64,000 bases of DNA from a virus. Positions 1-64,000 of this stretch are shown here, one piece after another. The translations under genes were made by a program, and so were the position numbers. The notes under the pieces were generated by a model. That model did no database searches. It was not told the DNA's origin and saw nothing but the letters and a program-made list of their open reading frames with translations. The DNA is taken from positions 32,001 to 96,000 of IMG/VR virus record IMGVR_UViG_3300027754_000045. One strand, 5' to 3'. Numbering within the stretch: position 1 is the first letter of the stretch; each line of letters starts with the position of its first letter.

Positions 1-491
1 CGTATAGTGAAAGAAAATCGTATACAGACGAAGATACTGGTAAAATAATGTCATTTGTTGGTATTACTGGTTCTACTGGTCCCGATGATCCTACTGATCC
101 TACTGATCCTGGTGCAACCAGTAATACTGATAAACTTAATAATTTTAAAGATTATTTAGCATATTCTAGAACAAATGCTACTTTTTGGAATACGCCACCA
201 AAAACTCCACTTTTGAGAAAAGCTCAGACAGCACTATTAACTTATCAGAGAATAAGTATTATGGTGAATGGTCATTTTGATATCAGACCTGGAAACACGA
301 TTAAACTAAATATTCCTACAGGAGAAGCTAAAAGCATTTCAGAAACTAGGTTTTCTGGTAAATGGATGATTTATAAAATAGAACGAATAATAACTACGCA
401 AAAACATTCAATGATTTTATCTCTTATGAGAGACGGAAACGCAAAAGATCCAGATACTACAACAAGTGTTGATACTTCAAAAACAGGTTAA
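1..491 (+). CDS. Baseplate hub-like protein (gp27/VgrG-hub-like), C-terminal part; starts before the window
   Basis: Frame is open from position 3 to the ATG at 48. Carries the motif G.F.IRPG..I.L.IP...RFSGKW.IYKI...L..RDG and lies immediately before gp25. Confidence 0.55.
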   Translation, partial: YSERKSYTDEDTGKIMSFVGITGSTGPDDPTDPTDPGATSNTDKLNNFKDYLAYSRTNATFWNTPPKTPLLRKAQTALLTYQRISIMVNGHFDIRPGNTIKLNIPTGEAKSISETRFSGKWMIYKIERIITTQKHSMILSLMRDGNAKDPDTTTSVDTSKTG

Positions 492-494
492 TAT

Positions 495-869
495 ATGACA
501 TTAGTATACAAAGACATAGATTTTTTATTAGAAATAAACGCAGTAAGCGGCGATATGAACATAAAAACAGATTCATATGCAGTATCTCAGACTATAAAAA
601 ACATAGTATTAACCTCTCAAGGAGAAAAATTATTTGTTCCTGGTTTTGGAGGAAATGCTAATGATTTAATGTATTCTAACTCAAATGTACTGGATTTAGA
701 AAATAAAAAGATATTTTTTTTAGCGGCATTAGAAACATACGAACCAAGAGCAACTATAACAAATATAAATATCGTAGACTCAACATTAGGTTATTGGCTT
801 GTAAATATTGAGTATTACTTAAAATTATCACCAGATATTACTCGTTTTGTACAAATAACAACAGAATAA
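495..869 (+). CDS. gp25: Baseplate wedge subunit gp25
   Basis: YKDID..., AVSQTIKNIVLT..GEKLF.PGFG, LETYEPRA motifs; precedes gp6. Confidence 0.9.
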   Translation: MTLVYKDIDFLLEINAVSGDMNIKTDSYAVSQTIKNIVLTSQGEKLFVPGFGGNANDLMYSNSNVLDLENKKIFFLAALETYEPRATITNINIVDSTLGYWLVNIEYYLKLSPDITRFVQITTE

Positions 870-877
870 ATAAAGAT

Positions 878-2578
878 ATGGCAACCCCACAAATAAATAT
901 AGCTTCTTTGACTTTTGATGATATAAAGGCATCATTAAAAGCTTACTTAACACTTCCAGGTTCTCCGTTTTCTGTATATACTGGTAGTGCATTTGATAGC
1001 TTATTAGATGTTTTTGCGTATAATACTTTGTTTTATTCATTTTATAGTAATATGGTTGCTAATGAATCTTTTCTTGAAACTGCTTCAATAGAAAATAATA
1101 TTGTTTCTTTGTTAAAACCATTAGGTGTTTTTGTGGAAGGAAAACAATCTTCTTTGTGTGGAATTACTGCGAGTTCTATTACTGGCACTGTTCCAGTAGT
1201 ATCGTATTCTACTGTATTTAGTGGTTCTAACACATTAGGAGACTTTAAATTTTATTCTATTGATGATGTTACACTAACCACAACACCAACAAAAATAAAT
1301 TTATATGAATCAAAATTTTTAGTTAAAAATATTCCTATAGCCGTAGATATATCAAATCAAAAAGCATTTCTGGGAGACACAAATATCGATACAAAAACTT
1401 TGTCTGTATTTGTTAACGGAACTAAATGGTCTAAATTTAATAATACACAGATAAACACAGGACCAAATAGTAATATTTATTTTGTTGATAGGACATCTAG
1501 TGGGTTTTATTTAGTTTTTGGCAAAAAAACAATAAACGATTACCAATCATCTTACGGTAAGAACATATTAAATTCAGATATTGTTACTGTTTCGTATATG
1601 ACACCTTCGGGAACAATCTCTAACGAAATTACTACAATAATTAGTAATAATATTGTTATCAGTTCTACAAAAACAACTGGTGGAACTGATAAACCAGATT
1701 TAGATTTATTTCGCAGTTTTGGTCCAAAATTATTTGCTGCTAACGACAGAGCTGTTACTAAGGAAGATTATTATGGTATTTTGTTACAATATTCAGATCT
1801 TTCGTCTCTTATACAAACAAAAAATCAAATAAACATTTGGGGAGGAGACGAATTAGATCCTCCAATTTATGGTAGAGTGTTTGTTTCTTATTCGAATAGT
1901 GCTTTAACACAAACTTCTCCTATTGTTGTACAATCTATGGAATATCTTAAAAGTAAATCTATAGTTACGGTTATTCCCGAATATGTTCGAATGCAACCAA
2001 TTAAGATAAAATTTAAAGCTTTGGTGGCAAATACTTCAAATACCGTAGGAACAATTAAGAGTACAATAGAAGCATACTTTAATACAGTTAAAATATTCAA
2101 TAATCCTATAAACGACACAATCATTACTTCTGTTGTAAAAAGCCTTAGTCAATCCACAAATGCAACAGTTGCTGTGGATCCAAGAGAAACAACGCTATCT
2201 TTATTGGTCAACGGATCTACTACTACCAAGAATTTTTATTTTAAAACTGAGCTGAAACAGCCAGCAGTAAGCACAGTTGGCACTATTGTTAGTTCTGATA
2301 CCTTTCTATATAATACTATTACATCAGTAATAAAGGATGTTAGTAGTAGTGATTCTTCTGTTGTTATTGGTCAGTTGTTTGTATATAATAACGCAAATAA
2401 TCAACCACTCCAAAATTTAGGTTTTGTTAACTACAAAACTGGTTATATAACACTAAAACCAAACATTCTTCCTACAGCATCATCAATTAATATTAATGTT
2501 GTTCCGAAAAATTTTAATACAATTAATATAAAACAAGAATTAGTTCCAGAAGTAGAAGTAACTGTGGAAATATCATAA
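878..2578 (+). CDS. gp6: Baseplate wedge subunit gp6
   Basis: LTFDDIK..LK.YL, LLDVFAYNT...FY.NM.ANESFL.TA, RAVTKEDY, WGGDE..PP.YGRVF motifs. Confidence 0.92.
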   Translation: MATPQINIASLTFDDIKASLKAYLTLPGSPFSVYTGSAFDSLLDVFAYNTLFYSFYSNMVANESFLETASIENNIVSLLKPLGVFVEGKQSSLCGITASSITGTVPVVSYSTVFSGSNTLGDFKFYSIDDVTLTTTPTKINLYESKFLVKNIPIAVDISNQKAFLGDTNIDTKTLSVFVNGTKWSKFNNTQINTGPNSNIYFVDRTSSGFYLVFGKKTINDYQSSYGKNILNSDIVTVSYMTPSGTISNEITTIISNNIVISSTKTTGGTDKPDLDLFRSFGPKLFAANDRAVTKEDYYGILLQYSDLSSLIQTKNQINIWGGDELDPPIYGRVFVSYSNSALTQTSPIVVQSMEYLKSKSIVTVIPEYVRMQPIKIKFKALVANTSNTVGTIKSTIEAYFNTVKIFNNPINDTIITSVVKSLSQSTNATVAVDPRETTLSLLVNGSTTTKNFYFKTELKQPAVSTVGTIVSSDTFLYNTITSVIKDVSSSDSSVVIGQLFVYNNANNQPLQNLGFVNYKTGYITLKPNILPTASSININVVPKNFNTINIKQELVPEVEVTVEIS

Positions 2579-3687
2579 TGATATTAATTTTTAAAAAATT
2601 TATAACTAAAAAACCAAGAGAAATTAATGTTGCTATCGATAGTTTTGAAGAAATACAAAACGAAGAAAGCATTAATTTAGTTAATTTTCCACAAGTTTTT
2701 CCATCAGCTGTGCCTCCTTCCTGTGCATATCCATTAGATATTATGAGTTTGTTTCCTCGTTGGTTACATAAAATAAGTATATCGGGAGATGCAAATTTAA
2801 TAGAACTTACAAAACAATATTATGACTGGTTGGTATGTAAATCTAATGACATAAATTCTGTTGGATTTTTAAATTTAGAATCAATAAATGACATAGAAAC
2901 GATGCCAAATAGCTATGTAAAATATTCAGCAAGTTCTTATTTGCCTAGTTTACACACAAATGTAATAAATTATGACGGATATACTGGTGGACACGTAGAT
3001 CAGAATAAAATTCGTTTATTGTTAGATAATGTAAAAACTAATTTATATTCTCGTAAGGGATCTAAGCAAAGTTATGATACTGTTGTTGATACTCTTTTTG
3101 GCATTTCCGCAGAAAATATAAACATTTCTTATCCAAAAAAATTCGTTATGCGTCTTAATTCAGGTAAATATGATTGGATGGGAATAGAAACTGTTGAATT
3201 AGGAGATAATCCAATTGATTTACCAGCAGAATTATCCTCTAGTTTTTTAAATTTTTCAGTTTTACCCGATAATGGTTTATGGCAAGATTATTCTTATGTT
3301 GTTAATGTTTCTGGTCTTTCACTAGAAGCATACACTAACGTAGTGCGACCATTATTGCATCCCGCAGGAACTGCTGATTTCTTTCAAATAAGACAAGATA
3401 TTTTTAATAATAACTCTGAAACTGTACGAGTTTTTACAAGCGAAATTCCAAAAATTAATAATTATTATGGTTACACTATGGGTTCTTTTTCCTCTCTTTC
3501 TTCTTGTGATCAAGGGGCTGGAGGAGACAAAACGTTTGTATTTCCTTCTTGGGACGAAGAAATTTCGTTATATAATTCGGGAGTAACTTTTGGTAATATA
3601 AATATAGTAGATTTTACTACATTAACGCCAAAATCAGGAATGGGTTATCCAAACGAATCAATAATTGCTGAAGGAACGTGTGTATAA
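2578..3687 (+). CDS. Baseplate wedge subunit, gp7-like (short)
   Basis: LYSRKGS..SY...LFG...I.YPK and WQDYSYVV...VRPLLHPAG motifs; sits between gp6 and gp8. Confidence 0.7.
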   Translation: MILIFKKFITKKPREINVAIDSFEEIQNEESINLVNFPQVFPSAVPPSCAYPLDIMSLFPRWLHKISISGDANLIELTKQYYDWLVCKSNDINSVGFLNLESINDIETMPNSYVKYSASSYLPSLHTNVINYDGYTGGHVDQNKIRLLLDNVKTNLYSRKGSKQSYDTVVDTLFGISAENINISYPKKFVMRLNSGKYDWMGIETVELGDNPIDLPAELSSSFLNFSVLPDNGLWQDYSYVVNVSGLSLEAYTNVVRPLLHPAGTADFFQIRQDIFNNNSETVRVFTSEIPKINNYYGYTMGSFSSLSSCDQGAGGDKTFVFPSWDEEISLYNSGVTFGNINIVDFTTLTPKSGMGYPNESIIAEGTCV

Positions 3688-3689
3688 TA

Positions 3690-5516
3690 ATGACAAATAA
3701 CCAAAAATTATCATCACTAACAATCAATAAAGCACCAGAAGAAATGTTTTTAGTTTTGGGTCAGATTAAAGATTCTGAACTTGGATTTAACATTATTTCT
3801 GATGGAGTTTTTGCAAAAAGAATTCCAGACAAAGAAAAGTGCGTAATTGCTAAAAATAATATATGGCAATCGGGAAAAATATATAATGAGGTTGGATCTC
3901 AAGAAAATTATTATGTTTTAAATAATAATAATAATGTTGTTTATTTGTGTATTTCTAATAATGCAAATAATAATAATCAAGATGTTATTAACATGTCTGT
4001 GGTTATTCCAAACCACACCACACCAACAATAAATCAACTAAGTGATGGTTACTCCTGGCTTCCTCTGTATAGAGTTGATAGCAGCCAATTGAATTTTATT
4101 ACTAACAAAGATCTTCCTACTGCAAAGATATTTGTAGAAAAAGAATATTCTTCGTTTTTTGAAAAATACAAACCATTATGTGGATCTGGGGTTACTTCTT
4201 TTGGTTGTTGTTGTCTTTATTTTAAAGAAAGTAACATAGACGAAATTACTAATGAAGTTTATACCAAAGGTAGTATTACTAATGAAACTATATTTTCGAC
4301 TTGCTATGAATGCCAAAAATTAGCTGATTCTTTAAAAAGAGAAGTTTTATTTCTGGATGGATTGACTGCAGGATCGGTAGAAAATAGCAATAATGATAAA
4401 AATTATTTATGTCCTTCGACAAAATATATAAAAGAAATTTTAGAAGAATTTGAAGATAATAAGTATAACACTATACCCAATAGTAGTAATGCGTTTTCTT
4501 ATGGTCTTTTAAACAACTTTAATAATTTTTCTGGAATTATGTTTGCTCGAATTAATACTAACGATATAACAGAATCAGAAAAAATAATAAGTACTCCAAA
4601 TCCTTTAGTTAATATTGTTGATACCACTGGCTCTGGTGCTGTTGTTAGGCTAAAAACAATTCAAATCAGTACAAACAACCACAAAGTAATTGGAATCGAA
4701 ATAATATCCAGAGGATCAGGTTACAGTAAATTGCCTGATTTTTATGTAGACGGAATTTCAGAAAACAATATTATAAATTCCATTATTAGTATAGGTGTTT
4801 TTCCCGAATCCATATTTATTTCATCTGATGAATATGTTTATCCAATATCGTATAAAATAAAAACATCGATTATAACAGACGAACTTTCTTCTATGATTTC
4901 TTCGGCTAATATTGATAGCTATACTATATTAACAAATCCAGATTATACTGATAATAATTCTAAAATAATTTCTACAAAAAACAATTCTGATTATTTTTCA
5001 CTAGAAACTAGAGTCATTTGCGGTTTATCAGGAGAACAAATATCAATCGTTAATCAACAACAATTGGTAGATAATAGTCTTTCTGGAGGAGGATCTAATC
5101 CAAACTTTAAATCAAACATAGTTAGTGGATTTAGTTTATTAACAGTAAGAAACAATAATGGTGTGTATATTAATAATATATCAAAAAATAATTATCAAGT
5201 ATTTTCTTCTGGTGTACAGACAACAAGCAACGGTGTTATAAAATTTAAACCAGATAGTATTAATACATATTCTATACCTGGAGTTATAGCCTTTACAACA
5301 GACACAAACGATTCTGTTATTAAAGATGATATTTTAAAAATACAGGTTGGAAGCACAACTAAATATTATAATGTTTTGGGTGTAGAGCTTTCTCCACTCA
5401 AAAAAGACTCTGGTAAATCAGTTTCTTCTGGTCTGTTGAGTAATAATATAACAAATAAAACTAACGAAATAACGAAATCTTACGCATTTACTATAAACAT
5501 AGATACAATAGAATAA
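3690..5516 (+). CDS. gp8: Baseplate wedge subunit gp8-like
   Basis: WQSG.IY..YYVLN..VYLCISN..S.V.P.H..DGYSW..LY motif. Start set at ATG 3690. Confidence 0.75.
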   Translation: MTNNQKLSSLTINKAPEEMFLVLGQIKDSELGFNIISDGVFAKRIPDKEKCVIAKNNIWQSGKIYNEVGSQENYYVLNNNNNVVYLCISNNANNNNQDVINMSVVIPNHTTPTINQLSDGYSWLPLYRVDSSQLNFITNKDLPTAKIFVEKEYSSFFEKYKPLCGSGVTSFGCCCLYFKESNIDEITNEVYTKGSITNETIFSTCYECQKLADSLKREVLFLDGLTAGSVENSNNDKNYLCPSTKYIKEILEEFEDNKYNTIPNSSNAFSYGLLNNFNNFSGIMFARINTNDITESEKIISTPNPLVNIVDTTGSGAVVRLKTIQISTNNHKVIGIEIISRGSGYSKLPDFYVDGISENNIINSIISIGVFPESIFISSDEYVYPISYKIKTSIITDELSSMISSANIDSYTILTNPDYTDNNSKIISTKNNSDYFSLETRVICGLSGEQISIVNQQQLVDNSLSGGGSNPNFKSNIVSGFSLLTVRNNNGVYINNISKNNYQVFSSGVQTTSNGVIKFKPDSINTYSIPGVIAFTTDTNDSVIKDDILKIQVGSTTKYYNVLGVELSPLKKDSGKSVSSGLLSNNITNKTNEITKSYAFTINIDTIE

Positions 5517-5524
5517 TACCTAAA

Positions 5525-6220
5525 ATGACAATACCTCTACCCTTTTCCGATTCGTTTTCTTTGACACCACCACCATTCAATAGTCGTGTTAGTAATCAAA
5601 TTGATCAAATTAAAAATTATTATGCTGTTGCTTTTAAACCAGGGTATCCTCTTCAAGCATCAGAATTAAACGAAATTCAAGAAATTTTTTATGTACAACA
5701 AACATTAACACAAACTATGATTTCTAATTGGATGTCTACTGGTGTTATTTCAGGGAGTAATATGGTAACTGGGCCAGGTTGGGATGGTTGTACTCCAATA
5801 AATCCGAATTTAATTACATATACTGCTGGTACTAATACTAATACTTTAACTTTTGGTCTTGGTTGGTATTTAATCAAAAAAACTAACGTTAATGGTGGTA
5901 TTGGTGTTTGGGTTTATAATAATAGCATTACAAATATTAGTTCTGTTGTTGCTGGTGATTATGGAATTATTGTTGAACCTATTACGATTAATTGTACATC
6001 TATAAATCCAGAACCATCTAATACAGATTCATCTCTACAGGATCAAATTGGGATTAATGTTATTAATGGTCCTTGTGGTGCGGCACGTTTAAAATTAAAT
6101 GTTCATGCATTTAGTAATATAAATACAGTGACTACAAGATATCTATGCCCCATTTTAACTGTTACTGCTGCGACTGGAGTAAACACGTTAACTTACAAAA
6201 ATAACTACAAAATAACATGA
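5525..6220 (+). CDS. Virion structural protein, DUF4815/VrlC-like N-terminal domain (short form)
   Basis: YYAVAFKPGYPLQASELNEIQ motif. Confidence 0.65.
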   Translation: MTIPLPFSDSFSLTPPPFNSRVSNQIDQIKNYYAVAFKPGYPLQASELNEIQEIFYVQQTLTQTMISNWMSTGVISGSNMVTGPGWDGCTPINPNLITYTAGTNTNTLTFGLGWYLIKKTNVNGGIGVWVYNNSITNISSVVAGDYGIIVEPITINCTSINPEPSNTDSSLQDQIGINVINGPCGAARLKLNVHAFSNINTVTTRYLCPILTVTAATGVNTLTYKNNYKIT

Positions 6221-8637
6221 CAACAACACCAAATATAGCAGACAGCAGTACGTTTAAAACGTGGTTTGAAACCACTAATAGTATAATTGATGTTATTAAT
6301 GGTATTAGCTTATATAATGCCTTTGCTGGGGATGGTATAAAGATAACTTCTACTAATAATAATTTTACGTTTAGTCATTCTAATGCTGTTACTACGGGAA
6401 TTACATTTAGTGGATCTGTTTTGTTTAATGGTAGTGTGGATCTTGGATCTCAGGCAACAATTGGTGCACTTACTATTAGTGTGACTCCTAAAATTGCTGG
6501 AGTAACATCGGGAAATATTGTTATTATTAGTCCAACATTGGGTCTTACTTTAGCAAAAGCAGACAATGCTGTTAACGCTGAAGTTTTTGGAATAGTATCA
6601 AATCAAACAAGCACTAGTACTGTAGTTACTGTTGGTGGTAATATAAACAATACGTTATTCAGTAAAACTATTGGAAATTGTTTAGGAATTAGTGGTGCAA
6701 CTCTTATTCCAGGACAAGCGTATTTTTTAAGTCCAACAATAAGCGGAGGAATTACTACATTTGAACCAAATACTTATGGTTCTATTTCTAAACCTATTTT
6801 GTTGGGTATTACTGGTAATTCTGGATTAATATTACAACATCGTGGTATTCTTTTAGAAGGCATAAGTGCTGGCATCACTGCAGAACTAGACAATAAAATT
6901 ATTATCGAGATTAGCGGTATTACTAGTTCAAATATTGTGGATTTTGGGGGGATTACGTGTGATTATGATGCATCCAGACCAGTTAAAATAGGAGATCCCG
7001 TTATTTATTTTACCGACACTAGCAATCCTGATTTTAGTGATTACTCAATGAACCCAGCCGTACAGTTTATTAGAAAGAAATTTAGAGGTAAATTAAATAA
7101 TTCTACAAATTTAAATGTATATGTTCCGAAAAATGCACCAACAAGTGATAGTGAATATCTAGAGCAATTTACAAGTAATCATGTTTTAGGTTTAATATCT
7201 AAAATTCTTTCAGAAACAGTAGACGGTTCTGGAGTCATGACTAAAATTTTTGAAGTTACTACTATTGGTGGTGCATTTAATGTGAATATTAGTGATTTAG
7301 ATCCTTTACTTTATACAAATACTACAATTACTTCTCCTTTAGTTTATAAATCAATTAATGATGGTGGAGCGAATTTTGGACTCACCATAGCCACAGCCAC
7401 ACAGCAAGGAAAATTTTGTGATTATATAAAAACAGATGCTAATACTGCAAAAATAATTTTTTCCAGGGCACAAGCGTACAGTACTTCCAATCCTTTATTT
7501 ACCAACAGTTCTGGTGGTCTTACCTCAGGAACTGAATACGATAATTTGATTCCTAATGGTGCATTTAGTATTTGGCAAAGGCATGTTACTGGATTGACGC
7601 AGGGTTCATTAAATACATACTCAACTCCGTTTGCGGATAGATGGTTTATTGTTAAGAACGGCGTAACTGGTCTAACAGCAAGCATTACCAGACAGACATT
7701 TGATTCATATCAAACCGATGTTCCAGGATCACCGCTATATTTTGTGGATTGTAATTTTCAATATACTTCGGTTTCTGATTTAAAAAACAGACCAAAATTA
7801 GAAAATATTCAAAAAGAAGCTCGATTTCTTCAGGGACAAAACGCAACATTAAGTTTTTGGGGATTTGCTTCTGGCATAACTGGTTGTACTCTAGACCTTG
7901 TTTATAATCGTTATAAAGATCAATATACTACAACACTAGGCGTTACCACGGATTTAATGGCTCGTGAGTTGATTAACACAGAAACCGTATTAATTTCTCC
8001 TGGTGTATGGCAAGAATACAAATATACCTTTAGTGTCGGACCATGGAACACAATGACTACTGCAGAAAATGGTTGGTTTAGTATTGGGTTTGAGTTTCCA
8101 AGTTGTGTATCAACAATTAGTTTGGCTCAAGTTCAATTAGATTATGCAGGTAGCGAAGGACCAGTATTCTATGTTAGTCAAGATAAAGAACTTGAACGAT
8201 GTAAACCTTATTACCAACGATCTTATGATTTAGGTCAAACTGCAGGTTATAATTATTCTGAAAATAATTCAACAAAAAATGAATACACGATTCAGACAGG
8301 AAATCTTACTACTCAGAGTGTTTATTTTGTTAAATTTCCTTCCATGATGGTTGGTGTTCCGCAAGTGGCAATATACACACCAAACGGAATTCTTGGAGAT
8401 GCGTTTAATATTAATGCAAAAAGAAATATGGTAGATGTCAGTACTGGAGAACTTGTACTATATCCTTGGAGTGCTACTCAATTTTACAGGACTAGTAGCT
8501 CAAGTCAATACGGAAATATTACTACGGGAAATGTTAGTAAAAACGGAACAGAAATTGTTATAATGAATGGTGCTCTTTCCTTGGATGCTTTACAATTCCA
8601 CTACATAGCAGATTCGGATTTAAATTTAAATGTATAA
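6217..8637 (+). CDS. Tail fibre/baseplate appendage protein
   Basis: N-terminal STF.TW...TN (gp9/gp10-like); C-terminal NLIPNGAF.IWQR...ADRW domain common in phage fibres; G/T/S-rich. Confidence 0.65.
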   Translation: MTTTPNIADSSTFKTWFETTNSIIDVINGISLYNAFAGDGIKITSTNNNFTFSHSNAVTTGITFSGSVLFNGSVDLGSQATIGALTISVTPKIAGVTSGNIVIISPTLGLTLAKADNAVNAEVFGIVSNQTSTSTVVTVGGNINNTLFSKTIGNCLGISGATLIPGQAYFLSPTISGGITTFEPNTYGSISKPILLGITGNSGLILQHRGILLEGISAGITAELDNKIIIEISGITSSNIVDFGGITCDYDASRPVKIGDPVIYFTDTSNPDFSDYSMNPAVQFIRKKFRGKLNNSTNLNVYVPKNAPTSDSEYLEQFTSNHVLGLISKILSETVDGSGVMTKIFEVTTIGGAFNVNISDLDPLLYTNTTITSPLVYKSINDGGANFGLTIATATQQGKFCDYIKTDANTAKIIFSRAQAYSTSNPLFTNSSGGLTSGTEYDNLIPNGAFSIWQRHVTGLTQGSLNTYSTPFADRWFIVKNGVTGLTASITRQTFDSYQTDVPGSPLYFVDCNFQYTSVSDLKNRPKLENIQKEARFLQGQNATLSFWGFASGITGCTLDLVYNRYKDQYTTTLGVTTDLMARELINTETVLISPGVWQEYKYTFSVGPWNTMTTAENGWFSIGFEFPSCVSTISLAQVQLDYAGSEGPVFYVSQDKELERCKPYYQRSYDLGQTAGYNYSENNSTKNEYTIQTGNLTTQSVYFVKFPSMMVGVPQVAIYTPNGILGDAFNINAKRNMVDVSTGELVLYPWSATQFYRTSSSSQYGNITTGNVSKNGTEIVIMNGALSLDALQFHYIADSDLNLNV

Positions 8638-8652
8638 AAATAAGGAAATCTA

Positions 8653-9819
8653 ATGGCATCTAATTCGTCTAGTTCGTTAAATACCAGAATATTTGCTCCG
8701 TATGTAATATTATCACAAAACACCTCACGTCTTTTGATAAAAATTAGTACTGGACAAGGTTATAGTATTGTTTCAGGAATTACATTAGGAGACGTTATTA
8801 GATTTGATCCTACTTTTAGTTCTGGTGGTTTAACAGGACAATATGTTAAATCACAAGCAAACACCGACGCAAATGCCGAAGTTCTTGGAGTGGTTGAAAG
8901 TATAGAAAATAATTCGTATACTGTTGTGACTCATGGTTCTATTTTATATCCAAATAACAGATTAGTTGGTCTTTGTGGTGCTAATGGCGGCTTAGATGTT
9001 TTATTTTTAAGTCCAGGAATATCTGGAGGATTAACGGGAACAGCAGAAGTTGGAAGTGTTGCTTCTATAGTAAAACCAGTTATACAAATTGCTCCCCATG
9101 GTTTTTATTATAATGCTGTTGTTGTAAATTATCTTGGTTTTAAGGTTGGTGGTTCAGCTGGAGGTCAGCAGGCGTTACTTGGATCAAACGAAAATGGTAG
9201 AAGTGTAGGAGAAATAATATGGGCATCAGAAGATGCTGTTTTAGAAGAAAATTGGATAAATTTAAGTGAAGATGTTCTTTTAGAAAAAGATAATTATCCA
9301 GAATTGTTTTCTATATACAAAACAGATAATGGTCCTTGGCAAGAACAATTAACTTTTAGTTCTACGCCAAATGTATATCTTCAAAATAAAAATACATATC
9401 AGATTAATGATTCTGGATTTAAAGTAAATTTTGGAACTGTAACAGAAATAAATAATATAGAAAAATCTATTATTATAACTCGAACTACTCCTAATACTAC
9501 AACGGTTTCGTTAGATAAACAATACGTTAATAATGTTGTTAACGGAGCAATAACTGATTTAAATTTTGTTTCTAAGAAAGTTTATAAATTTACTATACCA
9601 GCCGTAAAATCAGATATTAATCCAAAACAAAATGACGTTGTGCTTGTTCCTTATATTAATAGTAGAGCAAAACCGTTTATATTAAATTTTTCAACAAATC
9701 CTGTTTTTGATAATTTAACTATTGGTCAAACTCTTTCTGTGGGCAGTATAACAAATGTGGAAAATAAAATATTGGCAATGCAATATCAAATTGATCAATT
9801 AAATTCTAGGACAACATAA
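8653..9819 (+). CDS. Virion structural/fibre protein
   Basis: Shares an A.A...NAEV.G.V / FLSP.ISGG.T / KP module with the preceding gene; predicted C-terminal coiled coil. Confidence 0.55.
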   Translation: MASNSSSSLNTRIFAPYVILSQNTSRLLIKISTGQGYSIVSGITLGDVIRFDPTFSSGGLTGQYVKSQANTDANAEVLGVVESIENNSYTVVTHGSILYPNNRLVGLCGANGGLDVLFLSPGISGGLTGTAEVGSVASIVKPVIQIAPHGFYYNAVVVNYLGFKVGGSAGGQQALLGSNENGRSVGEIIWASEDAVLEENWINLSEDVLLEKDNYPELFSIYKTDNGPWQEQLTFSSTPNVYLQNKNTYQINDSGFKVNFGTVTEINNIEKSIIITRTTPNTTTVSLDKQYVNNVVNGAITDLNFVSKKVYKFTIPAVKSDINPKQNDVVLVPYINSRAKPFILNFSTNPVFDNLTIGQTLSVGSITNVENKILAMQYQIDQLNSRTT

Positions 9820-9821
9820 TA

Positions 9822-11168
9822 ATGAGTACTATTGGATCTAGTGTTGTTTCTGAATTATCATCAGAAAATTCTTCTGTTGGTTCTACTGGTCCTACTGGTC
9901 CTACTGGTCCTATTGGACCTATTGGTTCTGGTGCAACTGGTGCAACTGGTAATAGCGTTATTGGAATTAGTCTTGTTGATCGTTATATTATAACTACTTT
10001 TTTTGACGGAACTACTTACGGAACTTCAACACAAGCAATAGGTAAAACTGGGGATGGGCTTGTCAAATTAAATTTTTCTAATATTGGAACAGGTAATAGT
10101 TTAGGATATAATATAACAAATAATAAAACACTTGCTATACGACCAATAGTTTTTTTAGAAAACGAAAATTCAAAGTATAGCATAAACTTAAATTCAGAAA
10201 ATAATGCTTATGATATTAATTTAATAACTAATAGTTCTGGTATAACTTTACTTGCTGGAAGTTCATCAAATAAACTATTAACATTCAATTCTACGGGAAA
10301 ACCGCAAACACTAAACAATACATCTGTAAATGAATATGGTGTTAATTTTGTTTCTGCAAATATTTTTGAGTTTGTTCGTGGTGGTGGCTGGACTGGTTCT
10401 ACTGGAGCAATTAATTGTTTTGGAAGTGTTTCTGGTATTACTTGTATTTTAAATCCATGTGTGCCAGAATATGGTAAAATGTATGGTTCAAAATCTCACG
10501 TATATTATACTAATTTTAGAGGAATGACAGCTTCTATAGGAATAATCAACCCCCCAAACGACAAAAGGGTGTATGGATTTGATTTGTTCGTTCGTAATGC
10601 ATTAAATCCTACAAATATTTCTGAAAGGTTTGGTGACAACATTAAATGGTCTTTGAATAGGGCTCCTTGTTTTAGTTTTGGTGGTACTACTTGTGATTTA
10701 AAACTTTCTTTTTTTGGATTAGGAGGTTCTACTTGTTGGTATGGGTCGGCTGTTGCTATTCCAAATTTGAATAATAAAACTTGTCCTGGTCTTTCTTTGT
10801 TTGACTCTAGTTGCTCTGGAGATTCTAATTTTGTAGAAGCAGGAAGTGCTGTTCCTAAAAATATTAACGACATAGGAGCTTGCTGTAGTGTGGATGGTTT
10901 ATGTGTTGAAACTTACGCATCAGAGTGTTCTGGATTTTTCCATGGAGCAGGAACTACTTGCGGTAATATTAATAATTCTATTTGTAATAAAATAGGTGCT
11001 TGTTGTGTTTATATGCCTTCGTATTCTTGTTATGATTACTTAACTTGCACGGAATGTTTGGCTCTTGGTTATGATTCTTCTATTTCAACATTTTTTGGTG
11101 GAAATTTTAGTAATTGTAAAAATGTTAATTGTCTTGAGATAAGCAATAATTATTTTAATTTTTTATAA
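9822..11168 (+). CDS. Collagen-like (GPT) fibre protein with Cys-rich GACC repeats
   Basis: GSTGPTGPTGPIGPIGSGATGATG at the N-terminus; GACCSVDGLC...C.G.F.G.GTTC and GACCVY repeats at the C-terminus. Confidence 0.65.
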   Translation: MSTIGSSVVSELSSENSSVGSTGPTGPTGPIGPIGSGATGATGNSVIGISLVDRYIITTFFDGTTYGTSTQAIGKTGDGLVKLNFSNIGTGNSLGYNITNNKTLAIRPIVFLENENSKYSINLNSENNAYDINLITNSSGITLLAGSSSNKLLTFNSTGKPQTLNNTSVNEYGVNFVSANIFEFVRGGGWTGSTGAINCFGSVSGITCILNPCVPEYGKMYGSKSHVYYTNFRGMTASIGIINPPNDKRVYGFDLFVRNALNPTNISERFGDNIKWSLNRAPCFSFGGTTCDLKLSFFGLGGSTCWYGSAVAIPNLNNKTCPGLSLFDSSCSGDSNFVEAGSAVPKNINDIGACCSVDGLCVETYASECSGFFHGAGTTCGNINNSICNKIGACCVYMPSYSCYDYLTCTECLALGYDSSISTFFGGNFSNCKNVNCLEISNNYFNFL

Positions 11169-11175
11169 ATATAAT

Positions 11176-13587
11176 ATGAGCAATTTTTATTCTAACAGTA
11201 CATTTAATATTAATTCCTTAGGTTTTGGTTTTGGTGCTACGGGACCAAAAGGACCTACGGGACCAACAGGTCCTACTGGACCTACTGGACCAACAGGCAA
11301 TAGTGGTATAGGATTAAAAAGAATTGATACATGGGTCACTAAAAATAATTCAGATTCAGTTACTATTGTTCTGTCTGACGAAACAAGTATTACTATTAAT
11401 GGTTTGTCTGGAAATTCGTCAGATTTTGATACTAATCTTTTTAATATAATAGGCAGTACTGCAGTTAGGTCATCATCAATAAATATTAATAGTAGTGTTT
11501 CTGGCTCTACTGCTTATTTTACTCCTTTGGCGGGTTTTGGTGAAATATCTCTTAGTAAAATATCAAACGATTTAGTTTTTCACGGAACTACTGCAACATC
11601 TGGTATCACTAATGTTATATTATACTCTAAGGGTAATACTTTAGCAAGTTTAATTGATTCTAGTGGAAATAATACACTATTTAAATATAATATTAATACT
11701 TTTGGTTCTACGACAAATTCTGTTGCAATAGCAAATTTATCTTCGTTTTTATTAAGAACATCTACTACAGGAATAACTAATCATAACGCAACAGCATCTT
11801 TTACTTCTGGAATTACTGGTATAGTTTCTAATTTTACCGATATGTCTGTTTACAACACAACTATTAGTAGTCAGGCTGTTGTGAGTAAACAATTTTATCA
11901 TAGTTCTAATCAAGACGTTAGATCTATTGTTAATTCTGCTGGTGAAGTACAGAACAGCGGAATAACTTCTTTTTTCAATACTATTTTTGCTAATATTTCT
12001 CAAGGAATTTCGTATGGATTTAGAAACTTTGGATCTTGTTTTTATAAAGGATGCAAGTGTTTAGACTACGCAACAAAAGAATATTGTGACACAATTGGCG
12101 GAACATTTTCCTCTTCTTCTCTATGTAGAGATATTGTGGGTAGTAGTCCTAATTCAACTGGTTCTTGTTGCCGAGGAATAACTTGCGTTAATACAACAGA
12201 AGCACAATGTGGTTTTGTTGGTGGTCACTGGGGTGGAAATAATACAAATTGTGCTGGAGCTTTTTGTGGAGGAGAGTTTACTCATATTGCAGCTGGATAT
12301 GATCATGCTGCTGTGGTTTATAAAAGTCCTAGTAATATAAATTATTTAATTGGCTGGGGACGAAATCTTGATGGTCAATGTAAAGGAACAACTTCCACTA
12401 ACGGAATCATTGTTAGTGAATCTGAAACAGCAATTCAACCACACGTAATAAAATTAAAGGGTCAATTTTTATCTAATATTAAAGGGGAAAGTTTGATATG
12501 CAGCGATTCGAAGACTGCGGTTATTAGTAATGATGGCAACATTATTATGATTGGAGGAAATACCGAATTAAGCCAGGCAAAGCTGAATCCAAACACAACA
12601 TTTGGTAGATCAATATATGGTACGTTAAATAGCAGTGGAACTCCTAATCTAGATCCTGGTTGCGTTAAAATACACGGAATTACAATAACAAATCCTACAC
12701 AAATTTCAATGTGGCACACAACTCATGCATTAATGCCTGATAAAACAGTTCGTACTTGGTGTGATCAAGGATATCAAGATGGTGCTTATAATGCAAGCAC
12801 TATGTTTGGTGTTAGTGGTAGAGGAGGAGGGCCTAATGGATTAACTGGATTTACTGCAGATTATGTTTATGCTGGACCATATGCAACATATTTTGCTCAC
12901 CAAAATGGAATGACGCATACTACGGTTTTTAACGAAACACCAGCGCAGTGCGATGGAAACCGCTTTGCCGTTGCTGGAGATAGATTGCAAACAAAAACTT
13001 GTGCAGGAGATGTTGCTGCTCCAGCATTTTATTATAATAGCGTTAATAATTTTCCTGGTTTATCTTTCGGGATACCTCTAGAATATTTTGGTAATAGTAA
13101 TGACTTGAAAGGAGTATTCAGAGTAAAACAATTTGTTGCTTCACGATCACAAATAGTTTGGTTGTCTTATGATCCTAGTGGTTCAACGAATTGGACTTAC
13201 ATCCAGAATCACCAAAATAAACCAGGAATGAAAGGACATTGTGGAGATGGGCGTGATGAGTCAGACAACGGAATAACATATGATGGAGATATTGCTTTTA
13301 CAAAATTAGCATCAGGAGCTTATCACATAATTGCCTTAAAGAATGACGGAAATATAATAGTATATGGAGAAAATGATTTGGGGGAATCTACTATTTCAGA
13401 TGAAGCGGACGAGGCTTCTAGAATTCGTGGAGTAAAATTTATAGATGTGGCTGCTACAGCTCATAATACATTTGTTCTTGGAGAAGACAGCATAATATAT
13501 GCTTGGGGTGATCCATTAACAAATTTAATTCAGAATGTGCCAAAAATAGAAGATATTCCAGCAATATTTAACAGAAGTCTATCATGA
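11176..13587 (+). CDS. Collagen-like fibre protein with Cys-rich repeats and RCC1/BLIP-II-like beta-propeller
   Basis: GPT repeats; GSCC...C..VGG.WGG.NT.C; IAAGYDH..GWGRNLDGQ, LASGAYHIIALK.DG.I..YG.N..G and IDVAA..H..VL..D..IYAWG. Confidence 0.65.
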   Translation: MSNFYSNSTFNINSLGFGFGATGPKGPTGPTGPTGPTGPTGNSGIGLKRIDTWVTKNNSDSVTIVLSDETSITINGLSGNSSDFDTNLFNIIGSTAVRSSSININSSVSGSTAYFTPLAGFGEISLSKISNDLVFHGTTATSGITNVILYSKGNTLASLIDSSGNNTLFKYNINTFGSTTNSVAIANLSSFLLRTSTTGITNHNATASFTSGITGIVSNFTDMSVYNTTISSQAVVSKQFYHSSNQDVRSIVNSAGEVQNSGITSFFNTIFANISQGISYGFRNFGSCFYKGCKCLDYATKEYCDTIGGTFSSSSLCRDIVGSSPNSTGSCCRGITCVNTTEAQCGFVGGHWGGNNTNCAGAFCGGEFTHIAAGYDHAAVVYKSPSNINYLIGWGRNLDGQCKGTTSTNGIIVSESETAIQPHVIKLKGQFLSNIKGESLICSDSKTAVISNDGNIIMIGGNTELSQAKLNPNTTFGRSIYGTLNSSGTPNLDPGCVKIHGITITNPTQISMWHTTHALMPDKTVRTWCDQGYQDGAYNASTMFGVSGRGGGPNGLTGFTADYVYAGPYATYFAHQNGMTHTTVFNETPAQCDGNRFAVAGDRLQTKTCAGDVAAPAFYYNSVNNFPGLSFGIPLEYFGNSNDLKGVFRVKQFVASRSQIVWLSYDPSGSTNWTYIQNHQNKPGMKGHCGDGRDESDNGITYDGDIAFTKLASGAYHIIALKNDGNIIVYGENDLGESTISDEADEASRIRGVKFIDVAATAHNTFVLGEDSIIYAWGDPLTNLIQNVPKIEDIPAIFNRSLS

Positions 13588-14960
13588 GTATAAAAGGAAA
13601 TAGTATAATTACGGCAGGAACTTGCGGTTCTGTTGGACCAATTGGTCCTATTGGAAATACAGGTCCAAAGGGATCATTTAATTCTGCTACAGGTGGAATA
13701 GGTCAAACAGGAGCATATATTGATCAAGTTATTTCTGATTTAGAAAATAATACTATTACCTTTTATAGTTCTGATCAAAGAAATTGTATAAGTTTGTTTG
13801 GTTTTACTGGCTCAGAAACAAATACCTCAATTATCAGAGGTGTTTCTTCCTATATTAATCCTTTATATTTTTCTGCCTTATCTTCTATTATTGGTGGTTC
13901 TACCTTTGAGTTTTTTGGAATTTCTGGATCTGGTACAATTTCTGCGAATCTTTCTGCAGATAATAGAGAAATTTTATTATCAAGATCAGTATCATTTCCT
14001 AATATTGTATACGGAAACACCTCGTCAAATTTAATAATATACACAACACCTAGTTTTTCAGCAACAACTACTAAAATTGGTATAACTGGTGGAACCACAA
14101 ATCCAATTTTATATTTTGGATTAACTGCTCATAAAGGAGCAACCACAACAGACATAAATGTGTATTCTGATTTTACAGAATCTTATTATGAAATTAATTT
14201 TGGAATTACGTTGGGGTATTCTACTTCTGGTATCACTAATGATTCTGTTATTGTTGGAAATGATAATGGTGGATTAATACTAGACTTGAAAAATTACACA
14301 ACATACAAAATAAAAACCCCAATAGGAATTACTTCTATAATAGGCAATAGCCAATCAAACACATACCAATTTTACACCTTATTTATTGACGGTGCAGATG
14401 TTTGGAATTTTCCAAAAAATGTTAAATTTGATACAAGACAAAGTGGAATTAGTGGTCCTTGTTTTCTAGACGGAATGAATATAGTTAGTCTGTTTAGTAA
14501 TGATGGAGGAAGTAATTGGTTTGCTTCATTTGTTGCTAAAGGTGTCGGTGATTCAAACCTAACATACGATTATTCACAAATTGGTAGATGTACCAAAGAT
14601 GGTGTTTGTTTAGACCAACAAACAAGATTGTCGTGTAAAAACAATACTGGAACATTTGAATCTATGAAAATTTGTGACTCTAACGTATCTCATTGTGTAT
14701 TAGATTCAGTATGCAGCACGGATGAAGTAGAAACTAGTGTTTGTATAAGTCTTGGTGGTACTCCAGTAGCAAATTGTCCTGCTGCATTTAAAATTCTAAA
14801 TCCAACTTCAGTAACAATTGTACAACCAGAAACGTATAATATTACAGAAAAATATGTAACATATAAAAGAAATACAAAAAATAAAAAAATAAATAATAAT
14901 TGTGTTAGTATATGTTGTGATGGAATAGAACAATATTGTCAAAGCTTAGGAGATTGTTAA
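13584..14960 (+). CDS. Collagen-like, Cys-rich fibre protein
   Basis: GSVGPIGPIGNTGPKG; W.FP.NV.F...G.NI.SL.S.DGG.NW domain; Cys-rich tail. Confidence 0.6.
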   Translation: MSIKGNSIITAGTCGSVGPIGPIGNTGPKGSFNSATGGIGQTGAYIDQVISDLENNTITFYSSDQRNCISLFGFTGSETNTSIIRGVSSYINPLYFSALSSIIGGSTFEFFGISGSGTISANLSADNREILLSRSVSFPNIVYGNTSSNLIIYTTPSFSATTTKIGITGGTTNPILYFGLTAHKGATTTDINVYSDFTESYYEINFGITLGYSTSGITNDSVIVGNDNGGLILDLKNYTTYKIKTPIGITSIIGNSQSNTYQFYTLFIDGADVWNFPKNVKFDTRQSGISGPCFLDGMNIVSLFSNDGGSNWFASFVAKGVGDSNLTYDYSQIGRCTKDGVCLDQQTRLSCKNNTGTFESMKICDSNVSHCVLDSVCSTDEVETSVCISLGGTPVANCPAAFKILNPTSVTIVQPETYNITEKYVTYKRNTKNKKINNNCVSICCDGIEQYCQSLGDC

Positions 14961-14961
14961 A

Positions 14962-16200
14962 ATGAGTATTCAATTTAGAGCAAGAACAATAACAAAAACT
15001 CTCGATAGTTATAGCCCTACTGTTTTAGAATCTGACATTGGGTGTTGTTGCCGAAGTACTAAAGCCACAAGTAATCAGTCATATCTAAGATCAAAATGTA
15101 TTTCTTCTGGTGGATATTTTACAAATGCTACTAATTGTGATGATTGTGATGATGATACTACTGCAGCATGTCCTGCCGCATTTAACTTTCTTTCTAATAA
15201 TTCAGGATCTTGTTGTTATTCTTATAAAGAAAATAATATATATTATTTTAATTGTGTAAATAAACAATCTGATATTGAGTGTTTAAATATTCACGAAGGA
15301 CGGGAAGAAGGTATTAAATATAAATTTACACCTAATAGTAATTGTGAAGATAATTTGCCTTGTACAATGAATAAACAATTAGGAAATTGTTGCACACAAC
15401 AATTAGACAATTCTGTTTTGTGCTCTATATCTCAAAGAAAACAGTGTAGTGGTTTTTGGTCTCGTAATGATTATATTCAATCCTGTTCTGGATCTACTCA
15501 TTGTAATGGCGTATATTTTTCTGGAGTTACCGCAGAAAGATCTTCAGCAATTGCTGTTTTGTCAGAACTACAATTATCAAATAATCCTATAGAAAAATTA
15601 CCAGAACCAAACAGCATTTATCAAGGAGGATTATATGTTGGAATATTTGTTCCTGGAACACCAATAAACTCGATAGGATCTAAAGTTTTTGGAAATCCTT
15701 TATCTGGTATGCCCAAAGAATACACAGCAAGGGGGAATACTAATAAAACAAAAACCTCTAGCTGGATATTAATAGCAGCACAGCAAGATTTCCCAGTTCC
15801 AAAAAATTGCAAAATGAGTTCAATTACACTTAACAATTCCTCTTACGACGGAGCATTTAATACAAATAAATCAACTTACGTAAAAGATGATTTGTATGAT
15901 AAAGTTAAAAATTTTTCATATAATGGATTTAATGATTGGTATATCCCAAGTCAGGACGAACTAGCATTTTATGCCAAAACTACAGTTAATTATAGTGATA
16001 TACCATATTTTATTAAATTTCACGAATCGTTATATCTGTCGTCTACTGTATATTCTGAAAACCAAAATCAAAGCTTTAAGAGTAATTATTTAGTATATTC
16101 ACAGAATTTTAATAAAGAAAATTATGGAGAAGTTTCTCTTGTTTCAAGAAATACTTTTGTAAATATTCGTCTTTTTAGAAGAATTTATTTAAAAAATTAA
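14962..16200 (+). CDS. Cys-rich virion protein with C-terminal DUF1566/Lcl-like (C-type-lectin fold) domain
   Basis: GCCC/GSCC/GNCC repeats; YQGGLYVG...NGFNDWYIPSQDEL...YLSST...IRLFRRI. Confidence 0.6.
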   Translation: MSIQFRARTITKTLDSYSPTVLESDIGCCCRSTKATSNQSYLRSKCISSGGYFTNATNCDDCDDDTTAACPAAFNFLSNNSGSCCYSYKENNIYYFNCVNKQSDIECLNIHEGREEGIKYKFTPNSNCEDNLPCTMNKQLGNCCTQQLDNSVLCSISQRKQCSGFWSRNDYIQSCSGSTHCNGVYFSGVTAERSSAIAVLSELQLSNNPIEKLPEPNSIYQGGLYVGIFVPGTPINSIGSKVFGNPLSGMPKEYTARGNTNKTKTSSWILIAAQQDFPVPKNCKMSSITLNNSSYDGAFNTNKSTYVKDDLYDKVKNFSYNGFNDWYIPSQDELAFYAKTTVNYSDIPYFIKFHESLYLSSTVYSENQNQSFKSNYLVYSQNFNKENYGEVSLVSRNTFVNIRLFRRIYLKN

Positions 16201-16225
16201 CATATATAACGTAGGAGTATATATT

Positions 16226-16813
16226 ATGGGATGTAATTGTAATAAAAATAAATCTTTACAAAACGTCAATACAAACAAAATTAATATGGAAAATGTAAAT
16301 AAAGAAAATAGCAGTCCTATAGAGTTTCGTAAAGAAGCAATAAATGATAAAAAAACTATTTCTGATAAAATAGGAATGGTTAAAAGTTTCTCTAGGGCTA
16401 TAGTTAGTAGAGGATTTAATAACGAAAAAATAAACAAACCAACAAAACAAATAAGAGCTTTGAGTTGTTTTGGCAATTTACAATCTGGAGGAGAACTTCC
16501 TCCTTGTGAGTTTTTAAAGAACAGCCAAACACCGAATAAATTTTTCTGTGGTGGATGTGGTTGTGGCGACAAACCACAAACTTGGTTGACTATTGAAGGA
16601 GAAGCTTATAGTAAATTAGATTATCCTAAACTATCTTGTCCATTAAAGATGCCTGGATTTTCTAATTACGAATCTAGCGCACCAGACGAACAAACCGTCC
16701 CAATAACCAGGAGATATTACATAGAGCAAATTAATTTTGAAGAAGTTTTGAAGGTGTATGTTACTTCCCCCGATCCAATCGTAGTTCCAGACCAACAACC
16801 AAAATCAGAATAA
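16226..16813 (+). CDS. Cys-rich hypothetical protein, possibly metal-binding
   Basis: MGCNCNK, SC, PC, CGGCGC and CP motifs; AGGAG RBS upstream. Confidence 0.6.
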   Translation: MGCNCNKNKSLQNVNTNKINMENVNKENSSPIEFRKEAINDKKTISDKIGMVKSFSRAIVSRGFNNEKINKPTKQIRALSCFGNLQSGGELPPCEFLKNSQTPNKFFCGGCGCGDKPQTWLTIEGEAYSKLDYPKLSCPLKMPGFSNYESSAPDEQTVPITRRYYIEQINFEEVLKVYVTSPDPIVVPDQQPKSE

Positions 16814-16829
16814 TGAAAATTTATATTGC

Positions 16830-16837
16830 CATAAATA
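16830..16837 (+). promoter_or_regulatory. T4-type late promoter variant (CATAAATA) for gp13
   Basis: Intergenic, followed by an AAGGA RBS and ATG 16853. Confidence 0.6.
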
Positions 16838-16852
16838 GTATAAAGGAACCCT

Positions 16853-17653
16853 ATGGCAACACCAATATCAAGAGAAACTCTTATAGAATACAGCTTTAGA
16901 CAACTTGGATCTCCTGTTGTAGAAATCAATGTTGACTGGGAACAATGCGAGGATCGTCTAGATGATGCTCTTCAGTATTTTACAGAACGTCATTTTGATG
17001 GGGTAGAAAAGGTATTCTTTAAATATCAACTAACTGCAAACGATTTAATAAACAAATATATTCCAACAGAAGATATTACTTCTCCAAACGAAGCTGACGG
17101 ACCTACTGGAAAACAAATTGTGTCTATTGTTAAGGTTATGCAATTTGGAATGTTTGCTAATATCAATATGTTTGATGTTCGCTATCAACTAGCATTATCA
17201 GATTATTTTGGTGTGAATAGAAATCTTGGTGGTAATGCTTCTATGGGTCTTGCTGCTTATGATTCAACAAAACGTTACATTAAACTTATTGAAGATCTGT
17301 TTCAGCCAGAAAAGGCATTAACCTTCAGTAAAGTAACAAATAGATTATATTTAGATATGAAGTGGAGCAATGAAGTTAAGGTTGGTGATTGGCTAGTAAT
17401 TCAAGCATATGCTGCATTAGATCCACAAAAATTTACAGAAATATTTAATGATCGATATCTTAAACGATATGTTACTGCATTAATTAAACGTCAATGGGGA
17501 GCAAACATGTCTAAGTTTGATGGTGTTGCTCTTCCAGGAGGAATTGTGATGCGTGGTGCACAAATTCATTCGGAAGCTGTTAGCGAAATTGCTGCAATAG
17601 AACAAGAAATGATTCATAATTATGAACTTCCAGTAGATTTTATGACGGGTTAA
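16853..17653 (+). CDS. gp13: Neck protein gp13
   Basis: LG.PV.EINV...Q.EDR.DDALQYF.E.HFDG; LIKRQWG.N.SKF.GV.LPGG. Confidence 0.95.
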   Translation: MATPISRETLIEYSFRQLGSPVVEINVDWEQCEDRLDDALQYFTERHFDGVEKVFFKYQLTANDLINKYIPTEDITSPNEADGPTGKQIVSIVKVMQFGMFANINMFDVRYQLALSDYFGVNRNLGGNASMGLAAYDSTKRYIKLIEDLFQPEKALTFSKVTNRLYLDMKWSNEVKVGDWLVIQAYAALDPQKFTEIFNDRYLKRYVTALIKRQWGANMSKFDGVALPGGIVMRGAQIHSEAVSEIAAIEQEMIHNYELPVDFMTG

Positions 17654-17654
17654 C

Positions 17655-18602
17655 ATGGCAGTAAATCCATATTTTAAAAAGGATTATTCTGGTCAACAAG
17701 ATATTGTTGAAGAGCTTACTATAGAAATAATTAAAACTATGGGAAGAGACATGATTTATATTCCCAGAAATATTTTAGAAACTGATCTTTTGTTTGGGGA
17801 AGGCAATATTGTTAATTATAATACTGGTATTCCGTTAGAAATGTATATAGATTCTGTGTCTGGTTTTGACGGTCAGGGAGATATTTCTACTAAATTTGGA
17901 ATAGAAATTAAAGATAATATTAATTTAACTTTATCCAAAAAAAGATTCAATCAAGAAATTACAAATTCTTTCTCGCAAATAACAAGACCAAGAGAAGGTG
18001 ATTTAATATATTTTCCATTAGCAAAGGCTTTATTTGAAATCAATTTTGTTGAACACGAAAATCCATTTTATCAATTTGGAAAATTATTTTGTTACAAATT
18101 AATATGTGAGTTGTTTACTTATAATCAAGAAGAAATTTCTACAGGCAATACAGATATAGATAGTGTTCAGGAAGAACACCAAGAAGCTATTACTATACTA
18201 CAATTAACCAATATTTCTGGTCAGACCTTATCATTATATCAAGGAGAGACGATATATCAAGTAGACGGTATAACTGGAAATTTGGCAACAATTGATAAAC
18301 AAACTATGACAGCAGTTGTTCTTTCAAAAATGCCTTATTTAAGCGGAAATACAGCATCTATAGAAATAAGCAATATTAATGGAACTCTAAAAACTTCTAA
18401 TGTATTTACGCAAACCATCAAAGGAAGTTCTAGTAATTTAGAATTTTATGCAACTTCCAAAACTATTTCACAATCAATTGCAATCAAAAATAATATTGGT
18501 AATGTCTTAGAAGGTGATAACGATATTCTATCACTAGAAAATGAAATTAAAAATGTTATAAATTATTCAGAAAAAGATCCATTTTCAGAAGGTAAATATT
18601 AA
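17655..18602 (+). CDS. gp14: Neck protein gp14
   Basis: G.D..YIPR, RPREGDLIYFP, FEI.FVEHENPFYQ.GK, ELF.Y, C-terminal DPFSE. Confidence 0.95.
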   Translation: MAVNPYFKKDYSGQQDIVEELTIEIIKTMGRDMIYIPRNILETDLLFGEGNIVNYNTGIPLEMYIDSVSGFDGQGDISTKFGIEIKDNINLTLSKKRFNQEITNSFSQITRPREGDLIYFPLAKALFEINFVEHENPFYQFGKLFCYKLICELFTYNQEEISTGNTDIDSVQEEHQEAITILQLTNISGQTLSLYQGETIYQVDGITGNLATIDKQTMTAVVLSKMPYLSGNTASIEISNINGTLKTSNVFTQTIKGSSSNLEFYATSKTISQSIAIKNNIGNVLEGDNDILSLENEIKNVINYSEKDPFSEGKY

Positions 18603-19282
18603 TGTTTACTCATTTTAAAAACGATTCAATTAGGAAATTAGTTGTCGGATTTGGTAATTTGTTTAATGGTATTATTATCGAACAAATTAATGCAGACAAT
18701 AGTAAAAGAATGTTTAATGTTCCTTTGTCTTATGCTACAAAAGAAAAATTTATAAAACGATTGACTGATAATAGTTCTATTACTGATACTACACGTATAG
18801 AGATTGGTGTACCTCAAATGGCATTTGAGTTACAAGGAATGGTTTATGATTCTGCTAGAAAACTAAATAAACTTTCTAAAAAAATTAATATTAGCTCTAA
18901 TTTAAATACAGCTGGTGTTTTGTATAGTGAAGTTCCTTATAATTTTACATTTAATGTTTATGTTTATACTAGAAATATAGAAGATAATTTACAAATATTA
19001 GAACAAATTTTACCACATTTTTCTCCTGAATTTATAATTTCTTTAAACATGAACGAACTTAATACTTCTGTAGATATACCGATTGTTCTTGTTGAAACGA
19101 ATTTGTCTCAAAATTCTGAAGGAAGTTTTGATGACAGGAGAAATATTATTACTACTTATCAATTTTTGGCGAAGTCTTATATATATTCTGGAATCAAAAC
19201 AGATCAAACTATTAGAGATATACAAGTGACTACTAAAAATTTACCATTTACATTCACTGATACGTTTGGTTTGACTGGATAA
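18602..19282 (+). CDS. gp15: Tail terminator/sheath stabilizer gp15
   Basis: IRK.VV.FG.LFN, VPLSY..KEKF, QI.EQILP.F.P. Confidence 0.93.
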   Translation: MFTHFKNDSIRKLVVGFGNLFNGIIIEQINADNSKRMFNVPLSYATKEKFIKRLTDNSSITDTTRIEIGVPQMAFELQGMVYDSARKLNKLSKKINISSNLNTAGVLYSEVPYNFTFNVYVYTRNIEDNLQILEQILPHFSPEFIISLNMNELNTSVDIPIVLVETNLSQNSEGSFDDRRNIITTYQFLAKSYIYSGIKTDQTIRDIQVTTKNLPFTFTDTFGLTG

Positions 19283-19285
19283 AAA

Positions 19286-19726
19286 ATGAACGATGATATT
19301 ATCTCAAAATCTTTAGGGTTATCCTTTTCTGGTGCAACAGGAGACATAGTTGCAGTTTCTTCAAAAAATTTAGGAATTGAAAATGATTTTGATTATGCTC
19401 GTGAAAATATAAAATCATTAATTAATAATGGTTCTGATGCAATAGACGAAATTATAAAAATAGCAAAGGCTGGAGACAACCCAAGAGCGTTTGAAGTTGT
19501 AAGTCTTTTGTTAAAAACTGTAGCAGATATGAACAAAGATCTTATAGATCTTTATCAAAAAACTAAAATTGCAAAAAAAGAAGACGTTACTGTTAATAAT
19601 ACTACCAATAATTCTATATTTGTTGGTTCTACAAGCGAATTACAGGATTTAATTAACAAAGATCGTAGTAGAATTAAATCGACAAACAGTCAACATTTTT
19701 TAGAAAATAATAGTGATGGGAAGTAA
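19286..19726 (+). CDS. gp16: Terminase small subunit gp16
   Basis: DFDYAR.N...G..A, PRAFEV, NN.IFVGST.ELQ. Confidence 0.9.
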   Translation: MNDDIISKSLGLSFSGATGDIVAVSSKNLGIENDFDYARENIKSLINNGSDAIDEIIKIAKAGDNPRAFEVVSLLLKTVADMNKDLIDLYQKTKIAKKEDVTVNNTTNNSIFVGSTSELQDLINKDRSRIKSTNSQHFLENNSDGK

Positions 19727-21398
19727 AAAAAAACACGGATATCTTGGTAATCCTAATTTAAAACAAATTAGTACTGAAGTAGAATTTACCAAAGAACAAG
19801 TTGCCGAGTACATGAAATGTGCAAATGATCCTATTTATTTTATTAAAAAATACATAAAAATTGTTACTTTGGACAAAGGATTAGAACCATTTGAACTTTA
19901 TGATTATCAAGAAAAGATGGTTGAAACGATTCAAAATAATCGATATGTTATTGCAAAGCTTCCACGCCAGACAGGAAAAACTACAACAATTGTTGCCTGG
20001 TGTGTTCATTACATTTTATTTAATCAAAGCGTAAATGTTGCTATTTTGGCTAATAAATTAAAAACTGCATTAGAAATTATGAAGCGATTGAAAGAAGCAT
20101 ATGAATATCTTCCAAAATGGCTTCAGCAAGGAGTAGTAGAATGGAACAAAACATCTATTCAAATAGAAAATGGATCTCGTGTTATTGCATCTGCTACCTC
20201 TGCCAGTGCGGTTCGTGGTGGTTCGTATAACGTAATTTTTTTAGACGAATTTGCACACGTTCCTTCAAACATAGCAGACGATTTCTTTAGTTCAGTTTAC
20301 CCTACTATTACTTCTGGACAAACAACTAAAGTTATTATAGTTTCTACTCCTAATGGTATGAACATGTTTTATAGTTTGTGGCAAGGAGCAATTCGTAAAG
20401 ACGGAGAAGAAGGAAAAAGTGAATATGTTCCAATTGAGGTTCATTGGGGACAAGTTCCTCTTTATCCTACAGGACCACTTAGGGACGAAAAATGGAAAGA
20501 AAGAACTATTAAACAATTAGGTGGAGGAGCAGGAGGAGAACAGAGATTTCAAAGCGAGTATGAGTGTGATTTTATTGGTTCGTCTAATACTTTAATTTCC
20601 ACATCAAAGCTTCATAATTTGACTTACAAAAAACCAAAATCAAAATCAAAAGAAGGACTTTGGGTTTATGAAGAACCAGAAGAAAAAAAAGCATACGTAT
20701 TGACTGTAGACACATCAAGAGGTCAGGGTAAAGATTATAGTGCAATATTAGTTTTTGATGTTTCTGATACTCCGTATAAAATAGTTGCAAAGTATAAAAA
20801 TAATATAATTTCTCCAATGTTGTTTCCTACTATGATATATGCTTTAGGAAAAAAGTATAATACGGCTTATGTTTTGGTAGAAGTAAATGATATTGGTGGG
20901 CAAGTTGCAGACATTCTTCATTATGATTTAGAATACGACAATGTTTTAATGAGTACTAATAAAGGCAGAAGTGGTCAGGTACTGAATGGAGGGTTTGGAA
21001 AGGGACAAACTGTTTTTGGAGTTCGCACTACTATGCCAGTCAAAAAACTTGGTTGTTCTATACTTAAAAGTTTAATAGAACAGGACAAACTTCTAATTGA
21101 AGATGAAGAAATTATTCAAGAATTATTGACTTTTGTTTCCAAACACAATACTTATGCCGCAGACGATACTCATACTGATGATTTAGTTATGTGTATGGTG
21201 TTGTTTTCTTGGTTAACAAAACAACCATACTTTAAGGACTTGACTAGTGTTGACATTAGAAAAGAACTTTTTGAGGGGGAAATAAAGAAAATAGAAGAAG
21301 ATGATTGGTTTAGTTTTGGTTTTATTTCTAATGTAGACGAAAATATAGACATTTTGCCTACAGAATCAAAAGACGAAGACTTTTGGCATAAACTCTAA
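19716..21398 (+). CDS. gp17: Terminase large subunit gp17
   Basis: YLGNPNLK, Walker A RQTGKTT, Walker B IFLDEFAH, VSTPNG, nuclease VDTSRG..DYS, DDLVM. Confidence 0.98.
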   Translation: MGSKKKHGYLGNPNLKQISTEVEFTKEQVAEYMKCANDPIYFIKKYIKIVTLDKGLEPFELYDYQEKMVETIQNNRYVIAKLPRQTGKTTTIVAWCVHYILFNQSVNVAILANKLKTALEIMKRLKEAYEYLPKWLQQGVVEWNKTSIQIENGSRVIASATSASAVRGGSYNVIFLDEFAHVPSNIADDFFSSVYPTITSGQTTKVIIVSTPNGMNMFYSLWQGAIRKDGEEGKSEYVPIEVHWGQVPLYPTGPLRDEKWKERTIKQLGGGAGGEQRFQSEYECDFIGSSNTLISTSKLHNLTYKKPKSKSKEGLWVYEEPEEKKAYVLTVDTSRGQGKDYSAILVFDVSDTPYKIVAKYKNNIISPMLFPTMIYALGKKYNTAYVLVEVNDIGGQVADILHYDLEYDNVLMSTNKGRSGQVLNGGFGKGQTVFGVRTTMPVKKLGCSILKSLIEQDKLLIEDEEIIQELLTFVSKHNTYAADDTHTDDLVMCMVLFSWLTKQPYFKDLTSVDIRKELFEGEIKKIEEDDWFSFGFISNVDENIDILPTESKDEDFWHKL

Positions 21399-21409
21399 AA
21401 AACTAAAAA

Positions 21410-21417
21410 TATAAATA
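21410..21417 (+). promoter_or_regulatory. T4 late promoter TATAAATA (gp18-gp19)
   Basis: Exact consensus in the intergenic region; gp55 is encoded in the window. Confidence 0.8.
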
Positions 21418-21470
21418 TACAATAAGGCAACAATAATCATTAATTCTAATTTTAAGGAAAATAATTAATC

Positions 21471-22610
21471 ATGGCATCATTCGAAGAGGCATCAACACTT
21501 ATTGCAGGAATGATATCATTTAACGGTTTAATACCTATTTTTGGTATTACTGGTTCTGATGGTAGTTCCGAAACAGAAATAGGTATTATGACGATTCCTT
21601 CGTATAATAACTGGTTGGCTAGACTAAACGATAGTTCATACAAAAATACGGGGCCTACTGGTGCTTGGGCTGGAGAGTGGTGGAGTATCTACAATTATCT
21701 TCAATATGGAGGTATTTGCGTTGTTGGAAGTACGGGGTCTACTGGGGCATATTTCGTACAAAATGGTGTTTTGGATCCTTTAGCTACACCACTACATAAC
21801 GCAAATTTAATAAATATAGATGTTGTTTTTGATGGAGGAAATGCAAATTCTTCTATATCTGCTGCCAGCATAGCAAACACAAGAAAAGATTGTTTAGCCT
21901 TTTTGGGAAACAATAAATTGATGGTTATACCTACTGGTTCTGGATACACGTTTCATGGTAGAGATTTTGGTGTTACCGCTGGTAGTGAATACGTTTGTTA
22001 TTTTGCTGGTCGTAAAAATTCAATCAATGATGTTTCTGTTCCGTCTTCTGCTGACCCGATTAAAACTAGTCCAGGATCAGATGCTGCTGGGTGCTTGGCA
22101 AGAACATTCAGAACAAACAATAGGTGGACTAGTCCAGCTGGAACCACGAGAGGACGAATATTGAGTGTTGTTGCATTAGAACAAACTATTACTGAACCCG
22201 AATCATCAAGTTTGTTATTGGGTGGTGTAAATCCTATAATACCAATTAATAGTTCTGGATATATTTTAATGGGAAACAAAACTAGTTATACTGGAACAGA
22301 AGCACTTAAGAATATTCATACTATAAATTTAATTATATTTTTAAAGAAAGAATTAAAAAATATATTAGACAATTATTTGTTTGAACAAAACAACGAAGAA
22401 ACTCGACTAAATATATCAAATTCAGTAAAACCTATTCTTAACAACATACTGTCTTCTGGTGGTATACTAAGTTATGCTGTTGTTTGTGACTCTGTAAACA
22501 ACACAGATAATATTATATCTCAAGGAAAATTAATAATAGATTTGACCATAAAACAATCAGTAACTGCAGAAACTATAGTAATAAACTTTATAATTGATGC
22601 TAGTATTTAA
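21471..22610 (+). CDS. gp18: Tail sheath protein gp18-like (unusually short, 379 aa)
   Basis: YLQYGG, A..RKDC.A, W.SPAG..RG.I, GVNPI, G.KT, LFEQN.E.TR, VVCD..NNT, AE.I.INF; lies between gp17 and gp19. Confidence 0.85.
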   Translation: MASFEEASTLIAGMISFNGLIPIFGITGSDGSSETEIGIMTIPSYNNWLARLNDSSYKNTGPTGAWAGEWWSIYNYLQYGGICVVGSTGSTGAYFVQNGVLDPLATPLHNANLINIDVVFDGGNANSSISAASIANTRKDCLAFLGNNKLMVIPTGSGYTFHGRDFGVTAGSEYVCYFAGRKNSINDVSVPSSADPIKTSPGSDAAGCLARTFRTNNRWTSPAGTTRGRILSVVALEQTITEPESSSLLLGGVNPIIPINSSGYILMGNKTSYTGTEALKNIHTINLIIFLKKELKNILDNYLFEQNNEETRLNISNSVKPILNNILSSGGILSYAVVCDSVNNTDNIISQGKLIIDLTIKQSVTAETIVINFIIDASI

Positions 22611-22621
22611 AAGGAATTAAA

Positions 22622-23176
22622 ATGGCAGGAAATCATATAACAGACTTTATTACTAAATTTGGTGGTGGCACAAGACAAAACAGATTTCTTGTTTCTGGTA
22701 GTATTGGTGGTAGAGGCACTACTAAATTTTCTGATTTTACAAAAAATCAAATTCATGTCAGAGCAGCTAGCCTTCCTGCTTCTACTATCTCAGTAATTCC
22801 AGTTAATTGGAGAGGAAGAACGGTCAATTATCCAGGAGATAGAGTATATTCGCCATGGCAGATAACAGTTCTAGACGACAAACCAAAGGGCAAAGAAAGG
22901 CTATTTGAAGCATTTCATGCTTGGAGTAATGAAATAAATGATCACGGAACAAACGTTTCTAAATCTTTGGATTTAAAAAATCATTTCAGTACTGATTGGT
23001 CAGTAAGTCATTTAGACACTAATGGAAATACCACAAATAAACGCAATTTTATTTTAAAAAATTGTTGGCCAATTACCATTGGTGAAATTAGCCTAGATAT
23101 GGGAGCGGATAATACTCTTGTTAGTTTTGCAGTGGGTATAGCGTATAGTCACTTTGAATATGATGCAGTAACTTAA
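22622..23176 (+). CDS. gp19: Tail tube protein gp19
   Basis: GG.RQNRF.V, AASLP.S, V.WRGR..YPGDR...W.ITV.DD, WP..IG.I.L. Confidence 0.93.
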   Translation: MAGNHITDFITKFGGGTRQNRFLVSGSIGGRGTTKFSDFTKNQIHVRAASLPASTISVIPVNWRGRTVNYPGDRVYSPWQITVLDDKPKGKERLFEAFHAWSNEINDHGTNVSKSLDLKNHFSTDWSVSHLDTNGNTTNKRNFILKNCWPITIGEISLDMGADNTLVSFAVGIAYSHFEYDAVT

Positions 23177-23195
23177 ATTTGAGGATATAAATATT

Positions 23196-24785
23196 ATGGA
23201 ATTAGAATTATTTGGTTTTACAATAGGCAAAAAAAAGGCACAGGAAAATACTCCTGTAAATCCCGAAGTCATTACTCCCGACAGTTATGATGGTTCTTAT
23301 GTTTTAGAAACTGGTGGAGTTTTTGGAACATTTGCTGATTTTTCTGGAAATGCCAGAGACGAAAATCAATTAATTACTCATTATAGATCTATGGCATTGC
23401 ATCCAGAAGTGGATGCTGCTATTGAGGATATTGTTAATGAGTCTATTGTGCTAGATTTGGACAGAAAACCTATCAAGTTAGATTTAGATAGAGTGAATCT
23501 TTCTGAAGTTATTAAAACTAAAATTTATAGTGAATTCAATCACATATTAAAACTTTTAGATTTTTCAAACAAATCTCATGATATTTTTAGAAGATGGTTT
23601 ATTGATGCCAAGACATTTTATTATAAAAAAATTGATAAAAACGATATTCGAAAAGGTATTATTGAGTTGGTTCCTATTGATCCTGTGAAGATTAAAAAGG
23701 TCAGAAAAGTAGAAAAGGATAAGACTGTTTATGGTGGTGCTGCTCCTTTTTCCCCGATTAAAAGTATTCAAGAATATTATGTTTATACTGACACAGATAA
23801 GGAAGCAAACTTTCCAACAAATCCAACGGGATGGAAAATTGCACCAGATACAATTGCTTATGTTCATTCTGGTATTATTGACTCCACCACAAAACGTGTA
23901 GTTGGTTATTTGCAGAAGGCAGTTCGACCCCTAAATCTTCTTCGGCAGATTGAAGATGCTGTAGCCATCTACAGAATTTCTCGTGCTCCAGAACGACGAG
24001 TATTTTACGTAGACGTTGGTAATTTGCCAAAGCAAAAGGCAGAACAATATCTTCGTGAAATCATGAACCGATATCGTAATAAAACAATTTATGATCCTAG
24101 CACTGGCGAAATCAAAGATGAGCGTAATCATATGAGCATGCTCGAAGATTACTGGATGCCTCGACGTGATGGTGGTCGTGGTACAGAAATCAGCACTCTT
24201 GATGGTGGTCAAAATCTTGGTCAAATGGATGATGTTAATTATCTACTACAAAAGCTTTACCGAGCTCTTGGTGTTCCCCTATCACGCATGATGCCTGATG
24301 GTGGTTTTAATATGGGCAAAAGTGCTGAGATTACTCGTGACGAAGTTAAATTTAATAAATTTGTTGACCGTTTACGACAACGATTTAGCAGTATATTTTT
24401 TGATCTTTTAAAGACTCAAGTAATTCTTAAAGGGTTGATGACTGAAGAAGATTGGAACAGAATTGTTCAAGATATTGGTTTTAAATTTAATAATGATTCT
24501 TATTTTGCTGAACTCAAGAACAACGACATTCTTCGTGAACGTCTAGACATTATTGCTGCTGTGACTCCTTATGTTGGTCGTTTCTTTTCTGCAGAGTATG
24601 TTCGTAAGAATTTCTTGAAACAGACCGATGAGGACATTATTGAAATTGACGCACAGATAAATAGAGAAATGCAGAAACAAATCGAAGCGCAAGAAGCACA
24701 GGCATATCAGCAAATGTTAGCAGGAGAAGAGCCTGGTCAAGAAGAAGAACAACAGCCAGAAGGCGAACAACCACCCCCACAATGA
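23196..24785 (+). CDS. gp20: Portal protein gp20
   Basis: YR.MALHPEVD.AIEDIVNE, IYRISRAPERR.FY.DVGNLPK.KAEQYL, EDYW.PRR.GGRGTEI.TL.GGQNLG. Confidence 0.98.
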   Translation: MELELFGFTIGKKKAQENTPVNPEVITPDSYDGSYVLETGGVFGTFADFSGNARDENQLITHYRSMALHPEVDAAIEDIVNESIVLDLDRKPIKLDLDRVNLSEVIKTKIYSEFNHILKLLDFSNKSHDIFRRWFIDAKTFYYKKIDKNDIRKGIIELVPIDPVKIKKVRKVEKDKTVYGGAAPFSPIKSIQEYYVYTDTDKEANFPTNPTGWKIAPDTIAYVHSGIIDSTTKRVVGYLQKAVRPLNLLRQIEDAVAIYRISRAPERRVFYVDVGNLPKQKAEQYLREIMNRYRNKTIYDPSTGEIKDERNHMSMLEDYWMPRRDGGRGTEISTLDGGQNLGQMDDVNYLLQKLYRALGVPLSRMMPDGGFNMGKSAEITRDEVKFNKFVDRLRQRFSSIFFDLLKTQVILKGLMTEEDWNRIVQDIGFKFNNDSYFAELKNNDILRERLDIIAAVTPYVGRFFSAEYVRKNFLKQTDEDIIEIDAQINREMQKQIEAQEAQAYQQMLAGEEPGQEEEQQPEGEQPPPQ

Positions 24786-25195
24786 GCACCGCAAATAGAC
24801 TAGTCCAGATGATTCTTAGGGGTAAACCCGATCAATTTAATACTGTTATTAAGGAGTATTTGAATGATCGAGCTTCTATTATGATGGAGCAAGTCTATCT
24901 AGAAGAGAGTAAAAATATACTAAAATTATTAGAACCTATTCAAATTCAATTAGAATCATTAAAGCCAGAACCAATTGTAATGACTCAATTTGTCCCTGAA
25001 AATTCATACCAATTACGAGACGGAGCTGTTGGTATTTTGGACGAATCTCAACAAGATTCCGTGGGTAAACTATATAAAAGTCTAAATACTGATAACAGGC
25101 AACGTTTAGTTAAATTACTCTCAGAATCACAAGAATCATTTAATCGCATATTAAATTTAGCAAAAATAGAAAGTACTAAAAATGGAAACAAATAA
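24782..25195 (+). CDS. Hypothetical prohead-associated protein
   Basis: Lies between portal and protease, the T4 gp67/gp68 position; helical. Confidence 0.5.
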
Positions 25196-25601
25196 TCAAA
25201 TTCACTCATTTATTCGACTAGTTATGAACGAAAATCTTGCTCAAGCACAGGGAGTGATTCGTGACACTCTTAATGAAAAATTGAATGCTGCTCTTGATGA
25301 AAAGTTTGAAGCTTATGCTCCTGCTATTTTTGAAGAACTAGATCCTGTCGGAGAAGAAGATGGTGATATTGATAATGATGGAGATGAAGACAAAACCGAT
25401 GGTTATCTAAAGAATCGCCGCAAAACTGTTAGTGCTGCAATAAATGAAGAAGGCGAAGAAGAAGGCGACGAAGGCGGCGAAGAAGAAGGCGAAGAAGGCG
25501 AAGAAGAAACCACTCAATCTGCTCCTCCAGTTCAAAACTCTATGCCTCAGATTATGCCACAATCTGGTGGTTCTAGCTCTTCTGATTCAGATGGATATTA
25601 A
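25182..25601 (+). CDS. Acidic prohead core protein (gp67-like position)
   Basis: Highly acidic; LDPVG.ED.DIDNDGD.D..D.YL.NRR motif; EEG repeats. Confidence 0.55.
25447..25509 (+). repeat. Imperfect GAAGAAGGC microsatellite encoding EEG repeats
   Basis: gaagaaggcgaagaagaaggcgacgaaggcggcgaagaagaaggcgaagaaggcgaagaagaa. Confidence 0.8.
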
Positions 25602-25604
25602 TTC

Positions 25605-26252
25605 ATGAAGCTAATAACCGAAACATCTCAGGACGTTAAATTTCTAACCGAAGCCGCTGATGGTGGAGGAAAGAATTATTTCATTGAAGGTGTCTTTATG
25701 CAATCAGACACACTCAATCGCAACAAGAGAATGTATCCAACTCAAATTCTTATGAATGAAGCTCGTCGTTATGACCGAGAGTATGTTCAAAACAAGAGAG
25801 CATTTGGTGAGTTGAACCATCCAACAAATCCTGTTGTTAATTTGGATCGTGTTTCTCATATAATTCTAGAGTTCAGAAATAGCGGAAAAGATGTTCATGG
25901 TCGTGCAAAAATCATGGGTACTCCGATGGGAGAGATCGTAAAGAGTCTTATCAACGAAGGAGCTAGTCTTGGTGTGTCCACACGAGGAATGGGTTCATTG
26001 AGTCCAAAGAATGGTTACAGCGAAGTATGCAAAGATTTCACTCTTAGTGCAGTGGATATTGTTGCGGATCCTAGTGCTCCTGGTGCGTTTGTAAACGGCA
26101 TCATGGAAGGTAAAGAATGGATTTGGGACAATGGTATTTTGGTTGAACAAGAGATTGAACGATACCACAGAGAACTCAAGAAGACTTCGAGTAGACAATT
26201 AGAGGCAAAGGCAATTAAACTTTTTGAAAATTTTCTAAAACGATTAAAATGA
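25605..26252 (+). CDS. gp21: Prohead protease gp21
   Basis: MKLITE, IEGVFMQ...NRN.R.Y, GELNHP, LGVSTRG.GSL, DIVADPSAP.AFVNGIME.KEW. Confidence 0.97.
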   Translation: MKLITETSQDVKFLTEAADGGGKNYFIEGVFMQSDTLNRNKRMYPTQILMNEARRYDREYVQNKRAFGELNHPTNPVVNLDRVSHIILEFRNSGKDVHGRAKIMGTPMGEIVKSLINEGASLGVSTRGMGSLSPKNGYSEVCKDFTLSAVDIVADPSAPGAFVNGIMEGKEWIWDNGILVEQEIERYHRELKKTSSRQLEAKAIKLFENFLKRLK

Positions 26253-28651
26253 GTAAATCAAAATTCCAATCAGAAAAAGATAAACAACAATCAATATTTA
26301 ATTGTATTGGTTCGATTACTGGCAATTTGTCTGAAGCAGTTATTTCTAATACCAATCCTCTTGTTTTAAATAATAAAAAATCACAACAATCTCCATCATT
26401 TAATCAAACGGCATCTTCGCCAACATTTAATCAGACTGCATCTTCGCCAACATTTAATCAGCCTCAACCTGGAGTACAAGATGTTTGGAATCGGTTATTA
26501 TTACCAAAAAACCCACAACCAGTTGCTCCTGTTGCTGGTGTACAATCTAATATAGAAACAAATAAAACTAGCGGTTTAGGTTCTAGCCCAAATATTAATG
26601 GTGTATCAAAATCAATCAATAATCAATCTCAAACTAAAAAAACATTTAATAAATTTTTCAAAAGTTCGGCAACTAATGGTCAAGATATGGATTTGGCAGA
26701 TCAGATTACATTACATAATAACCGAGTAGCTCAACTTTCAAGAAATCCGTCAAGTCCAAATTTTGTAGGACCTCCAGCCCCAGGCAGAACACAAAGAGAT
26801 ACTATTGGCAATGATGTATTAGGAAATCCTGTAGTTAATGGGGTTCAGATGGATTCTCCGTTTAATAATTCAGCAAAAGTTCCGTTTAAATATGATTTTA
26901 GTGGTGACGCTGCTCCAAATCTTAATCTTAGTTCTAGTGGGAATAAAACAAATCCAGCAGCTCCTGCTGTGGCTCGTTTAGGTTATGGTGCTTCTGTTCG
27001 TACACCAAAAGCAGCATCAACATCTAAAAATGAGCAAACACCAATGCGTGGTGATGAAGATCAAGGAGCATCAGAAACAAATCAGATGATTACTCCTAAT
27101 TATTCAGGTGAAGCACAACATCAAGATATGTTTGCTGGTAGTGGTAGACCTGCAGATACTGATCGTCGTCCAGGAGGAGTAGAAAATGTTGCTGCAGGAA
27201 TTGTTAATAAACAAGATACTATAGGCACTCCTAATACAACTGGTACTGGTATTTTTACATCAAAAACAGGTGACTTTGCGGCTAAATCACAAAATAATAA
27301 TCCGCCATCTAATCCTGGCTTTATGACTTCTCCTCAAGGTGCACCTTCTCCTGAATTACCAAGGAGATCATCTCAAACTGGTGATTTTAAAGTTACTCCA
27401 ACAAATCCTAATACTCCAGCATCTAATCCTGGTTTTATGAGTTCTTCTCAAGGTTCTCCTGTGATTAACAGTAATCAATCTGTAGAACAAAGAGCCGATA
27501 AACAAACTGGAACCAATGGAAGAAATATTGGTGATATGCGAAAAGAAAACGAACAATATGCACAAGCAGCTAGAGATAGAGGAGAACCGCTTATTGGGTC
27601 TCCAGAATGGGTTACTTGGAATAGAGCAAAAAATCAAAAACGTCTTGATGATGCTGGAATTAACCAAACAGTAGATCAGGTAGTTTCTTCGCAAAAGAAA
27701 GAAGAGAGACAGATTGTTAATCCAGATGATTATCTGAAGAGATCTAAGCAAAGAGATGTTGCTGCTCCTTATGGAAGAAATGCTGATGGAAATGTATTAA
27801 CTTTTGACGATTATACCGAGAATCAAACAGTAAAGCTGGTAACGGCAGCAAAGCATGCAGAGCGAAGAAGAGTTGCAAGAGATCAAGCAGATCCTGAAGG
27901 AGCGAAAATAAGAGCTGCCAAGAGCCTGGAAAATTTAGAATTATACGGTAATGATAATAGAGGCAACAGAAATACTGGTGGCGGCGGTGGTGATATAGCA
28001 AACAGAGCTGGAAATCAGCCGATGACGGAAGGTTTTTCAGATGTTCTTGGGATGCTTGGTAAAAGTGCAGTTGTTGCTGCAACAACTCCTTGGGGACAAG
28101 CAACGTCTTATGGTTTAGGTGCTATGGGGGATATAGGATATGATCCTGCGAACGTAAAACAACAAGGAGATCATTATTCCAATATATTATCTGGAGGAGG
28201 TAATTTATCAAAATATTTTATTAATAAAATACCTGGAGCAAAAAATCTACCTCTAATAGATCCTATTGGTGTAGCGGCGGGAGGTGTTCTTAACCAACTT
28301 CCTAAACATTTAGTGCGAATGGCATTTGATCCAAGATCCGAATATAAATCAAACTATAAATCAAACATAGAGACTACAGATACTTCAAAAGAAAATGCTA
28401 AGAAAGAACCAGATACCACAACAGGAACTTCAACAGAACCTTCAACGGAACCTTCAACAGGAACTCCAGCAAAAAAACTAAAAAAACCAGCAAAAAAACC
28501 AGTAGAAACTTCAGAAGGACCTGAGGCGACAGAGACAGGTCGTAAACCAGGAACAGACTCTACTTGGGAAGCTAATGCCAGACTACTAGACACAAATTAC
28601 AAAACTCGAAAAGCAGGAGTCGCAGATGCGGCAAAAATATCACTAGCTTAA
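26249..28651 (+). CDS. 800-aa low-complexity hypothetical protein inserted between gp21 and gp22
   Basis: Long ORF overlapping the gp21 stop; N/Q/P/S/G-rich with internal repeats. Confidence 0.7.
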   Translation: MSKSKFQSEKDKQQSIFNCIGSITGNLSEAVISNTNPLVLNNKKSQQSPSFNQTASSPTFNQTASSPTFNQPQPGVQDVWNRLLLPKNPQPVAPVAGVQSNIETNKTSGLGSSPNINGVSKSINNQSQTKKTFNKFFKSSATNGQDMDLADQITLHNNRVAQLSRNPSSPNFVGPPAPGRTQRDTIGNDVLGNPVVNGVQMDSPFNNSAKVPFKYDFSGDAAPNLNLSSSGNKTNPAAPAVARLGYGASVRTPKAASTSKNEQTPMRGDEDQGASETNQMITPNYSGEAQHQDMFAGSGRPADTDRRPGGVENVAAGIVNKQDTIGTPNTTGTGIFTSKTGDFAAKSQNNNPPSNPGFMTSPQGAPSPELPRRSSQTGDFKVTPTNPNTPASNPGFMSSSQGSPVINSNQSVEQRADKQTGTNGRNIGDMRKENEQYAQAARDRGEPLIGSPEWVTWNRAKNQKRLDDAGINQTVDQVVSSQKKEERQIVNPDDYLKRSKQRDVAAPYGRNADGNVLTFDDYTENQTVKLVTAAKHAERRRVARDQADPEGAKIRAAKSLENLELYGNDNRGNRNTGGGGGDIANRAGNQPMTEGFSDVLGMLGKSAVVAATTPWGQATSYGLGAMGDIGYDPANVKQQGDHYSNILSGGGNLSKYFINKIPGAKNLPLIDPIGVAAGGVLNQLPKHLVRMAFDPRSEYKSNYKSNIETTDTSKENAKKEPDTTTGTSTEPSTEPSTGTPAKKLKKPAKKPVETSEGPEATETGRKPGTDSTWEANARLLDTNYKTRKAGVADAAKISLA
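26390..26461 (+). repeat. 27-bp tandem repeat, ~2.7 copies (SP[ST]FNQTAS)
   Basis: tctccatcatttaatcaaacggcatct / tcgccaacatttaatcagactgcatct / tcgccaacatttaatcag. Confidence 0.85.
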
Positions 28652-28671
28652 TGTTCAGAAATAACAATTAT

Positions 28672-28679
28672 TATAAATA
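28672..28679 (+). promoter_or_regulatory. T4 late promoter TATAAATA (gp22-gp23)
   Basis: Exact consensus, intergenic, with an AAGGA RBS downstream. Confidence 0.85.
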
Positions 28680-28701
28680 AGAAAGACTAAGGAACTAATA
28701 T

Positions 28702-29619
28702 ATGGAACCACAAAATAACAATGTTGCTCAACCGTCTAATGTATTGATTGATGCTCGTACATACACCAAGGATGCTTCTGGTAAAGGAGTTGTTCTTGGT
28801 ACTGAAGATTTGAGCTGGCTTGAGGGTCGTGCTCAACAGAATCAAGGCAGTCTTCGCCCAATGAGCGGAGGCGTAGAAGCTCCACCTCCACAAGGAGCAC
28901 AGGCTGCAATGAACGAACAACTTCAGAATCTTTTTAGTGGTGAAAATCTTTCCGAAGAATTCATGGGCAAGGCTTCAGTTGTATTTGAAGCTGCTCTGAA
29001 CGAAAGAACCGAAACGATTCGTCAAGCCATGTTGACCGAAGCCAGCACTCTTGTGGAACAAGAAGTCGGCAATGCAGTCAATGAACTTGCCACACGTTTA
29101 GATGAATATCTGAGCTATGCTGTGGATGAGTGGATGAAGGAAAACAAGTTGGCTGTGGAGAGCGGTATTCGCACAGAAATTTCTGAAAGCTTTATCAGTG
29201 GTCTCAAGTCGTTGTTTGAAACACACTACATTGAAGTTCCAGAAAACAAGCATGATATTCTTGAGGATCTGTTCTCAGAGAATCAAGAACTAGAAACCAC
29301 ACTGAACGAGCAGATTCAAACAAACATGAAGTTTAAGCAAGAACTTGACCAAGGTGCTGCACGAGCAGTATTCATGGAAGCAGTTTCGGACTTAACTCAA
29401 GTTGACGCAGAGCGTCTTGCTAGTCTTGCAAACAGTATCAACTACACAAGCCCACAAGAATTTCACAACAAGCTTGTGGTACTTAAGGAAAATTATCTCA
29501 AGGCAGCACCAGTTGTTGCAAGAGAACCAGAAACATTGACCGAACAAAAGATTATTCCACAAGCGGATAGTTTGATGTCTGGTTATGTACATGCACTTGG
29601 TCGTCACTCAAAGAAGTAA
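28702..29619 (+). CDS. gp22: Prohead core scaffold gp22
   Basis: LF.GE.LSEEF..KA..FEAA, LD.YL.Y...EW..EN.LA.E.G.R.E..ESF..GLK.LF..HYI.VP. Confidence 0.95.
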   Translation: MEPQNNNVAQPSNVLIDARTYTKDASGKGVVLGTEDLSWLEGRAQQNQGSLRPMSGGVEAPPPQGAQAAMNEQLQNLFSGENLSEEFMGKASVVFEAALNERTETIRQAMLTEASTLVEQEVGNAVNELATRLDEYLSYAVDEWMKENKLAVESGIRTEISESFISGLKSLFETHYIEVPENKHDILEDLFSENQELETTLNEQIQTNMKFKQELDQGAARAVFMEAVSDLTQVDAERLASLANSINYTSPQEFHNKLVVLKENYLKAAPVVAREPETLTEQKIIPQADSLMSGYVHALGRHSKK

Positions 29620-29671
29620 GTAACTAATTTACTATAAATCTAACATTATACTCAAAAGGAGATAAATTAAA

Positions 29672-31096
29672 ATGGATTTCAATCAGAACTCATCGTACGA
29701 CACTTTACTAGAAAAATGGGACCCCCTTCTCAATCACGAGTCGATCCCTTCAATTCAAGATTCATACAAGAAGAAGGTAACTGCCGTCCTCTTGGAGAAT
29801 CAAGAAGTTGCTTTGCGTCAACAATACATCTCAGAAGCCAACACCATGGGTGGTAATTTTACTACTGGTCAAGTTGGTTCCGCAGGTAATCTTGCTGGTT
29901 ACGATCCAATCCTTATCAGCTTGGTTCGTCGTAGCATGCCAAACTTGATGGCTTATGACATTGCAGGCGTTCAGCCGATGAGTGCTCCTACGGGCCTTAT
30001 CTTTGCAATGCGCAGCCGTTATGACGGTACTACTCTTGGCGGAGAAGCTCTCTTCCAAGAACCATACGCAGCATTCTCTGGTTCAGGTAACGGTGCTACT
30101 GGTGCCGCTTCTGGTGTTACAGGTGCTTGCCAAGGCGTAGATCCTTCTTACGGTGGCACAGGTTCACAAGCTGGTGGTAGTGTACTTCGTGCTGACGGTT
30201 TAACCTTTGGTATTCGCAACGCTTCATTTAACATGGGTGCCTTTAGAGGCATGTTAACGGGAGAAGGCGAATCTCTTGGTGGCTCTGGTGCTAGCAAGGT
30301 TTTCCGAGAAATGGGTTTCAGCATTGAACGTATCGCTGTCGAAGCAAAGACACGTGCTCTCAAGGCAGAATACACAACTGAATTGGCTCAAGACTTGAAG
30401 GCTGTTCACGGCTTAGACGCTGAGAGCGAACTTGCTAATATTCTTAGCACTGAAATTCTCAACGAAATCAATCGTGAATTGATCTACACTCTTTATCGTG
30501 TAGCCAAGACTGGTTGTGGTCAAGGTGATCTTTCTACTGCTGGTGTTTACGATCTCAATACGGATTCAGATGGTCGCTGGAGCGCAGAACGCTTCCGTGG
30601 TCTGATGTTCCAAATTGAACGTGAAGCCAACGTCATTGCAAAGGAAACTCGTCGTGGTAAGGGTAACTTTATTGTTTGCTCTTCAGACGTTGCTTCTGCT
30701 CTTGCAATGGGTGGTTTCCTTAATGTCAGCCCAGCACTAAACGTGCAACTTGAAGTTGATGATACTGGCAATACGTTTGCTGGTATTCTTAACGGCAAGT
30801 TCAAGGTTTACATCGATCCTTATGCCAAGACCAATGCCAACTTCGTAATGGTTGGTTATCGTGGAGCAAGTCCATACGATGCTGGCGTGTTCTACTGCCC
30901 ATACGTTCCTCTCCAAATGGTGAGAGCCGTTGATCAGTCAACATTCCAACCAAAGATTGGATTTAAGACTCGTTACGGTATGGTTCAAAATCCTTTTGCT
31001 GATAATGCAGCGGGTATTGATACTGTTGGTTCAAATCAGTACTATCGTATCTTTGCAGTAAGTAACTTGCATGGTAACACAGGTTTCGGACTTTAA
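29672..31096 (+). CDS. gp23: Major capsid protein gp23
   Basis: EKW.P.L, LLENQE, ISLVRR.MP.L.AYD..GVQPM..PTGLIFAMR, ELAQDLKAVHGLDAE.EL, FQPKIGFKTRYG. Predicted gp21 cleavage ISE55^A. Confidence 0.99.
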   Translation: MDFNQNSSYDTLLEKWDPLLNHESIPSIQDSYKKKVTAVLLENQEVALRQQYISEANTMGGNFTTGQVGSAGNLAGYDPILISLVRRSMPNLMAYDIAGVQPMSAPTGLIFAMRSRYDGTTLGGEALFQEPYAAFSGSGNGATGAASGVTGACQGVDPSYGGTGSQAGGSVLRADGLTFGIRNASFNMGAFRGMLTGEGESLGGSGASKVFREMGFSIERIAVEAKTRALKAEYTTELAQDLKAVHGLDAESELANILSTEILNEINRELIYTLYRVAKTGCGQGDLSTAGVYDLNTDSDGRWSAERFRGLMFQIEREANVIAKETRRGKGNFIVCSSDVASALAMGGFLNVSPALNVQLEVDDTGNTFAGILNGKFKVYIDPYAKTNANFVMVGYRGASPYDAGVFYCPYVPLQMVRAVDQSTFQPKIGFKTRYGMVQNPFADNAAGIDTVGSNQYYRIFAVSNLHGNTGFGL

Positions 31097-31123
31097 TCCA
31101 AAACTTAAGTAAATAACGAATAT

Positions 31124-31152
31124 GGGGAGGCCTTAAAAAGCCTCCCCTTTTT
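31124..31152 (+). terminator. Rho-independent terminator after gp23
   Basis: GGGGAGGC-cttaaaaa-GCCTCCCC stem-loop followed by TTTTT. Confidence 0.9.
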
Positions 31153-31156
31153 GTTA

Positions 31157-31164
31157 TATAAATA
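31157..31164 (+). promoter_or_regulatory. T4 late promoter TATAAATA (gp3-uvsY-uvsW)
   Basis: Exact consensus directly after the gp23 terminator. Confidence 0.85.
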
Positions 31165-31168
31165 CTAT

Positions 31169-31669
31169 ATGGCAACAATCCCAGCAACACATAATGCACT
31201 TATAGTCAATTATTTTCAATTTGTTTTGGATAGAGTTCCTAATATGTCATATTTTTGTCAAAGTGCAAACCTTCCAGGAATAGCATTTGGATCAGCAGAA
31301 CAACCAACTGTTTTGGGTCATCCAGTCAAAGTTCCTACAGGAGCATTTCGGTTTGAAGATCTTGAACTGACTTTTCGTGTTGACGAGAATTTAACAAATT
31401 GGAGAGAGATACATAACTGGATTAAAAGTATTGGAAATTATGATTCTGATGAAGACACTCTTCCGTATGATAAAAAAACATCAGATGCTGATTTGTCGAT
31501 AACCAACAGTTCTTATCGTCCAAAAATTAATATACATTTCAAGCACGTATTTCCCATTTCTTTAAGTGGTTTAAATTTTAATACTACTGCTATAGACTCT
31601 ATGGAAATGACTGCTACTGTAAAATTTGCATTTACTGGTTATGAAATTAAAAATTTAGTTACTCCTTAA
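31169..31669 (+). CDS. gp3: Tail completion/tube terminator gp3-like
   Basis: F.F...R.P...YFCQSAN.PG, L..TF.VDE.L.NW.EI.NW, FP.SLSGL.F. Start set at ATG 31169. Confidence 0.88.
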   Translation: MATIPATHNALIVNYFQFVLDRVPNMSYFCQSANLPGIAFGSAEQPTVLGHPVKVPTGAFRFEDLELTFRVDENLTNWREIHNWIKSIGNYDSDEDTLPYDKKTSDADLSITNSSYRPKINIHFKHVFPISLSGLNFNTTAIDSMEMTATVKFAFTGYEIKNLVTP

Positions 31670-31686
31670 TAACAGGAATTTATATT

Positions 31687-32121
31687 ATGAATTTAAATGA
31701 TATTAAAAATATGGTTAAAACTGACCTGAGTATTGATCAAACTGTTTTAGATACGGAATCTAGTAGAACTCCACAACTCCATAATAAATATTTGGTTTTA
31801 TTTATGGACGAACGTTTAAAATTAAAACGTATAGAAAATGAATTATTAGTTTTACGAAGAAATAAATGGTTATACTATACTGGTCGTATGAGTAAAGAAG
31901 AACTTACACAATTTGGATGGGAACCATTCGAATTAAATGTACTAAAAACAGAATCTAATGATCTGATAGACTCTGATAATGATTACATTAAAATGTCTGA
32001 AAAAACAGATTTTCAAAAAGAAATTGTTCTTTATCTAGAAGGTGTTGTTAAAATAGTTCAGAACCGTCAATGGCAAATAAGAGCGATGATAGACTGGATC
32101 AAGTTTACTCAAGGAGCTTAA
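31687..32121 (+). CDS. uvsY: Recombination mediator UvsY
   Basis: L..ES..TPQLH.KYL, WLYYTG, R.WQI..IDW.KF..G; precedes uvsW. Confidence 0.92.
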   Translation: MNLNDIKNMVKTDLSIDQTVLDTESSRTPQLHNKYLVLFMDERLKLKRIENELLVLRRNKWLYYTGRMSKEELTQFGWEPFELNVLKTESNDLIDSDNDYIKMSEKTDFQKEIVLYLEGVVKIVQNRQWQIRAMIDWIKFTQGA

Positions 32122-33629
32122 TGGCAGATTTAGATATTACACAACCAGATGCAGTTATGGTCAAGGTTGATTGTGATCGGTCTTTAGCCAAAGAACTAAA
32201 TTCCTACTTTACTTTCACTATGCCTAATTTCAAGTATACTCCAGCCTATAAGAATAAAATTTGGGATGGTAAAATACGTCTTTTTAATCTATTTACCCAG
32301 TCCATGTACGCTGGACTAGTAGAACCTTTGATCAAGTTTGCCAAGGATAGAGGGTATTCCTACTCCTTTACTCCAAGAACGTACCAGAAACCATCTAATG
32401 CCCTTATAAGCGATTTTATAGAGAACCTACCCATCCAGGCTAACGGCTCCACAATCAAACCCCACGATTACCAGGTTGAAGCCGTCCTACACAGCCTGGG
32501 GCATTCTAGGGCCCTTCTCGTGAGTCCTACAGGCAGCGGTAAGTCTCTAATCCTGTATCTTTTGTGTCGTTGGATACTAGAAACTCATAATACAGGTAAA
32601 TTGCTCATAATCGTTCCCACCACCAGTCTAGTTTCCCAGATGTTGGCAGATTTCCGAGAATACGCCAAATTAGACACTTGGAAGGCGGATCGTAACATTC
32701 ATACGATTATGGCAGGCAAGGATAAGGATACAAATAAACGTATCATTATATCTACATGGCAAAGCATCTATAAACAACCAGAAACTTGGTTTAATGACTT
32801 TGTGGGTGTGTTTGGAGACGAGTGTCATTTATTTTCCGCTAAATCCCTAACTGGTATTCTAACTAAAGCTAAGAATACAGATTATCGAATAGGTACTACT
32901 GGAACCCTAAGCGGAATGCAAATTCATCAGTTTGTTATTGAAGGCTTATTCGGACCTGTTTATAACACCACAACCACTAAAAAGTTAATTGATAAAGACC
33001 TATTGTCTAGTATTAATATTGATTGTTTAACACTACAATATACTCCAGAAGAAATCCAGAAAACAAAACGAATGGAATATCAGGACGAGATTCGATTTGT
33101 GGTTACTCATAAAGGACGAAATAAATTTATTAAAAATTTATGTAACAGTCTAACAGGTAATACTCTAGTTCTTTTTAATTTTGTGGAACTTCAAGGAAAG
33201 CCATTATACGAGTTGATAGTAAACGATTCCGATAAATCTATTTATTTTATTCACGGAGAAACTGATGTGGAAACTCGTGAAGAGATACGAAAAATTGTAG
33301 ATAAAGGAACAGATTCTATTTTAATTGCTTCTTACGGAACTTGTTCTACAGGAATTAATATACGAAATATTAATAATATTGTGTTTGCTTCTCCTTCAAA
33401 GTCTGTTATTCGTGTACTACAGTCTATTGGACGAGGTTTGCGTAAAACAGAAACAAAATCTAAAATGAAATTGTTTGATATTGCAGATGATCTGTCTTAT
33501 AAGAGTTACGAGAACCACGGAATGAAACATCTAGAACAACGATTTAAAATATATACTAGTGAAGGATTTCCTTTTAAGATTGTTCCTATTCAGTTGCCCA
33601 AGGAGACTAATGATGAGAACCCCCTATAA
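32121..33629 (+). CDS. uvsW: SF2 DNA helicase UvsW
   Basis: WDGKIRLF, SPTGSGKS, DECH, TGT, QSIGRGLR. Start at ATG 32121 after an AAGGAG RBS. Confidence 0.96.
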   Translation: MADLDITQPDAVMVKVDCDRSLAKELNSYFTFTMPNFKYTPAYKNKIWDGKIRLFNLFTQSMYAGLVEPLIKFAKDRGYSYSFTPRTYQKPSNALISDFIENLPIQANGSTIKPHDYQVEAVLHSLGHSRALLVSPTGSGKSLILYLLCRWILETHNTGKLLIIVPTTSLVSQMLADFREYAKLDTWKADRNIHTIMAGKDKDTNKRIIISTWQSIYKQPETWFNDFVGVFGDECHLFSAKSLTGILTKAKNTDYRIGTTGTLSGMQIHQFVIEGLFGPVYNTTTTKKLIDKDLLSSINIDCLTLQYTPEEIQKTKRMEYQDEIRFVVTHKGRNKFIKNLCNSLTGNTLVLFNFVELQGKPLYELIVNDSDKSIYFIHGETDVETREEIRKIVDKGTDSILIASYGTCSTGINIRNINNIVFASPSKSVIRVLQSIGRGLRKTETKSKMKLFDIADDLSYKSYENHGMKHLEQRFKIYTSEGFPFKIVPIQLPKETNDENPL

Positions 33630-34365
33630 ATTAATTAAGATGATGTCTGGTGAAGAATTAATTGCTACTATTCGTAAAGGCAGAAATGGTAGACTTATAC
33701 TAACCAGACCTATGATGTTTGAGTCTACACTATCTGCTGATATGATGGGCAGAGTAAAGGAAATATTTACCTTAAGAAACTGGATTATTCTTTCTTCTGA
33801 TACCACGGTAACTATTTCAGAAGCATCTGTAGTTTCTATTAGTACACCTAGCAATGATATTGAACTTTTATACGATGCAGAAAAAGGTAAAGAAGATGCT
33901 CAAAAACTTAATCCTAAGTCATTAAAGCCACCAACAACAAAACTTCCATCAGTAATGGATTTATTTGGTGATCTTCCAGAAATTCCTACAGATTATCCAC
34001 ACAAATTAACAACTCCTATTTCTAAAAAAGAAGAAGATGCTTTATTTAAAAAAATGGATCAAATGATGAAAGATATTGGAATGGATTTTAATACAGAAAA
34101 ACCAAAGAAAAACCTTGCAAAACCTGATTTTGATGATACAATAGTGTATATGAATTTAGTTTTTTCACCCAATGTTCTTCTTAAACTTTTAAAGAATGGA
34201 ATGCTCAAGCGTTCCGATCTGGGTAAAATAATAAATGAATTAACTGATGGTAATGGTGAAGGTATGAGCGTTGATAAATTTACAAGTAAGAATAAGAAAA
34301 AAGAAGACTTTGGTAATAAGTGGACTGATTGGAATCCAGATCCAAAGTCTAATGATTATCAGTAA
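33610..34365 (+). CDS. Hypothetical protein with Sm-like N-terminal domain, upstream of gp55
   Basis: KLIKM.SGEELIA...L..PM motif; AGGAG RBS at 33601. Confidence 0.6.
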   Translation: MMRTPYKLIKMMSGEELIATIRKGRNGRLILTRPMMFESTLSADMMGRVKEIFTLRNWIILSSDTTVTISEASVVSISTPSNDIELLYDAEKGKEDAQKLNPKSLKPPTTKLPSVMDLFGDLPEIPTDYPHKLTTPISKKEEDALFKKMDQMMKDIGMDFNTEKPKKNLAKPDFDDTIVYMNLVFSPNVLLKLLKNGMLKRSDLGKIINELTDGNGEGMSVDKFTSKNKKKEDFGNKWTDWNPDPKSNDYQ

Positions 34366-34436
34366 TATCTAATATTATTTGATTCTCTATTTTCTCATTC
34401 ATACCAGACACACAAGTATACACGATAATATTAATT

Positions 34437-35018
34437 ATGTCAAGTGAAAAATCTAAAAAATCTAAAAATATTGTAGACCCCCCGATTGTAGCCCAAAAAC
34501 GGCTTACCAAGGATAGTGACCACTATGTGGATAACAAGAAGTTCCTTGCTGAGATGGTTATTTGGAAACGTCAAATACGAGAAGCAGAAGAAGTAGAAGA
34601 CGATAAGCCACCAGTATCCACATATATTGGCGAATGCTTTATGAAGATTGCTGAAAGGCTTTCTTCCAAGCATAATTTTGCCAATTATCCGTATCGAGAA
34701 GAGATGGTGGGAGATGCTATCGAGAACTGTCTCATGTATGCACACAACTTTAATCCTAAGAAATCCAAGAATCCGTTCTCGTATTTCACTCAAATAATCT
34801 ACTATGCCTTCCTTAGACGCATAGAAAAAGAAAAAAAGCAAAATTATATCAAGTTTAAGTTGACCGAGCACCTAGATGATGGTACAATGCATAAGTGGTG
34901 TAAAACTAATTACTTTGAAAAAGCTGATCCACGAGAAGCACTAAGTGAACATTTCTCTATTACAGAAAAGGATATAGAGAAGTATGAACCAAAGGTACGT
35001 AAAAAGCGCAAAATATAA
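34437..35018 (+). CDS. gp55: Late-transcription sigma factor gp55
   Basis: HYVDNK.F, YIGECF.KIA..LS.K.NF.NY.YREEM..D.IENC, KS.NPF.YFTQI.YYAFLRRI.KEKKQ. Confidence 0.97.
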   Translation: MSSEKSKKSKNIVDPPIVAQKRLTKDSDHYVDNKKFLAEMVIWKRQIREAEEVEDDKPPVSTYIGECFMKIAERLSSKHNFANYPYREEMVGDAIENCLMYAHNFNPKKSKNPFSYFTQIIYYAFLRRIEKEKKQNYIKFKLTEHLDDGTMHKWCKTNYFEKADPREALSEHFSITEKDIEKYEPKVRKKRKI

Positions 35019-35021
35019 ATT

Positions 35022-36065
35022 ATGAAAATATGCATTATTGGTGACTCGCATTTCGGAGCAAGATCCGATTCGCCATTATTTTTAAATTATTTCTTTAAGT
35101 TTTTTGATAATGAATTATTTCCTTATCTAAAAGCAAACGATATCAATACAGTCATTCATTTAGGTGACATGTTTGATCGTCGTAAGTTTATAAATTTTCA
35201 TACTCTAAAACACGTAAGAGAACGATTCATGAATTGGTTTGAAGACAACAATGTGGATCTTCACTGTATTCTTGGAAATCATGATGTGTTCTATAAGAAT
35301 ACGAATCATCTAAACTCTCCAAAGGAACTATTTGTTGATTGTTATTCTAAATTTCACCTATACGAACACACCACAGAACTAGTAGTGGCAGACGGTACCA
35401 AGTTCTTAATGGTTCCTTGGATTAATGAGGAAAACAAATTAGCCGTAATCAAGGCTATTGAAGCCAGCACAGCACCAGTAGTATGCGGTCATTTTGAATT
35501 GAATGGTTATGAGATGATATCTAATATTAAATGCTCTAGCGGAATGGAAGATAAATTCCTACAAAAGTTTGAATTGGTTCTTTCTGGTCACTTTCATACA
35601 AAGAGTTCTAAAGGAAACATTCATTATCTTGGAACTCAATATGAAATGACTACAGCAGATCTTCATCAAGATAAAGGCTTTCATGTATACGACACAGAAA
35701 CTCGTGAACTAACATTCATTAAGAATCCACATAAAATGTACTATAGTATTGAATGGACGGATAAACGAGATTTTAGTGATCTAGATCCTACCGTATACAA
35801 AAACACTTATGTTCGTGTATTAGTATTAAACAAAAAGAATGAAAGAAAATTTGACGAGTTCATAGATTTGTTGTATACTGGAGAGCCAGCAAGTATTACA
35901 ATTATTGAAGACATAGTAACCAAGGACGATGAAAATAGTCCAGAGTTTGATATCAGTGAGGACACTTTGAGTCTGATTAATCGAGAAATTGAATTTTTAG
36001 AATCTGATAACACAGAACAATTAAAAGAAATTATGCGTCAAGTCTATATGGAAACTCTTTCATGA
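35022..36065 (+). CDS. gp47: Recombination endonuclease gp47 (Mre11/SbcD-like)
   Basis: D.HFG, LGD.FD.R, GNHD, GH.E, SGHFH phosphoesterase motifs. Confidence 0.97.
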   Translation: MKICIIGDSHFGARSDSPLFLNYFFKFFDNELFPYLKANDINTVIHLGDMFDRRKFINFHTLKHVRERFMNWFEDNNVDLHCILGNHDVFYKNTNHLNSPKELFVDCYSKFHLYEHTTELVVADGTKFLMVPWINEENKLAVIKAIEASTAPVVCGHFELNGYEMISNIKCSSGMEDKFLQKFELVLSGHFHTKSSKGNIHYLGTQYEMTTADLHQDKGFHVYDTETRELTFIKNPHKMYYSIEWTDKRDFSDLDPTVYKNTYVRVLVLNKKNERKFDEFIDLLYTGEPASITIIEDIVTKDDENSPEFDISEDTLSLINREIEFLESDNTEQLKEIMRQVYMETLS

Positions 36066-37777
36066 TCCTATTCAAGACTGTTCGATTTAAAAATTTTGGT
36101 TCATTTGGAAACAGCTTTACGGAAGTTAAGTTAGGCGAGAAATCTACAACTCTAGTATGTGGTAGTAATGGCAACGGTAAATCTTTTGCTTTATTGGATT
36201 CTATTGCTTTTGGGTTATACGGAAGACCGTTTCGTAATATAAACATTCCTCAACTAGTCAATTCGGTTAACAAAAAGAATTGCGTGGTAGAGATCAATTT
36301 TAATATTGGAAAGAATGAGTTCAAGGTGGTTCGTGGTCTAGTCCCAAAATTATTTGAAATCTATAAAGACGGCAATCTACTTAATCAGGACGCAAAGATT
36401 AAAGATTATCAGGAAGTATTGGAATCGCAGATATTAGGAATGAATTTCAAGACGTTCTCTCAGGTTGTTGTGTTGGGAAGTTCCTCATTTGTTCCGTTCA
36501 TGCAATTAACTCCTACTGATCGCCGTCAGGTTATAGAGAACATATTAGATATTAGCATATTCTCGCAAATGAATGTTGTAGTTAAAGACAAGGTGAATGG
36601 TGTTAAGTCTGAACTAGACGCAACCAATACTCAAATAGAAGTATCTAAAGCACAAATTGCAGACACCAAAGAAACCATACAATCCCTAGTAAAGAACACA
36701 CAACAGATCATAGAAGAACGCAAGGCAGCACAGGCTCAACTAGAAGCCCAGATGGTTGCTGTGAATGGGGACATAGAAGAATTATCTGAGCCGTTAAAGA
36801 TTTCTAGTACATCAATACAGACCGAATTAAAGGAAGTTCAGAAGAAACGAACAGATGCACAAAAGATTCTTGGCAAAATTGAACAGGCTAAAGAGAGTAT
36901 CAACGAAGATATTGAATTCTTTAATAATAATGAAACGTGCTCTTTATGCAAACAAGGAATTGCTCATGATCACAAGGATACCCTACTAACACAAAGAAAA
37001 ACAAAATTAGAAGAGTATCAGCAAGGCACTCAGGATATAAACACACAAATTACAAAGACTGAGAAACAAATAGCAGAAATTCAGAGTCGTTTAGACGAGC
37101 ACCAAACTAATGTTATTCGTTTGGCTAATAAACAAGAAACCTTAAAGAGTCTGAATACTAGTCACGCAAATCTTGAATTGAATAATGCCAAGACATACTC
37201 TCAAGAAGAGATTGCCAAGTTTGAGATTAAACTTACAGAATTAGAAAATAAAGAAGTTGATCTGATTGATAAAAAGTATAAAGTCCTCAAGACTCTGAAA
37301 TGCTACGACCAACTTATAAATTTATTTAAAGATAGTGGCATTAAATCAAAAATTATTAAGTATTATATTCCTTTAATCAATAAACATGTAAACAAGTACT
37401 TGACAAGCATGGATTTCTATGCTATATTTAATCTGGACGAAGAGTTCAAGGAAATCATCAAGAGTCGTCATAGAGACATATTTACGTATGAATCATTCAG
37501 CGAAGGCGAAAAAATGCGTATAGATTTAGCACTACTTCTTACTTGGCGAGAAATTGCTCGATTAAAGAATAGTGTTTCCACAAACCTACTGATTCTAGAT
37601 GAAGTATTTGATTCTAGTTTAGACGGTACTGGAACTGATGAGTTTATGAAACTGATATCTTCGTTTGGATCTAAGGTTAATGTATTTGTTATCAGTCATA
37701 AAACTGATCAATTACTAGATAGATTCGGTTCAATAATTCAATTCGAAAAGAAACGAAACTTCAGCAGACTAGTATGA
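36062..37777 (+). CDS. gp46: Recombination ATPase gp46 (Rad50/SbcC-like)
   Basis: Walker A GSNGNGKS, zinc hook CSLC, FSEGEK signature, LILDEVFDSSLD, ISH. Confidence 0.97.
   Translation: MILFKTVRFKNFGSFGNSFTEVKLGEKSTTLVCGSNGNGKSFALLDSIAFGLYGRPFRNINIPQLVNSVNKKNCVVEINFNIGKNEFKVVRGLVPKLFEIYKDGNLLNQDAKIKDYQEVLESQILGMNFKTFSQVVVLGSSSFVPFMQLTPTDRRQVIENILDISIFSQMNVVVKDKVNGVKSELDATNTQIEVSKAQIADTKETIQSLVKNTQQIIEERKAAQAQLEAQMVAVNGDIEELSEPLKISSTSIQTELKEVQKKRTDAQKILGKIEQAKESINEDIEFFNNNETCSLCKQGIAHDHKDTLLTQRKTKLEEYQQGTQDINTQITKTEKQIAEIQSRLDEHQTNVIRLANKQETLKSLNTSHANLELNNAKTYSQEEIAKFEIKLTELENKEVDLIDKKYKVLKTLKCYDQLINLFKDSGIKSKIIKYYIPLINKHVNKYLTSMDFYAIFNLDEEFKEIIKSRHRDIFTYESFSEGEKMRIDLALLLTWREIARLKNSVSTNLLILDEVFDSSLDGTGTDEFMKLISSFGSKVNVFVISHKTDQLLDRFGSIIQFEKKRNFSRLV
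37400..37428 (+). promoter_or_regulatory. Putative sigma70-type promoter inside gp46
   Basis: TTGACA-17 nt-TATATT with extended -10 TG. Confidence 0.5.
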
Positions 37778-38502
37778 AACGAAAACAAACAAAACACAAA
37801 CGTATCAAGCGTGGCGATTCTGTAGATTCTCTACTCATCAAGAACGAGCCTTCTTGGGAGGATGTGGCTACTCTGACCCCAGAACAAATTGATGCCAGAA
37901 TTCTCAAGGCAACTAGTTGGTATAGTTACAGTTGCAAAAATGAGGTTTATAAGCCTTGGGTGATTGATTGGATGCAAAGAAACAAATACTCCAAATCAGA
38001 TGTTCGTGATGCCGTTAAAGTACCAGACACTCATCCATTTATAATGAGTATAGGCAAATACTGCAGAATTATGAATCTTGGCGGAAAGTTTGTTGATAAA
38101 GTTCTAGACAATATCAAATCAGAAGTAGAACACATTATTAAACTTGGTCGGGTAGTTAAGCCAAAGGTAGTAAAAGAACAAGTTTCAATTCAAGAGCATA
38201 TTCGAAAGAAAACCGAAGGATATCTGTGCACAATGAACGAAAGAATTGATGAATTATATCTTGCAGTATGTGAAGATGAAGCATGTAAATTTGACCACGA
38301 AGGTTGGTTAGAGGTTGAAGACATAAATCATATTCACTGGAAAAAGATGTCTAAAATACTTGATCCGTTTATTACTGAATTAAAAGTGGCACACACAGGA
38401 AAAGATTTAGAACTAAAAGAAGCCTATGAATATCTTGGTAAAAAAAAGATTAAAGTTATGATAAATACCCTAGAGGATTTCAAAGAGATACTTAATGGCT
38501 AA
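37774..38502 (+). CDS. Hypothetical protein
   Basis: 242-aa ORF overlapping both neighbours. Confidence 0.7.
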   Translation: MKRKQTKHKRIKRGDSVDSLLIKNEPSWEDVATLTPEQIDARILKATSWYSYSCKNEVYKPWVIDWMQRNKYSKSDVRDAVKVPDTHPFIMSIGKYCRIMNLGGKFVDKVLDNIKSEVEHIIKLGRVVKPKVVKEQVSIQEHIRKKTEGYLCTMNERIDELYLAVCEDEACKFDHEGWLEVEDINHIHWKKMSKILDPFITELKVAHTGKDLELKEAYEYLGKKKIKVMINTLEDFKEILNG

Positions 38503-38818
38503 TTTCAAAGGAATATTCAAAGTTAGTGGAATTGATGGGCAATGTATACAATATGCTCAAGGAGATATTGTATACAAAAACGGAGAAGCGTATATTGCAT
38601 CACGTGCTCCAGATCTTTGTAAATCTCCAGAACATAAATTGTCGGGATGGGAACCTTTAGTATCAGAAAGAGCAGGAAACCCAGTAACATTCTTTAGTTC
38701 TACTACTCCTCCAAGTCGAGTTTCTCAGGGAGACGAATGGTGGGATCCAAACACTGGCAAATTATACAAATATTATATAATTGGAACAAATAGTGAACAA
38801 TGGGTAGAAATTTATTGA
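38495..38818 (+). CDS. Small protein with CBM5/12-like (chitin-binding type) module and fibre-type repeat
   Basis: YAQGDIVYKNGEAYIA...P...W, then PP..GDEWWD..TGKLY.Y...QW. Confidence 0.55.
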   Translation: MANFKGIFKVSGIDGQCIQYAQGDIVYKNGEAYIASRAPDLCKSPEHKLSGWEPLVSERAGNPVTFFSSTTPPSRVSQGDEWWDPNTGKLYKYYIIGTNSEQWVEIY

Positions 38819-38842
38819 CTTTTGTTTTTTACATGATATAAT
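38815..38842 (+). promoter_or_regulatory. Sigma70-type promoter for rnh
   Basis: TTGACT-16 nt-TATAAT with extended -10 (TGaTATAAT). Confidence 0.75.
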
Positions 38843-38848
38843 TACATT

Positions 38849-39685
38849 ATGCTTCTTATTGACAATAATCAAATAATTTTAGCAAACATATTTCAGGCTG
38901 CTAAAGACACAGATAACTTTAACGAAGATTATATTCGTCATACTGTGCTTAATTCGTATCGTAAATACCGAATGATGTTTCGTGAATACGGCGAGTTAGT
39001 TGTGTGTAATGACAGTTCTAATTATTGGAGGAAACAATGGTTTCCTCATTACAAGCAGAATCGTAAGAAGACACAAGATGCAGCACCAGACCAATGGAAA
39101 GAAGTGTATTCTATTCTAGATGTTATTCGAGACGAAATCAAAGAGATCTTCCCGTATCCTAACATTCGTATTCAGGGAGCAGAAGCAGACGACATTATCT
39201 TTGCCTTAACCAAGCGGTTTGCTCAACAAGAAAAGATTATGATTTTGTCTAACGATAAAGACTTTCAGCAACTTCAGATTTTTCCTAACGTAAAGCAATA
39301 CAGCACAAACAAAAAAGAACTTATGGAGTGTGCAGATCCTCGTGGTTATTTACTAGAACATATTATTAAAGGGGATTCCTCTGACGGTGTTCCTAACATG
39401 CTGTCTGATGATGACACCTTTATGAATGATGGTAAACGTCAGACCGTAATGACAGCCAAACGATTAGAAGCACTAAAGAAACAATCAGGAGAATCTTCTT
39501 TTTGTGAATTACCTAACTATATAAGGAATAAGATGATGATTGATTTGTCTTCTATTCCAATGGCATTAGAAGAGAGTATTTTAGATTCATACCAAGAACA
39601 ACAAGGAAAAGGTCGAGAAAAATTGTTTAATTATTTTATTGATCACAAGTTAAAGGAGCTCCTTCCAAGTATTGAGGAATTTTGA
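38849..39685 (+). CDS. rnh: T4 RNase H (5'-3' exonuclease)
   Basis: LID.NQI, WRK..FP.YK.NR, EADD.I, S.DKDF.QL, KGD.SDGVPN.LS. Confidence 0.95.
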   Translation: MLLIDNNQIILANIFQAAKDTDNFNEDYIRHTVLNSYRKYRMMFREYGELVVCNDSSNYWRKQWFPHYKQNRKKTQDAAPDQWKEVYSILDVIRDEIKEIFPYPNIRIQGAEADDIIFALTKRFAQQEKIMILSNDKDFQQLQIFPNVKQYSTNKKELMECADPRGYLLEHIIKGDSSDGVPNMLSDDDTFMNDGKRQTVMTAKRLEALKKQSGESSFCELPNYIRNKMMIDLSSIPMALEESILDSYQEQQGKGREKLFNYFIDHKLKELLPSIEEF

Positions 39686-39865
39686 ATGGCAAACGAACAA
39701 GAACCAGAATCGGAGTATGAAAAATTCAAACGCTTGCAGAAGGAACAAAAGAAAGCGAAGAAAACCAAACATCGTCCAGACGCAAGAAAGTGGCTGAACG
39801 ATTTACGACATGGACACAATAGTGATGATGAAGATTACCAAAGTTTTGAAAGATTTAACAAGTAA
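39686..39865 (+). CDS. 59-aa charged hypothetical protein (not in the ORF track)
   Basis: Hand translation: MANEQEPESEYEKFKRLQKEQKKAKKTKHRPDARKWLNDLRHGHNSDDEDYQSFERFNK. GAGGA RBS upstream; fills the gap between rnh and gp45. Confidence 0.75.
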   Translation: MANEQEPESEYEKFKRLQKEQKKAKKTKHRPDARKWLNDLRHGHNSDDEDYQSFERFNK

Positions 39866-39879
39866 AGGATGACTATATT

Positions 39880-40566
39880 ATGACAAGTACAACAACCAGT
39901 ATTTCTAAGCAGACGTTTAACATTTTAAAGAATTTCAGCAGTATTAACTCTAACTTGTTTGTGAAGGCGGGAAATAAAATTTCCACTATTTCACCAAGCA
40001 AGAATGTGATGGCAGAAGCCATCGTAGAGGAAACATTTGATTCCCAGTTTGGTCTCTGGGATCTGAACAAGTTTCTTGGTATTGTTTCTCTTCTCGAAGA
40101 TCCTGAATTTATGTTTGAAGAGAAATGTGTGGTAGTAACAGGAGTTAATGGTTCCTCGGTAAAGTATTACTTTGCGGATCCAGCACTTCTGACGTATCCA
40201 ACCAAGCAAGTGAAGACTCCAGCCGTCGCCATTACCTTTGATCTGATGGCGGATCAATTCCGTGAACTTCAACGATCAGGTGCTGCTCTTCAACTTTCCG
40301 ATCTCTGCATTATCTCTAAGGGCAGTGAAGTATTAGCAGTAGTCAAGGATCTAAAGGATCCTACCACTAATGTGTTCACCTTGCCAGTAGGCAGCAATCC
40401 AGAAGAAGCAACTTTCTCGTTCAACTTTAAGTTAGATAATCTGAAGTTGTTTGAAGGAGACTATAGCGTGGAAATTAGCAAGACTGTGATCTCGCAATTC
40501 ACGCATAAGAACCTGGATCTAAAGTATTGGATTGCCATGGAAAACACCAGCACATACAGCGAGTAA
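39880..40566 (+). CDS. gp45: Sliding clamp gp45
   Basis: ILKNFSSINS, TIS..KN..AEA...E.F, DL..FL, NLK...GDY.V.IS, YWIA.E. Confidence 0.95.
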   Translation: MTSTTTSISKQTFNILKNFSSINSNLFVKAGNKISTISPSKNVMAEAIVEETFDSQFGLWDLNKFLGIVSLLEDPEFMFEEKCVVVTGVNGSSVKYYFADPALLTYPTKQVKTPAVAITFDLMADQFRELQRSGAALQLSDLCIISKGSEVLAVVKDLKDPTTNVFTLPVGSNPEEATFSFNFKLDNLKLFEGDYSVEISKTVISQFTHKNLDLKYWIAMENTSTYSE

Positions 40567-40569
40567 TAG

Positions 40570-41532
40570 ATGACAATAACCGCAAATAATGCGATTGGTT
40601 TGTTGGTCGAGAAGTATAGACCACAAACCATTCGGGACTGTGTACTTCCTGCAAATATTAAAAAGATTTTTCAGGATATAGTAAACTCAAAGGATTGTCC
40701 TAATCTTATGCTATCAGGCAAGCCAGGTCTAGGTAAAACTAGCGTGGCTAAAGCCCTTTGCAACGAACTAGGAGCAGACTTTATTATTATCAATTGTTCT
40801 GAAGATGGAAACATTGATACTCTGCGAACAAAGATTCGTCAGTTTGCAAGCACGGTATCTCTGTCAGAAGACGCAAACCAGAAGATTGTTATTCTGGATG
40901 AGTTTGATTATTCTAATGTGAACAGTATTCAGCCTGCCCTTCGTGGAGCCATTGAAGAGTTCTCTAAGACTTGTCGGTTTATTATTACCTGCAACTACAA
41001 GAATCGTATCATTGAGCCTATTCATTCTCGTTGCACAGGTATCGACTTTAACTTTGCACACAAAGACCGACCAGAACTAGCCAAGCAGTTTCTAGAACGA
41101 TGTCAGGGTATTCTGGAAGCAGAAGAGATTACCTACGATGTAAAGATTCTATCTAAAGTCATTGTAAAATTCTTTCCAGATTTTCGTCGTGTTCTGAACG
41201 AACTTCAACGATACTCTGCGGCAGGAACCATTGATGTAGGTATTCTGAGCACGGCAGGGGAATTAGATGTGAAGCAACTGATGGGGTTCATGAAAGAGAA
41301 GAACTTCAACGAGGTCAGAAAATGGGTGGCAAACAATACGAACCATGTTCCACAGGATCTGTTCAGGAAGGTCTACGATAGCCTATACGACTTCCTAGAG
41401 CCTTCCACCATACCACAGGCGGTTTTGATCATTGCAGAGTATCAATACAAGGCTAGTTTTGTGAGCGATCAGGAGATCAATATGTGTGCTTTTATGGTGG
41501 AAGTCATGATGACTTGTGGGTTCAAGAAGTAA
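40570..41532 (+). CDS. gp44: Clamp loader large subunit gp44
   Basis: VEKYRP, G.PGLGKT, ILDEFD, Q.ALR..IEEF, HSRC, FPDFRR.LNELQ. Confidence 0.97.
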   Translation: MTITANNAIGLLVEKYRPQTIRDCVLPANIKKIFQDIVNSKDCPNLMLSGKPGLGKTSVAKALCNELGADFIIINCSEDGNIDTLRTKIRQFASTVSLSEDANQKIVILDEFDYSNVNSIQPALRGAIEEFSKTCRFIITCNYKNRIIEPIHSRCTGIDFNFAHKDRPELAKQFLERCQGILEAEEITYDVKILSKVIVKFFPDFRRVLNELQRYSAAGTIDVGILSTAGELDVKQLMGFMKEKNFNEVRKWVANNTNHVPQDLFRKVYDSLYDFLEPSTIPQAVLIIAEYQYKASFVSDQEINMCAFMVEVMMTCGFKK

Positions 41533-41915
41533 TGGATCCATTCGTTTTCCTCAATTCTATAAACCAATCCAAGGTTCCCCTGATGGACGAGGATCATCTA
41601 TGCGAAAAAGAGTATGTTCCGTACATGACTAATCGTGGATTATCCTACTTCTCAGACACCATTTTCTACGCAAATACCATGAACCGTCACGGTAATATTG
41701 ATAAGAAGCTTCAGTTTGATTATCTTCGTATTTCGGTTCGTCCACGAAAGCGGTTTAGTAAGTGGCTAAAGCCTGAACAAGATGATCGTATTGATGCCCT
41801 AAAAGCATTGTACGGGTATTCGGATACCAGAGCCAGAGAAGTGGTGGATTTGCTGTCCGAAGAGGATTGGAAACAGATTCGTAGCCTTTTGGATCAGGGT
41901 GGAGCCAAACTTTAA
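41532..41915 (+). CDS. gp62: Clamp loader small subunit gp62
   Basis: LNSIN..K, Y.PY..NR.LSYF.DT, ..KRFSKW, YGYS...A. Start at ATG 41532. Confidence 0.93.
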   Translation: MDPFVFLNSINQSKVPLMDEDHLCEKEYVPYMTNRGLSYFSDTIFYANTMNRHGNIDKKLQFDYLRISVRPRKRFSKWLKPEQDDRIDALKALYGYSDTRAREVVDLLSEEDWKQIRSLLDQGGAKL

Positions 41916-41919
41916 TTTA

Positions 41920-41927
41920 TATAAATA
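41920..41927 (+). promoter_or_regulatory. T4 late promoter TATAAATA upstream of regA and the glycan island
   Basis: Exact consensus in the 56-bp gp62-regA gap. Confidence 0.7.
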
Positions 41928-41971
41928 CTTATGTTATTGTATGAATTAATTTAACGTAAAGCGAATTTGAT

Positions 41972-42382
41972 ATGGAAACTGATGATAATGATATATTTGA
42001 TGGGCTAGGTGTGGAAATTACACTCAAAAGCAAAGACGATTTTCTTAAGGTTCGAGAAACCTTGACTCGTATGGGCGTTTCCTCTAAAAAAGAAAAGAAA
42101 TTATTTCAAAGTTGCCATATTCTACACAAGCGTGGCAGATATGCTATCATGCACTTTAAAGAATTATTAGATCTGGATGGTCTGGAAACAGATATATCAG
42201 ATTCAGATATTGGTCGTAGAAATCTTATAGTGAAGCTTTTAGTGGAATGGGGACTAGTAATCGCTGTAGATCCAGACGAATACAAAGAACCTCAACTTAC
42301 TCTGGCTCAATTAAAGATTATTCCTCACAAGGAAAAAAAAGATTGGGAGTTGTGTGTGAAGTATCATATAGGAAATGGATAA
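41972..42382 (+). CDS. regA: Translational repressor RegA
   Basis: DDFLKVRETLTR.GV.S, L.QSCHILHK.G.Y.I.HFKEL..LDG, RRN.I..LL..WGL, W.L..KY.IG. Confidence 0.97.
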   Translation: METDDNDIFDGLGVEITLKSKDDFLKVRETLTRMGVSSKKEKKLFQSCHILHKRGRYAIMHFKELLDLDGLETDISDSDIGRRNLIVKLLVEWGLVIAVDPDEYKEPQLTLAQLKIIPHKEKKDWELCVKYHIGNG

Positions 42383-42384
42383 TT

Positions 42385-43023
42385 ATGCAAACACAAGTGA
42401 TTAGTTTTTATAGTGATTTAGAAGGATCGACATATTACAGCGATCATGCAAAGCGGTTAAAAGAAGAGTTGGCACACTTTAGAGTGCCAGCCGATATACG
42501 AGAAAAGCCGTCTCTAGGATCATATCAAAAGAATTGTTTGAGCAAACCTCAATTTATCTACCAAATGCTAGTAGAAAAACAAGAGCCAGTAGTATGGCTA
42601 GACATTGATTCTTATATTCGAAAAACACCAGATATATTTGATCTGTTTACTGGAACAACCGATGTTGCCGTTTCTTGCTCAACAACCAAACTTCATGCAG
42701 CAAAAGCATCTCCAATATATTTGGCATTCAATAGCAAAGTATTAGATTTTCTTCAGCATTGGATGTTTATGGCTCGTCAAATAGAAGCTGGAGGACAATG
42801 GTTTGATCATGAAGCACTAATTGGTATTCTTCAAAAATTTCATGGACAGGAAAACTTTCATATGAAATTTATTGGTCCAGAGTATTGTGTTTGGCCTGGA
42901 GATGAAAACGAAAATACGATAATTCTTATGGGATTAGCGGATGTGGAATCAAAGAAACAATCTTTACGTGAATTAGGATATAATGAGGAACTTATAGCAT
43001 GGCAGAGTCCAGGAACAAAGTAA
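42385..43023 (+). CDS. Nucleotide-diphospho-sugar transferase (GT-A, DxD)
   Basis: N...KP.FI, VVWLDIDS, FDHEAL, L/IGPEYC motifs. Start at ATG 42385. Confidence 0.7.
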   Translation: MQTQVISFYSDLEGSTYYSDHAKRLKEELAHFRVPADIREKPSLGSYQKNCLSKPQFIYQMLVEKQEPVVWLDIDSYIRKTPDIFDLFTGTTDVAVSCSTTKLHAAKASPIYLAFNSKVLDFLQHWMFMARQIEAGGQWFDHEALIGILQKFHGQENFHMKFIGPEYCVWPGDENENTIILMGLADVESKKQSLRELGYNEELIAWQSPGTK

Positions 43024-43862
43024 GAGGCATAGGATTACCGTTTGACCCACAATACTCGTCTTGCTCTAATATAAAACCAAAAGATTTTGATTGGGTTATT
43101 ACAGCAGGCGACTGGAATGTGCATATAGACCAAGGTTTATTAATGCAACCAGATAGTACCCCAAAAGAAAAACGGTTTGGGTGGGTATGCGAATCCAAGT
43201 ATATTGTTCCAGATGTATATTGGCTTTTGACCCATAAACACAAAGAGATGTTTGAAGAATATTATACAAAAATATTCACATGCGATCAAGAATTATTGAA
43301 GTTAGATGAACGATTTGTTTATTGCCCAAACGGAAGTAATTATCCTTGGGTTCCTAAAAACAAATGGGAAGTATACACAAAAACTAAGTTATGTTCTATG
43401 TTTTGTTCTCCCAAACTAATGACCGAAGGGCATGTTTATCGACATCAAATTGCTAGACTAGCTCTACATACTGGGTTTGATGTATTTGGTGGAGCACACG
43501 GAACACCAAGAACCGTAATAGATCCTCAAAATCCATGGAACACTAAAATTGATGGGGTAAAAGATTACAGATTTAGTATTGTTATGGAGAATGGAGTTTA
43601 TGATTCTTACTGGACAGAAAAAGTCACAGATTGTTTTGCTACAGGAACTATACCAATTTACTGGGGAACAAAGAAATTACTTGACTTTTTCAAATCTGAT
43701 GGTATAATACTACTAGAAATTGGAAAAGAACAAGAAATTATGGAATCATTAACTACTGAATTATACGAATCTAAATTAAAAGCAGTAAATGCTAATTTAG
43801 AATTAGTTAAAGATATGAAACTTGCTGATGATATTTTATGGAATCATATTCATGAAAGTTGA
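42999..43862 (+). CDS. GT10 fucosyltransferase-like glycosyltransferase
   Basis: YRFSIVMENG...YWTEK..DCFATGTIPIYWG, the GT10 signature. Confidence 0.85.
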   Translation: MAESRNKVRGIGLPFDPQYSSCSNIKPKDFDWVITAGDWNVHIDQGLLMQPDSTPKEKRFGWVCESKYIVPDVYWLLTHKHKEMFEEYYTKIFTCDQELLKLDERFVYCPNGSNYPWVPKNKWEVYTKTKLCSMFCSPKLMTEGHVYRHQIARLALHTGFDVFGGAHGTPRTVIDPQNPWNTKIDGVKDYRFSIVMENGVYDSYWTEKVTDCFATGTIPIYWGTKKLLDFFKSDGIILLEIGKEQEIMESLTTELYESKLKAVNANLELVKDMKLADDILWNHIHES

Positions 43863-44211
43863 AGTATCAAATGGAGAACTTGTAGATAAATATACTATTT
43901 TATTAATTAAATCAAATAAAATATTAGATTTAATAAAACAAAAAAATATACAATTAGAATTAAAAGAAATAGCTCCACTAATAGAATCTTTAAATTTATC
44001 AAAAACTATTATTGATGAATTATTAGAAACGAATAATATATTATGGGAAATTGAAGAAGTTATTCGTGTAAAAGAAAAAAAACAAGAATTTGATGTGGAA
44101 TTTATTGAATTAGCAAGAAACGTATATAAGACAAATACAATCAGATTTAATCAAAAAACTAAAATTAACATATTAACAGAATCTAAAATAATTGAAGAAA
44201 AATCACATTGA
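43852..44211 (+). CDS. DUF6165-like protein
   Basis: VS.GEL.DK.TIL.IK, N..LW.IE..IR, F...FI.LAR.VY..N..R...K..IN....S.I.EEKS. Confidence 0.75.
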   Translation: MKVEVSNGELVDKYTILLIKSNKILDLIKQKNIQLELKEIAPLIESLNLSKTIIDELLETNNILWEIEEVIRVKEKKQEFDVEFIELARNVYKTNTIRFNQKTKINILTESKIIEEKSH

Positions 44212-44951
44212 CAAAATACATTTTAATAGATCAGCCAGCAGGATTAGGTGATATATTTTTTTTACAAAAAGCAGTAAAAAATTTAATAGATTTGGGAAAT
44301 ACAGCTATTTGGCCAGTAATATCCAATTTTAGTTATATCAAAGATTATATACAATATGAAAATTTAATTTTTGTTAATAAAGAAGAAAATTTTTCTTATA
44401 AAGAAATATTTACGGAATGTGAAATTAAACATATACAAAAACCTTTGCTTATAGAAAATTTAAAAGAATCATTAATTTATATTCCATTTATTAGAGCAGA
44501 ATCTCCCCATATGCATGGGATGAAATGTAAATATCCATTAGTACAAAATTCAAGTGATAATTGGCAAAATTATTTTAAATTTGAACGAAATATTAAAAGA
44601 GAATTAGAATTAAAAGAAAAATATAATATTCAAAATGGAGAAGAATTTATTTTTGTAAATGATTTATTTGCTTCTCCACCAGATATGCTAAGAAGAAATA
44701 TAGATATAAAAACAAACAAAAAAATAATATACAATGACGGAGAACCTTGTCATATTTTTGATTATTGTTGGTTATTTGAAAATGCTTCTGAAATTCATAC
44801 AATAGAATCTGCTTTTTGTTATCTAGCTGAAGTGTTAGATACTAATGCAAAACTTTTTATGTATTCCAGAATAATTAATGGACGACCCCAACATAATAAT
44901 TTTGATTATATAGATCACGTTTACAAAAAGAATTGGTTTAAAATACTATGA
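44208..44951 (+). CDS. Putative GT-B glycosyltransferase-like protein
   Basis: N-terminal QPAGLGDI and ENA.EIH.IES motifs; island context. Confidence 0.55.
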   Translation: MTKYILIDQPAGLGDIFFLQKAVKNLIDLGNTAIWPVISNFSYIKDYIQYENLIFVNKEENFSYKEIFTECEIKHIQKPLLIENLKESLIYIPFIRAESPHMHGMKCKYPLVQNSSDNWQNYFKFERNIKRELELKEKYNIQNGEEFIFVNDLFASPPDMLRRNIDIKTNKKIIYNDGEPCHIFDYCWLFENASEIHTIESAFCYLAEVLDTNAKLFMYSRIINGRPQHNNFDYIDHVYKKNWFKIL

Positions 44952-45652
44952 TAAAGTTTAATGACATTACTCTTATTGGTATTGACGGTACTGGAAATGA
45001 TTTTAATATATTAAAATCATTAAAATACAGTAAACAAATATTTCCAAATGCAAAGATTAAATTTTTAACATCTGGTGAACACAAACAAATTGACGAAACA
45101 ATAGAACATATAAAAATTAAAAATTTGAATTATCATGATTTTAGTAAATTTTGTTTAACAGAATGGCACGAACATATTGATACTAAATTTAGTATTAATT
45201 GTCATAATGATGGTTTTGCTGTGAATATACATGCATGGACTGATGAATTTTTAAATTATGATTATATTGGAGCTCCTTGGCCAAGACATAATTTAGAACA
45301 AAGTTCTCAAAGGTGGGAATTAGTCAAAACTGCATATAACAATTCAAATAAATTGTATTGTATTGGAAATGGTGGATTTTCTTTAAGAACAAAAAAATTA
45401 ATGCAGGCAGTAAGTAAATTATATGTAGATGAATATTACGGTATACCAGAAGATTTGGTAATTTGCGTTATATTACGAAAACAATTAGAGGAACAAGGAT
45501 TTAAATTTCCTAATAGTATAGAATTTGCTGGTAAATTTTCTTGCGAAGCACAATTTGTTGATGAATATATATTATCATCGGATAATAGTTTGGGTTTTCA
45601 TTGTGGAGGAACTCATCCTCAAAAAGTAAAATTATTGGAGTCTATATTATGA
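44948..45652 (+). CDS. DUF5672-like putative glycosyltransferase
   Basis: DGF......W..EFL.YDYIGAPW, GNGGFSLR, PED, F..E, GFH. Confidence 0.75.
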   Translation: MIKFNDITLIGIDGTGNDFNILKSLKYSKQIFPNAKIKFLTSGEHKQIDETIEHIKIKNLNYHDFSKFCLTEWHEHIDTKFSINCHNDGFAVNIHAWTDEFLNYDYIGAPWPRHNLEQSSQRWELVKTAYNNSNKLYCIGNGGFSLRTKKLMQAVSKLYVDEYYGIPEDLVICVILRKQLEEQGFKFPNSIEFAGKFSCEAQFVDEYILSSDNSLGFHCGGTHPQKVKLLESIL

Positions 45653-46644
45653 ATGTTTTAATTACAGGTGTTGCTGGTCTATTGGGTTCTCGTCTTGCTG
45701 ACTGGCTAATAGAAAACAATAAAGCAACTGTTTACGGTATTGATGATCTTTCGGGGGGGTTTATTGAAAATATAAACCCAAAGATAAACTTTTATAAAAT
45801 TAATCTGGTAACCAATAGTGAAAAATTAGAATATATTTTTAAAGAACATAATTTTGATTATATATTTCATTTTGCTGCATATGCTGCAGAAGGTCTAAGT
45901 CCATTTATTCGACAATATAATTACGAAAATAATCTTATTGCAACAACAAAATTAATTAATCTTAGTATTAAATATAATATAAAAAGATTTATATTCACCT
46001 CAACTATGGCAGTATATGGTAATGGAGAAGTTCCATTTAAAGAAACACAACAACAAGCACCTATAGATCCATATGGTATTGCAAAATATGCATGTGAAAT
46101 GGATCTTCGTGTGGCTGGCGAACAACATGGTCTTGATTGGTGTATTTTTAGACCGCATAATGTGTATGGGGCAAAACAGAATATATGGGATAAATATAGA
46201 AATGTTTTAGGTATTTGGATGTATCAACACCTTAATGGTATGCCGTTATCAATTTATGGTGATGGAGAACAAACTAGAGCATTTAGTTATATTGATGATT
46301 GTGTTCCTTATTTTTGGTTAGGTGCAATAGATGATCTTTCCTCAAAACAAATATTTAATATTGGTGGAGACGATCATATTTCTATAAACAATGCTTGTAA
46401 TTTATTATTAGATGTGATAGGATCTGGTAATAAAATTCACTTAGAGCAAAGGCACGAAGTGAAACATGCCTGGGCTACCCACGACAAGATTAAATCTATT
46501 TTGAATTTTAAATCAACTACTCCATTACAGGAGGGTCTTAGTAAAATGTGGGAATGGGCAAAAATACAACCATCCAGAGAAAGAATATTGTGGTCTAAGT
46601 ATGAATTGGAAAAAGGAATTTATAATTATTGGAGATTGAAATAA
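45649..46644 (+). CDS. NAD-dependent NDP-sugar epimerase/dehydratase
   Basis: GVAGLLG Rossmann motif, STMAVYG, YGIAK (YxxxK), GDGEQTRAFSYIDD. Confidence 0.9.
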   Translation: MNVLITGVAGLLGSRLADWLIENNKATVYGIDDLSGGFIENINPKINFYKINLVTNSEKLEYIFKEHNFDYIFHFAAYAAEGLSPFIRQYNYENNLIATTKLINLSIKYNIKRFIFTSTMAVYGNGEVPFKETQQQAPIDPYGIAKYACEMDLRVAGEQHGLDWCIFRPHNVYGAKQNIWDKYRNVLGIWMYQHLNGMPLSIYGDGEQTRAFSYIDDCVPYFWLGAIDDLSSKQIFNIGGDDHISINNACNLLLDVIGSGNKIHLEQRHEVKHAWATHDKIKSILNFKSTTPLQEGLSKMWEWAKIQPSRERILWSKYELEKGIYNYWRLK

Positions 46645-46645
46645 T

Positions 46646-47275
46646 ATGGCACAAGGTGTATACAAAATTACAGAAGAATTTGAAGAAAAAGTAGCAAAAT
46701 ACACAGGTTCTCCTTATGCCATTGCTCTTGATAATATGAGTAATGCTTTATTTCTTGCATTATATTACGAAAAGGTTCAAGGTTTAGAGATAACAATACC
46801 ATCAAGAACATATATGTCAGTTCCTTGTGAAATAATTCATGCTGGAGCAAAAGTAAAATTTGAACCAGTAGAAGGAACTAAAATTAAAGGTGCATATCAA
46901 CTTAAACCAACTAAAGTTTGGGATTGTGCTTTACGTTTTACTTCTAAGATGTATGTTCCTAATACACACATGTGTTTATCCTTTACTGGTCCGTATAAGC
47001 ATTTAAAATTAAGTAAGGGTGGAATGATACTTACAGATGACGAAAAGGCATATAATTGGTTTAAACGTGCCAGATTTAGTGGAAGAAACGAGACTTCTTA
47101 TCACGAAGACGCATTTGATATGCTTGGGTGGAACTTTTATATGATGCCAGAAATTGCTGCACGTGGTCTTCTTTTTATGACTCAATTTTATGATATCAAT
47201 GGAACACCAAAGGAAAATGAAGATATTGAATTAGGATATCCAGATTTGTCACAATACAAGATCTATACAAAATGA
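46646..47275 (+). CDS. DegT/DnrJ/EryC1/StrS-family sugar aminotransferase (short form)
   Basis: FEE.VA.YTG..YA.A, WDCA, SFTGPYKHL (PLP Lys), GGMILTDD, GWN.YM..E.AARG. Confidence 0.8.
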   Translation: MAQGVYKITEEFEEKVAKYTGSPYAIALDNMSNALFLALYYEKVQGLEITIPSRTYMSVPCEIIHAGAKVKFEPVEGTKIKGAYQLKPTKVWDCALRFTSKMYVPNTHMCLSFTGPYKHLKLSKGGMILTDDEKAYNWFKRARFSGRNETSYHEDAFDMLGWNFYMMPEIAARGLLFMTQFYDINGTPKENEDIELGYPDLSQYKIYTK

Positions 47276-47865
47276 AAAAGGCAATAATAGGAAATGGATC
47301 GTTTGCAAAAGAGATTTATTGTTATATTCGAGATAATGGGGATATGTCTGATATAGTTTTTTTTGTAGACGACCAGTATAAAACTGAAAATTGTAAAGGA
47401 TTATCTGAATTTGATCCTGAAAATTATGAAGTGGTTGTAGCAATTGCTAATCCTATAGTAAGAGAACAATTTGTCAATAAGCTTCCAAAAAATACAAAAT
47501 ATTTTACTATGATTCACAAGTCAGCACAATTATTAGATTCAAATATTAAAATTGGAGAAGGAAGTATAATATGTGCAAATGTTGTTTTAACTACCAATAT
47601 AAATTTAGGAAAACATACTCAATTAAATTTATTATCATCAATTGGTCATGATTGTGTAGTTGGTGACTACTTCACTACAGCACCAGGAGCAAAAATATCA
47701 GGGAATTGTTGTATAGGAAATAGAGTGTACATCGGAACAAATGGATCAGTTAAAGAAAAAACAAAAATTTGTGATGATGTAATCGTTGGGTTAAATGGTG
47801 GTGTTGTTAAAGATATAGAAATTCCAGGAACATATGTGGGATGTCCCACCAAAAGGATAAAATGA
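47272..47865 (+). CDS. PglD/NeuD-like sugar N/O-acetyltransferase
   Basis: G.G.FAKE, FVDD, AIANP..R, hexapeptide repeats with IGHDC, VG.P. Confidence 0.88.
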   Translation: MKKAIIGNGSFAKEIYCYIRDNGDMSDIVFFVDDQYKTENCKGLSEFDPENYEVVVAIANPIVREQFVNKLPKNTKYFTMIHKSAQLLDSNIKIGEGSIICANVVLTTNINLGKHTQLNLLSSIGHDCVVGDYFTTAPGAKISGNCCIGNRVYIGTNGSVKEKTKICDDVIVGLNGGVVKDIEIPGTYVGCPTKRIK

Positions 47866-48608
47866 TACATATATATTTTCGTCATTATAATGTTGGGGGA
47901 GATGATAATTCTTCTAGGCAAGATGGTCGTTATAAAGCACGATCTGCTCGTCGTTGGGGAAACGTGGATAGTTGGTTTAGTTATGAAAAGGTATTTCTTA
48001 ATCTACTCAGTACTACTGCTGGAACTAATGTAAAAATTAATGTTATGATGGATGGTGTTATTGAGGAAAATTGGATAGCAAAATATAAAGATAAATTTAC
48101 AGGATATCAATTTGAAGGTGGAACTGATGGATTATCGTTTCATTCAACTTTGAGTATTATTAAAAACGATACATCAATTCAACCTAATGATATAGTCTAT
48201 CTTTTGGAAAATGATTATCTTCATGTAGATGGGTGGGTTCGTAAAGTAGAAGAATTATTTGAAATGTATAATAATAATGTAAGCTATGTTTCTCTGTACG
48301 ATCATCTTGATAAATACATCTATGATCATTATTCGCATTTAAGAGAAAAAATTATTATAAGCAAAACTCACCACTGGAGAACTACTCCCAGCACAACAGG
48401 AACATTTATGTTAACTAAAAAGATTTTTGATGAAGATTATGATACACATTCAACACGAATGGATGATCATGCTAAGTTTGTATGGTTACAAGAAAACAGA
48501 CAAAGATTTTTATTAACACCTATTCCTGGATTATCAACACATTGTGTTGGAGAATGTTCTCCTACTATAGATTGGCAAGCAATTAGTGATAAAGAAATAA
48601 TATTATGA
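47862..48608 (+). CDS. Putative GT-A glycosyltransferase
   Basis: IVYLLENDYLH, YVSLYDH.DKY, HWRT.PSTT.T, PG.STH. Confidence 0.6.
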   Translation: MIHIYFRHYNVGGDDNSSRQDGRYKARSARRWGNVDSWFSYEKVFLNLLSTTAGTNVKINVMMDGVIEENWIAKYKDKFTGYQFEGGTDGLSFHSTLSIIKNDTSIQPNDIVYLLENDYLHVDGWVRKVEELFEMYNNNVSYVSLYDHLDKYIYDHYSHLREKIIISKTHHWRTTPSTTGTFMLTKKIFDEDYDTHSTRMDDHAKFVWLQENRQRFLLTPIPGLSTHCVGECSPTIDWQAISDKEIIL

Positions 48609-49216
48609 ATTCAGTTGAACAATCATATCAGTTGTTAGTGGAAAGTTCATCGGATATAAATGAACATTTGCCGACATTAAAACGATATGCAGAGGAATGT
48701 GATCATATTACTGAAATGGGTGTAAGGTGGGTTGTTTCTACATTTGCCTTTGCTGTTGCAAAACCAAAGACATTTGTGTCTATTGATATCATAGATCCTC
48801 GTAGTGATTTTGAAAATTGGAATTCTGTTTGGGGATCTGGAGAACGGCTGAATAACATAATTAAATATTGTGCTGAAAATAATGTAAATTATTCATTTTT
48901 GTTAAGTGATACCACAAAAATCACTATTGATGAAACTGATTTGTTGTTTATTGATACATTACATGAATATAATCAAATTAAAACAGAATTAAAATTACAC
49001 GGAAACAAGGCAAAAAAATATCTAATATTTCATGATACTGAAAATTTTAAATTTAGAGACGAAAGAACCCCAGACGTATATGGGTTATCAAGCAAAGATA
49101 AACTTGGAATATGGTCTGCCATTGAGGAATTTTTAATAGAAAATCCACATTGGAAGATTCATGAATTATTTACTAATTGTAATGGTCTTACTATCCTGAA
49201 ACGAGTTAATGTATGA
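48605..49216 (+). CDS. Class I SAM-dependent methyltransferase (Methyltransf_24-like)
   Basis: DI.EHL, EMGVR..VST, DLLFIDTLH.Y, FHDT, NGLT.L.R. Confidence 0.8.
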   Translation: MNSVEQSYQLLVESSSDINEHLPTLKRYAEECDHITEMGVRWVVSTFAFAVAKPKTFVSIDIIDPRSDFENWNSVWGSGERLNNIIKYCAENNVNYSFLLSDTTKITIDETDLLFIDTLHEYNQIKTELKLHGNKAKKYLIFHDTENFKFRDERTPDVYGLSSKDKLGIWSAIEEFLIENPHWKIHELFTNCNGLTILKRVNV

Positions 49217-49941
49217 TAGATTTATCAAGAGTTACTCTTGTGACTATAGATGGTAGTGGAAAAGATACTACTAAACTTCTTGAAGTTATTGATATATGTA
49301 CTCGTAAAATAAATTTTGGATCTGTTATTTTAATTACAGCAGATCCAGATATTGAATCAAACGATAAAGTTACAATTCACAGAATTCAAAAAATGACATA
49401 TCCAGAATATAATGCATTCTGTATAACTGATTTAAATGAATATATAAATACAGAGTTTTGTTTGATTGCACAAACTGATGGATTCATTTGTAAACCAACA
49501 AATTGGATGGATGAATTTTATAACTATGATTATATTGGGGCTCCTTGGATGGATGCTGAGCCTGGTTATTTTCCTTGGGTGACTGAACCAAAATATCAAG
49601 TAGGTTGTGGTGGTTTTTGTTTCCGTAGCAAGAAACTTTTACAGGCAGGAGCAGATATAAACAAAGTAGGTATAAATAAAGGATACATCACTAGGATGAC
49701 AGAGGCAGGAATGGGCGAAGATGTAATTATATGTGTATCTCTCAGAAATTATTTTGAAAAAATGGATTGTAAATTTCCTACAGGAGAATTTGCAAAAAAG
49801 TTTGCACTCGGAAGTGCTCCTTTAAAGGAAAATCAGTTAGAAACTACATTTGGATTTCATAGTAATGAATATATGCCAGAAGTGAGAAAAATGATTGAAA
49901 GGTGGGATGATTATGAAACTACAAGAAATATTAATAAATAA
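49213..49941 (+). CDS. DUF5672-like putative glycosyltransferase (paralog of 44948)
   Basis: Q.DGF....W.DEF..YDYIGAPW, VG.GGF..RS, ED, FGFH. Confidence 0.75.
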   Translation: MIDLSRVTLVTIDGSGKDTTKLLEVIDICTRKINFGSVILITADPDIESNDKVTIHRIQKMTYPEYNAFCITDLNEYINTEFCLIAQTDGFICKPTNWMDEFYNYDYIGAPWMDAEPGYFPWVTEPKYQVGCGGFCFRSKKLLQAGADINKVGINKGYITRMTEAGMGEDVIICVSLRNYFEKMDCKFPTGEFAKKFALGSAPLKENQLETTFGFHSNEYMPEVRKMIERWDDYETTRNINK

Positions 49942-50494
49942 TAAACACTGGAATTCTCCAATAGAAGGAGGACCAGGAACGGACAAAAATACAGGACATA
50001 GTTATATTTCTGGATTTTATGAAGAAGCATTTTTTCCTTATAAAACTAAACATATCTCTATTCTTGAAATAGGAATAGCAAGAGGTGATTCATTATTATT
50101 ATGGAATGAATATTTCAAAAATAGTAAATTAATTTATGGTTTAGATAACCACAATCAATTATCATCAGAAGTTAAATCACATTCAAATTTAAATATAATA
50201 TTCAATAATGCATACACAGAACAAATTGCAAACACACTTCCAACATTTGATATTGTAATTGACGATGGTCCACATAGTTTAGATTCTCAATGTATTGCTA
50301 TCTCTTTATATCTTCCAAAAGTAAATCCTGGTGGTATTTTTATAATTGAAGATGTTCAATCTGAAAGTTATATTGAAACATTTAAAAACTTAGTTCCAGA
50401 AAAATATAGAAAATATTGTGAATTTATTGATCTTCGTAAGATTAAAAATAGAGTAGATGATATGATGTTTGTTGTAAGAATTCCTGAGGAATAA
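49913..50494 (+). CDS. Class I SAM-dependent sugar O-methyltransferase-like
   Basis: GTDK...HSY...Y, ILEIGI..G.S..LW..YF, DIVIDDG.H, GG.FIIEDV. Confidence 0.8.
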   Translation: MKLQEILINNKHWNSPIEGGPGTDKNTGHSYISGFYEEAFFPYKTKHISILEIGIARGDSLLLWNEYFKNSKLIYGLDNHNQLSSEVKSHSNLNIIFNNAYTEQIANTLPTFDIVIDDGPHSLDSQCIAISLYLPKVNPGGIFIIEDVQSESYIETFKNLVPEKYRKYCEFIDLRKIKNRVDDMMFVVRIPEE

Positions 50495-50495
50495 A

Positions 50496-51299
50496 ATGCC
50501 AAAAATATATGACTGTTTTCAATTTTTTAATGAATTGGATATTTTAGAAATACGATTAAACGAACTTAATTCTGAAGTTGATTATTTTGTTATTGTTGAA
50601 GCAGAAACTAGCCATCAACTTAAACCAAAACCATTATATTTTGAAGAAAATAAAAAAAGATATAGTGAGTTTTTAGATAAAATTATTCATGTTGTTGTTC
50701 CAGCTAATAAATTTGTAACCCCAGATATTTTTAATTTTGCTCATCGTAATGACCAAATCCAAAGAGATTATTTAAGAAATGGAATAAAAGATGCAAATGA
50801 TACAGATTTTATTATTATTTCTGATTTAGATGAAATTGTTTCTAGTAAAAAATTAAACGAATATAAACATTCATCATATGGCGAACAAGGAATACCTGTT
50901 ATTTTTGAACAAAATTTTTATATGTGGTATTTAAATACTAGAGTATCTAATTATATGTGGCATAATTCTGGTATTGTAAGAAAACAAGATTTAGATAAAG
51001 TTGGTACTAGGGGATTTAAAGATAATAAAACTTGTTTAATGTATCCTAGAATAAAAAATGGTGGATGGCATTTTTCTTATATTGGCTCACCTAATCAGGT
51101 TAAAACTAAATTAGATAATTTTGCACATACAGAATTTTCACATATAAGTATAGAAAATTTAACTCAAAATAAAGAAAATTTAACCGATCCTTTGTGTAGA
51201 TCAGACGAAGGAATTAATTTTATAATTGATTCTATAGATACTATGCCAGAATATGTACAAAATAATATTGAAAAATTTAAAGAATTTATAAAACAATAA
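50496..51299 (+). CDS. GT17 (beta-1,4-GlcNAc transferase-like) glycosyltransferase
   Basis: YDCF.F.NELD.LE.RL..L...VDYFVIVE, QR, ISDLDEI, GGWHFSY, K...F.H.E. Confidence 0.85.
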   Translation: MPKIYDCFQFFNELDILEIRLNELNSEVDYFVIVEAETSHQLKPKPLYFEENKKRYSEFLDKIIHVVVPANKFVTPDIFNFAHRNDQIQRDYLRNGIKDANDTDFIIISDLDEIVSSKKLNEYKHSSYGEQGIPVIFEQNFYMWYLNTRVSNYMWHNSGIVRKQDLDKVGTRGFKDNKTCLMYPRIKNGGWHFSYIGSPNQVKTKLDNFAHTEFSHISIENLTQNKENLTDPLCRSDEGINFIIDSIDTMPEYVQNNIEKFKEFIKQ

Positions 51300-51300
51300 A

Positions 51301-51328
51301 TTGACATTTATATTATATCGTGTATAAT
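51301..51328 (+). promoter_or_regulatory. Consensus sigma70 promoter upstream of the GME-like gene
   Basis: TTGACA-16 nt-TATAAT, intergenic. Confidence 0.8.
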
Positions 51329-51354
51329 ATTAAAACAGAAAGAAGATTTATGTT

Positions 51355-52473
51355 ATGAAAAAAATATTAGTATTAGGTGGTGGCGGATTTATAGGTTCTC
51401 ATTTAGTTAAAAGACTAAAAAACGAAGGGCATTTTGTACGAGTTTGTGATTTAAAACATCCAGAGTATTCATATACTACAGCAGATGAATTTATTATTGG
51501 AGATTTAAGAAATCAAATAGTCTGTGATAGAGTATTTGATATGCAATTTGACGAAGTATATCAATTAGCAGCAGATATGGGTGGTGCTGGATATATCTTT
51601 ACTGGAGAAAATGATGCAAACGTTATGCATAATTCTGCATTAATCAATTTAAATGTAGTTGAACGATGTGTTAAAACTAAAGTAGGTCGAGTATTTTATT
51701 CTTCCTCGGCTTGTATATATCCTGCATACAATCAGCAAGATCCAAATAACCCAAAATGTTCAGAAGATAGTGCATATCCTGCTGCTCCAGATAGTGAATA
51801 TGGTTGGGAAAAATTATTCAGTGAACGATTATATCTTTCATTTAGTCGTAACTACAAATTAGATGTACGTATTGCAAGATATCATAATATTTTTGGTCCA
51901 GAAGGAACATGGAAGGGTGGTAAGGAAAAGGCTCCAGCGGCTCTTTGTCGTAAAGTATCAGAAGCAAATAATAATTCTTCTATTGAGGTATGGGGCCCTG
52001 GACAACAGACACGTTCTTTTTTATATATCGATGAATGTATAGAAGCAACCATAAGACTTATGAGATCTGATTTTACAGGACCAGTAAATATTGGTTCAGA
52101 AGAAATGATAAATATTAATGATCTTGCAAAAACTATTATTAATATTTCTAATAAAAACATTATAATTAATAATGTGAAAGGACCAGTTGGAGTTATGGGA
52201 AGAAATTCAGATAATAAATTATATAAAGAACAAATTGGTTGGGAACCATCACAACCATTAGTAGAAGGTCTTAAAATTACATATAAATGGATCGAAACAC
52301 AACACATGAGTTGTTTGTCTTTTACTAGTATTGCTCAATTAGATATTGAAGATAAAACTGGAAAAGATACAAGAGATAATCCATCAATCATAAAACCAGA
52401 ATATATTAATAATGGAAAATCAGAAAAAGTTAGTGTTGCTCAATTAGACATTGAAGATAGATTTAGGAGTTAA
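51355..52473 (+). CDS. GDP-mannose 3,5-epimerase-like extended SDR
   Basis: GGGGFIG, QLAADMGGAG.I, HN..IN, YSSSAC.YP, YGWEK, R.HNI.GP.G.W.GG.EKAPAA.CRK. Confidence 0.85.
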   Translation: MKKILVLGGGGFIGSHLVKRLKNEGHFVRVCDLKHPEYSYTTADEFIIGDLRNQIVCDRVFDMQFDEVYQLAADMGGAGYIFTGENDANVMHNSALINLNVVERCVKTKVGRVFYSSSACIYPAYNQQDPNNPKCSEDSAYPAAPDSEYGWEKLFSERLYLSFSRNYKLDVRIARYHNIFGPEGTWKGGKEKAPAALCRKVSEANNNSSIEVWGPGQQTRSFLYIDECIEATIRLMRSDFTGPVNIGSEEMININDLAKTIINISNKNIIINNVKGPVGVMGRNSDNKLYKEQIGWEPSQPLVEGLKITYKWIETQHMSCLSFTSIAQLDIEDKTGKDTRDNPSIIKPEYINNGKSEKVSVAQLDIEDRFRS

Positions 52474-53348
52474 TGATGAAAATAGTATTTTTTAATCATC
52501 ACTCTGATGAAATGTATTGGCACATCAAAACCTTTCAATCTCTTGGGCACGAATGTTGTGTAGCCACTCGTAGACTTACTTTAGAATGCGGAGAAGATTA
52601 CTGCACATTTAATGAATCTGGACTTGTGCAAAAAGGTCCAGTATTTTATAAGTGGGAACACCTTCACCCCGACATGGATTTAACCTTTACAGATACACTT
52701 GAAGGCTTTGATGCAGCAGCAACAATAAGTAAAAAAATTCCACATGTTTTGGCACCAAAAATGAAAGTATTTGCGTGTATAGTAGTAAAATACGATATTA
52801 ATAATTTTAATAATATACAAAATGTTACTAAAATAATAGCACATCCAGATGCAAAACAATGGAATGGACATTTTGTTCCTAAGTATGTTCCACCTTATGG
52901 AAAAATTGGTGATAATATCTACATAAGTCAATTAATGGAAAGATATTACACAAAATACTTAAAAGATTTAATAGAATTAAAAAAACAAGGATATCCAGTT
53001 ATTGTTGCTGGAGCAAACGAAGCACCAGATGGTGTTGTTGGTGATTTAGATTTATTACAAAATACTAGATTTTTAGTTCATGATAAAGATTATGGAATAT
53101 CTTGTGGTGCAGTATTAAAGGCTTTAGATTCAGGTTGTATGGTATACATTAGTAAAATTAATAGAATTGAAATTGGATTATCTGATGTTCCAGATAAGTG
53201 TTTTATATTTAACGATGATATTTCTATCAAAGATGCATATCATAAATATAAAAAATATGATAAATGTGATATTCAGACAACATACCGCAACGTAAGAAAC
53301 ATAAATAATGCAGTGGAGCGATTGAAAGATATTCTTTGTATGATGTAA
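52473..53348 (+). CDS. Hypothetical protein, possible GT-B glycosyltransferase
   Basis: MKIVFF start, H.K..G...GAV..A...G motif; island context. Confidence 0.45.
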   Translation: MMKIVFFNHHSDEMYWHIKTFQSLGHECCVATRRLTLECGEDYCTFNESGLVQKGPVFYKWEHLHPDMDLTFTDTLEGFDAAATISKKIPHVLAPKMKVFACIVVKYDINNFNNIQNVTKIIAHPDAKQWNGHFVPKYVPPYGKIGDNIYISQLMERYYTKYLKDLIELKKQGYPVIVAGANEAPDGVVGDLDLLQNTRFLVHDKDYGISCGAVLKALDSGCMVYISKINRIEIGLSDVPDKCFIFNDDISIKDAYHKYKKYDKCDIQTTYRNVRNINNAVERLKDILCMM

Positions 53349-53351
53349 ACC

Positions 53352-55967
53352 ATGGAAAAAATAATAATAACAGGCGGTCTTGGTTATATTGGTTCTGAAT
53401 TATGTAAATTATATTCAGGCGAAGCTCGTTTCAAAAACATAACGGTAATTGATTCTCGTTTTATTTCTGAAAGAGTTAAACAACTCAGAGATTGGGGTAT
53501 TAATTTTGTTCAAGGATCGATTTTAGACGAATCTTTTATTTCTAGTCTTATCAAAGATGCAGATGTTGTTATTCATCTTGCTGGTATAACCGATGTAGCA
53601 TATACTAAAACCGAAGCAAATGAAGAAAAAGATATTCAAATACGCCAAATAGGAATTAATGGTACTAGAAATATTATTAAATATACTAAAAAGAATTGCA
53701 AAATTATATTTCCTTCAACACACGTTGTATTTGAGGGATTTTCTGAAACTAAAATTAATATTGAAGAAACAGAACAGCCATGTCCAATTTTGACATATTC
53801 TATTGGAAAAGCACAATCAGAAATTGATATTATTCAATCTAATAAAAATTATATTATTCTTCGTTTAGCCTCAGTATACGGTTATTCTACCGATACTACA
53901 AGAATGAATATAATGCCTAATTTATTTTCTAAAATTGCATCACAGAATGGAACAATTAGTCTTTTTTCTGGTGGAATTCAATTAAAAAGTCTGGTTCCTT
54001 TAATTGATGTGGCTAGATGTATGAAATTTATGGCAGAAAATAATATAAAGAAAGAAATATTTCATCTTTCAAAAGAAACTATGACCGTTAAAGAAGTTGC
54101 AAATATCTGTAAAGAATTTAATCCTAAATTAACTATAATAGAAACAAAAGACGAAATTCCAAATCTTGGTTATACATTATCTAATAAAAAATTATTATCT
54201 ACTGGTTTTCAATTTTTATATGATATTAGACAATGTATTAAAGAAATGATTAATAATTGGTCAATCAAAGATATAAATTTAGAATTAGAATATTTAGATA
54301 AGGGTGGTAAAGAATTTGTTGATTCTCGTGGTAAAATTTTAAATTATGAACTCACAGAACCAATTAATATGATTGGTTATATTGAATCTAAAAAAGGAAC
54401 AGTAAGAGCAAATCATTATCATCCAATTCAAGAACAAAAATGTTTACTTGTTAAGGGTCAATATATTAGTGTAATAAAAGATCTTTCAATAGAAAATGGT
54501 CAAATTGAAACTAAACTAGTAAATGAAGGTGATATTGCTATTATCAAACCAAATGTTGCTCATACAATGATATTTACAGAAGATTCAATTTTCTTAAATT
54601 TGGTTCGGGGAGAGAGAGAACATTCAAATTATGGTATTACGCATACCATTCCATATATTCTTGTAGATGAAGAAACAAAAAATAGACTTCTTTTATCATA
54701 TAAAACTTCATGTAAATCGTGTGGTAATAAACATTTAGATAGAGTTATCTCTTTAGGCAATTCACCTCTAGCAAATAATCTTAAAAATTCTATAAATGAA
54801 AATACTGAAGTATATCCACTAGAAGTTAATTACTGTTCAAAGTGTCAAAATTGTCAACTTTCTGTTGTTGTACCACCAGAAAAAATGTTTGATAATTATC
54901 TTTATGTTTCTTCTACAACATCAGTTTTCAGAAACCATTTTGAAAATGTAGCTTTACAATATATTGATGAATTTAATTTAGATAATACTTCTTTAGTTGT
55001 TGATATTGGAAGTAATGATGGTGTAGGTATTAAACCATTTATGGACAGAGGAATAAAAGTAGTTGGAGTAGATCCTGCTAAAAATATTGCAAATATTGCA
55101 AATGATAAAAATATTCCAACTATAAATGAATATTTTGATCATAGCACTGCAATTAAAATTATTGAAAAATATGGAAAAGCAAAATTAGTAACTGCGTCTA
55201 ATGTTTTTGCACATTCAGATAAGTTAGTAGATATTGCTAATAGTGCTTTTGAATTATTGGATGATGATGGTGTATTTATTGTTGAAGTTCAGTATTTATT
55301 AGATACTATAAATGATTTAACTTTTGATAATATTTATCACGAACATGTAAATTATTGGAGTATTACTTCTATTAATAATTTTTTTAATAATTTAAATTTG
55401 ATAGTTTATAAAGTAGAGCACATAGATACTCATGGTGGTTCTGTAAGAGTTTATGTAAAAAGAAATGGATGCTTAATAGAGCCTAGCGTTAATATTTATC
55501 TGGAAAATGAAAATAATTTTGGTATTAAAACCTTAAAAACATATAAAGAATTTGAAAAAAATATAATTAATATTAAAAAAATTGTAAATGAAAATTTTAA
55601 AAAATTAAAAGAAAAATACGGCACAATTGCTGCATATGGTTCACCAGCAAAAGCAACAACTTCTTTAAATTATTTTGGTATTAATAATAATTATATTGAT
55701 TATACTATAGAAGATAATCAGATGAAAGATGGTAAATATATTCCTGGAGTAAATATTCCTATTAAAAATAAAGAATATTGTATATCTAATCCACCAAAAA
55801 TTATTGTTGTTCTTGCTTGGAACTTTTTTGAACATATTAAAAATAGTAACAAAATATTATTAGACATGGGAATAAGGTTTATAAATATAAAAGAGTTACA
55901 AGATATTAATTTTAAATTAGATGATAAACCACAAATAGATACTAAGAATTTTATATATTACATGTAA
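53352..55967 (+). CDS. Tri-domain fusion: SDR reductase/epimerase + cupin + NDP-sugar C-methyltransferase
   Basis: GGLGYIG and YSIGK; RANHYH...AH cupin; CKSC...LG..PLAN...C..C..QL, DIGSNDG, NVFAH, IYHEH, HGGS.R, YG.PAK, LAWNF. Confidence 0.85.
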   Translation: MEKIIITGGLGYIGSELCKLYSGEARFKNITVIDSRFISERVKQLRDWGINFVQGSILDESFISSLIKDADVVIHLAGITDVAYTKTEANEEKDIQIRQIGINGTRNIIKYTKKNCKIIFPSTHVVFEGFSETKINIEETEQPCPILTYSIGKAQSEIDIIQSNKNYIILRLASVYGYSTDTTRMNIMPNLFSKIASQNGTISLFSGGIQLKSLVPLIDVARCMKFMAENNIKKEIFHLSKETMTVKEVANICKEFNPKLTIIETKDEIPNLGYTLSNKKLLSTGFQFLYDIRQCIKEMINNWSIKDINLELEYLDKGGKEFVDSRGKILNYELTEPINMIGYIESKKGTVRANHYHPIQEQKCLLVKGQYISVIKDLSIENGQIETKLVNEGDIAIIKPNVAHTMIFTEDSIFLNLVRGEREHSNYGITHTIPYILVDEETKNRLLLSYKTSCKSCGNKHLDRVISLGNSPLANNLKNSINENTEVYPLEVNYCSKCQNCQLSVVVPPEKMFDNYLYVSSTTSVFRNHFENVALQYIDEFNLDNTSLVVDIGSNDGVGIKPFMDRGIKVVGVDPAKNIANIANDKNIPTINEYFDHSTAIKIIEKYGKAKLVTASNVFAHSDKLVDIANSAFELLDDDGVFIVEVQYLLDTINDLTFDNIYHEHVNYWSITSINNFFNNLNLIVYKVEHIDTHGGSVRVYVKRNGCLIEPSVNIYLENENNFGIKTLKTYKEFEKNIINIKKIVNENFKKLKEKYGTIAAYGSPAKATTSLNYFGINNNYIDYTIEDNQMKDGKYIPGVNIPIKNKEYCISNPPKIIVVLAWNFFEHIKNSNKILLDMGIRFINIKELQDINFKLDDKPQIDTKNFIYYM

Positions 55968-55982
55968 AGAGAAAGTTAAATT

Positions 55983-57227
55983 ATGCCTAAATTATGCCTA
56001 TCGATGATTGTTAAAAATGAAACTCACATTATCAAAGAATGCCTGGATTCAATCTACAAGTATGTGGATTACTGGGTCATTGTGGATACTGGTTCCACAG
56101 ACGGAACTCAAGAGTTAATTAAAAACTTCTTTGCCGAGAAGGGTATTCCTGGAGAACTTCATGAACGCCCATGGGTAGGATTCGGTGATAACCGCACAGA
56201 GGCTCTACAACTCTGCGACGGCAAGGCAGACTGGGCATGGATGATTGATGCCGACGACTATGTGGAAGGAGAGTTTCAGTTTCCGTTTAATGTGGGAGAA
56301 GTTGAAGCATTTGCTCTTGCGTTTGGTCGTGGCGAGTTCAGTTGGTGGAGAACTCAGATTTTCCGCACAGGTATTGGCTGGAGATACGAAGGCATTCTTC
56401 ACGAGTACCCAACAAAGCCAAATGTGGAAACTACTCCTCCAAAGATTGCAAAGCTGGAAGGAAAATATAAAATTGTTGCTCGCACCGTTGGAGCACGTAA
56501 TGTAGGCATTGATCCTATCGAGAAGTATAAACGGGATGCCATCATGTTGGAAGAAGTTCTGGTTAAGGAACCAAACAATGTAAGATACCAGTTCTATCTG
56601 GCTCAAAGCTATTTTGACTCTCAGCAATGGGAAAAGGCAGAAGCCGCCTACAAGAAGCGTGTAGAGATGGGTGGCTGGGAAGAAGAGCAATACTATTCAG
56701 CTTTTCGTATCGCCATGTGCCGTGGTCTTGCCAACAAGCCTTGGATCGAAATTCAGCAAGGATTCCTAGAATCCTGGGAACTTCGACCACACCGAGCAGA
56801 GCCTCTTCATCAGATTGCACGAGTCTACCGAATGATGGGTCATCCACGACTAGCCTTCTTATACGCAAAGATGGCTCTTGATATTCCGTATCCAAAGGAT
56901 GATATCTTGTTCGTCTCCGAAGATGTCTACAAGCATGCTGTTCTAGACGAAATTGCTTCCACTGCTTTCTATGCAGGAAAGCCTCATATGGGATACTCTG
57001 CCTGCAAGAAACTATTACTGGAAAACCTGCTTCCTCCAGATCAGGTTGAGCGTGTGCAAACCAATCTGAGTCAATACTTAAAGTTCTTTGAACAAAGTAA
57101 TCAAATGGAGATTATCAAGCAGTTAGATGAACAAGCCTCAAAACAAGCCGAAAAACGAGACCATAAACCTGCCCTATTTCCAGCACAAAAAAAGAACTTT
57201 AAAACTAGAAAACCAGTACATCGATAA
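55983..57227 (+). CDS. GT2 glycosyltransferase with C-terminal TPR repeats
   Basis: L.MIVKNE...I.ECLDS, VDTGSTDGT, F...R..AL, IDADD, W.Y.G.LHE, then TPR-like RY.FYLAQSY.D and P.RAEP. Confidence 0.9.
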   Translation: MPKLCLSMIVKNETHIIKECLDSIYKYVDYWVIVDTGSTDGTQELIKNFFAEKGIPGELHERPWVGFGDNRTEALQLCDGKADWAWMIDADDYVEGEFQFPFNVGEVEAFALAFGRGEFSWWRTQIFRTGIGWRYEGILHEYPTKPNVETTPPKIAKLEGKYKIVARTVGARNVGIDPIEKYKRDAIMLEEVLVKEPNNVRYQFYLAQSYFDSQQWEKAEAAYKKRVEMGGWEEEQYYSAFRIAMCRGLANKPWIEIQQGFLESWELRPHRAEPLHQIARVYRMMGHPRLAFLYAKMALDIPYPKDDILFVSEDVYKHAVLDEIASTAFYAGKPHMGYSACKKLLLENLLPPDQVERVQTNLSQYLKFFEQSNQMEIIKQLDEQASKQAEKRDHKPALFPAQKKNFKTRKPVHR

Positions 57228-57242
57228 AGCCTAAATACACGT

Positions 57243-57653
57243 ATGACCGCAAAATACGACTTAACAATCAATAAAGGTTCTAATTTTGAGTTTTGGCTTC
57301 AGTATCAAAGAGAAGACAACACTCCAGTCGATTTAAGTGCGTATACTGCCGCACTGGTAGTTAAACGATTTAAAGGACAAGAATATCCTATTTTGTCTAT
57401 GAATAATTCTGGCTTGACTTATGGGTATAGTTCTGGAAATACTCTTGGTCTTTCTGGTTCGGGCAATATAAGTCTTAATACAGATTATGACGGAACAGGA
57501 ATTACTGGAGGAATTTCTGTAAATATCACAGCAAACACAACAAAAAAACTAACTTCAGGAAGTCATTTTTATGATTTAAATTTGATGATAGGAATTACGT
57601 ATTCTCAAAAACTTCTTGAAGGAAAGATTTTCATACAAGACGGATCACGTTAA
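57243..57653 (+). CDS. Small virion structural protein (BppU-N/Ig-like)
   Basis: YDL.I.KGS.F, P.DL..Y, I...I.A..T..L..G...YDL, LLEG.I; CTAAATA late-promoter-like site just upstream. Confidence 0.6.
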   Translation: MTAKYDLTINKGSNFEFWLQYQREDNTPVDLSAYTAALVVKRFKGQEYPILSMNNSGLTYGYSSGNTLGLSGSGNISLNTDYDGTGITGGISVNITANTTKKLTSGSHFYDLNLMIGITYSQKLLEGKIFIQDGSR

Positions 57654-60600
57654 TGAAACTCAAAATTCGTGAACTTTTAAATAAGGTTTTGTTTTTTAAT
57701 AAACCTCAGGAAAATATAACTAAACTTAAAATAATTGAGCAAGTTAAGTTTAATACTGTTTCAGTCAATACTGATTTTTTTGCTAATGATTTTTTTAATT
57801 TTCTTCCTACAATAACAAGTATTGCTCCAACTTCTGGTTTAGTAGCTGGAGGAACGTCATTTACTATAACAGGTACTAATCTTACTGGTACTTCTAGCGT
57901 AACTGTTGGCGGTGTTGCAGCAACCAGCGTTGCTGTTGTTTCTGGGACTTCTGTTACGGCTGTTACTCCAGCAGGAACAGCAGGCGTAAAGAGTGTTGTT
58001 CTTACTACTCCTGGAGGAACAGCCACTGCATCAAGTGCATTTACCTATATTGGCGTACCTACAATAACAACAATAAATCCTAGTACTGGTGTATTAGCTG
58101 GAGGAACACCATTTACTATAGGAGGAACTAATTTATTAAATACTTCTAGTGTAACTGTTGGCGGTGTTGCGGCAACCAGCGTTACTATTGTTTCTAGTAC
58201 TTCTGTTACCGCTGTTACTCCAGTAGGAACAGCAGGCGTAAAGAATATTGTTCTTACTACTCCAGGAGGAACAGTAACATTCTCAAGTGCTTTTGAATAC
58301 ACAGATATTGCTGTATTCCCTACAATAACAATTATTGCTCCAATTTCTGGAGTATTAGCAGGAGGAACAACCTTTGGCATAACAGGAACTAATTTATCAG
58401 ATACTTCTAGCGTAACTATTGGTGGTGTTACCGCTACTAGCCTTACTAATGTTTCTAGTGTTTTTGTTACTGCACGTACTCCAGCAGGAGCAACAATAGG
58501 CTTAAAGAATATTGCTTTAACAACTCCTATAGGAACAGCAATATCAGCAAATGCATTCACGTATATTGGCCTACCTACAATAACAAGTATTGCTCCAACT
58601 TCTGGTGTATTAGCAGGAGGAACAACCTTTGGTATAACAGGAACTAATTTATCAAATACTTCTAGCGTAACTGTTGGTGGTGTTACGGCTACTAGTCTTA
58701 CTAATGTTTCTGATACTTCTGTTACTGCACGTACTCCAGCAGGAGTAACAACAGGATTAAAGAATATCACTTTAATAACTCCAGGAGGAACAACTACTGC
58801 ACCAAATGCATTTACGTATATTGGCCTACCTACAATAACAGAAATTACTCCAAATTCTGGTCCAGTAAGCACCGAAACAACTGTAAATATAGATGGCACT
58901 AATTTATCAGGTACTTCTAGTGTAACTGTTGGCGGTGTTGCGGCAACTAATTTAAATATATTTAGCCCATTTAGCGTAGGGTGTGATTTTCCAGTAGGAA
59001 CAATAGGTGCAAAGAATGTTGTTCTTACTACTCCAGGAGGAATAACTACTGCACTAAATGCATTCACGTATATTGGCGTACCTACAATAACAAGTATTTC
59101 TCCTACTTCTGGTGTAGTAGCAGGAGGAACAACTATTACTATAACAGGTACTAATTTATCAGATACTACTATCGTAACTATTGATGGTGTTGAGGTAACT
59201 AGCTTTACTAATGTTTCTAGTACTTCTGTCACGGTTGTTACTCCAGCAGGAGCAACAATAGGCGCAAAAAATATTGTTCTTACTAATTTCGGAGGAACAG
59301 TTACTGCACCAAACGTATTTACGTATATTGGGCTACCTACAATAACAAGTATTGCTCCAGCTTCTGGCGTATTAGCAGGAGGAACGACTTTAGGAATAAC
59401 AGGAACTAATTTATCAGGTACTTCTAGCGTAACTGTTGGTGGTGTTACGGCTACTAGTCTTACTAATGTTTCTAGTGTTTTTGTTACTGCACGTACTCCA
59501 ACAGGAGCAATAATAGGAGTAAAGAATATTGTTCTTACTACTCCAGGAGGAATAACTACTGCACTAAACGCATTTACCTATATTGGCGTACCTACAATAA
59601 CAACAATAAATCCTAATACTGGTATATTAGCTGGAGGAACATCATTTACTATAGCAGGAACTAATTTATCAAATACTTCTAGCGTAACTGTTGGCGGTGT
59701 TGCGGCAACGAACGTTACTACTCTTTCTGGGACTTCTGTTACTGCAGTTACTCCAGCAGGATCAGCAGGCCTAAAGAATATTGTTCTTACTAATCCAGGA
59801 GGAACAGTTACTGCATCAAATGCTTTTGAATACACAGATATTACTATAATACCTACAATAACAAGTATTTCTCCAACTTCTGGCGTATTAGCAGGAGGAA
59901 CAACTTTAGGCATAACAGGAACTAATTTATCAAATACTACTAGCGTAAAGGTTGATGGTGTTACCGCTACTAGTCTTACTAATGTTTCTAGTGTTTTTGT
60001 TACTGCAGTAACTCCAGCAGGAGCAACAATAGGCCTAAAGAATATTACTCTAAATACTACTCTTGGAGGAGTAACATCAGTAAATGCATTTACTTATATT
60101 GGCCTACCTACAATAACAAGTATTGCTCCAATTTCTGGCGTATTAACAGGAGGAACAACCTTTGGCATAACAGGAACTAATTTATCAGATACTTCTAGCG
60201 TAACTGTTGGTGGTGTTACTGCTACTAGCCTTACTAATGTTTCTAGTGTTTTTGTTACTGCAGTAACTCCAGCAGGAGCAACAACAGGCGCAAAGAATAT
60301 TGTTCTTACTACTCCAGGAGGAATAACTACTGCACTAAACGCATTTACTTATACGGATTTTAATCTTGATTTTGCAAGAATACAAGTATTAGCAGATACT
60401 CGTATAAGTGATTTGTGGGTATTAGATACTACAAAAGCAAAACCTGTTGGTGTTGTTGCTGGGAAGTTTTATGCTCAAAGTGGCATTGATCGTTCTCAAG
60501 GAGGTTACACATCTGCTCCTAATGGAAGATTGACAAAATGGGCACAACCATTATTTTATACTCCCAGATCTATGGCAGATGTTATTAAAGGAACAACTGC

Positions 60601-63600
60601 AATTTCTGGCTTATGTGCAAGCCTAACTTATAATAAATTTGGCATTTTAAAAAATTTAAATTATTTTTATGGTGGACAGACCTCTGGTAGTGAAGGATCG
60701 GTTAATATGTCACGCCTATTGAGACTCAAAGAAGGAATAACTGGAGGAAAAAATGTAATCAAAAGACCGTATTCTTTTAATGATATTAAAACTTTTGGTT
60801 TAAGTGCAGGTCATACACTTTTTGGTAATATTAATAGTGATAAAACAGTAACTGCTGTAGCAATAGCATACAATAATCCAAACTCTTGGTCTCTAAAAAG
60901 AAATATGTTACTAAGTAGTTTAAGTCAAATTGATGAATGGCAATCTTATAGAGTTTTAAATTATTTAACACCTCTTGCTATTTCCTGGAGATTTCAAAAA
61001 GAAATCAGACAAAATAGTATAGGATTTTCAAATAATGTTTCACAAATATCTGAATCAGAACTTAACGCAGTAAATACAGATACTCTAAATCATCTTAAAA
61101 TATTATTAGACGAATATAAAGACCATTATCCGCTAGCAAGACCGAATAACGGAGTGAATAATACTCTAGGTAGTAACCAAACTTGGCGTGGAGAGGCAAC
61201 TAGTGGCTATCCTATGGGTCTGTGTGGTTCTTTTGGTGTTCGAACATCTCCATATCCGTTAGGAGCAACTCTTGATTTTATTCCTGCACTAGGAGTAAAC
61301 GGAACAACCTTAGATACTTGGTCTCCTCAAGGATGGACAGCAGATACAGGAATGTATTTATTTGACGGTTGGGGTATGAGATATATTTTAGAAAATATGA
61401 TATATTTGGACGGAGTAACATCAGTAATAGAACCAGTTACAACAACAACTCAACTTAAAGCAGATTCTTCGTGGAATAATATTCTTATAGAAGTAAAAAA
61501 ATTAATGCTTAAAGAAATTTTTGATTATGTGATACACACAGAAGAAGGAAGAGCCTGGTATGCTAAAAGAAAGTATTGGCCAGACGGTTCAGAGCGAGAC
61601 TCACTGATTTATGCAGACTCAAACCCAAATCGAATATGGACAGAACAAGCAACTGGTTTAACAGGAATTAAGTATTATTATAATCATTATTTTAATGGAA
61701 CTGGTTATTGGTATCCAGAACCAGATAATAAAGGATATGTAGGAACCAATCAAAATATTACTCCTATGGCATATCGTATGTTAGCCACAATGTATTTGTA
61801 TCCTTATATGACACTAGACAAAGAAAGAACTGCTCTTTTATCTGCGTATAATATGATGGCAGAAGAATGTGCTTCGGTGTTAGAACGATTTTTAATGGGA
61901 GTTACTTCTTCTCAAGAAAATAGTGCTGGATATTGGACGGAAGGTTGGGGATATGCTGCACAATCTATGCCAGATTTTTTGAAAATATTAACCTCTATGA
62001 AAACTATGGGAGACAGGAGACTATGGGACAAAAAGTCAACTCCAGACTATTTCAATAAAACAATACCAGGAATTTCTTATAGTTCTTGGACAAACAATAC
62101 TTGGAAATGGATCGTTAGTAGAATAATGCCAAATAATTTAATTATTAATTCTGGATCATGCAATAGTTCTGGATGGGAAACTATAGGCAACTCTTATCAA
62201 TTTACACCGTGGGGAGTGTATTTAACTGCTGTGAATGCAAGCGAAAGTCCTACTCCAGGAACCACGGGATCTGCAATTAGCGAACTTCATGATTGGTTTG
62301 ATAATAACGCAGGATACGAAGAAGAAATTGAATATTTTTACAATGTTAGAAAATATCAAGAACGTAATACATATAACGAAAAAATTAACACTCCTTGGTT
62401 TTACTCTCCAGGGGACTGTATAGTTACTTGGAAGTCGGAACACGTAATACCAAAATTTCAAAGTGATTGGACTTACGGAAATAATACAGAAAGACCTGAT
62501 GGTAAACCAGGATACGTTGTTAATAATTTTAATAAACCTTTAATTTTTGGTCTTTGGGCTAAGGGCGTAGGAGTTAGTGACGAAAAAACTAATGTTGATT
62601 GCGGTCACATTTCTGCTTATTTGGGCGACGCTGCATTACTAATAGAGACTGGTGAACCTAGACAGTTACTGGAATTTGATAATGATAAAACAAATAACTA
62701 TTTTTACGAAAGAGAAACTTTCAGGGTAAAAGGACATAATGTTATGCAATTGGGAGAAAGACTTGATTACAAGAATCCCAAATATGCTCCTTGGACTGGA
62801 GTAACATTTACCGCAACTGGTGGTAGTGCATTTTTAAATGCAACTTCAAATTATAATGTTAGACCATTAAAAATAAGTACTCCTCAACCATTGGGTGATA
62901 ATCGACCTAATCCAAAAGATGGAGGTTTTCCAACATGGGCAGAAAGTGATCCTGCCTGGGATAATGTATCTGACGGATTTTTATATCTTGCAGGAACAAC
63001 ACAAATAGCGAATACACGAGGAGGAGATACTGCACAATATTTGGCTCAATCCAGTAATATTCTTGGTGGATCAGAAACTATAGACGGAAGAGCTGGTCAA
63101 TACGTATTTGAGCCGTATCAATACCAAATAAAAACCTGCACAAGAGGTATTACCTGGGAATATTCTGCTGGTGTTGCAAAAATTAGAATTCAGGATATTG
63201 TGGGAATAAGTGCATTCAACAACAATCCATCGTTCTGGTCAGCAACTGGTCCGTATGCAACAGGACCAGACACAAGAGTATATTATCGTTTTCATACTGG
63301 ATATACTGGAGCAAACGATATAGCAGGAAATCCAAGTTCAACTAGTTGGCCATTCTTTACCACCACAGACGCAGGATTAACTTTCTTTTCAGTTTCTGGC
63401 ACAAACAACAAGACTTGGCAAGCAGCGTGGACACAACCAATACCGTATAATACAATGGCATATGATGGTGTTGTGAGCAGATTAGATTCTGTTGGTGTCA
63501 CAATGACCTTTGTTGGAAGTCAGCCAATTAAATTAACAAAAGAATTATCAGTAAATCATTCTTTTAAATATTCTTCAGTAACTAAACCAGGAATAGGAAT

Positions 63601-64000
63601 TACTGCTCCTAGTCGCCATTACGCAATTAATATTTTGTTAGGACTATCTGGTGGAGCGTTTCACGACGAGAAAAACCTTACTCTTAATACCACTATTGAT
63701 GCGGCAGTTAAAAAGAGAGATAACTTTACTATATTATTTCAAGAGGACGTTACAGTACAACAAGAAAATAAATTTAATGCACTAGGAGCAAAGAAATATT
63801 ACATAAACTCTAGAGGACTTTCTGCAGGTAGTTGGAATTTATCCCAATCAAACATAGATGCAGCTGTTGCATATTTAAAAGGAGATCTTAATGAACAAGG
63901 AAGTATGGTATTTGGTAGAGGCATAACTGCAACCAGTAAATCTTTTATATTTTTAGATTTTGAATCAACGTATGATCCTATGACTAAATCAGGAGGACCT
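57653..64000 (+). CDS. Giant protein (>=2116 aa, runs off the window): 10 IPT/TIG repeats + heparinase II/III-like domain + possible further glycosidase domain
   Basis: ATG overlaps the upstream TAA (TAATG). Repeat starts all fall in one frame, and 60301-64000 was translated by hand with no stop. Motifs: PTITSI.P.SG..AGGT...ITGTNL...V.VGG...VTA.TP.G...TPGG...AFTY, GYWTEGWGY, D.GH...LIETG, GHNV. Confidence 0.9.
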   Translation, partial: MKLKIRELLNKVLFFNKPQENITKLKIIEQVKFNTVSVNTDFFANDFFNFLPTITSIAPTSGLVAGGTSFTITGTNLTGTSSVTVGGVAATSVAVVSGTSVTAVTPAGTAGVKSVVLTTPGGTATASSAFTYIGVPTITTINPSTGVLAGGTPFTIGGTNLLNTSSVTVGGVAATSVTIVSSTSVTAVTPVGTAGVKNIVLTTPGGTVTFSSAFEYTDIAVFPTITIIAPISGVLAGGTTFGITGTNLSDTSSVTIGGVTATSLTNVSSVFVTARTPAGATIGLKNIALTTPIGTAISANAFTYIGLPTITSIAPTSGVLAGGTTFGITGTNLSNTSSVTVGGVTATSLTNVSDTSVTARTPAGVTTGLKNITLITPGGTTTAPNAFTYIGLPTITEITPNSGPVSTETTVNIDGTNLSGTSSVTVGGVAATNLNIFSPFSVGCDFPVGTIGAKNVVLTTPGGITTALNAFTYIGVPTITSISPTSGVVAGGTTITITGTNLSDTTIVTIDGVEVTSFTNVSSTSVTVVTPAGATIGAKNIVLTNFGGTVTAPNVFTYIGLPTITSIAPASGVLAGGTTLGITGTNLSGTSSVTVGGVTATSLTNVSSVFVTARTPTGAIIGVKNIVLTTPGGITTALNAFTYIGVPTITTINPNTGILAGGTSFTIAGTNLSNTSSVTVGGVAATNVTTLSGTSVTAVTPAGSAGLKNIVLTNPGGTVTASNAFEYTDITIIPTITSISPTSGVLAGGTTLGITGTNLSNTTSVKVDGVTATSLTNVSSVFVTAVTPAGATIGLKNITLNTTLGGVTSVNAFTYIGLPTITSIAPISGVLTGGTTFGITGTNLSDTSSVTVGGVTATSLTNVSSVFVTAVTPAGATTGAKNIVLTTPGGITTALNAFTYTDFNLDFARIQVLADTRISDLWVLDTTKAKPVGVVAGKFYAQSGIDRSQGGYTSAPNGRLTKWAQPLFYTPRSMADVIKGTTAISGLCASLTYNKFGILKNLNYFYGGQTSGSEGSVNMSRLLRLKEGITGGKNVIKRPYSFNDIKTFGLSAGHTLFGNINSDKTVTAVAIAYNNPNSWSLKRNMLLSSLSQIDEWQSYRVLNYLTPLAISWRFQKEIRQNSIGFSNNVSQISESELNAVNTDTLNHLKILLDEYKDHYPLARPNNGVNNTLGSNQTWRGEATSGYPMGLCGSFGVRTSPYPLGATLDFIPALGVNGTTLDTWSPQGWTADTGMYLFDGWGMRYILENMIYLDGVTSVIEPVTTTTQLKADSSWNNILIEVKKLMLKEIFDYVIHTEEGRAWYAKRKYWPDGSERDSLIYADSNPNRIWTEQATGLTGIKYYYNHYFNGTGYWYPEPDNKGYVGTNQNITPMAYRMLATMYLYPYMTLDKERTALLSAYNMMAEECASVLERFLMGVTSSQENSAGYWTEGWGYAAQSMPDFLKILTSMKTMGDRRLWDKKSTPDYFNKTIPGISYSSWTNNTWKWIVSRIMPNNLIINSGSCNSSGWETIGNSYQFTPWGVYLTAVNASESPTPGTTGSAISELHDWFDNNAGYEEEIEYFYNVRKYQERNTYNEKINTPWFYSPGDCIVTWKSEHVIPKFQSDWTYGNNTERPDGKPGYVVNNFNKPLIFGLWAKGVGVSDEKTNVDCGHISAYLGDAALLIETGEPRQLLEFDNDKTNNYFYERETFRVKGHNVMQLGERLDYKNPKYAPWTGVTFTATGGSAFLNATSNYNVRPLKISTPQPLGDNRPNPKDGGFPTWAESDPAWDNVSDGFLYLAGTTQIANTRGGDTAQYLAQSSNILGGSETIDGRAGQYVFEPYQYQIKTCTRGITWEYSAGVAKIRIQDIVGISAFNNNPSFWSATGPYATGPDTRVYYRFHTGYTGANDIAGNPSSTSWPFFTTTDAGLTFFSVSGTNNKTWQAAWTQPIPYNTMAYDGVVSRLDSVGVTMTFVGSQPIKLTKELSVNHSFKYSSVTKPGIGITAPSRHYAINILLGLSGGAFHDEKNLTLNTTIDAAVKKRDNFTILFQEDVTVQQENKFNALGAKKYYINSRGLSAGSWNLSQSNIDAAVAYLKGDLNEQGSMVFGRGITATSKSFIFLDFESTYDPMTKSGGP
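57806..60352 (+). repeat. Ten tandem ~252-261-bp repeats encoding IPT/TIG Ig-like domains
   Basis: Unit starts (cctacaataac) at 57806, 58058, 58319, 58574, 58829, 59081, 59336, 59591, 59852, 60107. Confidence 0.92.

Follow-up and report, generated by a model that had tools for sequence, protein, structure and literature searches.

Thr, Ser and Cys are the nucleophiles of SunS- and ThuS-type enzymes. GmaR of Listeria monocytogenes, a cytoplasmic flagellin beta-O-GlcNAc transferase, acts on Ser and Thr of a surface filament protein and is also the anti-repressor of MogR; we know of no G-φ-T consensus (φ being A, V, I or L) among its flagellin sites. To our knowledge, mycobacteriophages are the only phages in which glycosylation of the virion has been demonstrated, and there it affects capsid and tube tails. 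According to PMC12619734, which cites Freeman et al. (2023), mycobacteriophages have glycosyltransferases of their own that modify their own virion proteins, and the glycans are carried by C-terminal extensions of the subunits of capsid and tail tube. In Clostridioides difficile, the soluble, metal-dependent enzyme SgtA (GT-A plus TPR) adds beta-O-GlcNAc to Thr or Ser of GATG, GPTG and GITG peptides in vitro, and its gene lies immediately upstream of that of its substrate BclA3, a collagen-like glycoprotein of the spore surface (PMC7157674). Where T4-like phages of marine and fresh waters have glycosyltransferases beside their fibre genes, annotation routinely makes these enzymes modifiers of host LPS or DNA; the pelagimyophage and cyanomyophage clusters were assumed to modify host O-chain or DNA, and no acceptor motif was reported for them (PMC7029224, PMC12801897).

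The T4-like phage analysed here (a stretch of 64,000 nucleotides, hereafter the window) and its clade carry what we regard as a well-supported candidate for a sequon-directed fibre glycosylation system, with a probability of roughly 0.55. The case rests on motif statistics and homology: the motif excess is clade-wide and the enzyme is of a protein-glycosylating type, so the fibres are probably sugar-coated.

The GT2-TPR enzyme and its late-promoter motif

A gene joining a GT2 domain to TPR repeats had been proposed as the transferase, and profile searches bear out its domain structure (Pfam Glycos_transf_2, 1.2e-12, with TPR matches).

55983..57227, + strand: GT2-TPR, a GT2 (GT-A) domain, a TPR-like helical domain and a disordered basic C-terminal tail
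55880..55887, + strand: T4-type late-promoter core TATAAATA, 96 nt upstream of the GT2-TPR start

The motifs DTGSTD, FGxNR, DADD (residues 89-92) and LHEY are invariant in 24 homologues, and the AF2 model (pLDDT 87.7) has helices at residues 178-390. The best PDB matches by sequence are GmaR (4.7e-9, over the GT2 core), ThuS and SunS. Although the top NCBIfam model is the SunS family (TIGR04195), the score of 42.4 bits lies far under the equivalog cut-off of 350, and by sequence the protein is a SunS relative, not an equivalog. A Foldseek search with the model gave ThuS/SunS as the best full-length match (E 1e-14, about 398 columns, TM 0.57), the next family following at 3e-7. In both sequence and predicted fold the enzyme is thus closest to transferases that act on proteins or peptides, as had been expected, and we consider it a candidate protein O- or S-glycosyltransferase.

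The late-promoter core occurs 12 times in the window, always on the coding strand, and about 30 of 67 relatives have NATAAATA between -21 and -31 relative to the start of GT2-TPR. The gene stands at the head of a block of virion-protein genes, in which the motif-bearing 136-aa protein described below is followed by fibre genes.

The G-φ-T motif in fibre-like proteins

The sequence-only reading took G-x-T for an acceptor sequon spread across the virion. The fibre-like proteins of the window that carry it are the following.

6217..8637, + strand: 806-aa fibre-like protein with the highest motif load, 16 G-[AVIL]-T and 3 G-φ-S
8653..9819, + strand: 388-aa fibre-module protein, 3 G-φ-T
9822..11168, + strand: 448-aa protein, 4 G-φ-T, 2 G-φ-S and 3 G-φ-C
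11176..13587, + strand: 803-aa tail-fibre protein (PHROG tail fibre), 9 G-φ-T
13584..14960, + strand: 458-aa fibre-module protein, 6 G-φ-T, a distant paralogue of the 803-aa fibre
57243..57653, + strand: 136-aa beta-sandwich protein resembling the T5/DT57C tail-tip collar (p132/LtfC-like)
57653..64000, on to window coordinate 65194, + strand: giant fibre-like ORF of 2513 aa (TIG, 1.4e-107)

With the expectation computed for each protein from its own composition, the 806-aa fibre holds 16 G-[AVIL]-T where 2.30 are expected (z 9.1, 500 shuffles), exactly the number counted earlier. The ORFs at 8653, 9822, 11176 and 13584 are likewise rich in the motif, as claimed (3, 4, 9 and 6 copies versus 0.81, 1.10, 2.27 and 1.28), as are the 57243 protein (3 versus 0.39) and the giant ORF (30 versus 9.3 in the part inside the window, 33 versus 10.3 over all 2513 aa). 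About 19 of the giant ORF's copies fall within duplicated TIG/IPT repeats, of which there are about 10 (10 stretches) with up to four G-φ-T apiece; its C-terminal part is non-repetitive and has further sites. Internal duplication thus raises the count in this protein, yet the enrichment stands without it: over the fibre-like proteins with TIG repeats excluded there are 55 copies versus 11.4 (4.8x, p 1.6e-20), and G-φ-T ranks first among all 400 a-[AVIL]-b patterns.

The pattern is specific at each position. Gly is the sole residue enriched before φ-T. At the third position the order is Thr, then Cys, then Ser, with every other residue at or below 1.4x; the G-x-S and G-x-C variants noted earlier are therefore enriched too (G-φ-C 3.5x, G-φ-S 1.9x). 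Across the clade's tail-fibre proteins G-(Ile/Val/Leu/Ala)-Thr occurs at about 3-4 times chance. The residue after Thr, tallied over 460 sites in five genomes, is almost never K (0.0x), E (0.1x), D (0.2x) or P (0.2x) and is often F, A or G (about 2-2.7x), with flat controls. The extended motif reads G-[I/V/L/A]-[T > C > S]; a small or hydrophobic residue tends to come next, a charged one hardly ever.

The proteins that carry it are diverse, and the 15 enriched ones are mostly without mutual homology. The 806-aa fibre has no family match and no close relatives in IMG/VR, and phage isolates gave weak C-terminal matches only. The 388-aa protein shares a paralogous segment with the 806-aa fibre (residues 40-144 and 93-195, respectively; 35% identity, 114 aa), in which three sites align: GVT/GIT, GLT/GLT and GGIT/GGLT. 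The 448-aa protein is collagen-like over a short stretch at its N-terminus and rich in Cys in its C-terminal part, and the 803-aa fibre combines a collagen-like GPTGPTG N-terminus with C-terminal RCC1-like repeats (RCC1_2, 7e-12). The predicted model of the 136-aa protein (pLDDT 87.5) matches 8hqz_T (4.5e-6) and 7qg9_L (1e-5). Every member of its family has 2-5 copies of the motif, and its gene lies directly 3' of the GT2-TPR gene in 54 of 80 related loci.

Simpler sources of the excess were considered. The composition-corrected enrichment proposed as a check survives in the fibres: shuffling of whole proteins, shuffling inside windows of 10-40 aa (z still 10-12) and a comparison of six residue orderings (94 GφT versus 17-43 for the others) rule out a compositional artefact. 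Collagen-like repeats are not the source, as masking G-x-y runs leaves 3.3x; such runs make up only 90 aa of the G/T-rich proteins, with 92 of the 94 sites falling elsewhere. A motif at the DNA level is ruled out as well, because the codons under its G and T match background usage and no 9-mer dominates, placing the enrichment at the level of the peptide. The N-x-S/T sequon shows no enrichment (0.9-1.2x everywhere checked).

The virion-wide part of the original claim fared differently. The tetrapeptides quoted for gp14, gp15, gp18 and gp23 are present, but their counts of 1, 1, 2 and 3 are no excess (z 0.7-1.8) and are in line with those in orthologues from phages without the enzyme; capsid gp23 has 3 copies versus 1.0 expected and tail tube gp19 has 0. 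Eight replication proteins are motif-free, as claimed, but merely 1.3 copies are expected in them in total, so these zeros carry little and the informative figure is that for the rest of the genome, 31 G-[AVIL]-T versus 36.8 expected in 37,000 aa. The motif is a feature of proteins of the fibres and the baseplate periphery and not of the virion at large. As for the proposal that G-x-T is the sequon and 55983 the transferase, those of its stated refuting conditions that sequence analysis could address were decided in its favour: the fibre statistics, the co-occurrence described below, the enzyme's kinship and the SgtA precedent speak for it, and the lack of enrichment in gp14, gp15, gp18 and gp23 counts against it.

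Co-occurrence with the enzyme and competing explanations

Co-occurrence of motif and enzyme across related phages was found as predicted. All five clade genomes compared (36-50% GC), each with GT2-TPR, have G-φ-T at rank 1, at 2.5-3.2x (p 1e-14 to 1e-24), and all six T4-like phages without the enzyme (T4, four cyanomyoviruses and one pelagimyophage) lack the excess (0.7-1.4x, ranks 10-163). In 46 G/T-rich ORFs from 80 GT2-TPR loci there are 550 copies versus 133. The gene is present in 7 of 12 long clade contigs, and the 5 without it are fragments, 20-47% complete; an in-clade phage lacking GT2-TPR was not established among these, and a search for relatives via gp6 returned only 9 short contigs. 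GT2-TPR looks core to the clade, which makes the comparison of phages with and without it essentially one phylogenetic contrast, in which any other clade-specific trait would correlate equally.

That single contrast also suits a structural reading, in which G-φ-T is a clade-specific signature, inherited and propagated among the fibres of this lineage, that marks where beta-strands start: Gly makes the turn, Thr is exposed, and both the hydrophobic residue before Thr and the residue after it are buried. GT2-TPR would then be unrelated to the motif, or would act on one or a few substrates only, for example the 136-aa protein encoded next to it or short collagen-like segments. G-φ-T-[F/A/G/L], a pattern that keeps charged residues out of the position after Thr, suits the alternating in/out geometry of a strand. 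In the model of the 136-aa protein, the one model whose secondary structure was used to gauge surface exposure, three of five sites start a strand, since strands begin at G57 and G86 and just after G117. The sites are kept between the paralogous fibre segments, and G57 and T59 are at least 90% conserved in their family. Beta propensity is similar for Thr and Cys and lower for Ser, and cyanomyovirus fibres have a favoured strand pattern of their own, T-φ-T. Against this, the motif spans non-homologous folds (TIG/IPT domains, the p132-like sandwich, RCC1-bearing fibres and orphans); the fibres of the six other T4-like phages are equally beta-rich and G/T-rich and show no excess; and K, R, E, Q and N, all common at exposed strand positions, are unenriched after G-φ.

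The same enzyme family also adjoins G-x-T proteins in unrelated lineages. In the jumbo phage Tunturi_5, about 3.7 kb and five small ORFs separate a homologue (37% identity) from a collagen-like GxT tail fibre encoded on the opposite strand, and the motif is confined to collagen-like runs (1.04x outside). In four Actinomycetota loci the homologue is directly beside PE_PGRS-like proteins with GATGATG tails. No G-x-T-rich neighbour was found within 8 kb at 60 of 67 bacterial homologue loci. Huge phages with 30%-identical homologues showed no enrichment within 20 kb on either side of the gene, a result that carries no weight either way. On balance, we judge a purely structural origin of the motif to be unlikely, though it is the alternative to be taken most seriously.

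A second alternative concerns the genes upstream of GT2-TPR. The proposed sugar island is real and, with the GT2-TPR gene included, lies at 42247-57227.

42247..55967, + strand: sugar island of soluble enzymes with Pfam or profile matches
42999: GT10-like
43822: DUF6165
44948 and 49213: DUF5672
45601: SDR dehydratase/epimerase
46646: LegC/PseC-type aminotransferase fragment
47272: NeuD/PglD-type acetyltransferase
49895: methyltransferase
50496: GT17-like
51355: GDP-fucose-synthase-like SDR
53352: fusion of an SDR and an NDP-sugar C-methyltransferase

Phage genes of this kind have been read as modifying the O-chain or cell wall, the function proposed for glycosyltransferases of the pelagimyophage and cyanomyophage host-recognition clusters (PMC7029224, PMC12801897). 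On this view the island and GT2-TPR would be auxiliary genes whose products alter the LPS O-chain or capsule of the infected host cell, the fibre motif being unconnected. Several island enzymes are of LPS type (the SDR dehydratases, the aminotransferase, the NeuD/PglD acetyltransferase and the GT10- and GT17-like proteins). However, Pfam searches of the island gave no match to a priming polyprenyl-phosphate transferase, flippase, polymerase or ligase, and a hydropathy scan of the ORFs in 42247-57227 predicted no membrane segment other than the Rossmann N-terminus of 45601. The enzymes nearest to GT2-TPR have proteins or peptides, not lipids, as their acceptors, and the gene's late-promoter motif and its place at the head of the virion-protein block fit virion assembly. 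Since this explanation also leaves the motif and its co-occurrence with the enzyme unaccounted for, we hold it to be improbable.

Still less probable, in our view, is that the motif is read by another clade-specific factor, either a fibre-assembly chaperone or an enzyme for some other modification of Thr, Ser or Cys (phosphorylation, acylation, ester or thioether cross-links). A third position selective for hydroxyl or thiol would suit any nucleophile-directed chemistry, but there is no kinase, protein acyltransferase or cross-linking domain among the annotated genes of the window, and it is for SgtA, an enzyme of GT2-TPR type, that G-x-T-G specificity has been shown experimentally. DNA glycosylation of the T4 type is ruled out, as PF00303 (ThyA/dCMP hydroxymethylase) is absent from the 153.8-kb record (85% complete) and GT2-TPR is nearest to protein transferases.

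A proposed fibre glycosylation system and its known counterparts

As regards fibre glycosylation, the sequences show the motif with its specificity and its confinement to phages that have the enzyme, the relation of this enzyme to protein glycosyltransferases, and the order of the genes; its action on G-φ-T, the choice of sugar and the link of the island to the same pathway are inferences. Specifically, we propose that G-[I/V/L/A]-[T/C/S] is the acceptor of a cytoplasmic protein glycosylation system, in which the late-expressed GT2-TPR would move the first sugar from a nucleotide sugar to the hydroxyl of Thr or Ser or the thiol of Cys. Its TPR-like domain would hold the protein substrate, and the enzyme would act, before assembly or in its course, on freshly synthesised proteins of the tail fibres, the baseplate periphery and the fibre-docking sites. 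The soluble nucleotide-sugar enzymes and further transferases of the upstream island may supply unusual sugars and extend the glycan, a contribution that would differ from phage to phage. One relative (G003) has GT2-TPR and the motif at 3.1x, yet no sugar island beside the gene, so the island is dispensable for the motif and its part in the coat is at most accessory elaboration. The outcome would be host-recognition fibres that bear dozens of glycans.

More tentatively, and with slightly less than even odds, we extend this proposal to the whole uncultured aquatic T4-like clade: every host-recognition fibre would receive dozens of O- and S-linked glycans at the sequon G-[IVLA]-[T/S/C]-[small or hydrophobic], four residues long, through a single conserved late GT2-TPR of SunS/SgtA-like type, and hypervariable islands of soluble sugar enzymes would make the glycan differ between phages.

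If true, phages of Gram-negative or aquatic hosts would here show sequon-directed, fibre-wide protein glycosylation for the first time, and glycans would form a second layer, either of variation in host recognition or of shielding. Host range in the clade would then not be predictable from fibre sequences alone, structure prediction and metaproteomics of these fibres would have to allow for modified G-φ-T peptides, and the enzyme with a short tag could become a tool for site-directed cytoplasmic glycosylation. Because the motif is tied to one conserved enzyme, the proposal makes a testable prediction as to which residues, which proteins and which gene are involved, and the same motif test is applicable to any phage genome bearing a GT2-TPR.

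The locus resembles the pelagimyophage and cyanomyophage clusters in belonging to aquatic T4-like phages and in having sugar genes beside tail-fibre genes in a hypervariable region; unlike the GT2-TPR clade, the six T4-like isolates tested lack both the enzyme and the motif. It would differ from the mycobacteriophage systems in its targets, which would be fibres; capsid and tube are unenriched here. With GmaR (PDB 22AO) the enzyme has in common the DTGSTD, ARN and DAD motifs of the GT2 core, and a counterpart of MogR anti-repression is not expected. With SunS and ThuS (PDB 7MSN, 7MSP, 7MSK) it shares a GT-A domain, a helical TPR-like substrate-binding domain and the choice of Cys, Ser and Thr. 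Unlike glycocin loci, however, this one has no precursor peptide, bacteriocin transporter or immunity gene near GT2-TPR, whose neighbours are sugar enzymes upstream and virion proteins downstream, and the presumed substrates are large structural proteins in place of a peptide of 30-40 aa.

The SgtA-BclA3 pair offers a parallel in architecture: a GT-A domain with a C-terminal TPR, encoded next to a motif-bearing protein. The enriched G-φ-T, with Gly at 2-3x after Thr, may be the counterpart of the G-x-T-G acceptor of SgtA. BclA3 is one protein whose sites fall within long collagen-like G-x-y repeats, whereas in this phage more than 95% of the sites lie outside such runs, they are spread over at least ten non-homologous fibre proteins, and Cys is enriched at the third position as well.

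The G-φ-T motif in the fibre-like proteins

PHROG and Pfam scans of the window give a T4-like layout, with all genes on the + strand; the source record has 153,850 bp and is 85% complete.

48-5516, +, baseplate genes gp53, gp25, gp6, gp7 and gp8 (PHROG/Pfam)
5525-16813, +, block of unannotated fibre-like ORFs
After this block, +, gp13 to gp20 (PHROG/Pfam)
Then, +, gp21, an 800-aa orphan, gp22 and gp23, in that order (PHROG/Pfam)
Also +, gp3, UvsY, UvsW, gp55, gp47, gp46, RNase H, gp45, gp44, gp62 and RegA (PHROG/Pfam)
42247-57227, +, 15-kb island of sugar-enzyme genes, with the GT2-TPR gene (55983-57227) at its end
57243-57653, +, ORF of a 136-aa protein
From 57653, +, giant ORF with ~10 TIG/IPT domains (2513 aa in the full record)

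Among isolates, cyanomyoviruses and one myophage of Pelagibacter come nearest, with a portal identity of only ~51%, and psbA (PF00124) is absent from the five long genomes of the phage's clade (G000-G004), one of which is complete and has terminal repeats. We therefore regard the clade as an uncultured sister lineage that, despite these nearest isolates, is probably not cyanophage. The gp18 tail sheath ORF (21471-22610) encodes only 379 aa, compared with 635-750 aa in relatives and controls, and sheath profiles match it in the C-terminal part only.

The sequence-only reading had proposed G-[AVIL]-T (G-φ-T, φ being A, V, I or L) as a glycan acceptor sequon. Its count of 16 copies in the 806-aa fibre is exact, and 2.3 are expected (z 9.1).

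Copies of G-φ-T in further fibre-like ORFs (observed; expected)
ORF 8653: 3; 0.81
ORF 9822: 4; 1.10
ORF 11176: 9; 2.27
ORF 13584: 6; 1.28
ORF 57243, 136-aa protein: 3; 0.39
Giant ORF, part inside the window: 30; 9.3

Because ~19 sites of the giant ORF lie inside duplicated TIG repeats, these repeats were excluded from the test of specificity, which kept 4592 aa of fibre-like protein. Here G-φ-T occurs 55 times against 11.4 expected (p 1.6e-20), the top enrichment among all 400 a-φ-b patterns. In the third position after G-φ, C reaches 3.5x and S 1.9x, and every other non-Thr residue stays at or below 1.4x; Gly is the sole enriched residue before φ-T and is also enriched directly after the motif Thr. 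The codons under the motif follow background usage, and the excess is therefore a feature of the peptide, not of the DNA. The remaining genome (37,000 aa) holds 31 copies, with 36.8 expected. Copies had also been pointed out in gp14, gp15, gp18 and gp23; they exist, but their numbers are within chance and no different from those in the orthologues of other phages. The reported lack of copies in eight replication proteins is likewise real but carries little weight, because only 1.3 are expected there.

The excess persists when composition is corrected for, both through expected counts and through local shuffles: after shuffling residues inside windows of 10, 20 or 40 aa, G-φ-T still stands at z 10-12. 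These three residue classes can be arranged in six orders, of which GφT occurs 94 times and each of the other five 17-43 times, and masking collagen-like G-x-y runs leaves 92 copies against 28.2. N-x-S/T shows no enrichment. The genome's 15 enriched proteins share only three pairwise similarities, all weak, and their folds differ (TIG/IPT, RCC1-bearing fibres, a small beta-sandwich, orphans).

The 803-aa fibre (11176-13587) has RCC1-like repeats at its C-terminus (residues 700-780). Cys-rich stretches (GACC, GLCV) occur in the proteins next to it (9822-11168), and G-φ-C sites cluster there. The 800-aa orphan (26249-28651), flanked by the genes for the gp21 protease and gp22 scaffold, matches no family. 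It is G/T-rich (9.1% Gly, 8.0% Thr) and lacks G-φ-T, of which 1.28 copies are expected; its product may be a protein from inside the head and so serve, within this genome, as a negative control for the motif.

Distribution among T4-like phages

Whole genomes were compared using proteins picked blind to the motif (length ≥300 aa, Gly and Thr each ≥8%). The five clade genomes (GC 36-50%) all carry GT2-TPR; the six control T4-like phages each lack a homologue.

G-φ-T in the selected proteins (observed; expected; p)
Own genome: 94; 29.2; 1e-21
G001: 104; 32.2; 9e-24
G002: 81; 25.1; 8e-19
G003: 91; 29.5; 1e-19
G004: 92; 36.5; 1e-14
T4 (control): 5; 7.1
S-BM3 (control): 55; 50.2
P-SSM7 (control): 66; 56.2
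S-CREM1 (control): 51; 36.9
P-SSM4 (control): 59; 60.4
Mosig (control): 29; 22.5

The suggested co-occurrence of motif and enzyme thus holds among relatives, with an excess in 5/5 genomes that carry GT2-TPR and in none of the 6/6 phages without it. G-φ-T ranks first in each clade genome and 10th to 163rd in the controls. Pooled over the clade, G-φ-C occurs 33 times against 9.4 expected and G-φ-S 217 against 127, whereas the controls give 12 against 8.0 and 173 against 183. At the 460 clade sites, the residue following Thr is rarely charged or Pro (K 0.0x, E 0.1x, D 0.2x, P 0.2x) and often F (2.7x), A or G (both 1.9x), and in the middle position I stands at 4.0x, V at 3.0x, L at 2.9x and A at 2.3x; the extended motif is flat in the controls. 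Across 80 IMG/VR loci with the enzyme, 46 non-redundant G/T-rich ORFs hold 550 copies against 133. These counts show that the motif is not general to beta-rich, G/T-rich fibres but goes with the clade. In the fibres of S-BM3, P-SSM7 and S-CREM1 (L116-L143), T-φ-T leads the a-φ-b patterns (p 3e-6 to 3e-10) instead of G-φ-T, and T4-like lineages each seem to favor their own short strand pattern.

IMG/VR holds 126 relatives of GT2-TPR (identity 54-97%). The gene is present in 7/12 long contigs of gp23 relatives, and the other five are all fragments, 20-47% complete; the gene thus appears to be core to the clade, and for that reason no negative control was found within it. The association of enzyme and motif is consequently in essence one phylogenetic contrast, which leaves room for the main alternative, a clade-specific structural motif that opens beta-strands. 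We consider this possible but rather unlikely. Gly, hydrophobic, Thr, then hydrophobic or small does follow the in/out alternation of a strand, but other residues common at exposed strand positions show no enrichment; three of the five sites in the model of the 136-aa protein open a strand and sites are conserved between paralogues, yet the motif spans different folds and comparable fibres elsewhere lack it.

The GT2-TPR enzyme and its genomic setting

The GT2-TPR protein (414 aa) combines a GT2 domain with TPRs and has no membrane segment. By sequence, its best relative of solved structure is GmaR, which transfers O-GlcNAc to flagellin in Listeria (4.7e-9); ThuS (6e-8) and SunS follow. Among NCBIfam models the SunS family ranks first, at 42 bits far below the cut-off of 350. 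An AlphaFold model built from 24 homologues (pLDDT 87.7) gives a full-length match to ThuS and SunS at E 1e-14, with TarS the next family at 3e-7. DTGSTD, FGxNR, DADD and LHEY are invariant in 24/24 homologues. Residues 393-414 (57150-57227) form a disordered basic tail whose end, FKxRKxxxR, is conserved across the clade.

The element TATAAATA has 12 copies over both strands of the window, a total equal to chance expectation, and all are in + (coding) orientation (764, 3597, 6118, 11164, 21410, 23186, 28672, 31157, 41920, 49443, 49671 and 55880). They lie mostly just 5' of late genes, as with T4-type late promoters, and the copy at 55880 is 96 nt upstream of GT2-TPR; NATAAATA occurs at -21 to -31 of the GT2-TPR start in ~30/67 relatives. 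This placement suggests that GT2-TPR may be expressed late, together with virion genes.

A homologue of the 136-aa protein directly follows GT2-TPR in 54/80 loci, always with 2-5 motif copies against ~0.5 expected. Within the family, conservation of G57 and T59 is 90% or higher, and further sites lie on a variable Gly/Thr-rich loop. The model is a beta-sandwich (pLDDT 87.5) that most resembles the ~140-aa collar proteins in the tail tips of T5 and DT57C; based on this likeness and a weak Pfam LtfC match, we predict a virion fibre-docking protein. Downstream ORFs of relatives also bear a heavy motif load, such as the 810-aa protein of L018 (45 against 5.3). A subgroup (L054-L056, L060-L063, L068, L073-L075, L080-L081) has the order gp44, gp62, 144-aa ORF, GT2-TPR, 165-aa ORF, gp43, with 0 motif copies in the 165-aa ORF, no sugar island and no adjoining 136-aa homologue; G003 has a weak homologue 12 kb away.

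The island proteins are all soluble, and no flippase, polymerase, ligase or priming transferase was found in the island. Its order of dehydratase, aminotransferase and NeuD/PglD acetyltransferase is typical for di-N-acetyl-trideoxyhexose pathways; a GDP-fucose-synthase-like SDR, a GT10-like protein and an SDR/C-methyltransferase fusion are also present. Modification of the host O-chain or surface, the default in the literature (PMC7029224, PMC12801897), fits these sugar enzymes, but we consider it improbable given the protein-type transferase, the missing membrane steps and the motif. In G003, GT2-TPR directly follows gp62 with no island, a lone epimerase gene lies 17 kb off, and the motif stands at 3.1x; the motif thus does not require the island. 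The LegC/PseC/DegT-type aminotransferase ORF (46646-47275) has 209 aa where its family has ~360-390, with mainly profile positions 24-94 matched, and may be truncated or inactive, breaking the trio. As for DNA glycosylation, the record (85% complete) holds no gene of the ThyA/dCMP-hydroxymethylase family to point to it.

Proposed sequon-directed glycosylation and its precedents

We propose sequon-directed glycosylation as the preferred reading, with a probability of roughly 55%, and it accounts for most of the evidence. It would explain the specificity for a hydroxyl or thiol residue in position three, the confinement of the motif to phages with the enzyme, the kinship of that enzyme to protein glycosyltransferases, the gene order and late promoter, and the lack of membrane machinery. 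Another modification, or another reader of the motif, appears very improbable.

Other lineages support the link of the enzyme family to G-x-T. Jumbo phage Tunturi_5 encodes a homologue (37% identical) ~3.7 kb from a tail fibre, in opposite orientation to it and separated from it by five small ORFs. The fibre has 38 G-φ-T copies, which make up collagen-like GATGATGPTG runs, and the genome outside these runs stands at 1.04x. The closest bacterial homologues (41-47% identity) belong to Mycobacterium and other Actinomycetota, where a G-x-T-rich ORF lies at most 8 kb from the homologue in 7/67 loci and is its direct neighbour in four of these.

L249:5909-7786, L262:5402-7936 and L290:4827-7487, same strand as homologue, PE_PGRS-like, with collagen-like GATGATG or GPTG tails
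L254:2681-7021, divergent from homologue, Gly-rich secreted protein with a collagen-like GPTGPTG run

Judged from sequence, these neighbours could be an undescribed glycosylated class of Gly-rich/PE_PGRS-like proteins. In the Tunturi_5 and Actinomycetota cases G-x-T is always of the collagen kind, and only the T4-like clade has the motif dispersed in non-collagen sequence.

Among phages, glycosylated virions are known from mycobacteriophages, which carry the glycans on tails of the capsid and tube proteins (work cited in PMC12619734), and our literature search found no account of the sequon or of fibre glycosylation in T4-like aquatic phages. Set against the known bacterial G-x-T system, the variant is therefore new: fibre glycosylation at the sequon in T4-like aquatic phages is predicted here, not demonstrated. 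What is already known is a bacterial GT2-TPR enzyme that O-glycosylates protein at G-x-T. SgtA of C. difficile, with a GT-A domain and four TPRs, is encoded just upstream of bclA3 and in vitro transfers beta-O-GlcNAc onto Thr, and also Ser, of peptides that include TGATGLIGPTGATGA and GATGIGITGATG (PMC7157674). These data experimentally establish a G-x-T-G acceptor for this enzyme architecture, which GT2-TPR shares.

Follow-up and report, generated by a model that had tools for sequence, protein, structure and literature searches.

A replaceable sugar cassette framed by conserved glycosyltransferases at the regA-gp43 position of an uncultured T4-like phage, and its possible role in fibre glycosylation

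Introduction

The glycans of chlorovirus capsids and mimivirus fibrils are built by virus-encoded, cytoplasmic, membrane-independent rare-sugar pathways and placed on surface proteins or fibrils, and the alpha- and beta-glucosyltransferases of phage T4 glycosylate modified DNA bases. GmaR and SunS-type enzymes are soluble cytoplasmic proteins with folded protein or peptide as substrate; SunS is a glycosyltransferase of the glycocin type derived from the SPbeta prophage. Peripheral glycosyltransferases free of transmembrane (TM) segments are also normal in lipid-linked O-antigen and capsule loci. GmaR itself, a GT and TPR protein, is the flagellin O-GlcNAc transferase of Listeria (PMC9638930), and in Clostridioides difficile the gene of the transferase SgtA adjoins that of its collagen-like surface-protein substrate, BclA3 (PMC7157674). 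Among marine T4-like phages, the "LPS" or cell-wall gene clusters and host-recognition clusters of P-SSM2, S-SCSM2R and the pelagimyophages are hypervariable regions in which genes for glycosyltransferases, NDP-sugar epimerases and methyltransferases crowd together, often near tail-fibre genes, and have been read, putatively, as modifying host LPS or O-chains (PMC1079782, PMC7029224, PMC12801897).

The locus described here belongs to an uncultured T4-like phage (IMG/VR record IMGVR_UViG_3300027754_000045; 153,850 bp, about 85% complete), and coordinates refer to a window of 64,000 nucleotides, positions 32,001 to 96,000 of that record. It shares the general features of the marine "LPS" clusters, but it lies between regA and gp43, whereas theirs lie between VrlC and gp14; it is resolved into conserved flanking transferases and a cleanly replaced cassette, and it ends in a GT2-TPR/o18 gene pair. 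It is organised like a bacterial O-antigen or capsule serotype locus, with conserved flanks and an exchangeable sugar cassette, although Wzx, Wzy, an ABC exporter and a priming transferase are all absent. A precedent is provided by mycobacteriophages (Freeman et al. 2023, as cited in PMC12619734 and PMC12801897), whose phage-encoded soluble transferases have been shown to glycosylate virion proteins, as is proposed here. As those citing papers describe them, these actinobacteriophage systems comprise a few transferases, and capsid and tail-tube subunits bear the glycans at their C-termini, whereas the present locus has some 17 genes, its own donor synthesis, cassette swapping and fibre-type candidate targets.

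Organisation of the locus

Seventeen ORFs occupy positions 42385-57227, all on one strand and overlapping by 1-50 nt, with just two gaps, of 55 nt (51300-51354) and 15 nt (55968-55982) (Table 1). A preliminary description of the window had presented this stretch as a single 15-kb island of 16 tightly overlapping genes. The island is real and the overlaps are as described, but the gene count is 17, to which the earlier list itself sums, and the glycan locus is better seen as three conserved transferases (o01, o02 and o17) framing a 12.1-kb replaceable cassette. The T4 order given at the time, 45-44-62-regA-43, was verified in NC_000866, and gp43, rightly reported as absent from the window, was located at window-equivalent 72447-75020, 15 kb past the island, with fibre-type genes in the intervening stretch.

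Table 1. Features of the locus and its immediate surroundings
Feature	Coordinates	Strand	Basis or remark
regA, the translational repressor that anchors the locus upstream	41972..42382	+	PHROG 242, E 1e-50
o01, conserved GT-A glycosyltransferase, 212 aa	42385..43023	+	W71-x-D73-x-D75 and H142 invariant
o02, conserved GT10-like (fucosyltransferase-type) transferase	42999..43862	+	Pfam PF00852, 31.3 bits, above cut-off
Replaceable cassette, 12.1 kb, 14 genes (o03-o16)	43863..55982	+	GC about 0.28 vs genome 0.33-0.35
o03, DUF6165 protein	43822..44211 (likely start 43852)	+	Pfam PF19662, 33.4 bits
o04, 247 aa, N-terminal QPAGLGD motif, large family	44208..44951	+	684 representatives at E<=1e-3
o05, DUF5672, candidate transferase; QDDG and YDYIGAPW motifs	44948..45652	+	Pfam PF18922, 65 bits
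o06, extended SDR, epimerase/reductase type; STMAVYG, YxxxK	45649..46644	+	Pfam Epimerase, 155 bits
o07, half-size DegT-like, 209 aa	46646..47275	+	PDB DegT aminotransferases align at 8-76 and 107-177 only
o08, PglD/NeuD/VioB-type sugar N-acetyltransferase	47272..47865	+	PglD_N and Hexapep
o09, GT-A-like fold, invariant E-N-D motif	47862..48608	+	AF2 pLDDT 80
o10, possible class-I methyltransferase (weak)	48605..49216	+	Methyltransf_24, E 0.013, under cut-off
o11, second DUF5672 protein, candidate transferase	49213..49941	+	Pfam PF18922, 74 bits
o12, Methyltransf_24 methyltransferase	49895..50494	+	Pfam PF13578, 33.3 bits, above cut-off
o13, GT17-family transferase	50496..51299	+	Pfam PF04724, 83 bits
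Sigma-70-type promoter, perfect (TTGACA, 16 nt, TATAAT; 12/12)	51301..51328	+	ahead of o14, in the one sizeable gap between genes
o14, GDP-mannose 3,5-epimerase homologue, extra 55-aa tail	51355..52473	+	PDB 2c59, E 9e-95, residues 3-316
o15, GT-B (GT4-like) transferase	52473..53348	+	ESM Atlas model vs GT4 clusters, TM 0.72-0.75
o16, SDR, (cupin-like?), Zn-binding and TylC3/TcaB9-like sugar 3-C-methyltransferase fusion	53352..55967	+	Pfam
o17, GT2 and TPR transferase, candidate protein-priming enzyme; distal anchor, GC 0.44	55983..57227	+	Pfam GT2, 48.5 bits, and several TPR families
o18, 136 aa, Gly/Ser/Thr-rich, G-x-T-x-G loop conserved; candidate acceptor or adaptor	57243..57653	+	PHROG 1084
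2,513-aa protein, at least 10 IPT/TIG domains, fibre-like	57653..64000, ends at window-equivalent 65194	+	Pfam TIG, E 9e-107

Replacement of the cassette among relatives

The regA gene is 94-100% identical in the closest relatives. Compared with the nearest relative, nucleotide identity is 93% up to position 43850, nil until 55977 and 84% thereafter, the boundaries falling at gene ends, 12 nt ahead of the o02 stop codon, which marks the proximal limit of the cassette, and 6 nt ahead of the o17 start. Against five relatives with flanks 77-94% identical the cassette has no nucleotide similarity, except that one of the five matches the methyltransferase half of o16 over a stretch at 68%. The nearest relative carries an 11.8-kb cassette, similar in length and with different sugar genes. 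This is the one annotated alternative cassette, and its sugar enzymes comprise two SDRs, a full-length DegT and a TPP enzyme, together with methyltransferases and GT2/GT10-like proteins. On our reading, recombination swaps the 12-kb cassette whole between otherwise near-identical phages, within the frame of o01, o02 and o17. Among the 88 regA-matching loci (80 fetched plus the fusion loci), o01 follows regA in 73 and o02 is found in 75. A census downstream of regA in 43 relatives gave 141 protein families, most commonly methyltransferases, GT2, SDR, GT25, GT11, GT47 and GT10, with no export family among the 25 commonest.

Conserved transferases and predicted sugars

The AF2 model of o01 (pLDDT 90) has as its best Foldseek match PBCV-1 A64R (2p6w, E 2e-8, TM 0.6), a capsid glycosyltransferase of that chlorovirus, followed by members of GT6, GT8 and GT34. 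This resemblance counts only weakly for virion glycosylation because the fold is generic GT-A and other GT-A enzymes score about equally; the giant viruses infect eukaryotes, and the likeness claimed is one of fold, for o01 only, and not of orthology for the other island genes. Up to nine glycosyltransferases had been proposed for the island. Six are supported (the GT-A, GT10-like, GT17, GT2-TPR, GT4-like GT-B and GT-A-like proteins), while o04 and the two DUF5672 proteins, o05 and o11, are unproven candidates: profile searches linked o05 neither to GT-A nor to the PDB, and o04 gave no match in Pfam or the PDB, profile search included. The GT-A-like o09 matches the LH3 GT domain, KfiA and GnT-I in Foldseek (TM about 0.5) and has 516 homologous clusters, with Tara Oceans among the sources; o15, which has no Pfam match, has only 12 close homologue clusters.

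The earlier inventory of sugar enzymes holds for the SDRs, one of which is the GDP-mannose 3,5-epimerase homologue, and for the acetyltransferase, the C-methyltransferase fusion and the DUF6165 gene; the supposed aminotransferase is a half-size DegT-like protein, and the two O-methyltransferases become one or two, a PDB search with o10 giving no match. On a reading of its motifs o06 lacks the TDE signature of RmlB-type 4,6-dehydratases, and its NCBIfam matches are all under cut-off. The half-size o07 retains the SFxxxK region but is missing some 70 residues from its interior as well as the C-terminal domain; its family counts 7,913 matches, the best 120 being 207-228 aa long and 74-100% identical. 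Its stop overlaps the start of o08 by 4 nt, and the o07-o08 pair recurs in Flavobacterium phage immuto; o08 reaches 158.7 bits against TIGR03570 (cut-off 160.8). The DUF6165 gene co-occurs with o04 in two other loci (L055 and L123), in L123 also with o05. In o16, residues 452-844 match PDB 4rv9 (E 2e-68) and the SDR part matches 6vo6, the middle part reaching Cap5F cupin only at E 0.37; the gene occurs in 40 viral loci and in 33 loci of cellular genomes, including SAR11, SUP05, SAR86, Actinomarina and others.

With its SSSACIYP and YGWEK motifs, o14 would yield a GDP-L-hexose, predicted to be GDP-L-galactose or GDP-L-gulose. The SDR, the mini-DegT and the acetyltransferase together may furnish an N-acetylated amino sugar, the SDR-C-methyltransferase fusion is predicted to serve a branched 6-deoxy sugar, a 3-C-methyl-6-deoxyhexose, and O-methyl caps may also be among the products. 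As no nucleotidyltransferase or clear 4,6-dehydratase is encoded, unusual donors would derive from host nucleotide sugars.

The GT2-TPR transferase and its neighbours

Judged by its sequence, o17 is homologous to protein glycosyltransferases. Its only significant solved homologues, GmaR (5e-9), 7msk (6e-8) and SunS (9e-6), are protein or peptide glycosyltransferases, with no polysaccharide GT2 among them, although the GmaR match spans only the first 95 or so residues at low identity. Like GmaR and SunS it begins with a GT2 (GT-A) domain, behind which come TPR or helical repeats; unlike GmaR it has no antirepressor domain, and unlike both it belongs to a locus with many transferases, implying that the glycan is extended and not a single sugar. 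All of 17 homologues keep its DxGSxD and DADD motifs unchanged, and the family extends to 126 viral loci. In the locus L026 the gene adjoins a collagen-like gene and the cassette is absent.

The linkage of the GT2-TPR gene with o18 is close, the latter lying directly 3' of it in 57 of 73 viral loci (78%); tblastn found no such pair in cultured T4-like phages. In close relatives o18 is only 46-55% identical where GT2-TPR is 84-92% identical. Of the 42 loci with 6 kb or more of sequence beyond GT2-TPR, 14 have a collagen-like ORF there. In the present phage o18 is followed by the giant IPT/TIG gene, a strain-specific insertion missing from the nearest relatives; collagen-like and tailspike-like late genes come next, beyond the end of the window. 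A late-promoter-like motif, CCTAAATA, stands at -13 of o18, and TATAAATA at -12/-13 of the collagen-like and 1,140-aa genes; TAAATA/TATAAATA at this spacing is common to o18, the collagen-like and tailspike-like genes and recognised structural genes, the genome-wide frequency of TATAAATA being about the chance rate.

The acceptor of the glycan

The identity of the acceptor and of the sugars, like the biological role of the locus, is inferred. That virion or fibre proteins are glycosylated in a strain-specific way is the explanation that we favour, holding it about evenly balanced between right and wrong; on this view the phage probably gives its own fibres a glycan coat particular to the strain. 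The GT2-TPR protein would grip its protein substrate, o18 and/or the fibre proteins of neighbouring genes, through the TPR domain and attach a first sugar to Ser/Thr (or Cys); soluble transferases, both conserved and cassette-encoded (the cassette would contribute several additional ones), would then lengthen the glycan while it is still in the cytoplasm, ahead of virion assembly, so that the appendages of each phage strain would bear a distinct type of glycan. The preliminary description had argued that a soluble pathway fits protein, virion or DNA glycosylation better than O-antigen conversion. Its premises, now including the homology of GT2-TPR and the o18/fibre linkage, have stood. All 17 products are predicted soluble, none with a membrane segment, in line with its report of no obvious TM protein in the island, and its report of no flippase, polymerase or lipid-carrier transferase extends to the whole record: across 154 kb, searches found neither a flippase, a polymerase or a ligase nor a priming phosphoglycosyl transferase (Bac_transf) or a Gtr-type gene. 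No polytopic membrane protein is encoded there, two hydrophobic segments being the most in any ORF. The protein inference itself is unproven.

A serious rival, possible though in our view doubtful, is remodelling of the host surface, whereby early enzymes would divert host nucleotide sugars and the host flippase and ligase would export the product, the targets being lipid-linked O-antigen, capsule or S-layer intermediates, or pilins and flagellins; the altered surface would block superinfection or other enemies. This is how the marine clusters are usually read, and it agrees with the position of the island in an early/middle replication-gene block. No gene of the island has a late-promoter motif to itself, and the half of the island that holds o14-o17 lies behind the sigma-70-type promoter, which points to early expression; by our own estimate about 0.05 such perfect matches are expected by chance in the region. 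Moreover, the cassette genes have homologues 52-69% identical in genomes of aquatic bacteria, where they presumably serve cell-surface glycans, and since TM-less transferases are usual in O-antigen and capsule assembly, the product could pass to the machinery of the host. Against this stand the missing export and priming genes, the kinship of GT2-TPR, the sole enzyme with informative homologues, to enzymes with protein acceptors, its pairing with o18 and with fibre genes, for which a change of host LPS offers no obvious reason, and a lytic T4-like cycle that would probably be too short for much surface turnover. It is improbable, for its part, that horizontally acquired auxiliary sugar genes ("morons") with mixed or redundant roles have simply piled up in a hypervariable region, with no single coherent product and a link to fibre genes that comes only of sharing the same plastic stretch. 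The heterogeneous GC of the genes (0.20 to 0.44), the mosaic gene content among relatives and the equally variable fibre genes of the regA-gp43 gap would suit such a view; the boundaries at gene ends, alternative cassettes of similar length, co-oriented and tightly overlapping genes, the combination of donor synthesis with transferases in both this cassette and the annotated alternative, and the frequent GT2-TPR/o18 pairing speak against it. The DNA option of the earlier account, glycans built on modified bases of the phage DNA, is very unlikely. The island is placed analogously to the 43-imm-42-b-gt block of T4 (NC_000866), the 160-aa gene ahead of gp43 has a DUF1599 ("nucleotide modification associated") match below cut-off (E 5e-4), and viral DNA glycans are reportedly diverse (Pyle et al. 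2024, as cited in PMC12619734). No ThyA-type hydroxymethylase, C5 DNA methylase or hydroxymethyl-base pathway was found in the 154-kb record, however, an absence that is no proof as the record is about 85% complete, and the presence of ThyX implies ordinary thymidine; a Tet/JBP search gave no match, nor did its control, so that this search carries no weight. Nine transferase candidates and branched, methylated sugars also far exceed the known needs of DNA glycans, and GT2-TPR is kin to protein transferases.

Composition of the candidate targets

With regard to fibre glycosylation, several of the non-core fibre or baseplate proteins of this phage contain more G-x-T than expected (z 3.5-6.2), in contrast to 21 T4 virion proteins and T4 UvsW, none of which has an excess (maximum z 1.6). 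In the giant IPT/TIG protein the excess is no more than the IPT/TIG repeat consensus. The collagen-like protein is rich in GxQ/GxK and has a single G-x-T, a point of difference from SgtA-BclA3, which the locus resembles in gene arrangement.

Position of the glycan genes in the genome

The IMG/VR record (153,850 bp, completeness estimated at ~85%) derives from a T4-like myovirus, and its major head protein (29672-31096) is 54-56% identical to its counterparts in marine Synechococcus T4-like phages; psbA was not found in the record. The run of gp46, a gp47-like exonuclease, gp45, gp44, gp62 and regA follows the T4 order, as checked on NC_000866, and the earlier statement that this order ends in regA-gp43, with gp43 itself outside the window, was borne out once gp43 had been located further along the genome (see table). 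In T4, regA abuts gene 43, whereas here the two are 30 kb apart. The glycan genes come first in the intervening stretch. They are followed by a gene for a 136-aa protein (o18) and by one for a giant protein of 2,513 aa in which at least 10 IPT/TIG domains were recognised; further on are genes for a collagen-like fibre protein and for a structural or tailspike-like protein of 1,140 aa, and four small genes. The glycan genes had been counted as 16; there are 17 ORFs (o01-o17), to which the earlier gene list also sums.

Features of the regA-gp43 interval and of related loci (window positions unless stated; island genes on the + strand)
Feature	Position	Assignment or remark
o01-o17	42385-57227	co-oriented, mostly overlapping ORFs
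o01		GT-A transferase, supported by a structural model
o02		GT10-like transferase
Replaceable cassette	43863-55982	14 genes (o03-o16), GC ~0.28
o04	from 44208	247-aa ORF
o05, o11		DUF5672
o07	46646-47275	half-size DegT-like protein
o09		GT-A-like fold, E-N-D motif invariant; pLDDT 80, TM ~0.5
o10	48605-49216	sub-threshold Pfam match
o12	49895-50494	methyltransferase (Methyltransf_24)
o13		GT17
Promoter before o14	51301-51328	sigma-70-type, 12/12 match (TTGACA-16-TATAAT), in the sole real intergenic gap
o14	51355-52473	GDP-mannose 3,5-epimerase homologue
o14 tail	52305-52473	residues 317-372, extra C-terminal tail with AQLDIED twice
o15		GT4-like GT-B (ESM Atlas model, TM 0.72-0.75)
o16	53352-55967	SDR-C-methyltransferase fusion
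o17		GT2 + TPR
o18	57243-57653	136-aa protein
TIG giant gene	57653-64000 (genome: to 65194)	strain-specific insertion of 7.8 kb, separating o18 from the collagen-like gene
gp43	72447-75020 (window-equivalent)	
G-x-T-rich ORFs	6217-14960; genome 21620-22849, 27388-29247	six large structural-module ORFs
Loci of relatives	L046:5636-8017; L127:565-9980	alternative cassette of the nearest relative: three-domain TPP-dependent enzyme and DJ-1/glutamine-amidotransferase-like protein beside SDRs and full-length DegT

A replaceable cassette between conserved transferases

Loci of relatives were fetched from IMG/VR (80 with regA, 40 with the fusion gene o16 and 80 with the GT2-TPR gene o17), and among the 88 regA-matching loci o01 lies downstream of regA in 73 and o02 in 75. 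The closest relatives are 94-100% identical in regA and 98-99% in gp43. In the nearest of these, 93% nucleotide identity extends up to window position 43850, 12 nt before the o02 stop codon, is undetectable over the following 12.1 kb, and is back, at 84%, at position 55977, 6 nt before the start of the GT2-TPR gene; the relative carries a replacement segment of 11.8 kb in the same place. Given this sharp loss and return of identity, the true island is the replaceable cassette. Conserved transferases frame it, o01 and o02 on one side and o17 on the other, and this organisation resembles that of bacterial serotype loci.

The alternative cassette encodes two SDRs (one of them GDP-mannose-dehydratase-like), a full-length DegT protein, a TPP-dependent enzyme, a DJ-1/amidotransferase-like protein, methyltransferases, and GT2- and GT10-like proteins, a gene content that suggests a different branched or amino sugar as its product. 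A census covered 141 protein families encoded after regA in 43 relatives. Methyltransferases (FkbM and others), GT2, SDRs, GT25, GT11, GT47 and GT10 led the Pfam assignments, and the 25 commonest listed included no family for export. A megablast comparison of the island with 50,697 phage records gave a single match, at 71% nucleotide identity, which falls on the fusion gene and comes from a metagenomic phage of 642 kb; there is no close cultured relative in that collection.

Sugar gene clusters beside fibre genes are already known from marine T4-like phages, and the present locus is like their hypervariable regions in combining a transferase/epimerase cluster, a plastic region and adjoining fibre genes. 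What is new is the position between regA and gp43, the conserved transferase frame, the pairing of GT2-TPR with o18, and the sharply bounded replacement of a cassette, which offers natural cassette variants between phages otherwise ~93% identical.

Enzymes encoded by the island

The proposal of up to nine glycosyltransferases was supported for o01, o02, o09, o13, o15 and o17, the two DUF5672 proteins and o04 being at most candidates. The first of these, o01, has no Pfam match, but an alignment of 22 homologues contains an invariant WxDxD and a conserved His, and its AF2 model (pLDDT 90) best matches the fold of the PBCV-1 capsid glycosyltransferase A64R, followed by GT6, GT8 and GT34 enzymes. 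For the DUF5672 proteins, comparison by hhalign with GT-A alignments gave a probability of 0.2%, and a PDB profile search returned no match; o04 belongs to a large family by exhaustive HMMER search, yet has no Pfam or PDB link.

Among the sugar-modifying enzymes, o14 is clearly a full-length GDP-mannose 3,5-epimerase homologue (E 9e-95 and 321 bits to 2c59, residues 3-316 on 31-341; the next family scores 97 bits). The acetyltransferase was confirmed as a PglD/NeuD/VioB-type protein (o08). Of the two O-methyltransferases that had been proposed, o12 was retained as a methyltransferase, whereas o10, which has neither BLAST similarity to o12 nor a PDB match to add to its sub-threshold Pfam match, is at most a possible one. 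The C-methyltransferase fusion also held: o16 joins an SDR to a sugar 3-C-methyltransferase of the TylC3/TcaB9 type, all parts of which are present in its C-terminal half (PF08421, PF13489 and PF08484, that is, the Zn-binding, SAM and C-terminal domains; E 2e-68 to 4rv9 and 6e-49 to TcaB9). A cupin in the middle part of o16 went unconfirmed (E 0.37, to Cap5F alone). Full-length homologues of o16 with 52-69% identity occur in genomes of SAR11 (Pelagibacteraceae), SUP05-type bacteria (Pseudothioglobus), SAR86, Ca. Actinomarina, Patescibacteria and Flavobacterium, and the fusion is not phage-specific.

The call of an aminotransferase was upheld as far as the DegT-like homology of o07 goes, but at 209 aa the protein does not have the complete two-domain, fold-type-I DegT architecture (~360-400 aa): it is short of ~70 residues in its interior and of the entire C-terminal domain, and it aligns only to PDB positions 34-103 and 172-240. 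Its K118 (SFTGPYK) is aligned, with a gap, opposite the Lys region of DegT/DnrJ/EryC1 proteins (the SFxxxK PLP-binding motif). The short form is nevertheless not a pseudogene, since it represents a huge and strongly conserved family with 7,913 matches, the best 120 of which are 207-228 aa long and 74-100% identical, some being from Tara Oceans. The gene is paired with one for a PglD-like acetyltransferase both here and in the cultured Flavobacterium phage immuto (NC_055915; 66% identical).

The SDR o06 does not have the TDE signature of RmlB-type dehydratases, and neither a 4,6-dehydratase nor a nucleotidyltransferase was recognised among the island genes, from which we infer that host precursors must feed the pathway; a 4-keto-6-deoxy substrate, in particular, is assumed to be supplied by the host.

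The GT2-TPR protein and its neighbour

The distal member of the frame, o17, begins with a GT2 domain (PF00535, 48.5 bits) in which DxGSxD (residues 35-40) and D89-A-D-D92 are invariant among 17 homologues. Residues 184-301 match seven TPR-type Pfam families (E 4e-6 to 9e-3, each under its own cut-off), and designed TPR proteins are also matched in the PDB. The only GT2 structures to pass in a phmmer search of the PDB were GmaR (4.7e-9, residues 4-97), 7msk (6e-8, residues 2-256) and SunS (8.6e-6, residues 2-227), the latter two being glycocin S/O-glycosyltransferases. With its GT2 domain, its TPR repeats and this homology, o17 is like the GmaR/SunS proteins, and it shares the GT-then-TPR layout of GmaR, the O-GlcNAc transferase of Listeria flagellin, in which the TPR part has been proposed to bind flagellin (PMC9638930). 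By tblastn, o17 has matches only in phages of jumbo or huge size and in a few fragments. In one relative the GT2-TPR gene lies between gp62 and a collagen-like gene, the cassette being absent.

Downstream sequence was available for 73 GT2-TPR loci; in 71 the gene is followed by an ORF of 131-185 aa, which in 57 is a member of the o18 family. The o18 protein is rich in Gly, Ser and Thr, with a variable loop after a nearly invariant G-x-T-x-G, and is only 46-55% identical in amino acids where GT2-TPR is 84-92% and the collagen-like gene 73-84% identical (L126-L129, L169); such fast divergence is as would be expected for an exposed or co-evolving protein. It has no paralogue in the genome and no tblastn match among phage records, and no cultured T4-like phage gave a tblastn match to the GT2-TPR/o18 pair. 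Collagen-like genes lie no more than 6 kb downstream of GT2-TPR in one third of the loci. In 12 of the 73 loci (including L177, L178, L179, L183, L185 and L191), a dUTPase with a GGFGSTG motif directly follows GT2-TPR in place of an o18 homologue.

The collagen-like and 1,140-aa genes carry a perfect TATAAATA at -12/-13, and o18 has CCTAAATA at -13, a placement like that of the late-promoter motifs of recognised structural genes. As a sign of late expression inside the island TATAAATA was rejected, its genome-wide count being near chance and no island gene having it at -10 to -30. With its sigma-70-type promoter before o14, the island falls into two likely transcription units (o01-o13 and o14-o17).

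Possible targets of the glycan

Attachment to phage DNA, by T4-type glycosylation, is unlikely, as neither a ThyA-type hydroxymethylase (PF00303) nor a C5 methylase (PF00145) was found in the ~85% complete record, in which ThyX is present; a search for Tet/JBP (PF12851) returned no match, nor did its positive control. The locus is like those for O-antigen and capsule in that nucleotide-sugar genes and several transferases are replaced, in serotype-like fashion, between conserved flanks; it differs from Wzx/Wzy- or ABC-dependent loci in that no priming transferase, flippase, polymerase, ligase or exporter was found. The preliminary description had noted the lack of a flippase, polymerase, lipid-carrier transferase and obvious transmembrane protein in the island; in the whole record (153,850 bp, ~85% complete), a Kyte-Doolittle scan detected no ORF with more than two hydrophobic segments, hence none able to be of the WecA/MraY type, and no initiating polyprenyl-phosphate transferase was matched by PF02397. 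Within the island, the sole stretch above threshold arises when o06 is translated from an upstream TTG, and it is a Rossmann strand, not a membrane-spanning segment. Yet transferases with no transmembrane segment are normal in lipid-linked pathways, and to our knowledge the sugar clusters of marine T4-like phages have been read for ~20 years as modifiers of host LPS without any test. Modification of the host O-chain is also what has been favoured in print for similar clusters (PMC1079782, PMC7029224, PMC12801897). Such a role would agree with the bacterial homologues of o16, with the sigma-70-type promoter, and with the absence of late motifs from the island, all of which count against a virion protein as the target.

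The earlier suggestion of protein or virion glycosylation can nonetheless be kept, sharpened by the homology of o17 and the linkage to o18 and fibre genes, and tempered by the promoter evidence. In the most economical model, o17 would prime a protein (o18, fibre proteins or both), after which the soluble transferases, conserved and cassette-encoded alike, would extend a strain-specific glycan. As its target is deduced only from homology and gene linkage, we give this model about an even chance. More tentatively, and falling somewhat short of even odds, the region could be a 'virion serotype locus' of abundant uncultured aquatic T4-like phages, in which a GmaR/SunS-like protein glycosyltransferase, together with a dedicated 136-aa partner, would prime fibre or virion proteins: the conserved transferases would add a core, and the 12-kb cassette, swapped by recombination, would add outside it a strain-specific glycan of rare sugars (L-hexose, N-acetyl amino sugar, 3-C-methyl deoxyhexose and O-methyl caps). 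Particle glycan diversity would then be under diversifying selection like that of bacterial O-antigens.

The locus gives the LPS-modifier question a testable form, since its two-gene core (GT2-TPR and its 136-aa partner) lends itself to expression and assay. If the glycan is on the virion, the particles of very abundant viruses would possess serotype-like glycan diversity, which would bear on how they adsorb, which hosts they infect, how they stick to particles and mucus, and how they are grazed and decay. Virion glycosylation, so far a matter of a few mycobacteriophages, would then also be a trait of environmental myoviruses, and the locus would be a source of rare-sugar enzymes, including the very common half-size DegT-like protein.

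Other structural genes

The TIG giant gene is absent from the nearest relatives and has a 51% identical partial homologue in a more distant locus (L130); it is a second insertion, independent of the sugar cassette. Its candidacy as a conserved partner of the island was rejected on its absence from the nearest relatives and on the lack of any TIG domain in five related records.

Several non-core fibre and baseplate ORFs have an excess of G-x-T over shuffled sequences (z 3.5-6.2); neither the island and replication proteins nor the 22 T4 proteins compared (21 virion proteins and UvsW) have it. The IPT/TIG repeat consensus accounts for the excess in the giant protein, and G-x-T occurs just once in the collagen-like protein; the motif lends weak support to virion glycosylation. 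Of the six G-x-T-rich structural-module ORFs, four lack a PHROG match, another matches tail fibres weakly, and the last matches a baseplate wedge subunit at its N-terminus only; they look like clade-specific appendage proteins.

Follow-up and report, generated by a model that had tools for sequence, protein, structure and literature searches.

Does the giant open reading frame at the end of this window encode a polysaccharide lyase and, if so, could such a lyase still cut when the histidine of its signature motif is replaced? The window is a stretch of 64,000 nt from a metagenomic virus contig, and the encoding virus is an uncultured T4-like phage. The frame opens at position 57653 and meets no stop before the window end; in the full record its product has 2,513 aa (L002:653-8194). 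An earlier note, made from the letters alone, had proposed a heparinase II/III-type lyase fold with a substituted His motif in this product. Our best explanation, to which we give a probability of about 0.5 as a whole, mechanism included, is that the protein is fibre-like and modular, with an N-terminal adaptor, an Ig-like stalk, a lyase module and an exchangeable C-terminal domain, laid out as follows:

57653..57814, + strand: N-terminal 54 residues, candidate virion-attachment adaptor (from identity to relatives)
57815..60331, + strand: ten IPT/TIG (Ig-like) repeats, the putative stalk (PF01833, E 7e-112, 10 stretches)
60491..63703, + strand: heparinase II/III-like lyase module, residues 947-2017 (from hhalign and VIA), with several large clade-specific insertions
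60521..62362, + strand: predicted helical (alpha/alpha) toroid half, residues ~957-1570 (DSSP of the model), matching the toroids of PL33, PL35 and PL17 in the structural alignment
62390..63715, + strand: predicted antiparallel beta-sandwich half, residues ~1580-2021 (model, structural and profile alignments)
63899..64000, + strand: first part of another domain at the C-terminus, residues ~2083-2513 (motifs read), running 1,191 nt past the window

Is the fold that of the heparinases? The AlphaFold model of the ~1,070-residue middle module forms an (alpha/alpha) toroid and, after it, an antiparallel beta-sandwich, DSSP giving helix throughout up to model residue ~670; its confidence is moderate (pTM 0.70; mean pLDDT 60.6, with 493 residues at 70 or more and 460 below 50). 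Every one of the best 40 Foldseek matches is a toroid plus beta-sheet lyase or DS-epimerase 1 (DS-epi1), the top one being PL33 (E 3e-8), and the best 33-40 PDB matches belong to nothing else than the PL12/15/17/21/33/35/39/40 lyases or DS-epi1. The VIA comparison gave Z scores of 15.3-19.7 over model residues 57-1122, that is over both domains, with 505-565 residues aligned and the targets covered almost fully; a clear fall then leads to the next tier, PL8 lyases and mutarotases at Z <= 11.3. The predicted structure agrees with the toroid plus beta-sandwich that had been proposed, and on this model the middle module has a fold of the heparinase II/III type.

The link to the Hepar_II_III profile does not hold directly. 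Indeed, the phage protein taken alone found nothing lyase-like in Pfam, PHROG or the PDB sequences, and PF07940 (Hepar_II_III_C) matched neither the protein at E <= 1 (hmmscan) nor any frame in a six-frame search of the genome. It does hold transitively, through the relatives of P0014: phmmer joins the phage protein to this homologue (E 5.7e-6), most of whose relatives carry precomputed PF07940, and PF07940 itself matches the distant homologues P0009, P0013, P0014 and P0015, below threshold. When the phage-clade profile was aligned by hhalign with the PF07940-bearing family, the probability was 100% and E ranged from 3e-54 to 4e-55 over 616-623 columns, query positions 47-1117 corresponding to template positions 61-685 (template length 686). 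The bacterial family in turn matches the solved structures of PL35 (8khv, E 8e-12), PL33 (E 1.4e-11) and DS-epi1 (E 2.4e-5), and PL33 was the only direct match of the phage-family profile among PDB sequences (E 0.002). Judged from these profiles, the middle module and the bacterial 'heparinase II/III family' proteins with PF07940 are homologous from end to end, though very divergent. Those proteins, from Planctomycetota and Verrucomicrobiota MAGs and genomes (e.g. P0056, P0089; alignment A5), are 23-24% identical to the module and have the motifs SNQW, EGxxY, VWRS, W.KGG, D.GH, GHN.MQ.GE and RFHTG in common with it. They are stand-alone enzymes of 600-700 aa with the lid Tyr, HxHxD and the Asp of N..D intact, whereas in the phage clade the first His is Lys, insertions add ~450 residues and the module is fused to stalks and other domains.

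What is left of the active site? The motifs quoted in the earlier note were all found in place, including YYRFH, whose Arg1879 and His1881 lie at 63287-63295. The positions that matter for catalysis and metal binding are:

61748..61753, + strand: Asn1366-Gln1367, the putative neutraliser pair, in TNQNITP at 61745 (alignments to 8khv and 8r73)
61952..61954, + strand: Tyr1434, equivalent of the catalytic Tyr, in EGWGY (GYWTEGWGY at 61928; alignments)
62585..62599, + strand: K-T-N-V-D replacing H-x-H-x-D (DEKTNVDCGH at 62579; three independent alignments)
62645..62647, + strand: Glu1665 of LLIETG, where GAGase II (Asp421) and PL33 (Asp464) have a metal-ligand Asp (alignments)
62735..62737, + strand: His1695 in GHN (GHNV at 62732), the kept metal-ligand His (GAGase II His457; alignments)

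Asn1366-Gln1367 corresponds to Asn191-Asn192 of the PL35 GAGase II and to Asn237-Asn238 of PL33, the numbering having been checked via Tyr246 and Tyr291. In these enzymes the second residue of the pair is the carboxylate neutraliser. Gln1367 aligns with it, would keep the amide function and has a Gln as its counterpart in the sister family that bears PF07940; a weaker alignment moves the register by 1-2 residues. Tyr1434 aligns with PL33 Tyr291, PL35 Tyr246 and PL15 Tyr365. The claim that HxHxD reads KTNVD was borne out: Lys1645 (62585-62587) sits where the catalytic His stands in PL33 (His444) and PL35 (His401), a position that is the first His of HxHxD in the superfamily (His406, His424, His413 and His531 as well), Asn1647 replaces the metal ligand His403, and Asp1649, equivalent to Asp405, is kept. 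The His-Asp-Asp-His metal site of GAGase II reads Asn1647/Asp1649/Glu1665/His1695, with two ligands identical, one conservatively changed and one lost, and the lid Tyr (Tyr470/Tyr427) has become Leu1672. The canonical N..D motif is also altered, with a D to N change in the subclade of this phage, but it does not read NSGS, as had been thought; the better alignment inserts 3 residues and places it at Asn1499 ... Asn1504.

In the solved relatives the substituted His carries weight. In PL33, where Asn238, Tyr291 and His444 are invariant, the H444A mutation causes a ~17,000-fold loss of activity (PMC11848413). In PL35, Tyr246/His401/Asn192 form the catalytic set and His403/Asp405/Asp421/His457 the metal site, and mutation of any of the four metal residues inactivates the enzyme (PMC12088678). 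The PL33 lyases (BtPL33HA, BT4410, PDB 8R6Z/8R70/8R75; substrates hyaluronan, chondroitin and gellan) provide the best Foldseek match (TM 0.56 on the target), with VIA Z scores of 17.4-17.8, ~550 of ~610 residues aligned and 9-12% identity; their invariant Asn238/Tyr291/His444 read Gln/Tyr/Lys in the phage module, which is therefore not a PL33 member, and Tyr470 is lost. The PL35 GAGases and chondroitinase (8KHV, 8KHW, 9O3Q) provide the top VIA match (9o3q, Z 19.7, 526 of 582 residues aligned) and resemble the module in their two-domain plan, the metal lying in the omega-loop in PL35. The phage protein differs by its Tyr/Lys/Gln and Asn/Asp/Glu/His at the catalytic and metal positions, respectively.

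Is the altered site a dead one? The module could be a pseudo-enzyme in which the lyase fold and its cleft have been kept and catalysis lost; at the head of the Ig stalk it would only bind glycans for receptor recognition and leave any cutting to the C-terminal domain or to neighbouring beta-helix spikes. This explanation, which we regard as rather doubtful, draws on four replacements, which affect the catalytic His, the lid Tyr and two metal ligands (a His and an Asp, the latter now Glu), on the nearly dead His mutants of PL33 and PL35 (PMC11848413, PMC12088678), and on the separate, adjoining beta-helix depolymerase-like genes of related phages. However, Lys1645, Tyr1434 with its EG context, Asn1366/Gln1367, Asp1649 and His1695 are invariant in a phage-only clade of 13-14 members at ~30-93% identity, and only 11% of the columns are invariant overall in the phage-clade alignment (14 sequences). 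Dead enzymes usually let the residues of the catalytic site drift. Furthermore, the second His of HxHxD and the Asp of N..D survive in a sister subclade, a pattern that suggests a site tuned step by step and not one in decay. The His to Lys change is placed on a single long branch between the phage-only and the bacterial clades (SH-aLRT 100). In our alignments the substituted site does not vary, which speaks somewhat for an altered but working site over a dead enzyme. Strict conservation of the site would be equally expected of a pure binding site.

The reading that we prefer, with about an even chance of being right, is a virion-borne depolymerase with a Tyr-Lys pair. Since a strictly conserved Lys replaces the catalytic His, this is probably a rare phage polysaccharide depolymerase that is not of the beta-helix kind. 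An acidic, uronate-containing polysaccharide of the host surface would bind in the interdomain cleft of the module and be cut by beta-elimination, with Tyr1434 as base and acid and the carboxylate neutralised by the amides of Asn1366/Gln1367. Lys1645 would tune or activate the Tyr, so that a Tyr-Lys pair stands in for Tyr-His, and the omega-loop would be held by a remodelled metal site made of Asp1649, Glu1665, His1695 and perhaps His1652. The virion may thereby get through a slime layer or capsule. Lys is the Brønsted base elsewhere among lyases, for instance in families PL3 and PL9. The joint loss of the lid Tyr, the catalytic His and a metal-binding His speaks against this proposal.

The same fold could also host another chemistry, in which the polymer is modified and not cut, as by a uronate C5-epimerase resembling DS-epi1, or in which the substrate is a non-uronate acidic sugar. 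DS-epi1 (6hzn) matches the module as well as the lyases do (Z 16.9), the fold and the Tyr/His apparatus are common to both, the bacterial sister family matches it too, and the kinship of lyases and epimerases has been stressed (PMC11848413). Nevertheless, DS-epi1 is no closer than PL33, PL35 or PL17, and the genes around the homologues are those of spikes and fibres. No purpose is known for which a phage fibre would need an epimerase, and we consider this explanation very improbable.

Is the protein then part of the virion? Upstream of the giant gene lie two elements:

57232..57238, + strand: CTAAATA, a T4-late-promoter-like core read from the sequence, 5 nt ahead of the 136-aa gene's ATG
57243..57653, + strand: 136-aa partner gene (phrog_1084, E 1.6e-16; phrog_3304, E 0.0039)

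The first may allow late expression, as we infer from its letters. The partner gene runs into the giant frame by an ATGA overlap and has a weak resemblance to LtfC / L-shaped-tail-fibre assembly proteins (PF23926, E 0.0017, below the cut-off); it directly precedes the giant gene in the related phages L004 and L012 as well, and the order GT2-TPR, phrog_1084, giant gene is shared by homologues elsewhere. Homologues in other phage contigs (L004, L012, L013) adjoin tail-spike-like, pectate-lyase-like beta-helix and collagen-like genes, and in L004 two pectate-lyase-like PF12708 beta-helix spikes follow. The N-terminal 54 residues are 68-87% identical to those of P0003, P0016, P0105 and P0017, and 30-35% identical to those of P0018 and of P0021, a protein of 511 aa. 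This segment is kept in relatives whose downstream parts differ, which makes it a candidate virion-attachment adaptor. With P0018, the lyase module is 49% and the C-terminal domain 78% identical, and such mosaic identities point to module exchange between phage lineages. By synteny and neighbours the gene lies in a tail-fibre/spike cluster, and its distal domains are exchangeable, which fits a putative virion-associated depolymerase or receptor-binding fibre.

An unlikely alternative is a soluble late enzyme, freed at lysis and clearing host exopolysaccharide for the escape or spread of the progeny. Our searches found no recognisable tail-attachment domain and no paralogue of the N-terminal segment in the same genome, and the giant gene follows a glycan-biosynthesis island, outside the baseplate block. 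Such an enzyme would, however, hardly explain the conserved N-terminal segment ahead of swappable modules, the long Ig-like stalk, or the linkage of the gene, across phages, with the phrog_1084 partner and with collagen-like, spike and fibre genes.

The C-terminal domain carries FLDFES (Asp2102/Glu2104), then GVMIWGS, then an SH3-like stretch. It had no Pfam match at E <= 5, PF01630 (GH56) included; GH56 chains appeared only at Foldseek E 0.76-1.4, from a poor model (pLDDT 39.8), and at rank 7 in the ESM Atlas (score 0.88), so that 'GH56-like' is only a lead. We tentatively suggest that the phage-only clade may form a polysaccharide-lyase family of its own, new to science, in which a Tyr-Lys pair and an Asp/Glu/His site stand in for the Tyr-His catalytic pair and the His-rich metal site of the superfamily. 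In this phage, the lyase would share its 10-Ig stalk, in tandem, with an SH3-like binder and a second enzyme, a GH56-like glycanase. If true, this would be a two-enzyme depolymerase fibre directed against an acidic, glycosaminoglycan-like glycan of the bacterial envelope.

Baculovirus ODV-E66 (PDB 3VSM), a PL23 chondroitin lyase, is a precedent for a virus particle protein whose lyase fold is an (alpha/alpha) toroid and not a beta-helix. In PL23 the Tyr/His pair lies inside the toroid (PMC12088678). The module had no sequence match among 50,697 phage records, and only one of the predicted viral structures matched it significantly. Classical beta-helix tailspike depolymerases (pectate-lyase-like PF12708) have a similar probable role and gene neighbourhood, but their fold is wholly different, and the module gives no sign of a trimeric beta-helix architecture. 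The earlier note was right that this is not the usual phage depolymerase fold. Toroid depolymerases are nevertheless already known in phages, if rare, having been recorded in 11 of 984 depolymerase candidates (~1%; PMC11326577) and in 29 Klebsiella prophage domains (PMC12491483).

The open reading frame that starts at window position 57653 stays open to the end of the window, and in the full record it encodes a giant protein of 2,513 residues (locus L002:653-8194, numbered from that record). Its parts are the following.

Residues 1-54: short conserved N-terminus
Residues ~55-893: ten IPT/TIG domains (PF01833, E 7e-112)
About 1,190 residues after the IPT array: no Pfam or PHROG match
Final ~430-residue domain, L002:6899-8191, from window position 63899 onward and mostly past the window end: no Pfam match (zero hits at E <=5)
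FLDFES (Asp2102/Glu2104): motif read in the C-terminal domain
GVMIWGS, 230 residues after FLDFES: motif read in the C-terminal domain

The earlier note had proposed that the unannotated part of this protein has a heparinase II/III-like lyase fold, with an alpha/alpha toroid plus a beta-sandwich, in which the catalytic His motif is substituted. The substitution is confirmed, and the interpretation in terms of fold and homology is supported by profile comparisons and structure prediction. An AlphaFold2 model of the lyase-like module (residues 947-2017), built from an 18-sequence alignment, has a mean pLDDT of 60.6, a pTM of 0.70 and 493 residues at pLDDT >=70; it is helical throughout to about model residue 670 and then beta-rich to 1121, and its low-confidence regions are mostly clade-specific insertions. 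In a Foldseek search of the PDB, all 40 matches at E <=0.001 are toroid plus beta-sheet enzymes, led by PL33 (E 3e-8, TM 0.56 on the target), PL15, PL35, PL17, PL21, PL39, PL12 and PL40, with human DS-epimerase 1 also among them. VIA-align gave Z scores of 15.3-19.7 and aligned 505-565 residues, which extend over model residues 57-1122 and nearly entire target chains, against Z <=11.3 for the next tier, made up of PL8 hyaluronate lyases and mutarotases. As modelled, the toroid plus beta-sandwich fold on which the earlier note had staked its reading would stand.

Relative to the bacterial heparinase II/III proteins, the model carries large insertions at residues 260-339, 399-464 and 840-920 (about 1160-1239, 1299-1364 and 1740-1820 of the giant protein, window ~61131-63112). 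AlphaFold leaves them unstructured, yet they hold some of the best-conserved motifs of the clade (HYPLAR, NTWSPQGWTAD.GMYLFDGW and FEPYQYQI).

Homology could be traced only through intermediates. Searched alone against Pfam, PHROGs and PDB sequences, the giant protein matched nothing lyase-like, and a six-frame search of the whole phage genome with PF07940 (Hepar_II_III_C) returned no match at E <=1. A 55-residue match to a GH13 dextran glucosidase (E 0.006) is at chance level and was rejected; the remaining match in these direct searches was BamE. An exhaustive phmmer search over 1.84 billion cluster representatives recovered only 13 relatives. Sub-threshold PF07940 matches (E 0.017 to 7.5e-5) appear in the distant relatives P0009, P0013, P0014 and P0015, and they fall on the DEKTNVD...GHN stretch. 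The profile of the phage family matches the solved structure of BtPL33HA, a PL33 lyase, at E 0.002, with K-x-[NH]-x-D aligned to H444-N-H446-N-D448. Most of the 71 relatives of P0014 carry PF07940, and some bear the name 'heparinase II/III family protein' (Planctomycetota or Opitutaceae). We compared by hhalign a profile of 24 of these (A5) with one of 14 closer relatives of the giant protein from which P0013-15 were excluded (A4), and obtained a probability of 100% and E 4e-55 over 616-623 aligned columns (query 47-1117, template 61-685 of 686). The A5 profile in turn matches solved structures of PL35 GAGase II (E 8e-12), PL33 (1.4e-11), DS-epi1 (2.4e-5) and PL15 (0.019), as well as the PL35 chondroitinase 9O3Q. 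The profile link to Hepar_II_III foreseen in the earlier note is thus transitive, not a direct PF07940 match, but very strong, and it ties the phage clade firmly to the heparinase II/III superfamily.

Alignment to solved lyases gave a residue map of the site. Its numbering was verified on residues named in the literature: Tyr246 and Asn191/192 of GAGase II, Tyr291, His444, Tyr470 and Phe475 of BtPL33HA, and His311 and Tyr365 of Atu3025. The roles of the equivalent residues are from PMC12088678 and PMC11848413.

Tyr1434: catalytic Tyr
Asn1366-Gln1367: Asn-Asn pair; in PL33 and PL35 the second of the two neutralises the carboxylate
Lys1645: catalytic His (His444 / His401)
Asn1647: metal ligand His403
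Asp1649: Asp405
Glu1665: Asp421
Leu1672: lid Tyr (Tyr470 / Tyr427)
His1695: His457

All the motifs read in the frame by the earlier note lie where it had placed them, and its replacement of HxHxD by KTNVD is exact on this map. The N..D motif is substituted as well; its reading as NSGS was only partly right, and a better alignment pairs it with Asn1499 ... Asn1504, with an insertion of 3 residues between them. In PL33, the H444A mutation costs ~17,000-fold in activity, and His444 is the proposed activator of Tyr291 (PMC11848413).

Only 11% of the alignment columns are invariant in the 14-member clade, and among the residues kept in 14/14 are Asn1366, Gln1367, Glu1430, Tyr1434, Lys1645, Asp1649, His1652 and His1695; position 1665 is Glu or Asp. 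The clade divides into two subclades, one with K-x-H-x-D, in which the Asp of N..D is also kept, and one with K-x-N-x-D, to which the giant protein belongs. H-x-[HN]-x-D is found in the bacterial family as well as in P0013-15, which are more distantly related. In a quick, midpoint-rooted IQ-TREE phylogeny, the Lys-bearing sequences all lie beyond one long branch (length 1.74, SH-aLRT 100), and the subclades have supports of 87 and 98. Such a pattern would be expected if the site had been retuned a single time and kept ever since, and less so if the enzyme had decayed; it suits tight binding as well as catalysis. Several other lyase families use lysine as their base, and in the Tyr-Lys pairs of unrelated enzymes it lowers the Tyr pKa, so that a Tyr-Lys dyad in place of Tyr-His is, by analogy, chemically plausible. 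Most likely, with about an even chance (roughly 0.5), the module is an active, chemically retuned lyase carried on a virion fibre. The main rival, in which the module is a head that only binds its glycan, we consider rather unlikely.

The gene context bears on the placement of such a module on the virion. The giant gene overlaps the stop of a 136-residue phrog_1084 gene, whose ATG is preceded at 5 nt by a late-promoter-like core (CTAAATA) and which follows a GT2-TPR glycosyltransferase gene; a collagen-like protein and a 1,140-residue ORF follow downstream. The trio of GT2-TPR glycosyltransferase, ~136-residue phrog_1084 protein (weakly LtfC-like) and giant lyase-like gene recurs in at least 3 phage contigs, and the phrog_1084 protein may serve the giant fibre as chaperone or adaptor. 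The coordinates recorded for the trio are these.

Window 55983-57653: this phage
L004:5532-7198: related 146-kb viral contig
L012:16-1591: further phage contig

On L004, genes for two PF12708 beta-helix proteins and for a collagen-like protein come after that of a 2,041-residue homologue, an arrangement that points to a multi-depolymerase host-recognition cluster. In this region (L004:13626-21222) the PF12708 proteins are pectate-lyase-like, and the collagen-like protein has 1,428 residues. On L012 the giant gene precedes a tail-spike-like gene, and another phage contig, L013, encodes a 1,007-residue homologue devoid of any stalk among tail-spike-like genes. A scan of viral contigs with a single protein found two contigs and a metagenome scan nine loci, and every context inspected was phage-like. 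A scan of 185,579 GTDB species genomes for the clade pattern yielded 76 pattern matches and no true relative, and tblastn searches of 50,697 phage records with the module, with P0006 (clade 2) and with the bacterial relative P0056 gave no match; among predicted structures of viral proteins, the single significant match was A0A5Q2W4E8 (E 3.6e-7). Taken together, the gene setting supports the inference that the giant protein is a virion-borne depolymerase or receptor-binding fibre.

The architecture of these fibres is variable. Stalks are made of IPT or FN3 domains or are missing, and many relatives are entirely devoid of the C-terminal domain. The relative P0018 is 49% identical to the giant protein in the lyase module and 78% identical over linker and C-terminal domain, a mosaic which indicates that phage lineages have exchanged the distal module by recombination. 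P0021 is a 511-residue stand-alone relative of the C-terminal domain with a similar N-terminal adaptor at its start. A fibre-adaptor common to several proteins of this phage was considered and rejected, because nothing else in the genome is paralogous to the first 60 residues.

FLDFES and GVMIWGS recall GH56 hyaluronidases, with their D-x-E and WG motifs. In the ESM Atlas, a PF01630-bearing neighbour of the C-terminal domain comes at rank 7 (score 0.88). The AlphaFold model of this domain is poor (pLDDT 39.8); its best Foldseek match has E 0.46, and GH56 chains come at E 0.76-1.4. These observations hint weakly at a GH56-like hyaluronidase relative. With a profile of 3 sequences, the most conserved C-terminal stretch, residues ~2397-2445 (L002:7841-7987; …ENYIKG…GNRWWW…P.EW…), matches eukaryotic-type SH3 domains (intersectin, dynamin-binding protein) at E 0.08-0.18, and it may be an SH3-like binding module.

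To our knowledge, nearly all known phage depolymerases are beta-helices or beta-propellers, unlike the heparinase II/III-like module described here, and the toroid type is essentially uncharacterised. Toroids made up 11 of 984 phage depolymerase candidates, or ~1% (PMC11326577), and <1% of Klebsiella prophage depolymerase domains (PMC12491483), so that the fold class was already known in phages, though rare. What is new is a phage-specific lineage within the heparinase II/III superfamily, in which the catalytic pair and the metal site are both substituted; it is borne on giant modular fibres and detected neither by Pfam or PHROGs nor by BLAST against deposited phages. As this Pfam-invisible clade is nonetheless tied to the superfamily, it extends the fold catalogue used for depolymerase annotation, and annotation tools should take it in. 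The invariant replacement of His by Lys, at a position whose mutation is crippling in solved relatives, amounts to a natural test of how the Tyr is activated in this lyase/epimerase superfamily. If active, the module would represent a new PL family, possibly with a new acidic-glycan specificity.

The full IMG/VR record is 153,850 bp long, the window being its bases 32001-96000. It is a T4-like myophage and encodes, all on the + strand, a gp6-type baseplate wedge, large terminase, gp20 portal, gp23 major head protein, UvsW-type helicase and gp46-like nuclease. Identity between this head protein and cyanomyovirus gp23 does not exceed 56%, and psbA was searched for in the phage and is absent, so that no sign of a cyanophage was seen. 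The nearest cellular relatives (Planctomycetota, Verrucomicrobiota) point weakly to a poorly studied host group. For the module, the closest are uncharacterised PF07940 proteins of Planctomycetota, Phycisphaerales and Opitutaceae (A5), and the GH56-bearing ESM Atlas cluster is most frequent in Planctomycetota; these Planctomycetota ties hint at gene origin or host and are evidence of neither. The same phage encodes a second giant ORF of 2,210 residues outside the window (C1:14119-20751, + strand). Within the window, the octamer TATAAATA occurs at 12 sites against 13.2 expected, which is not above chance; all 12 are on the + strand (e.g. 11164, 23186 and 28672), and several lie directly upstream of ORF starts.
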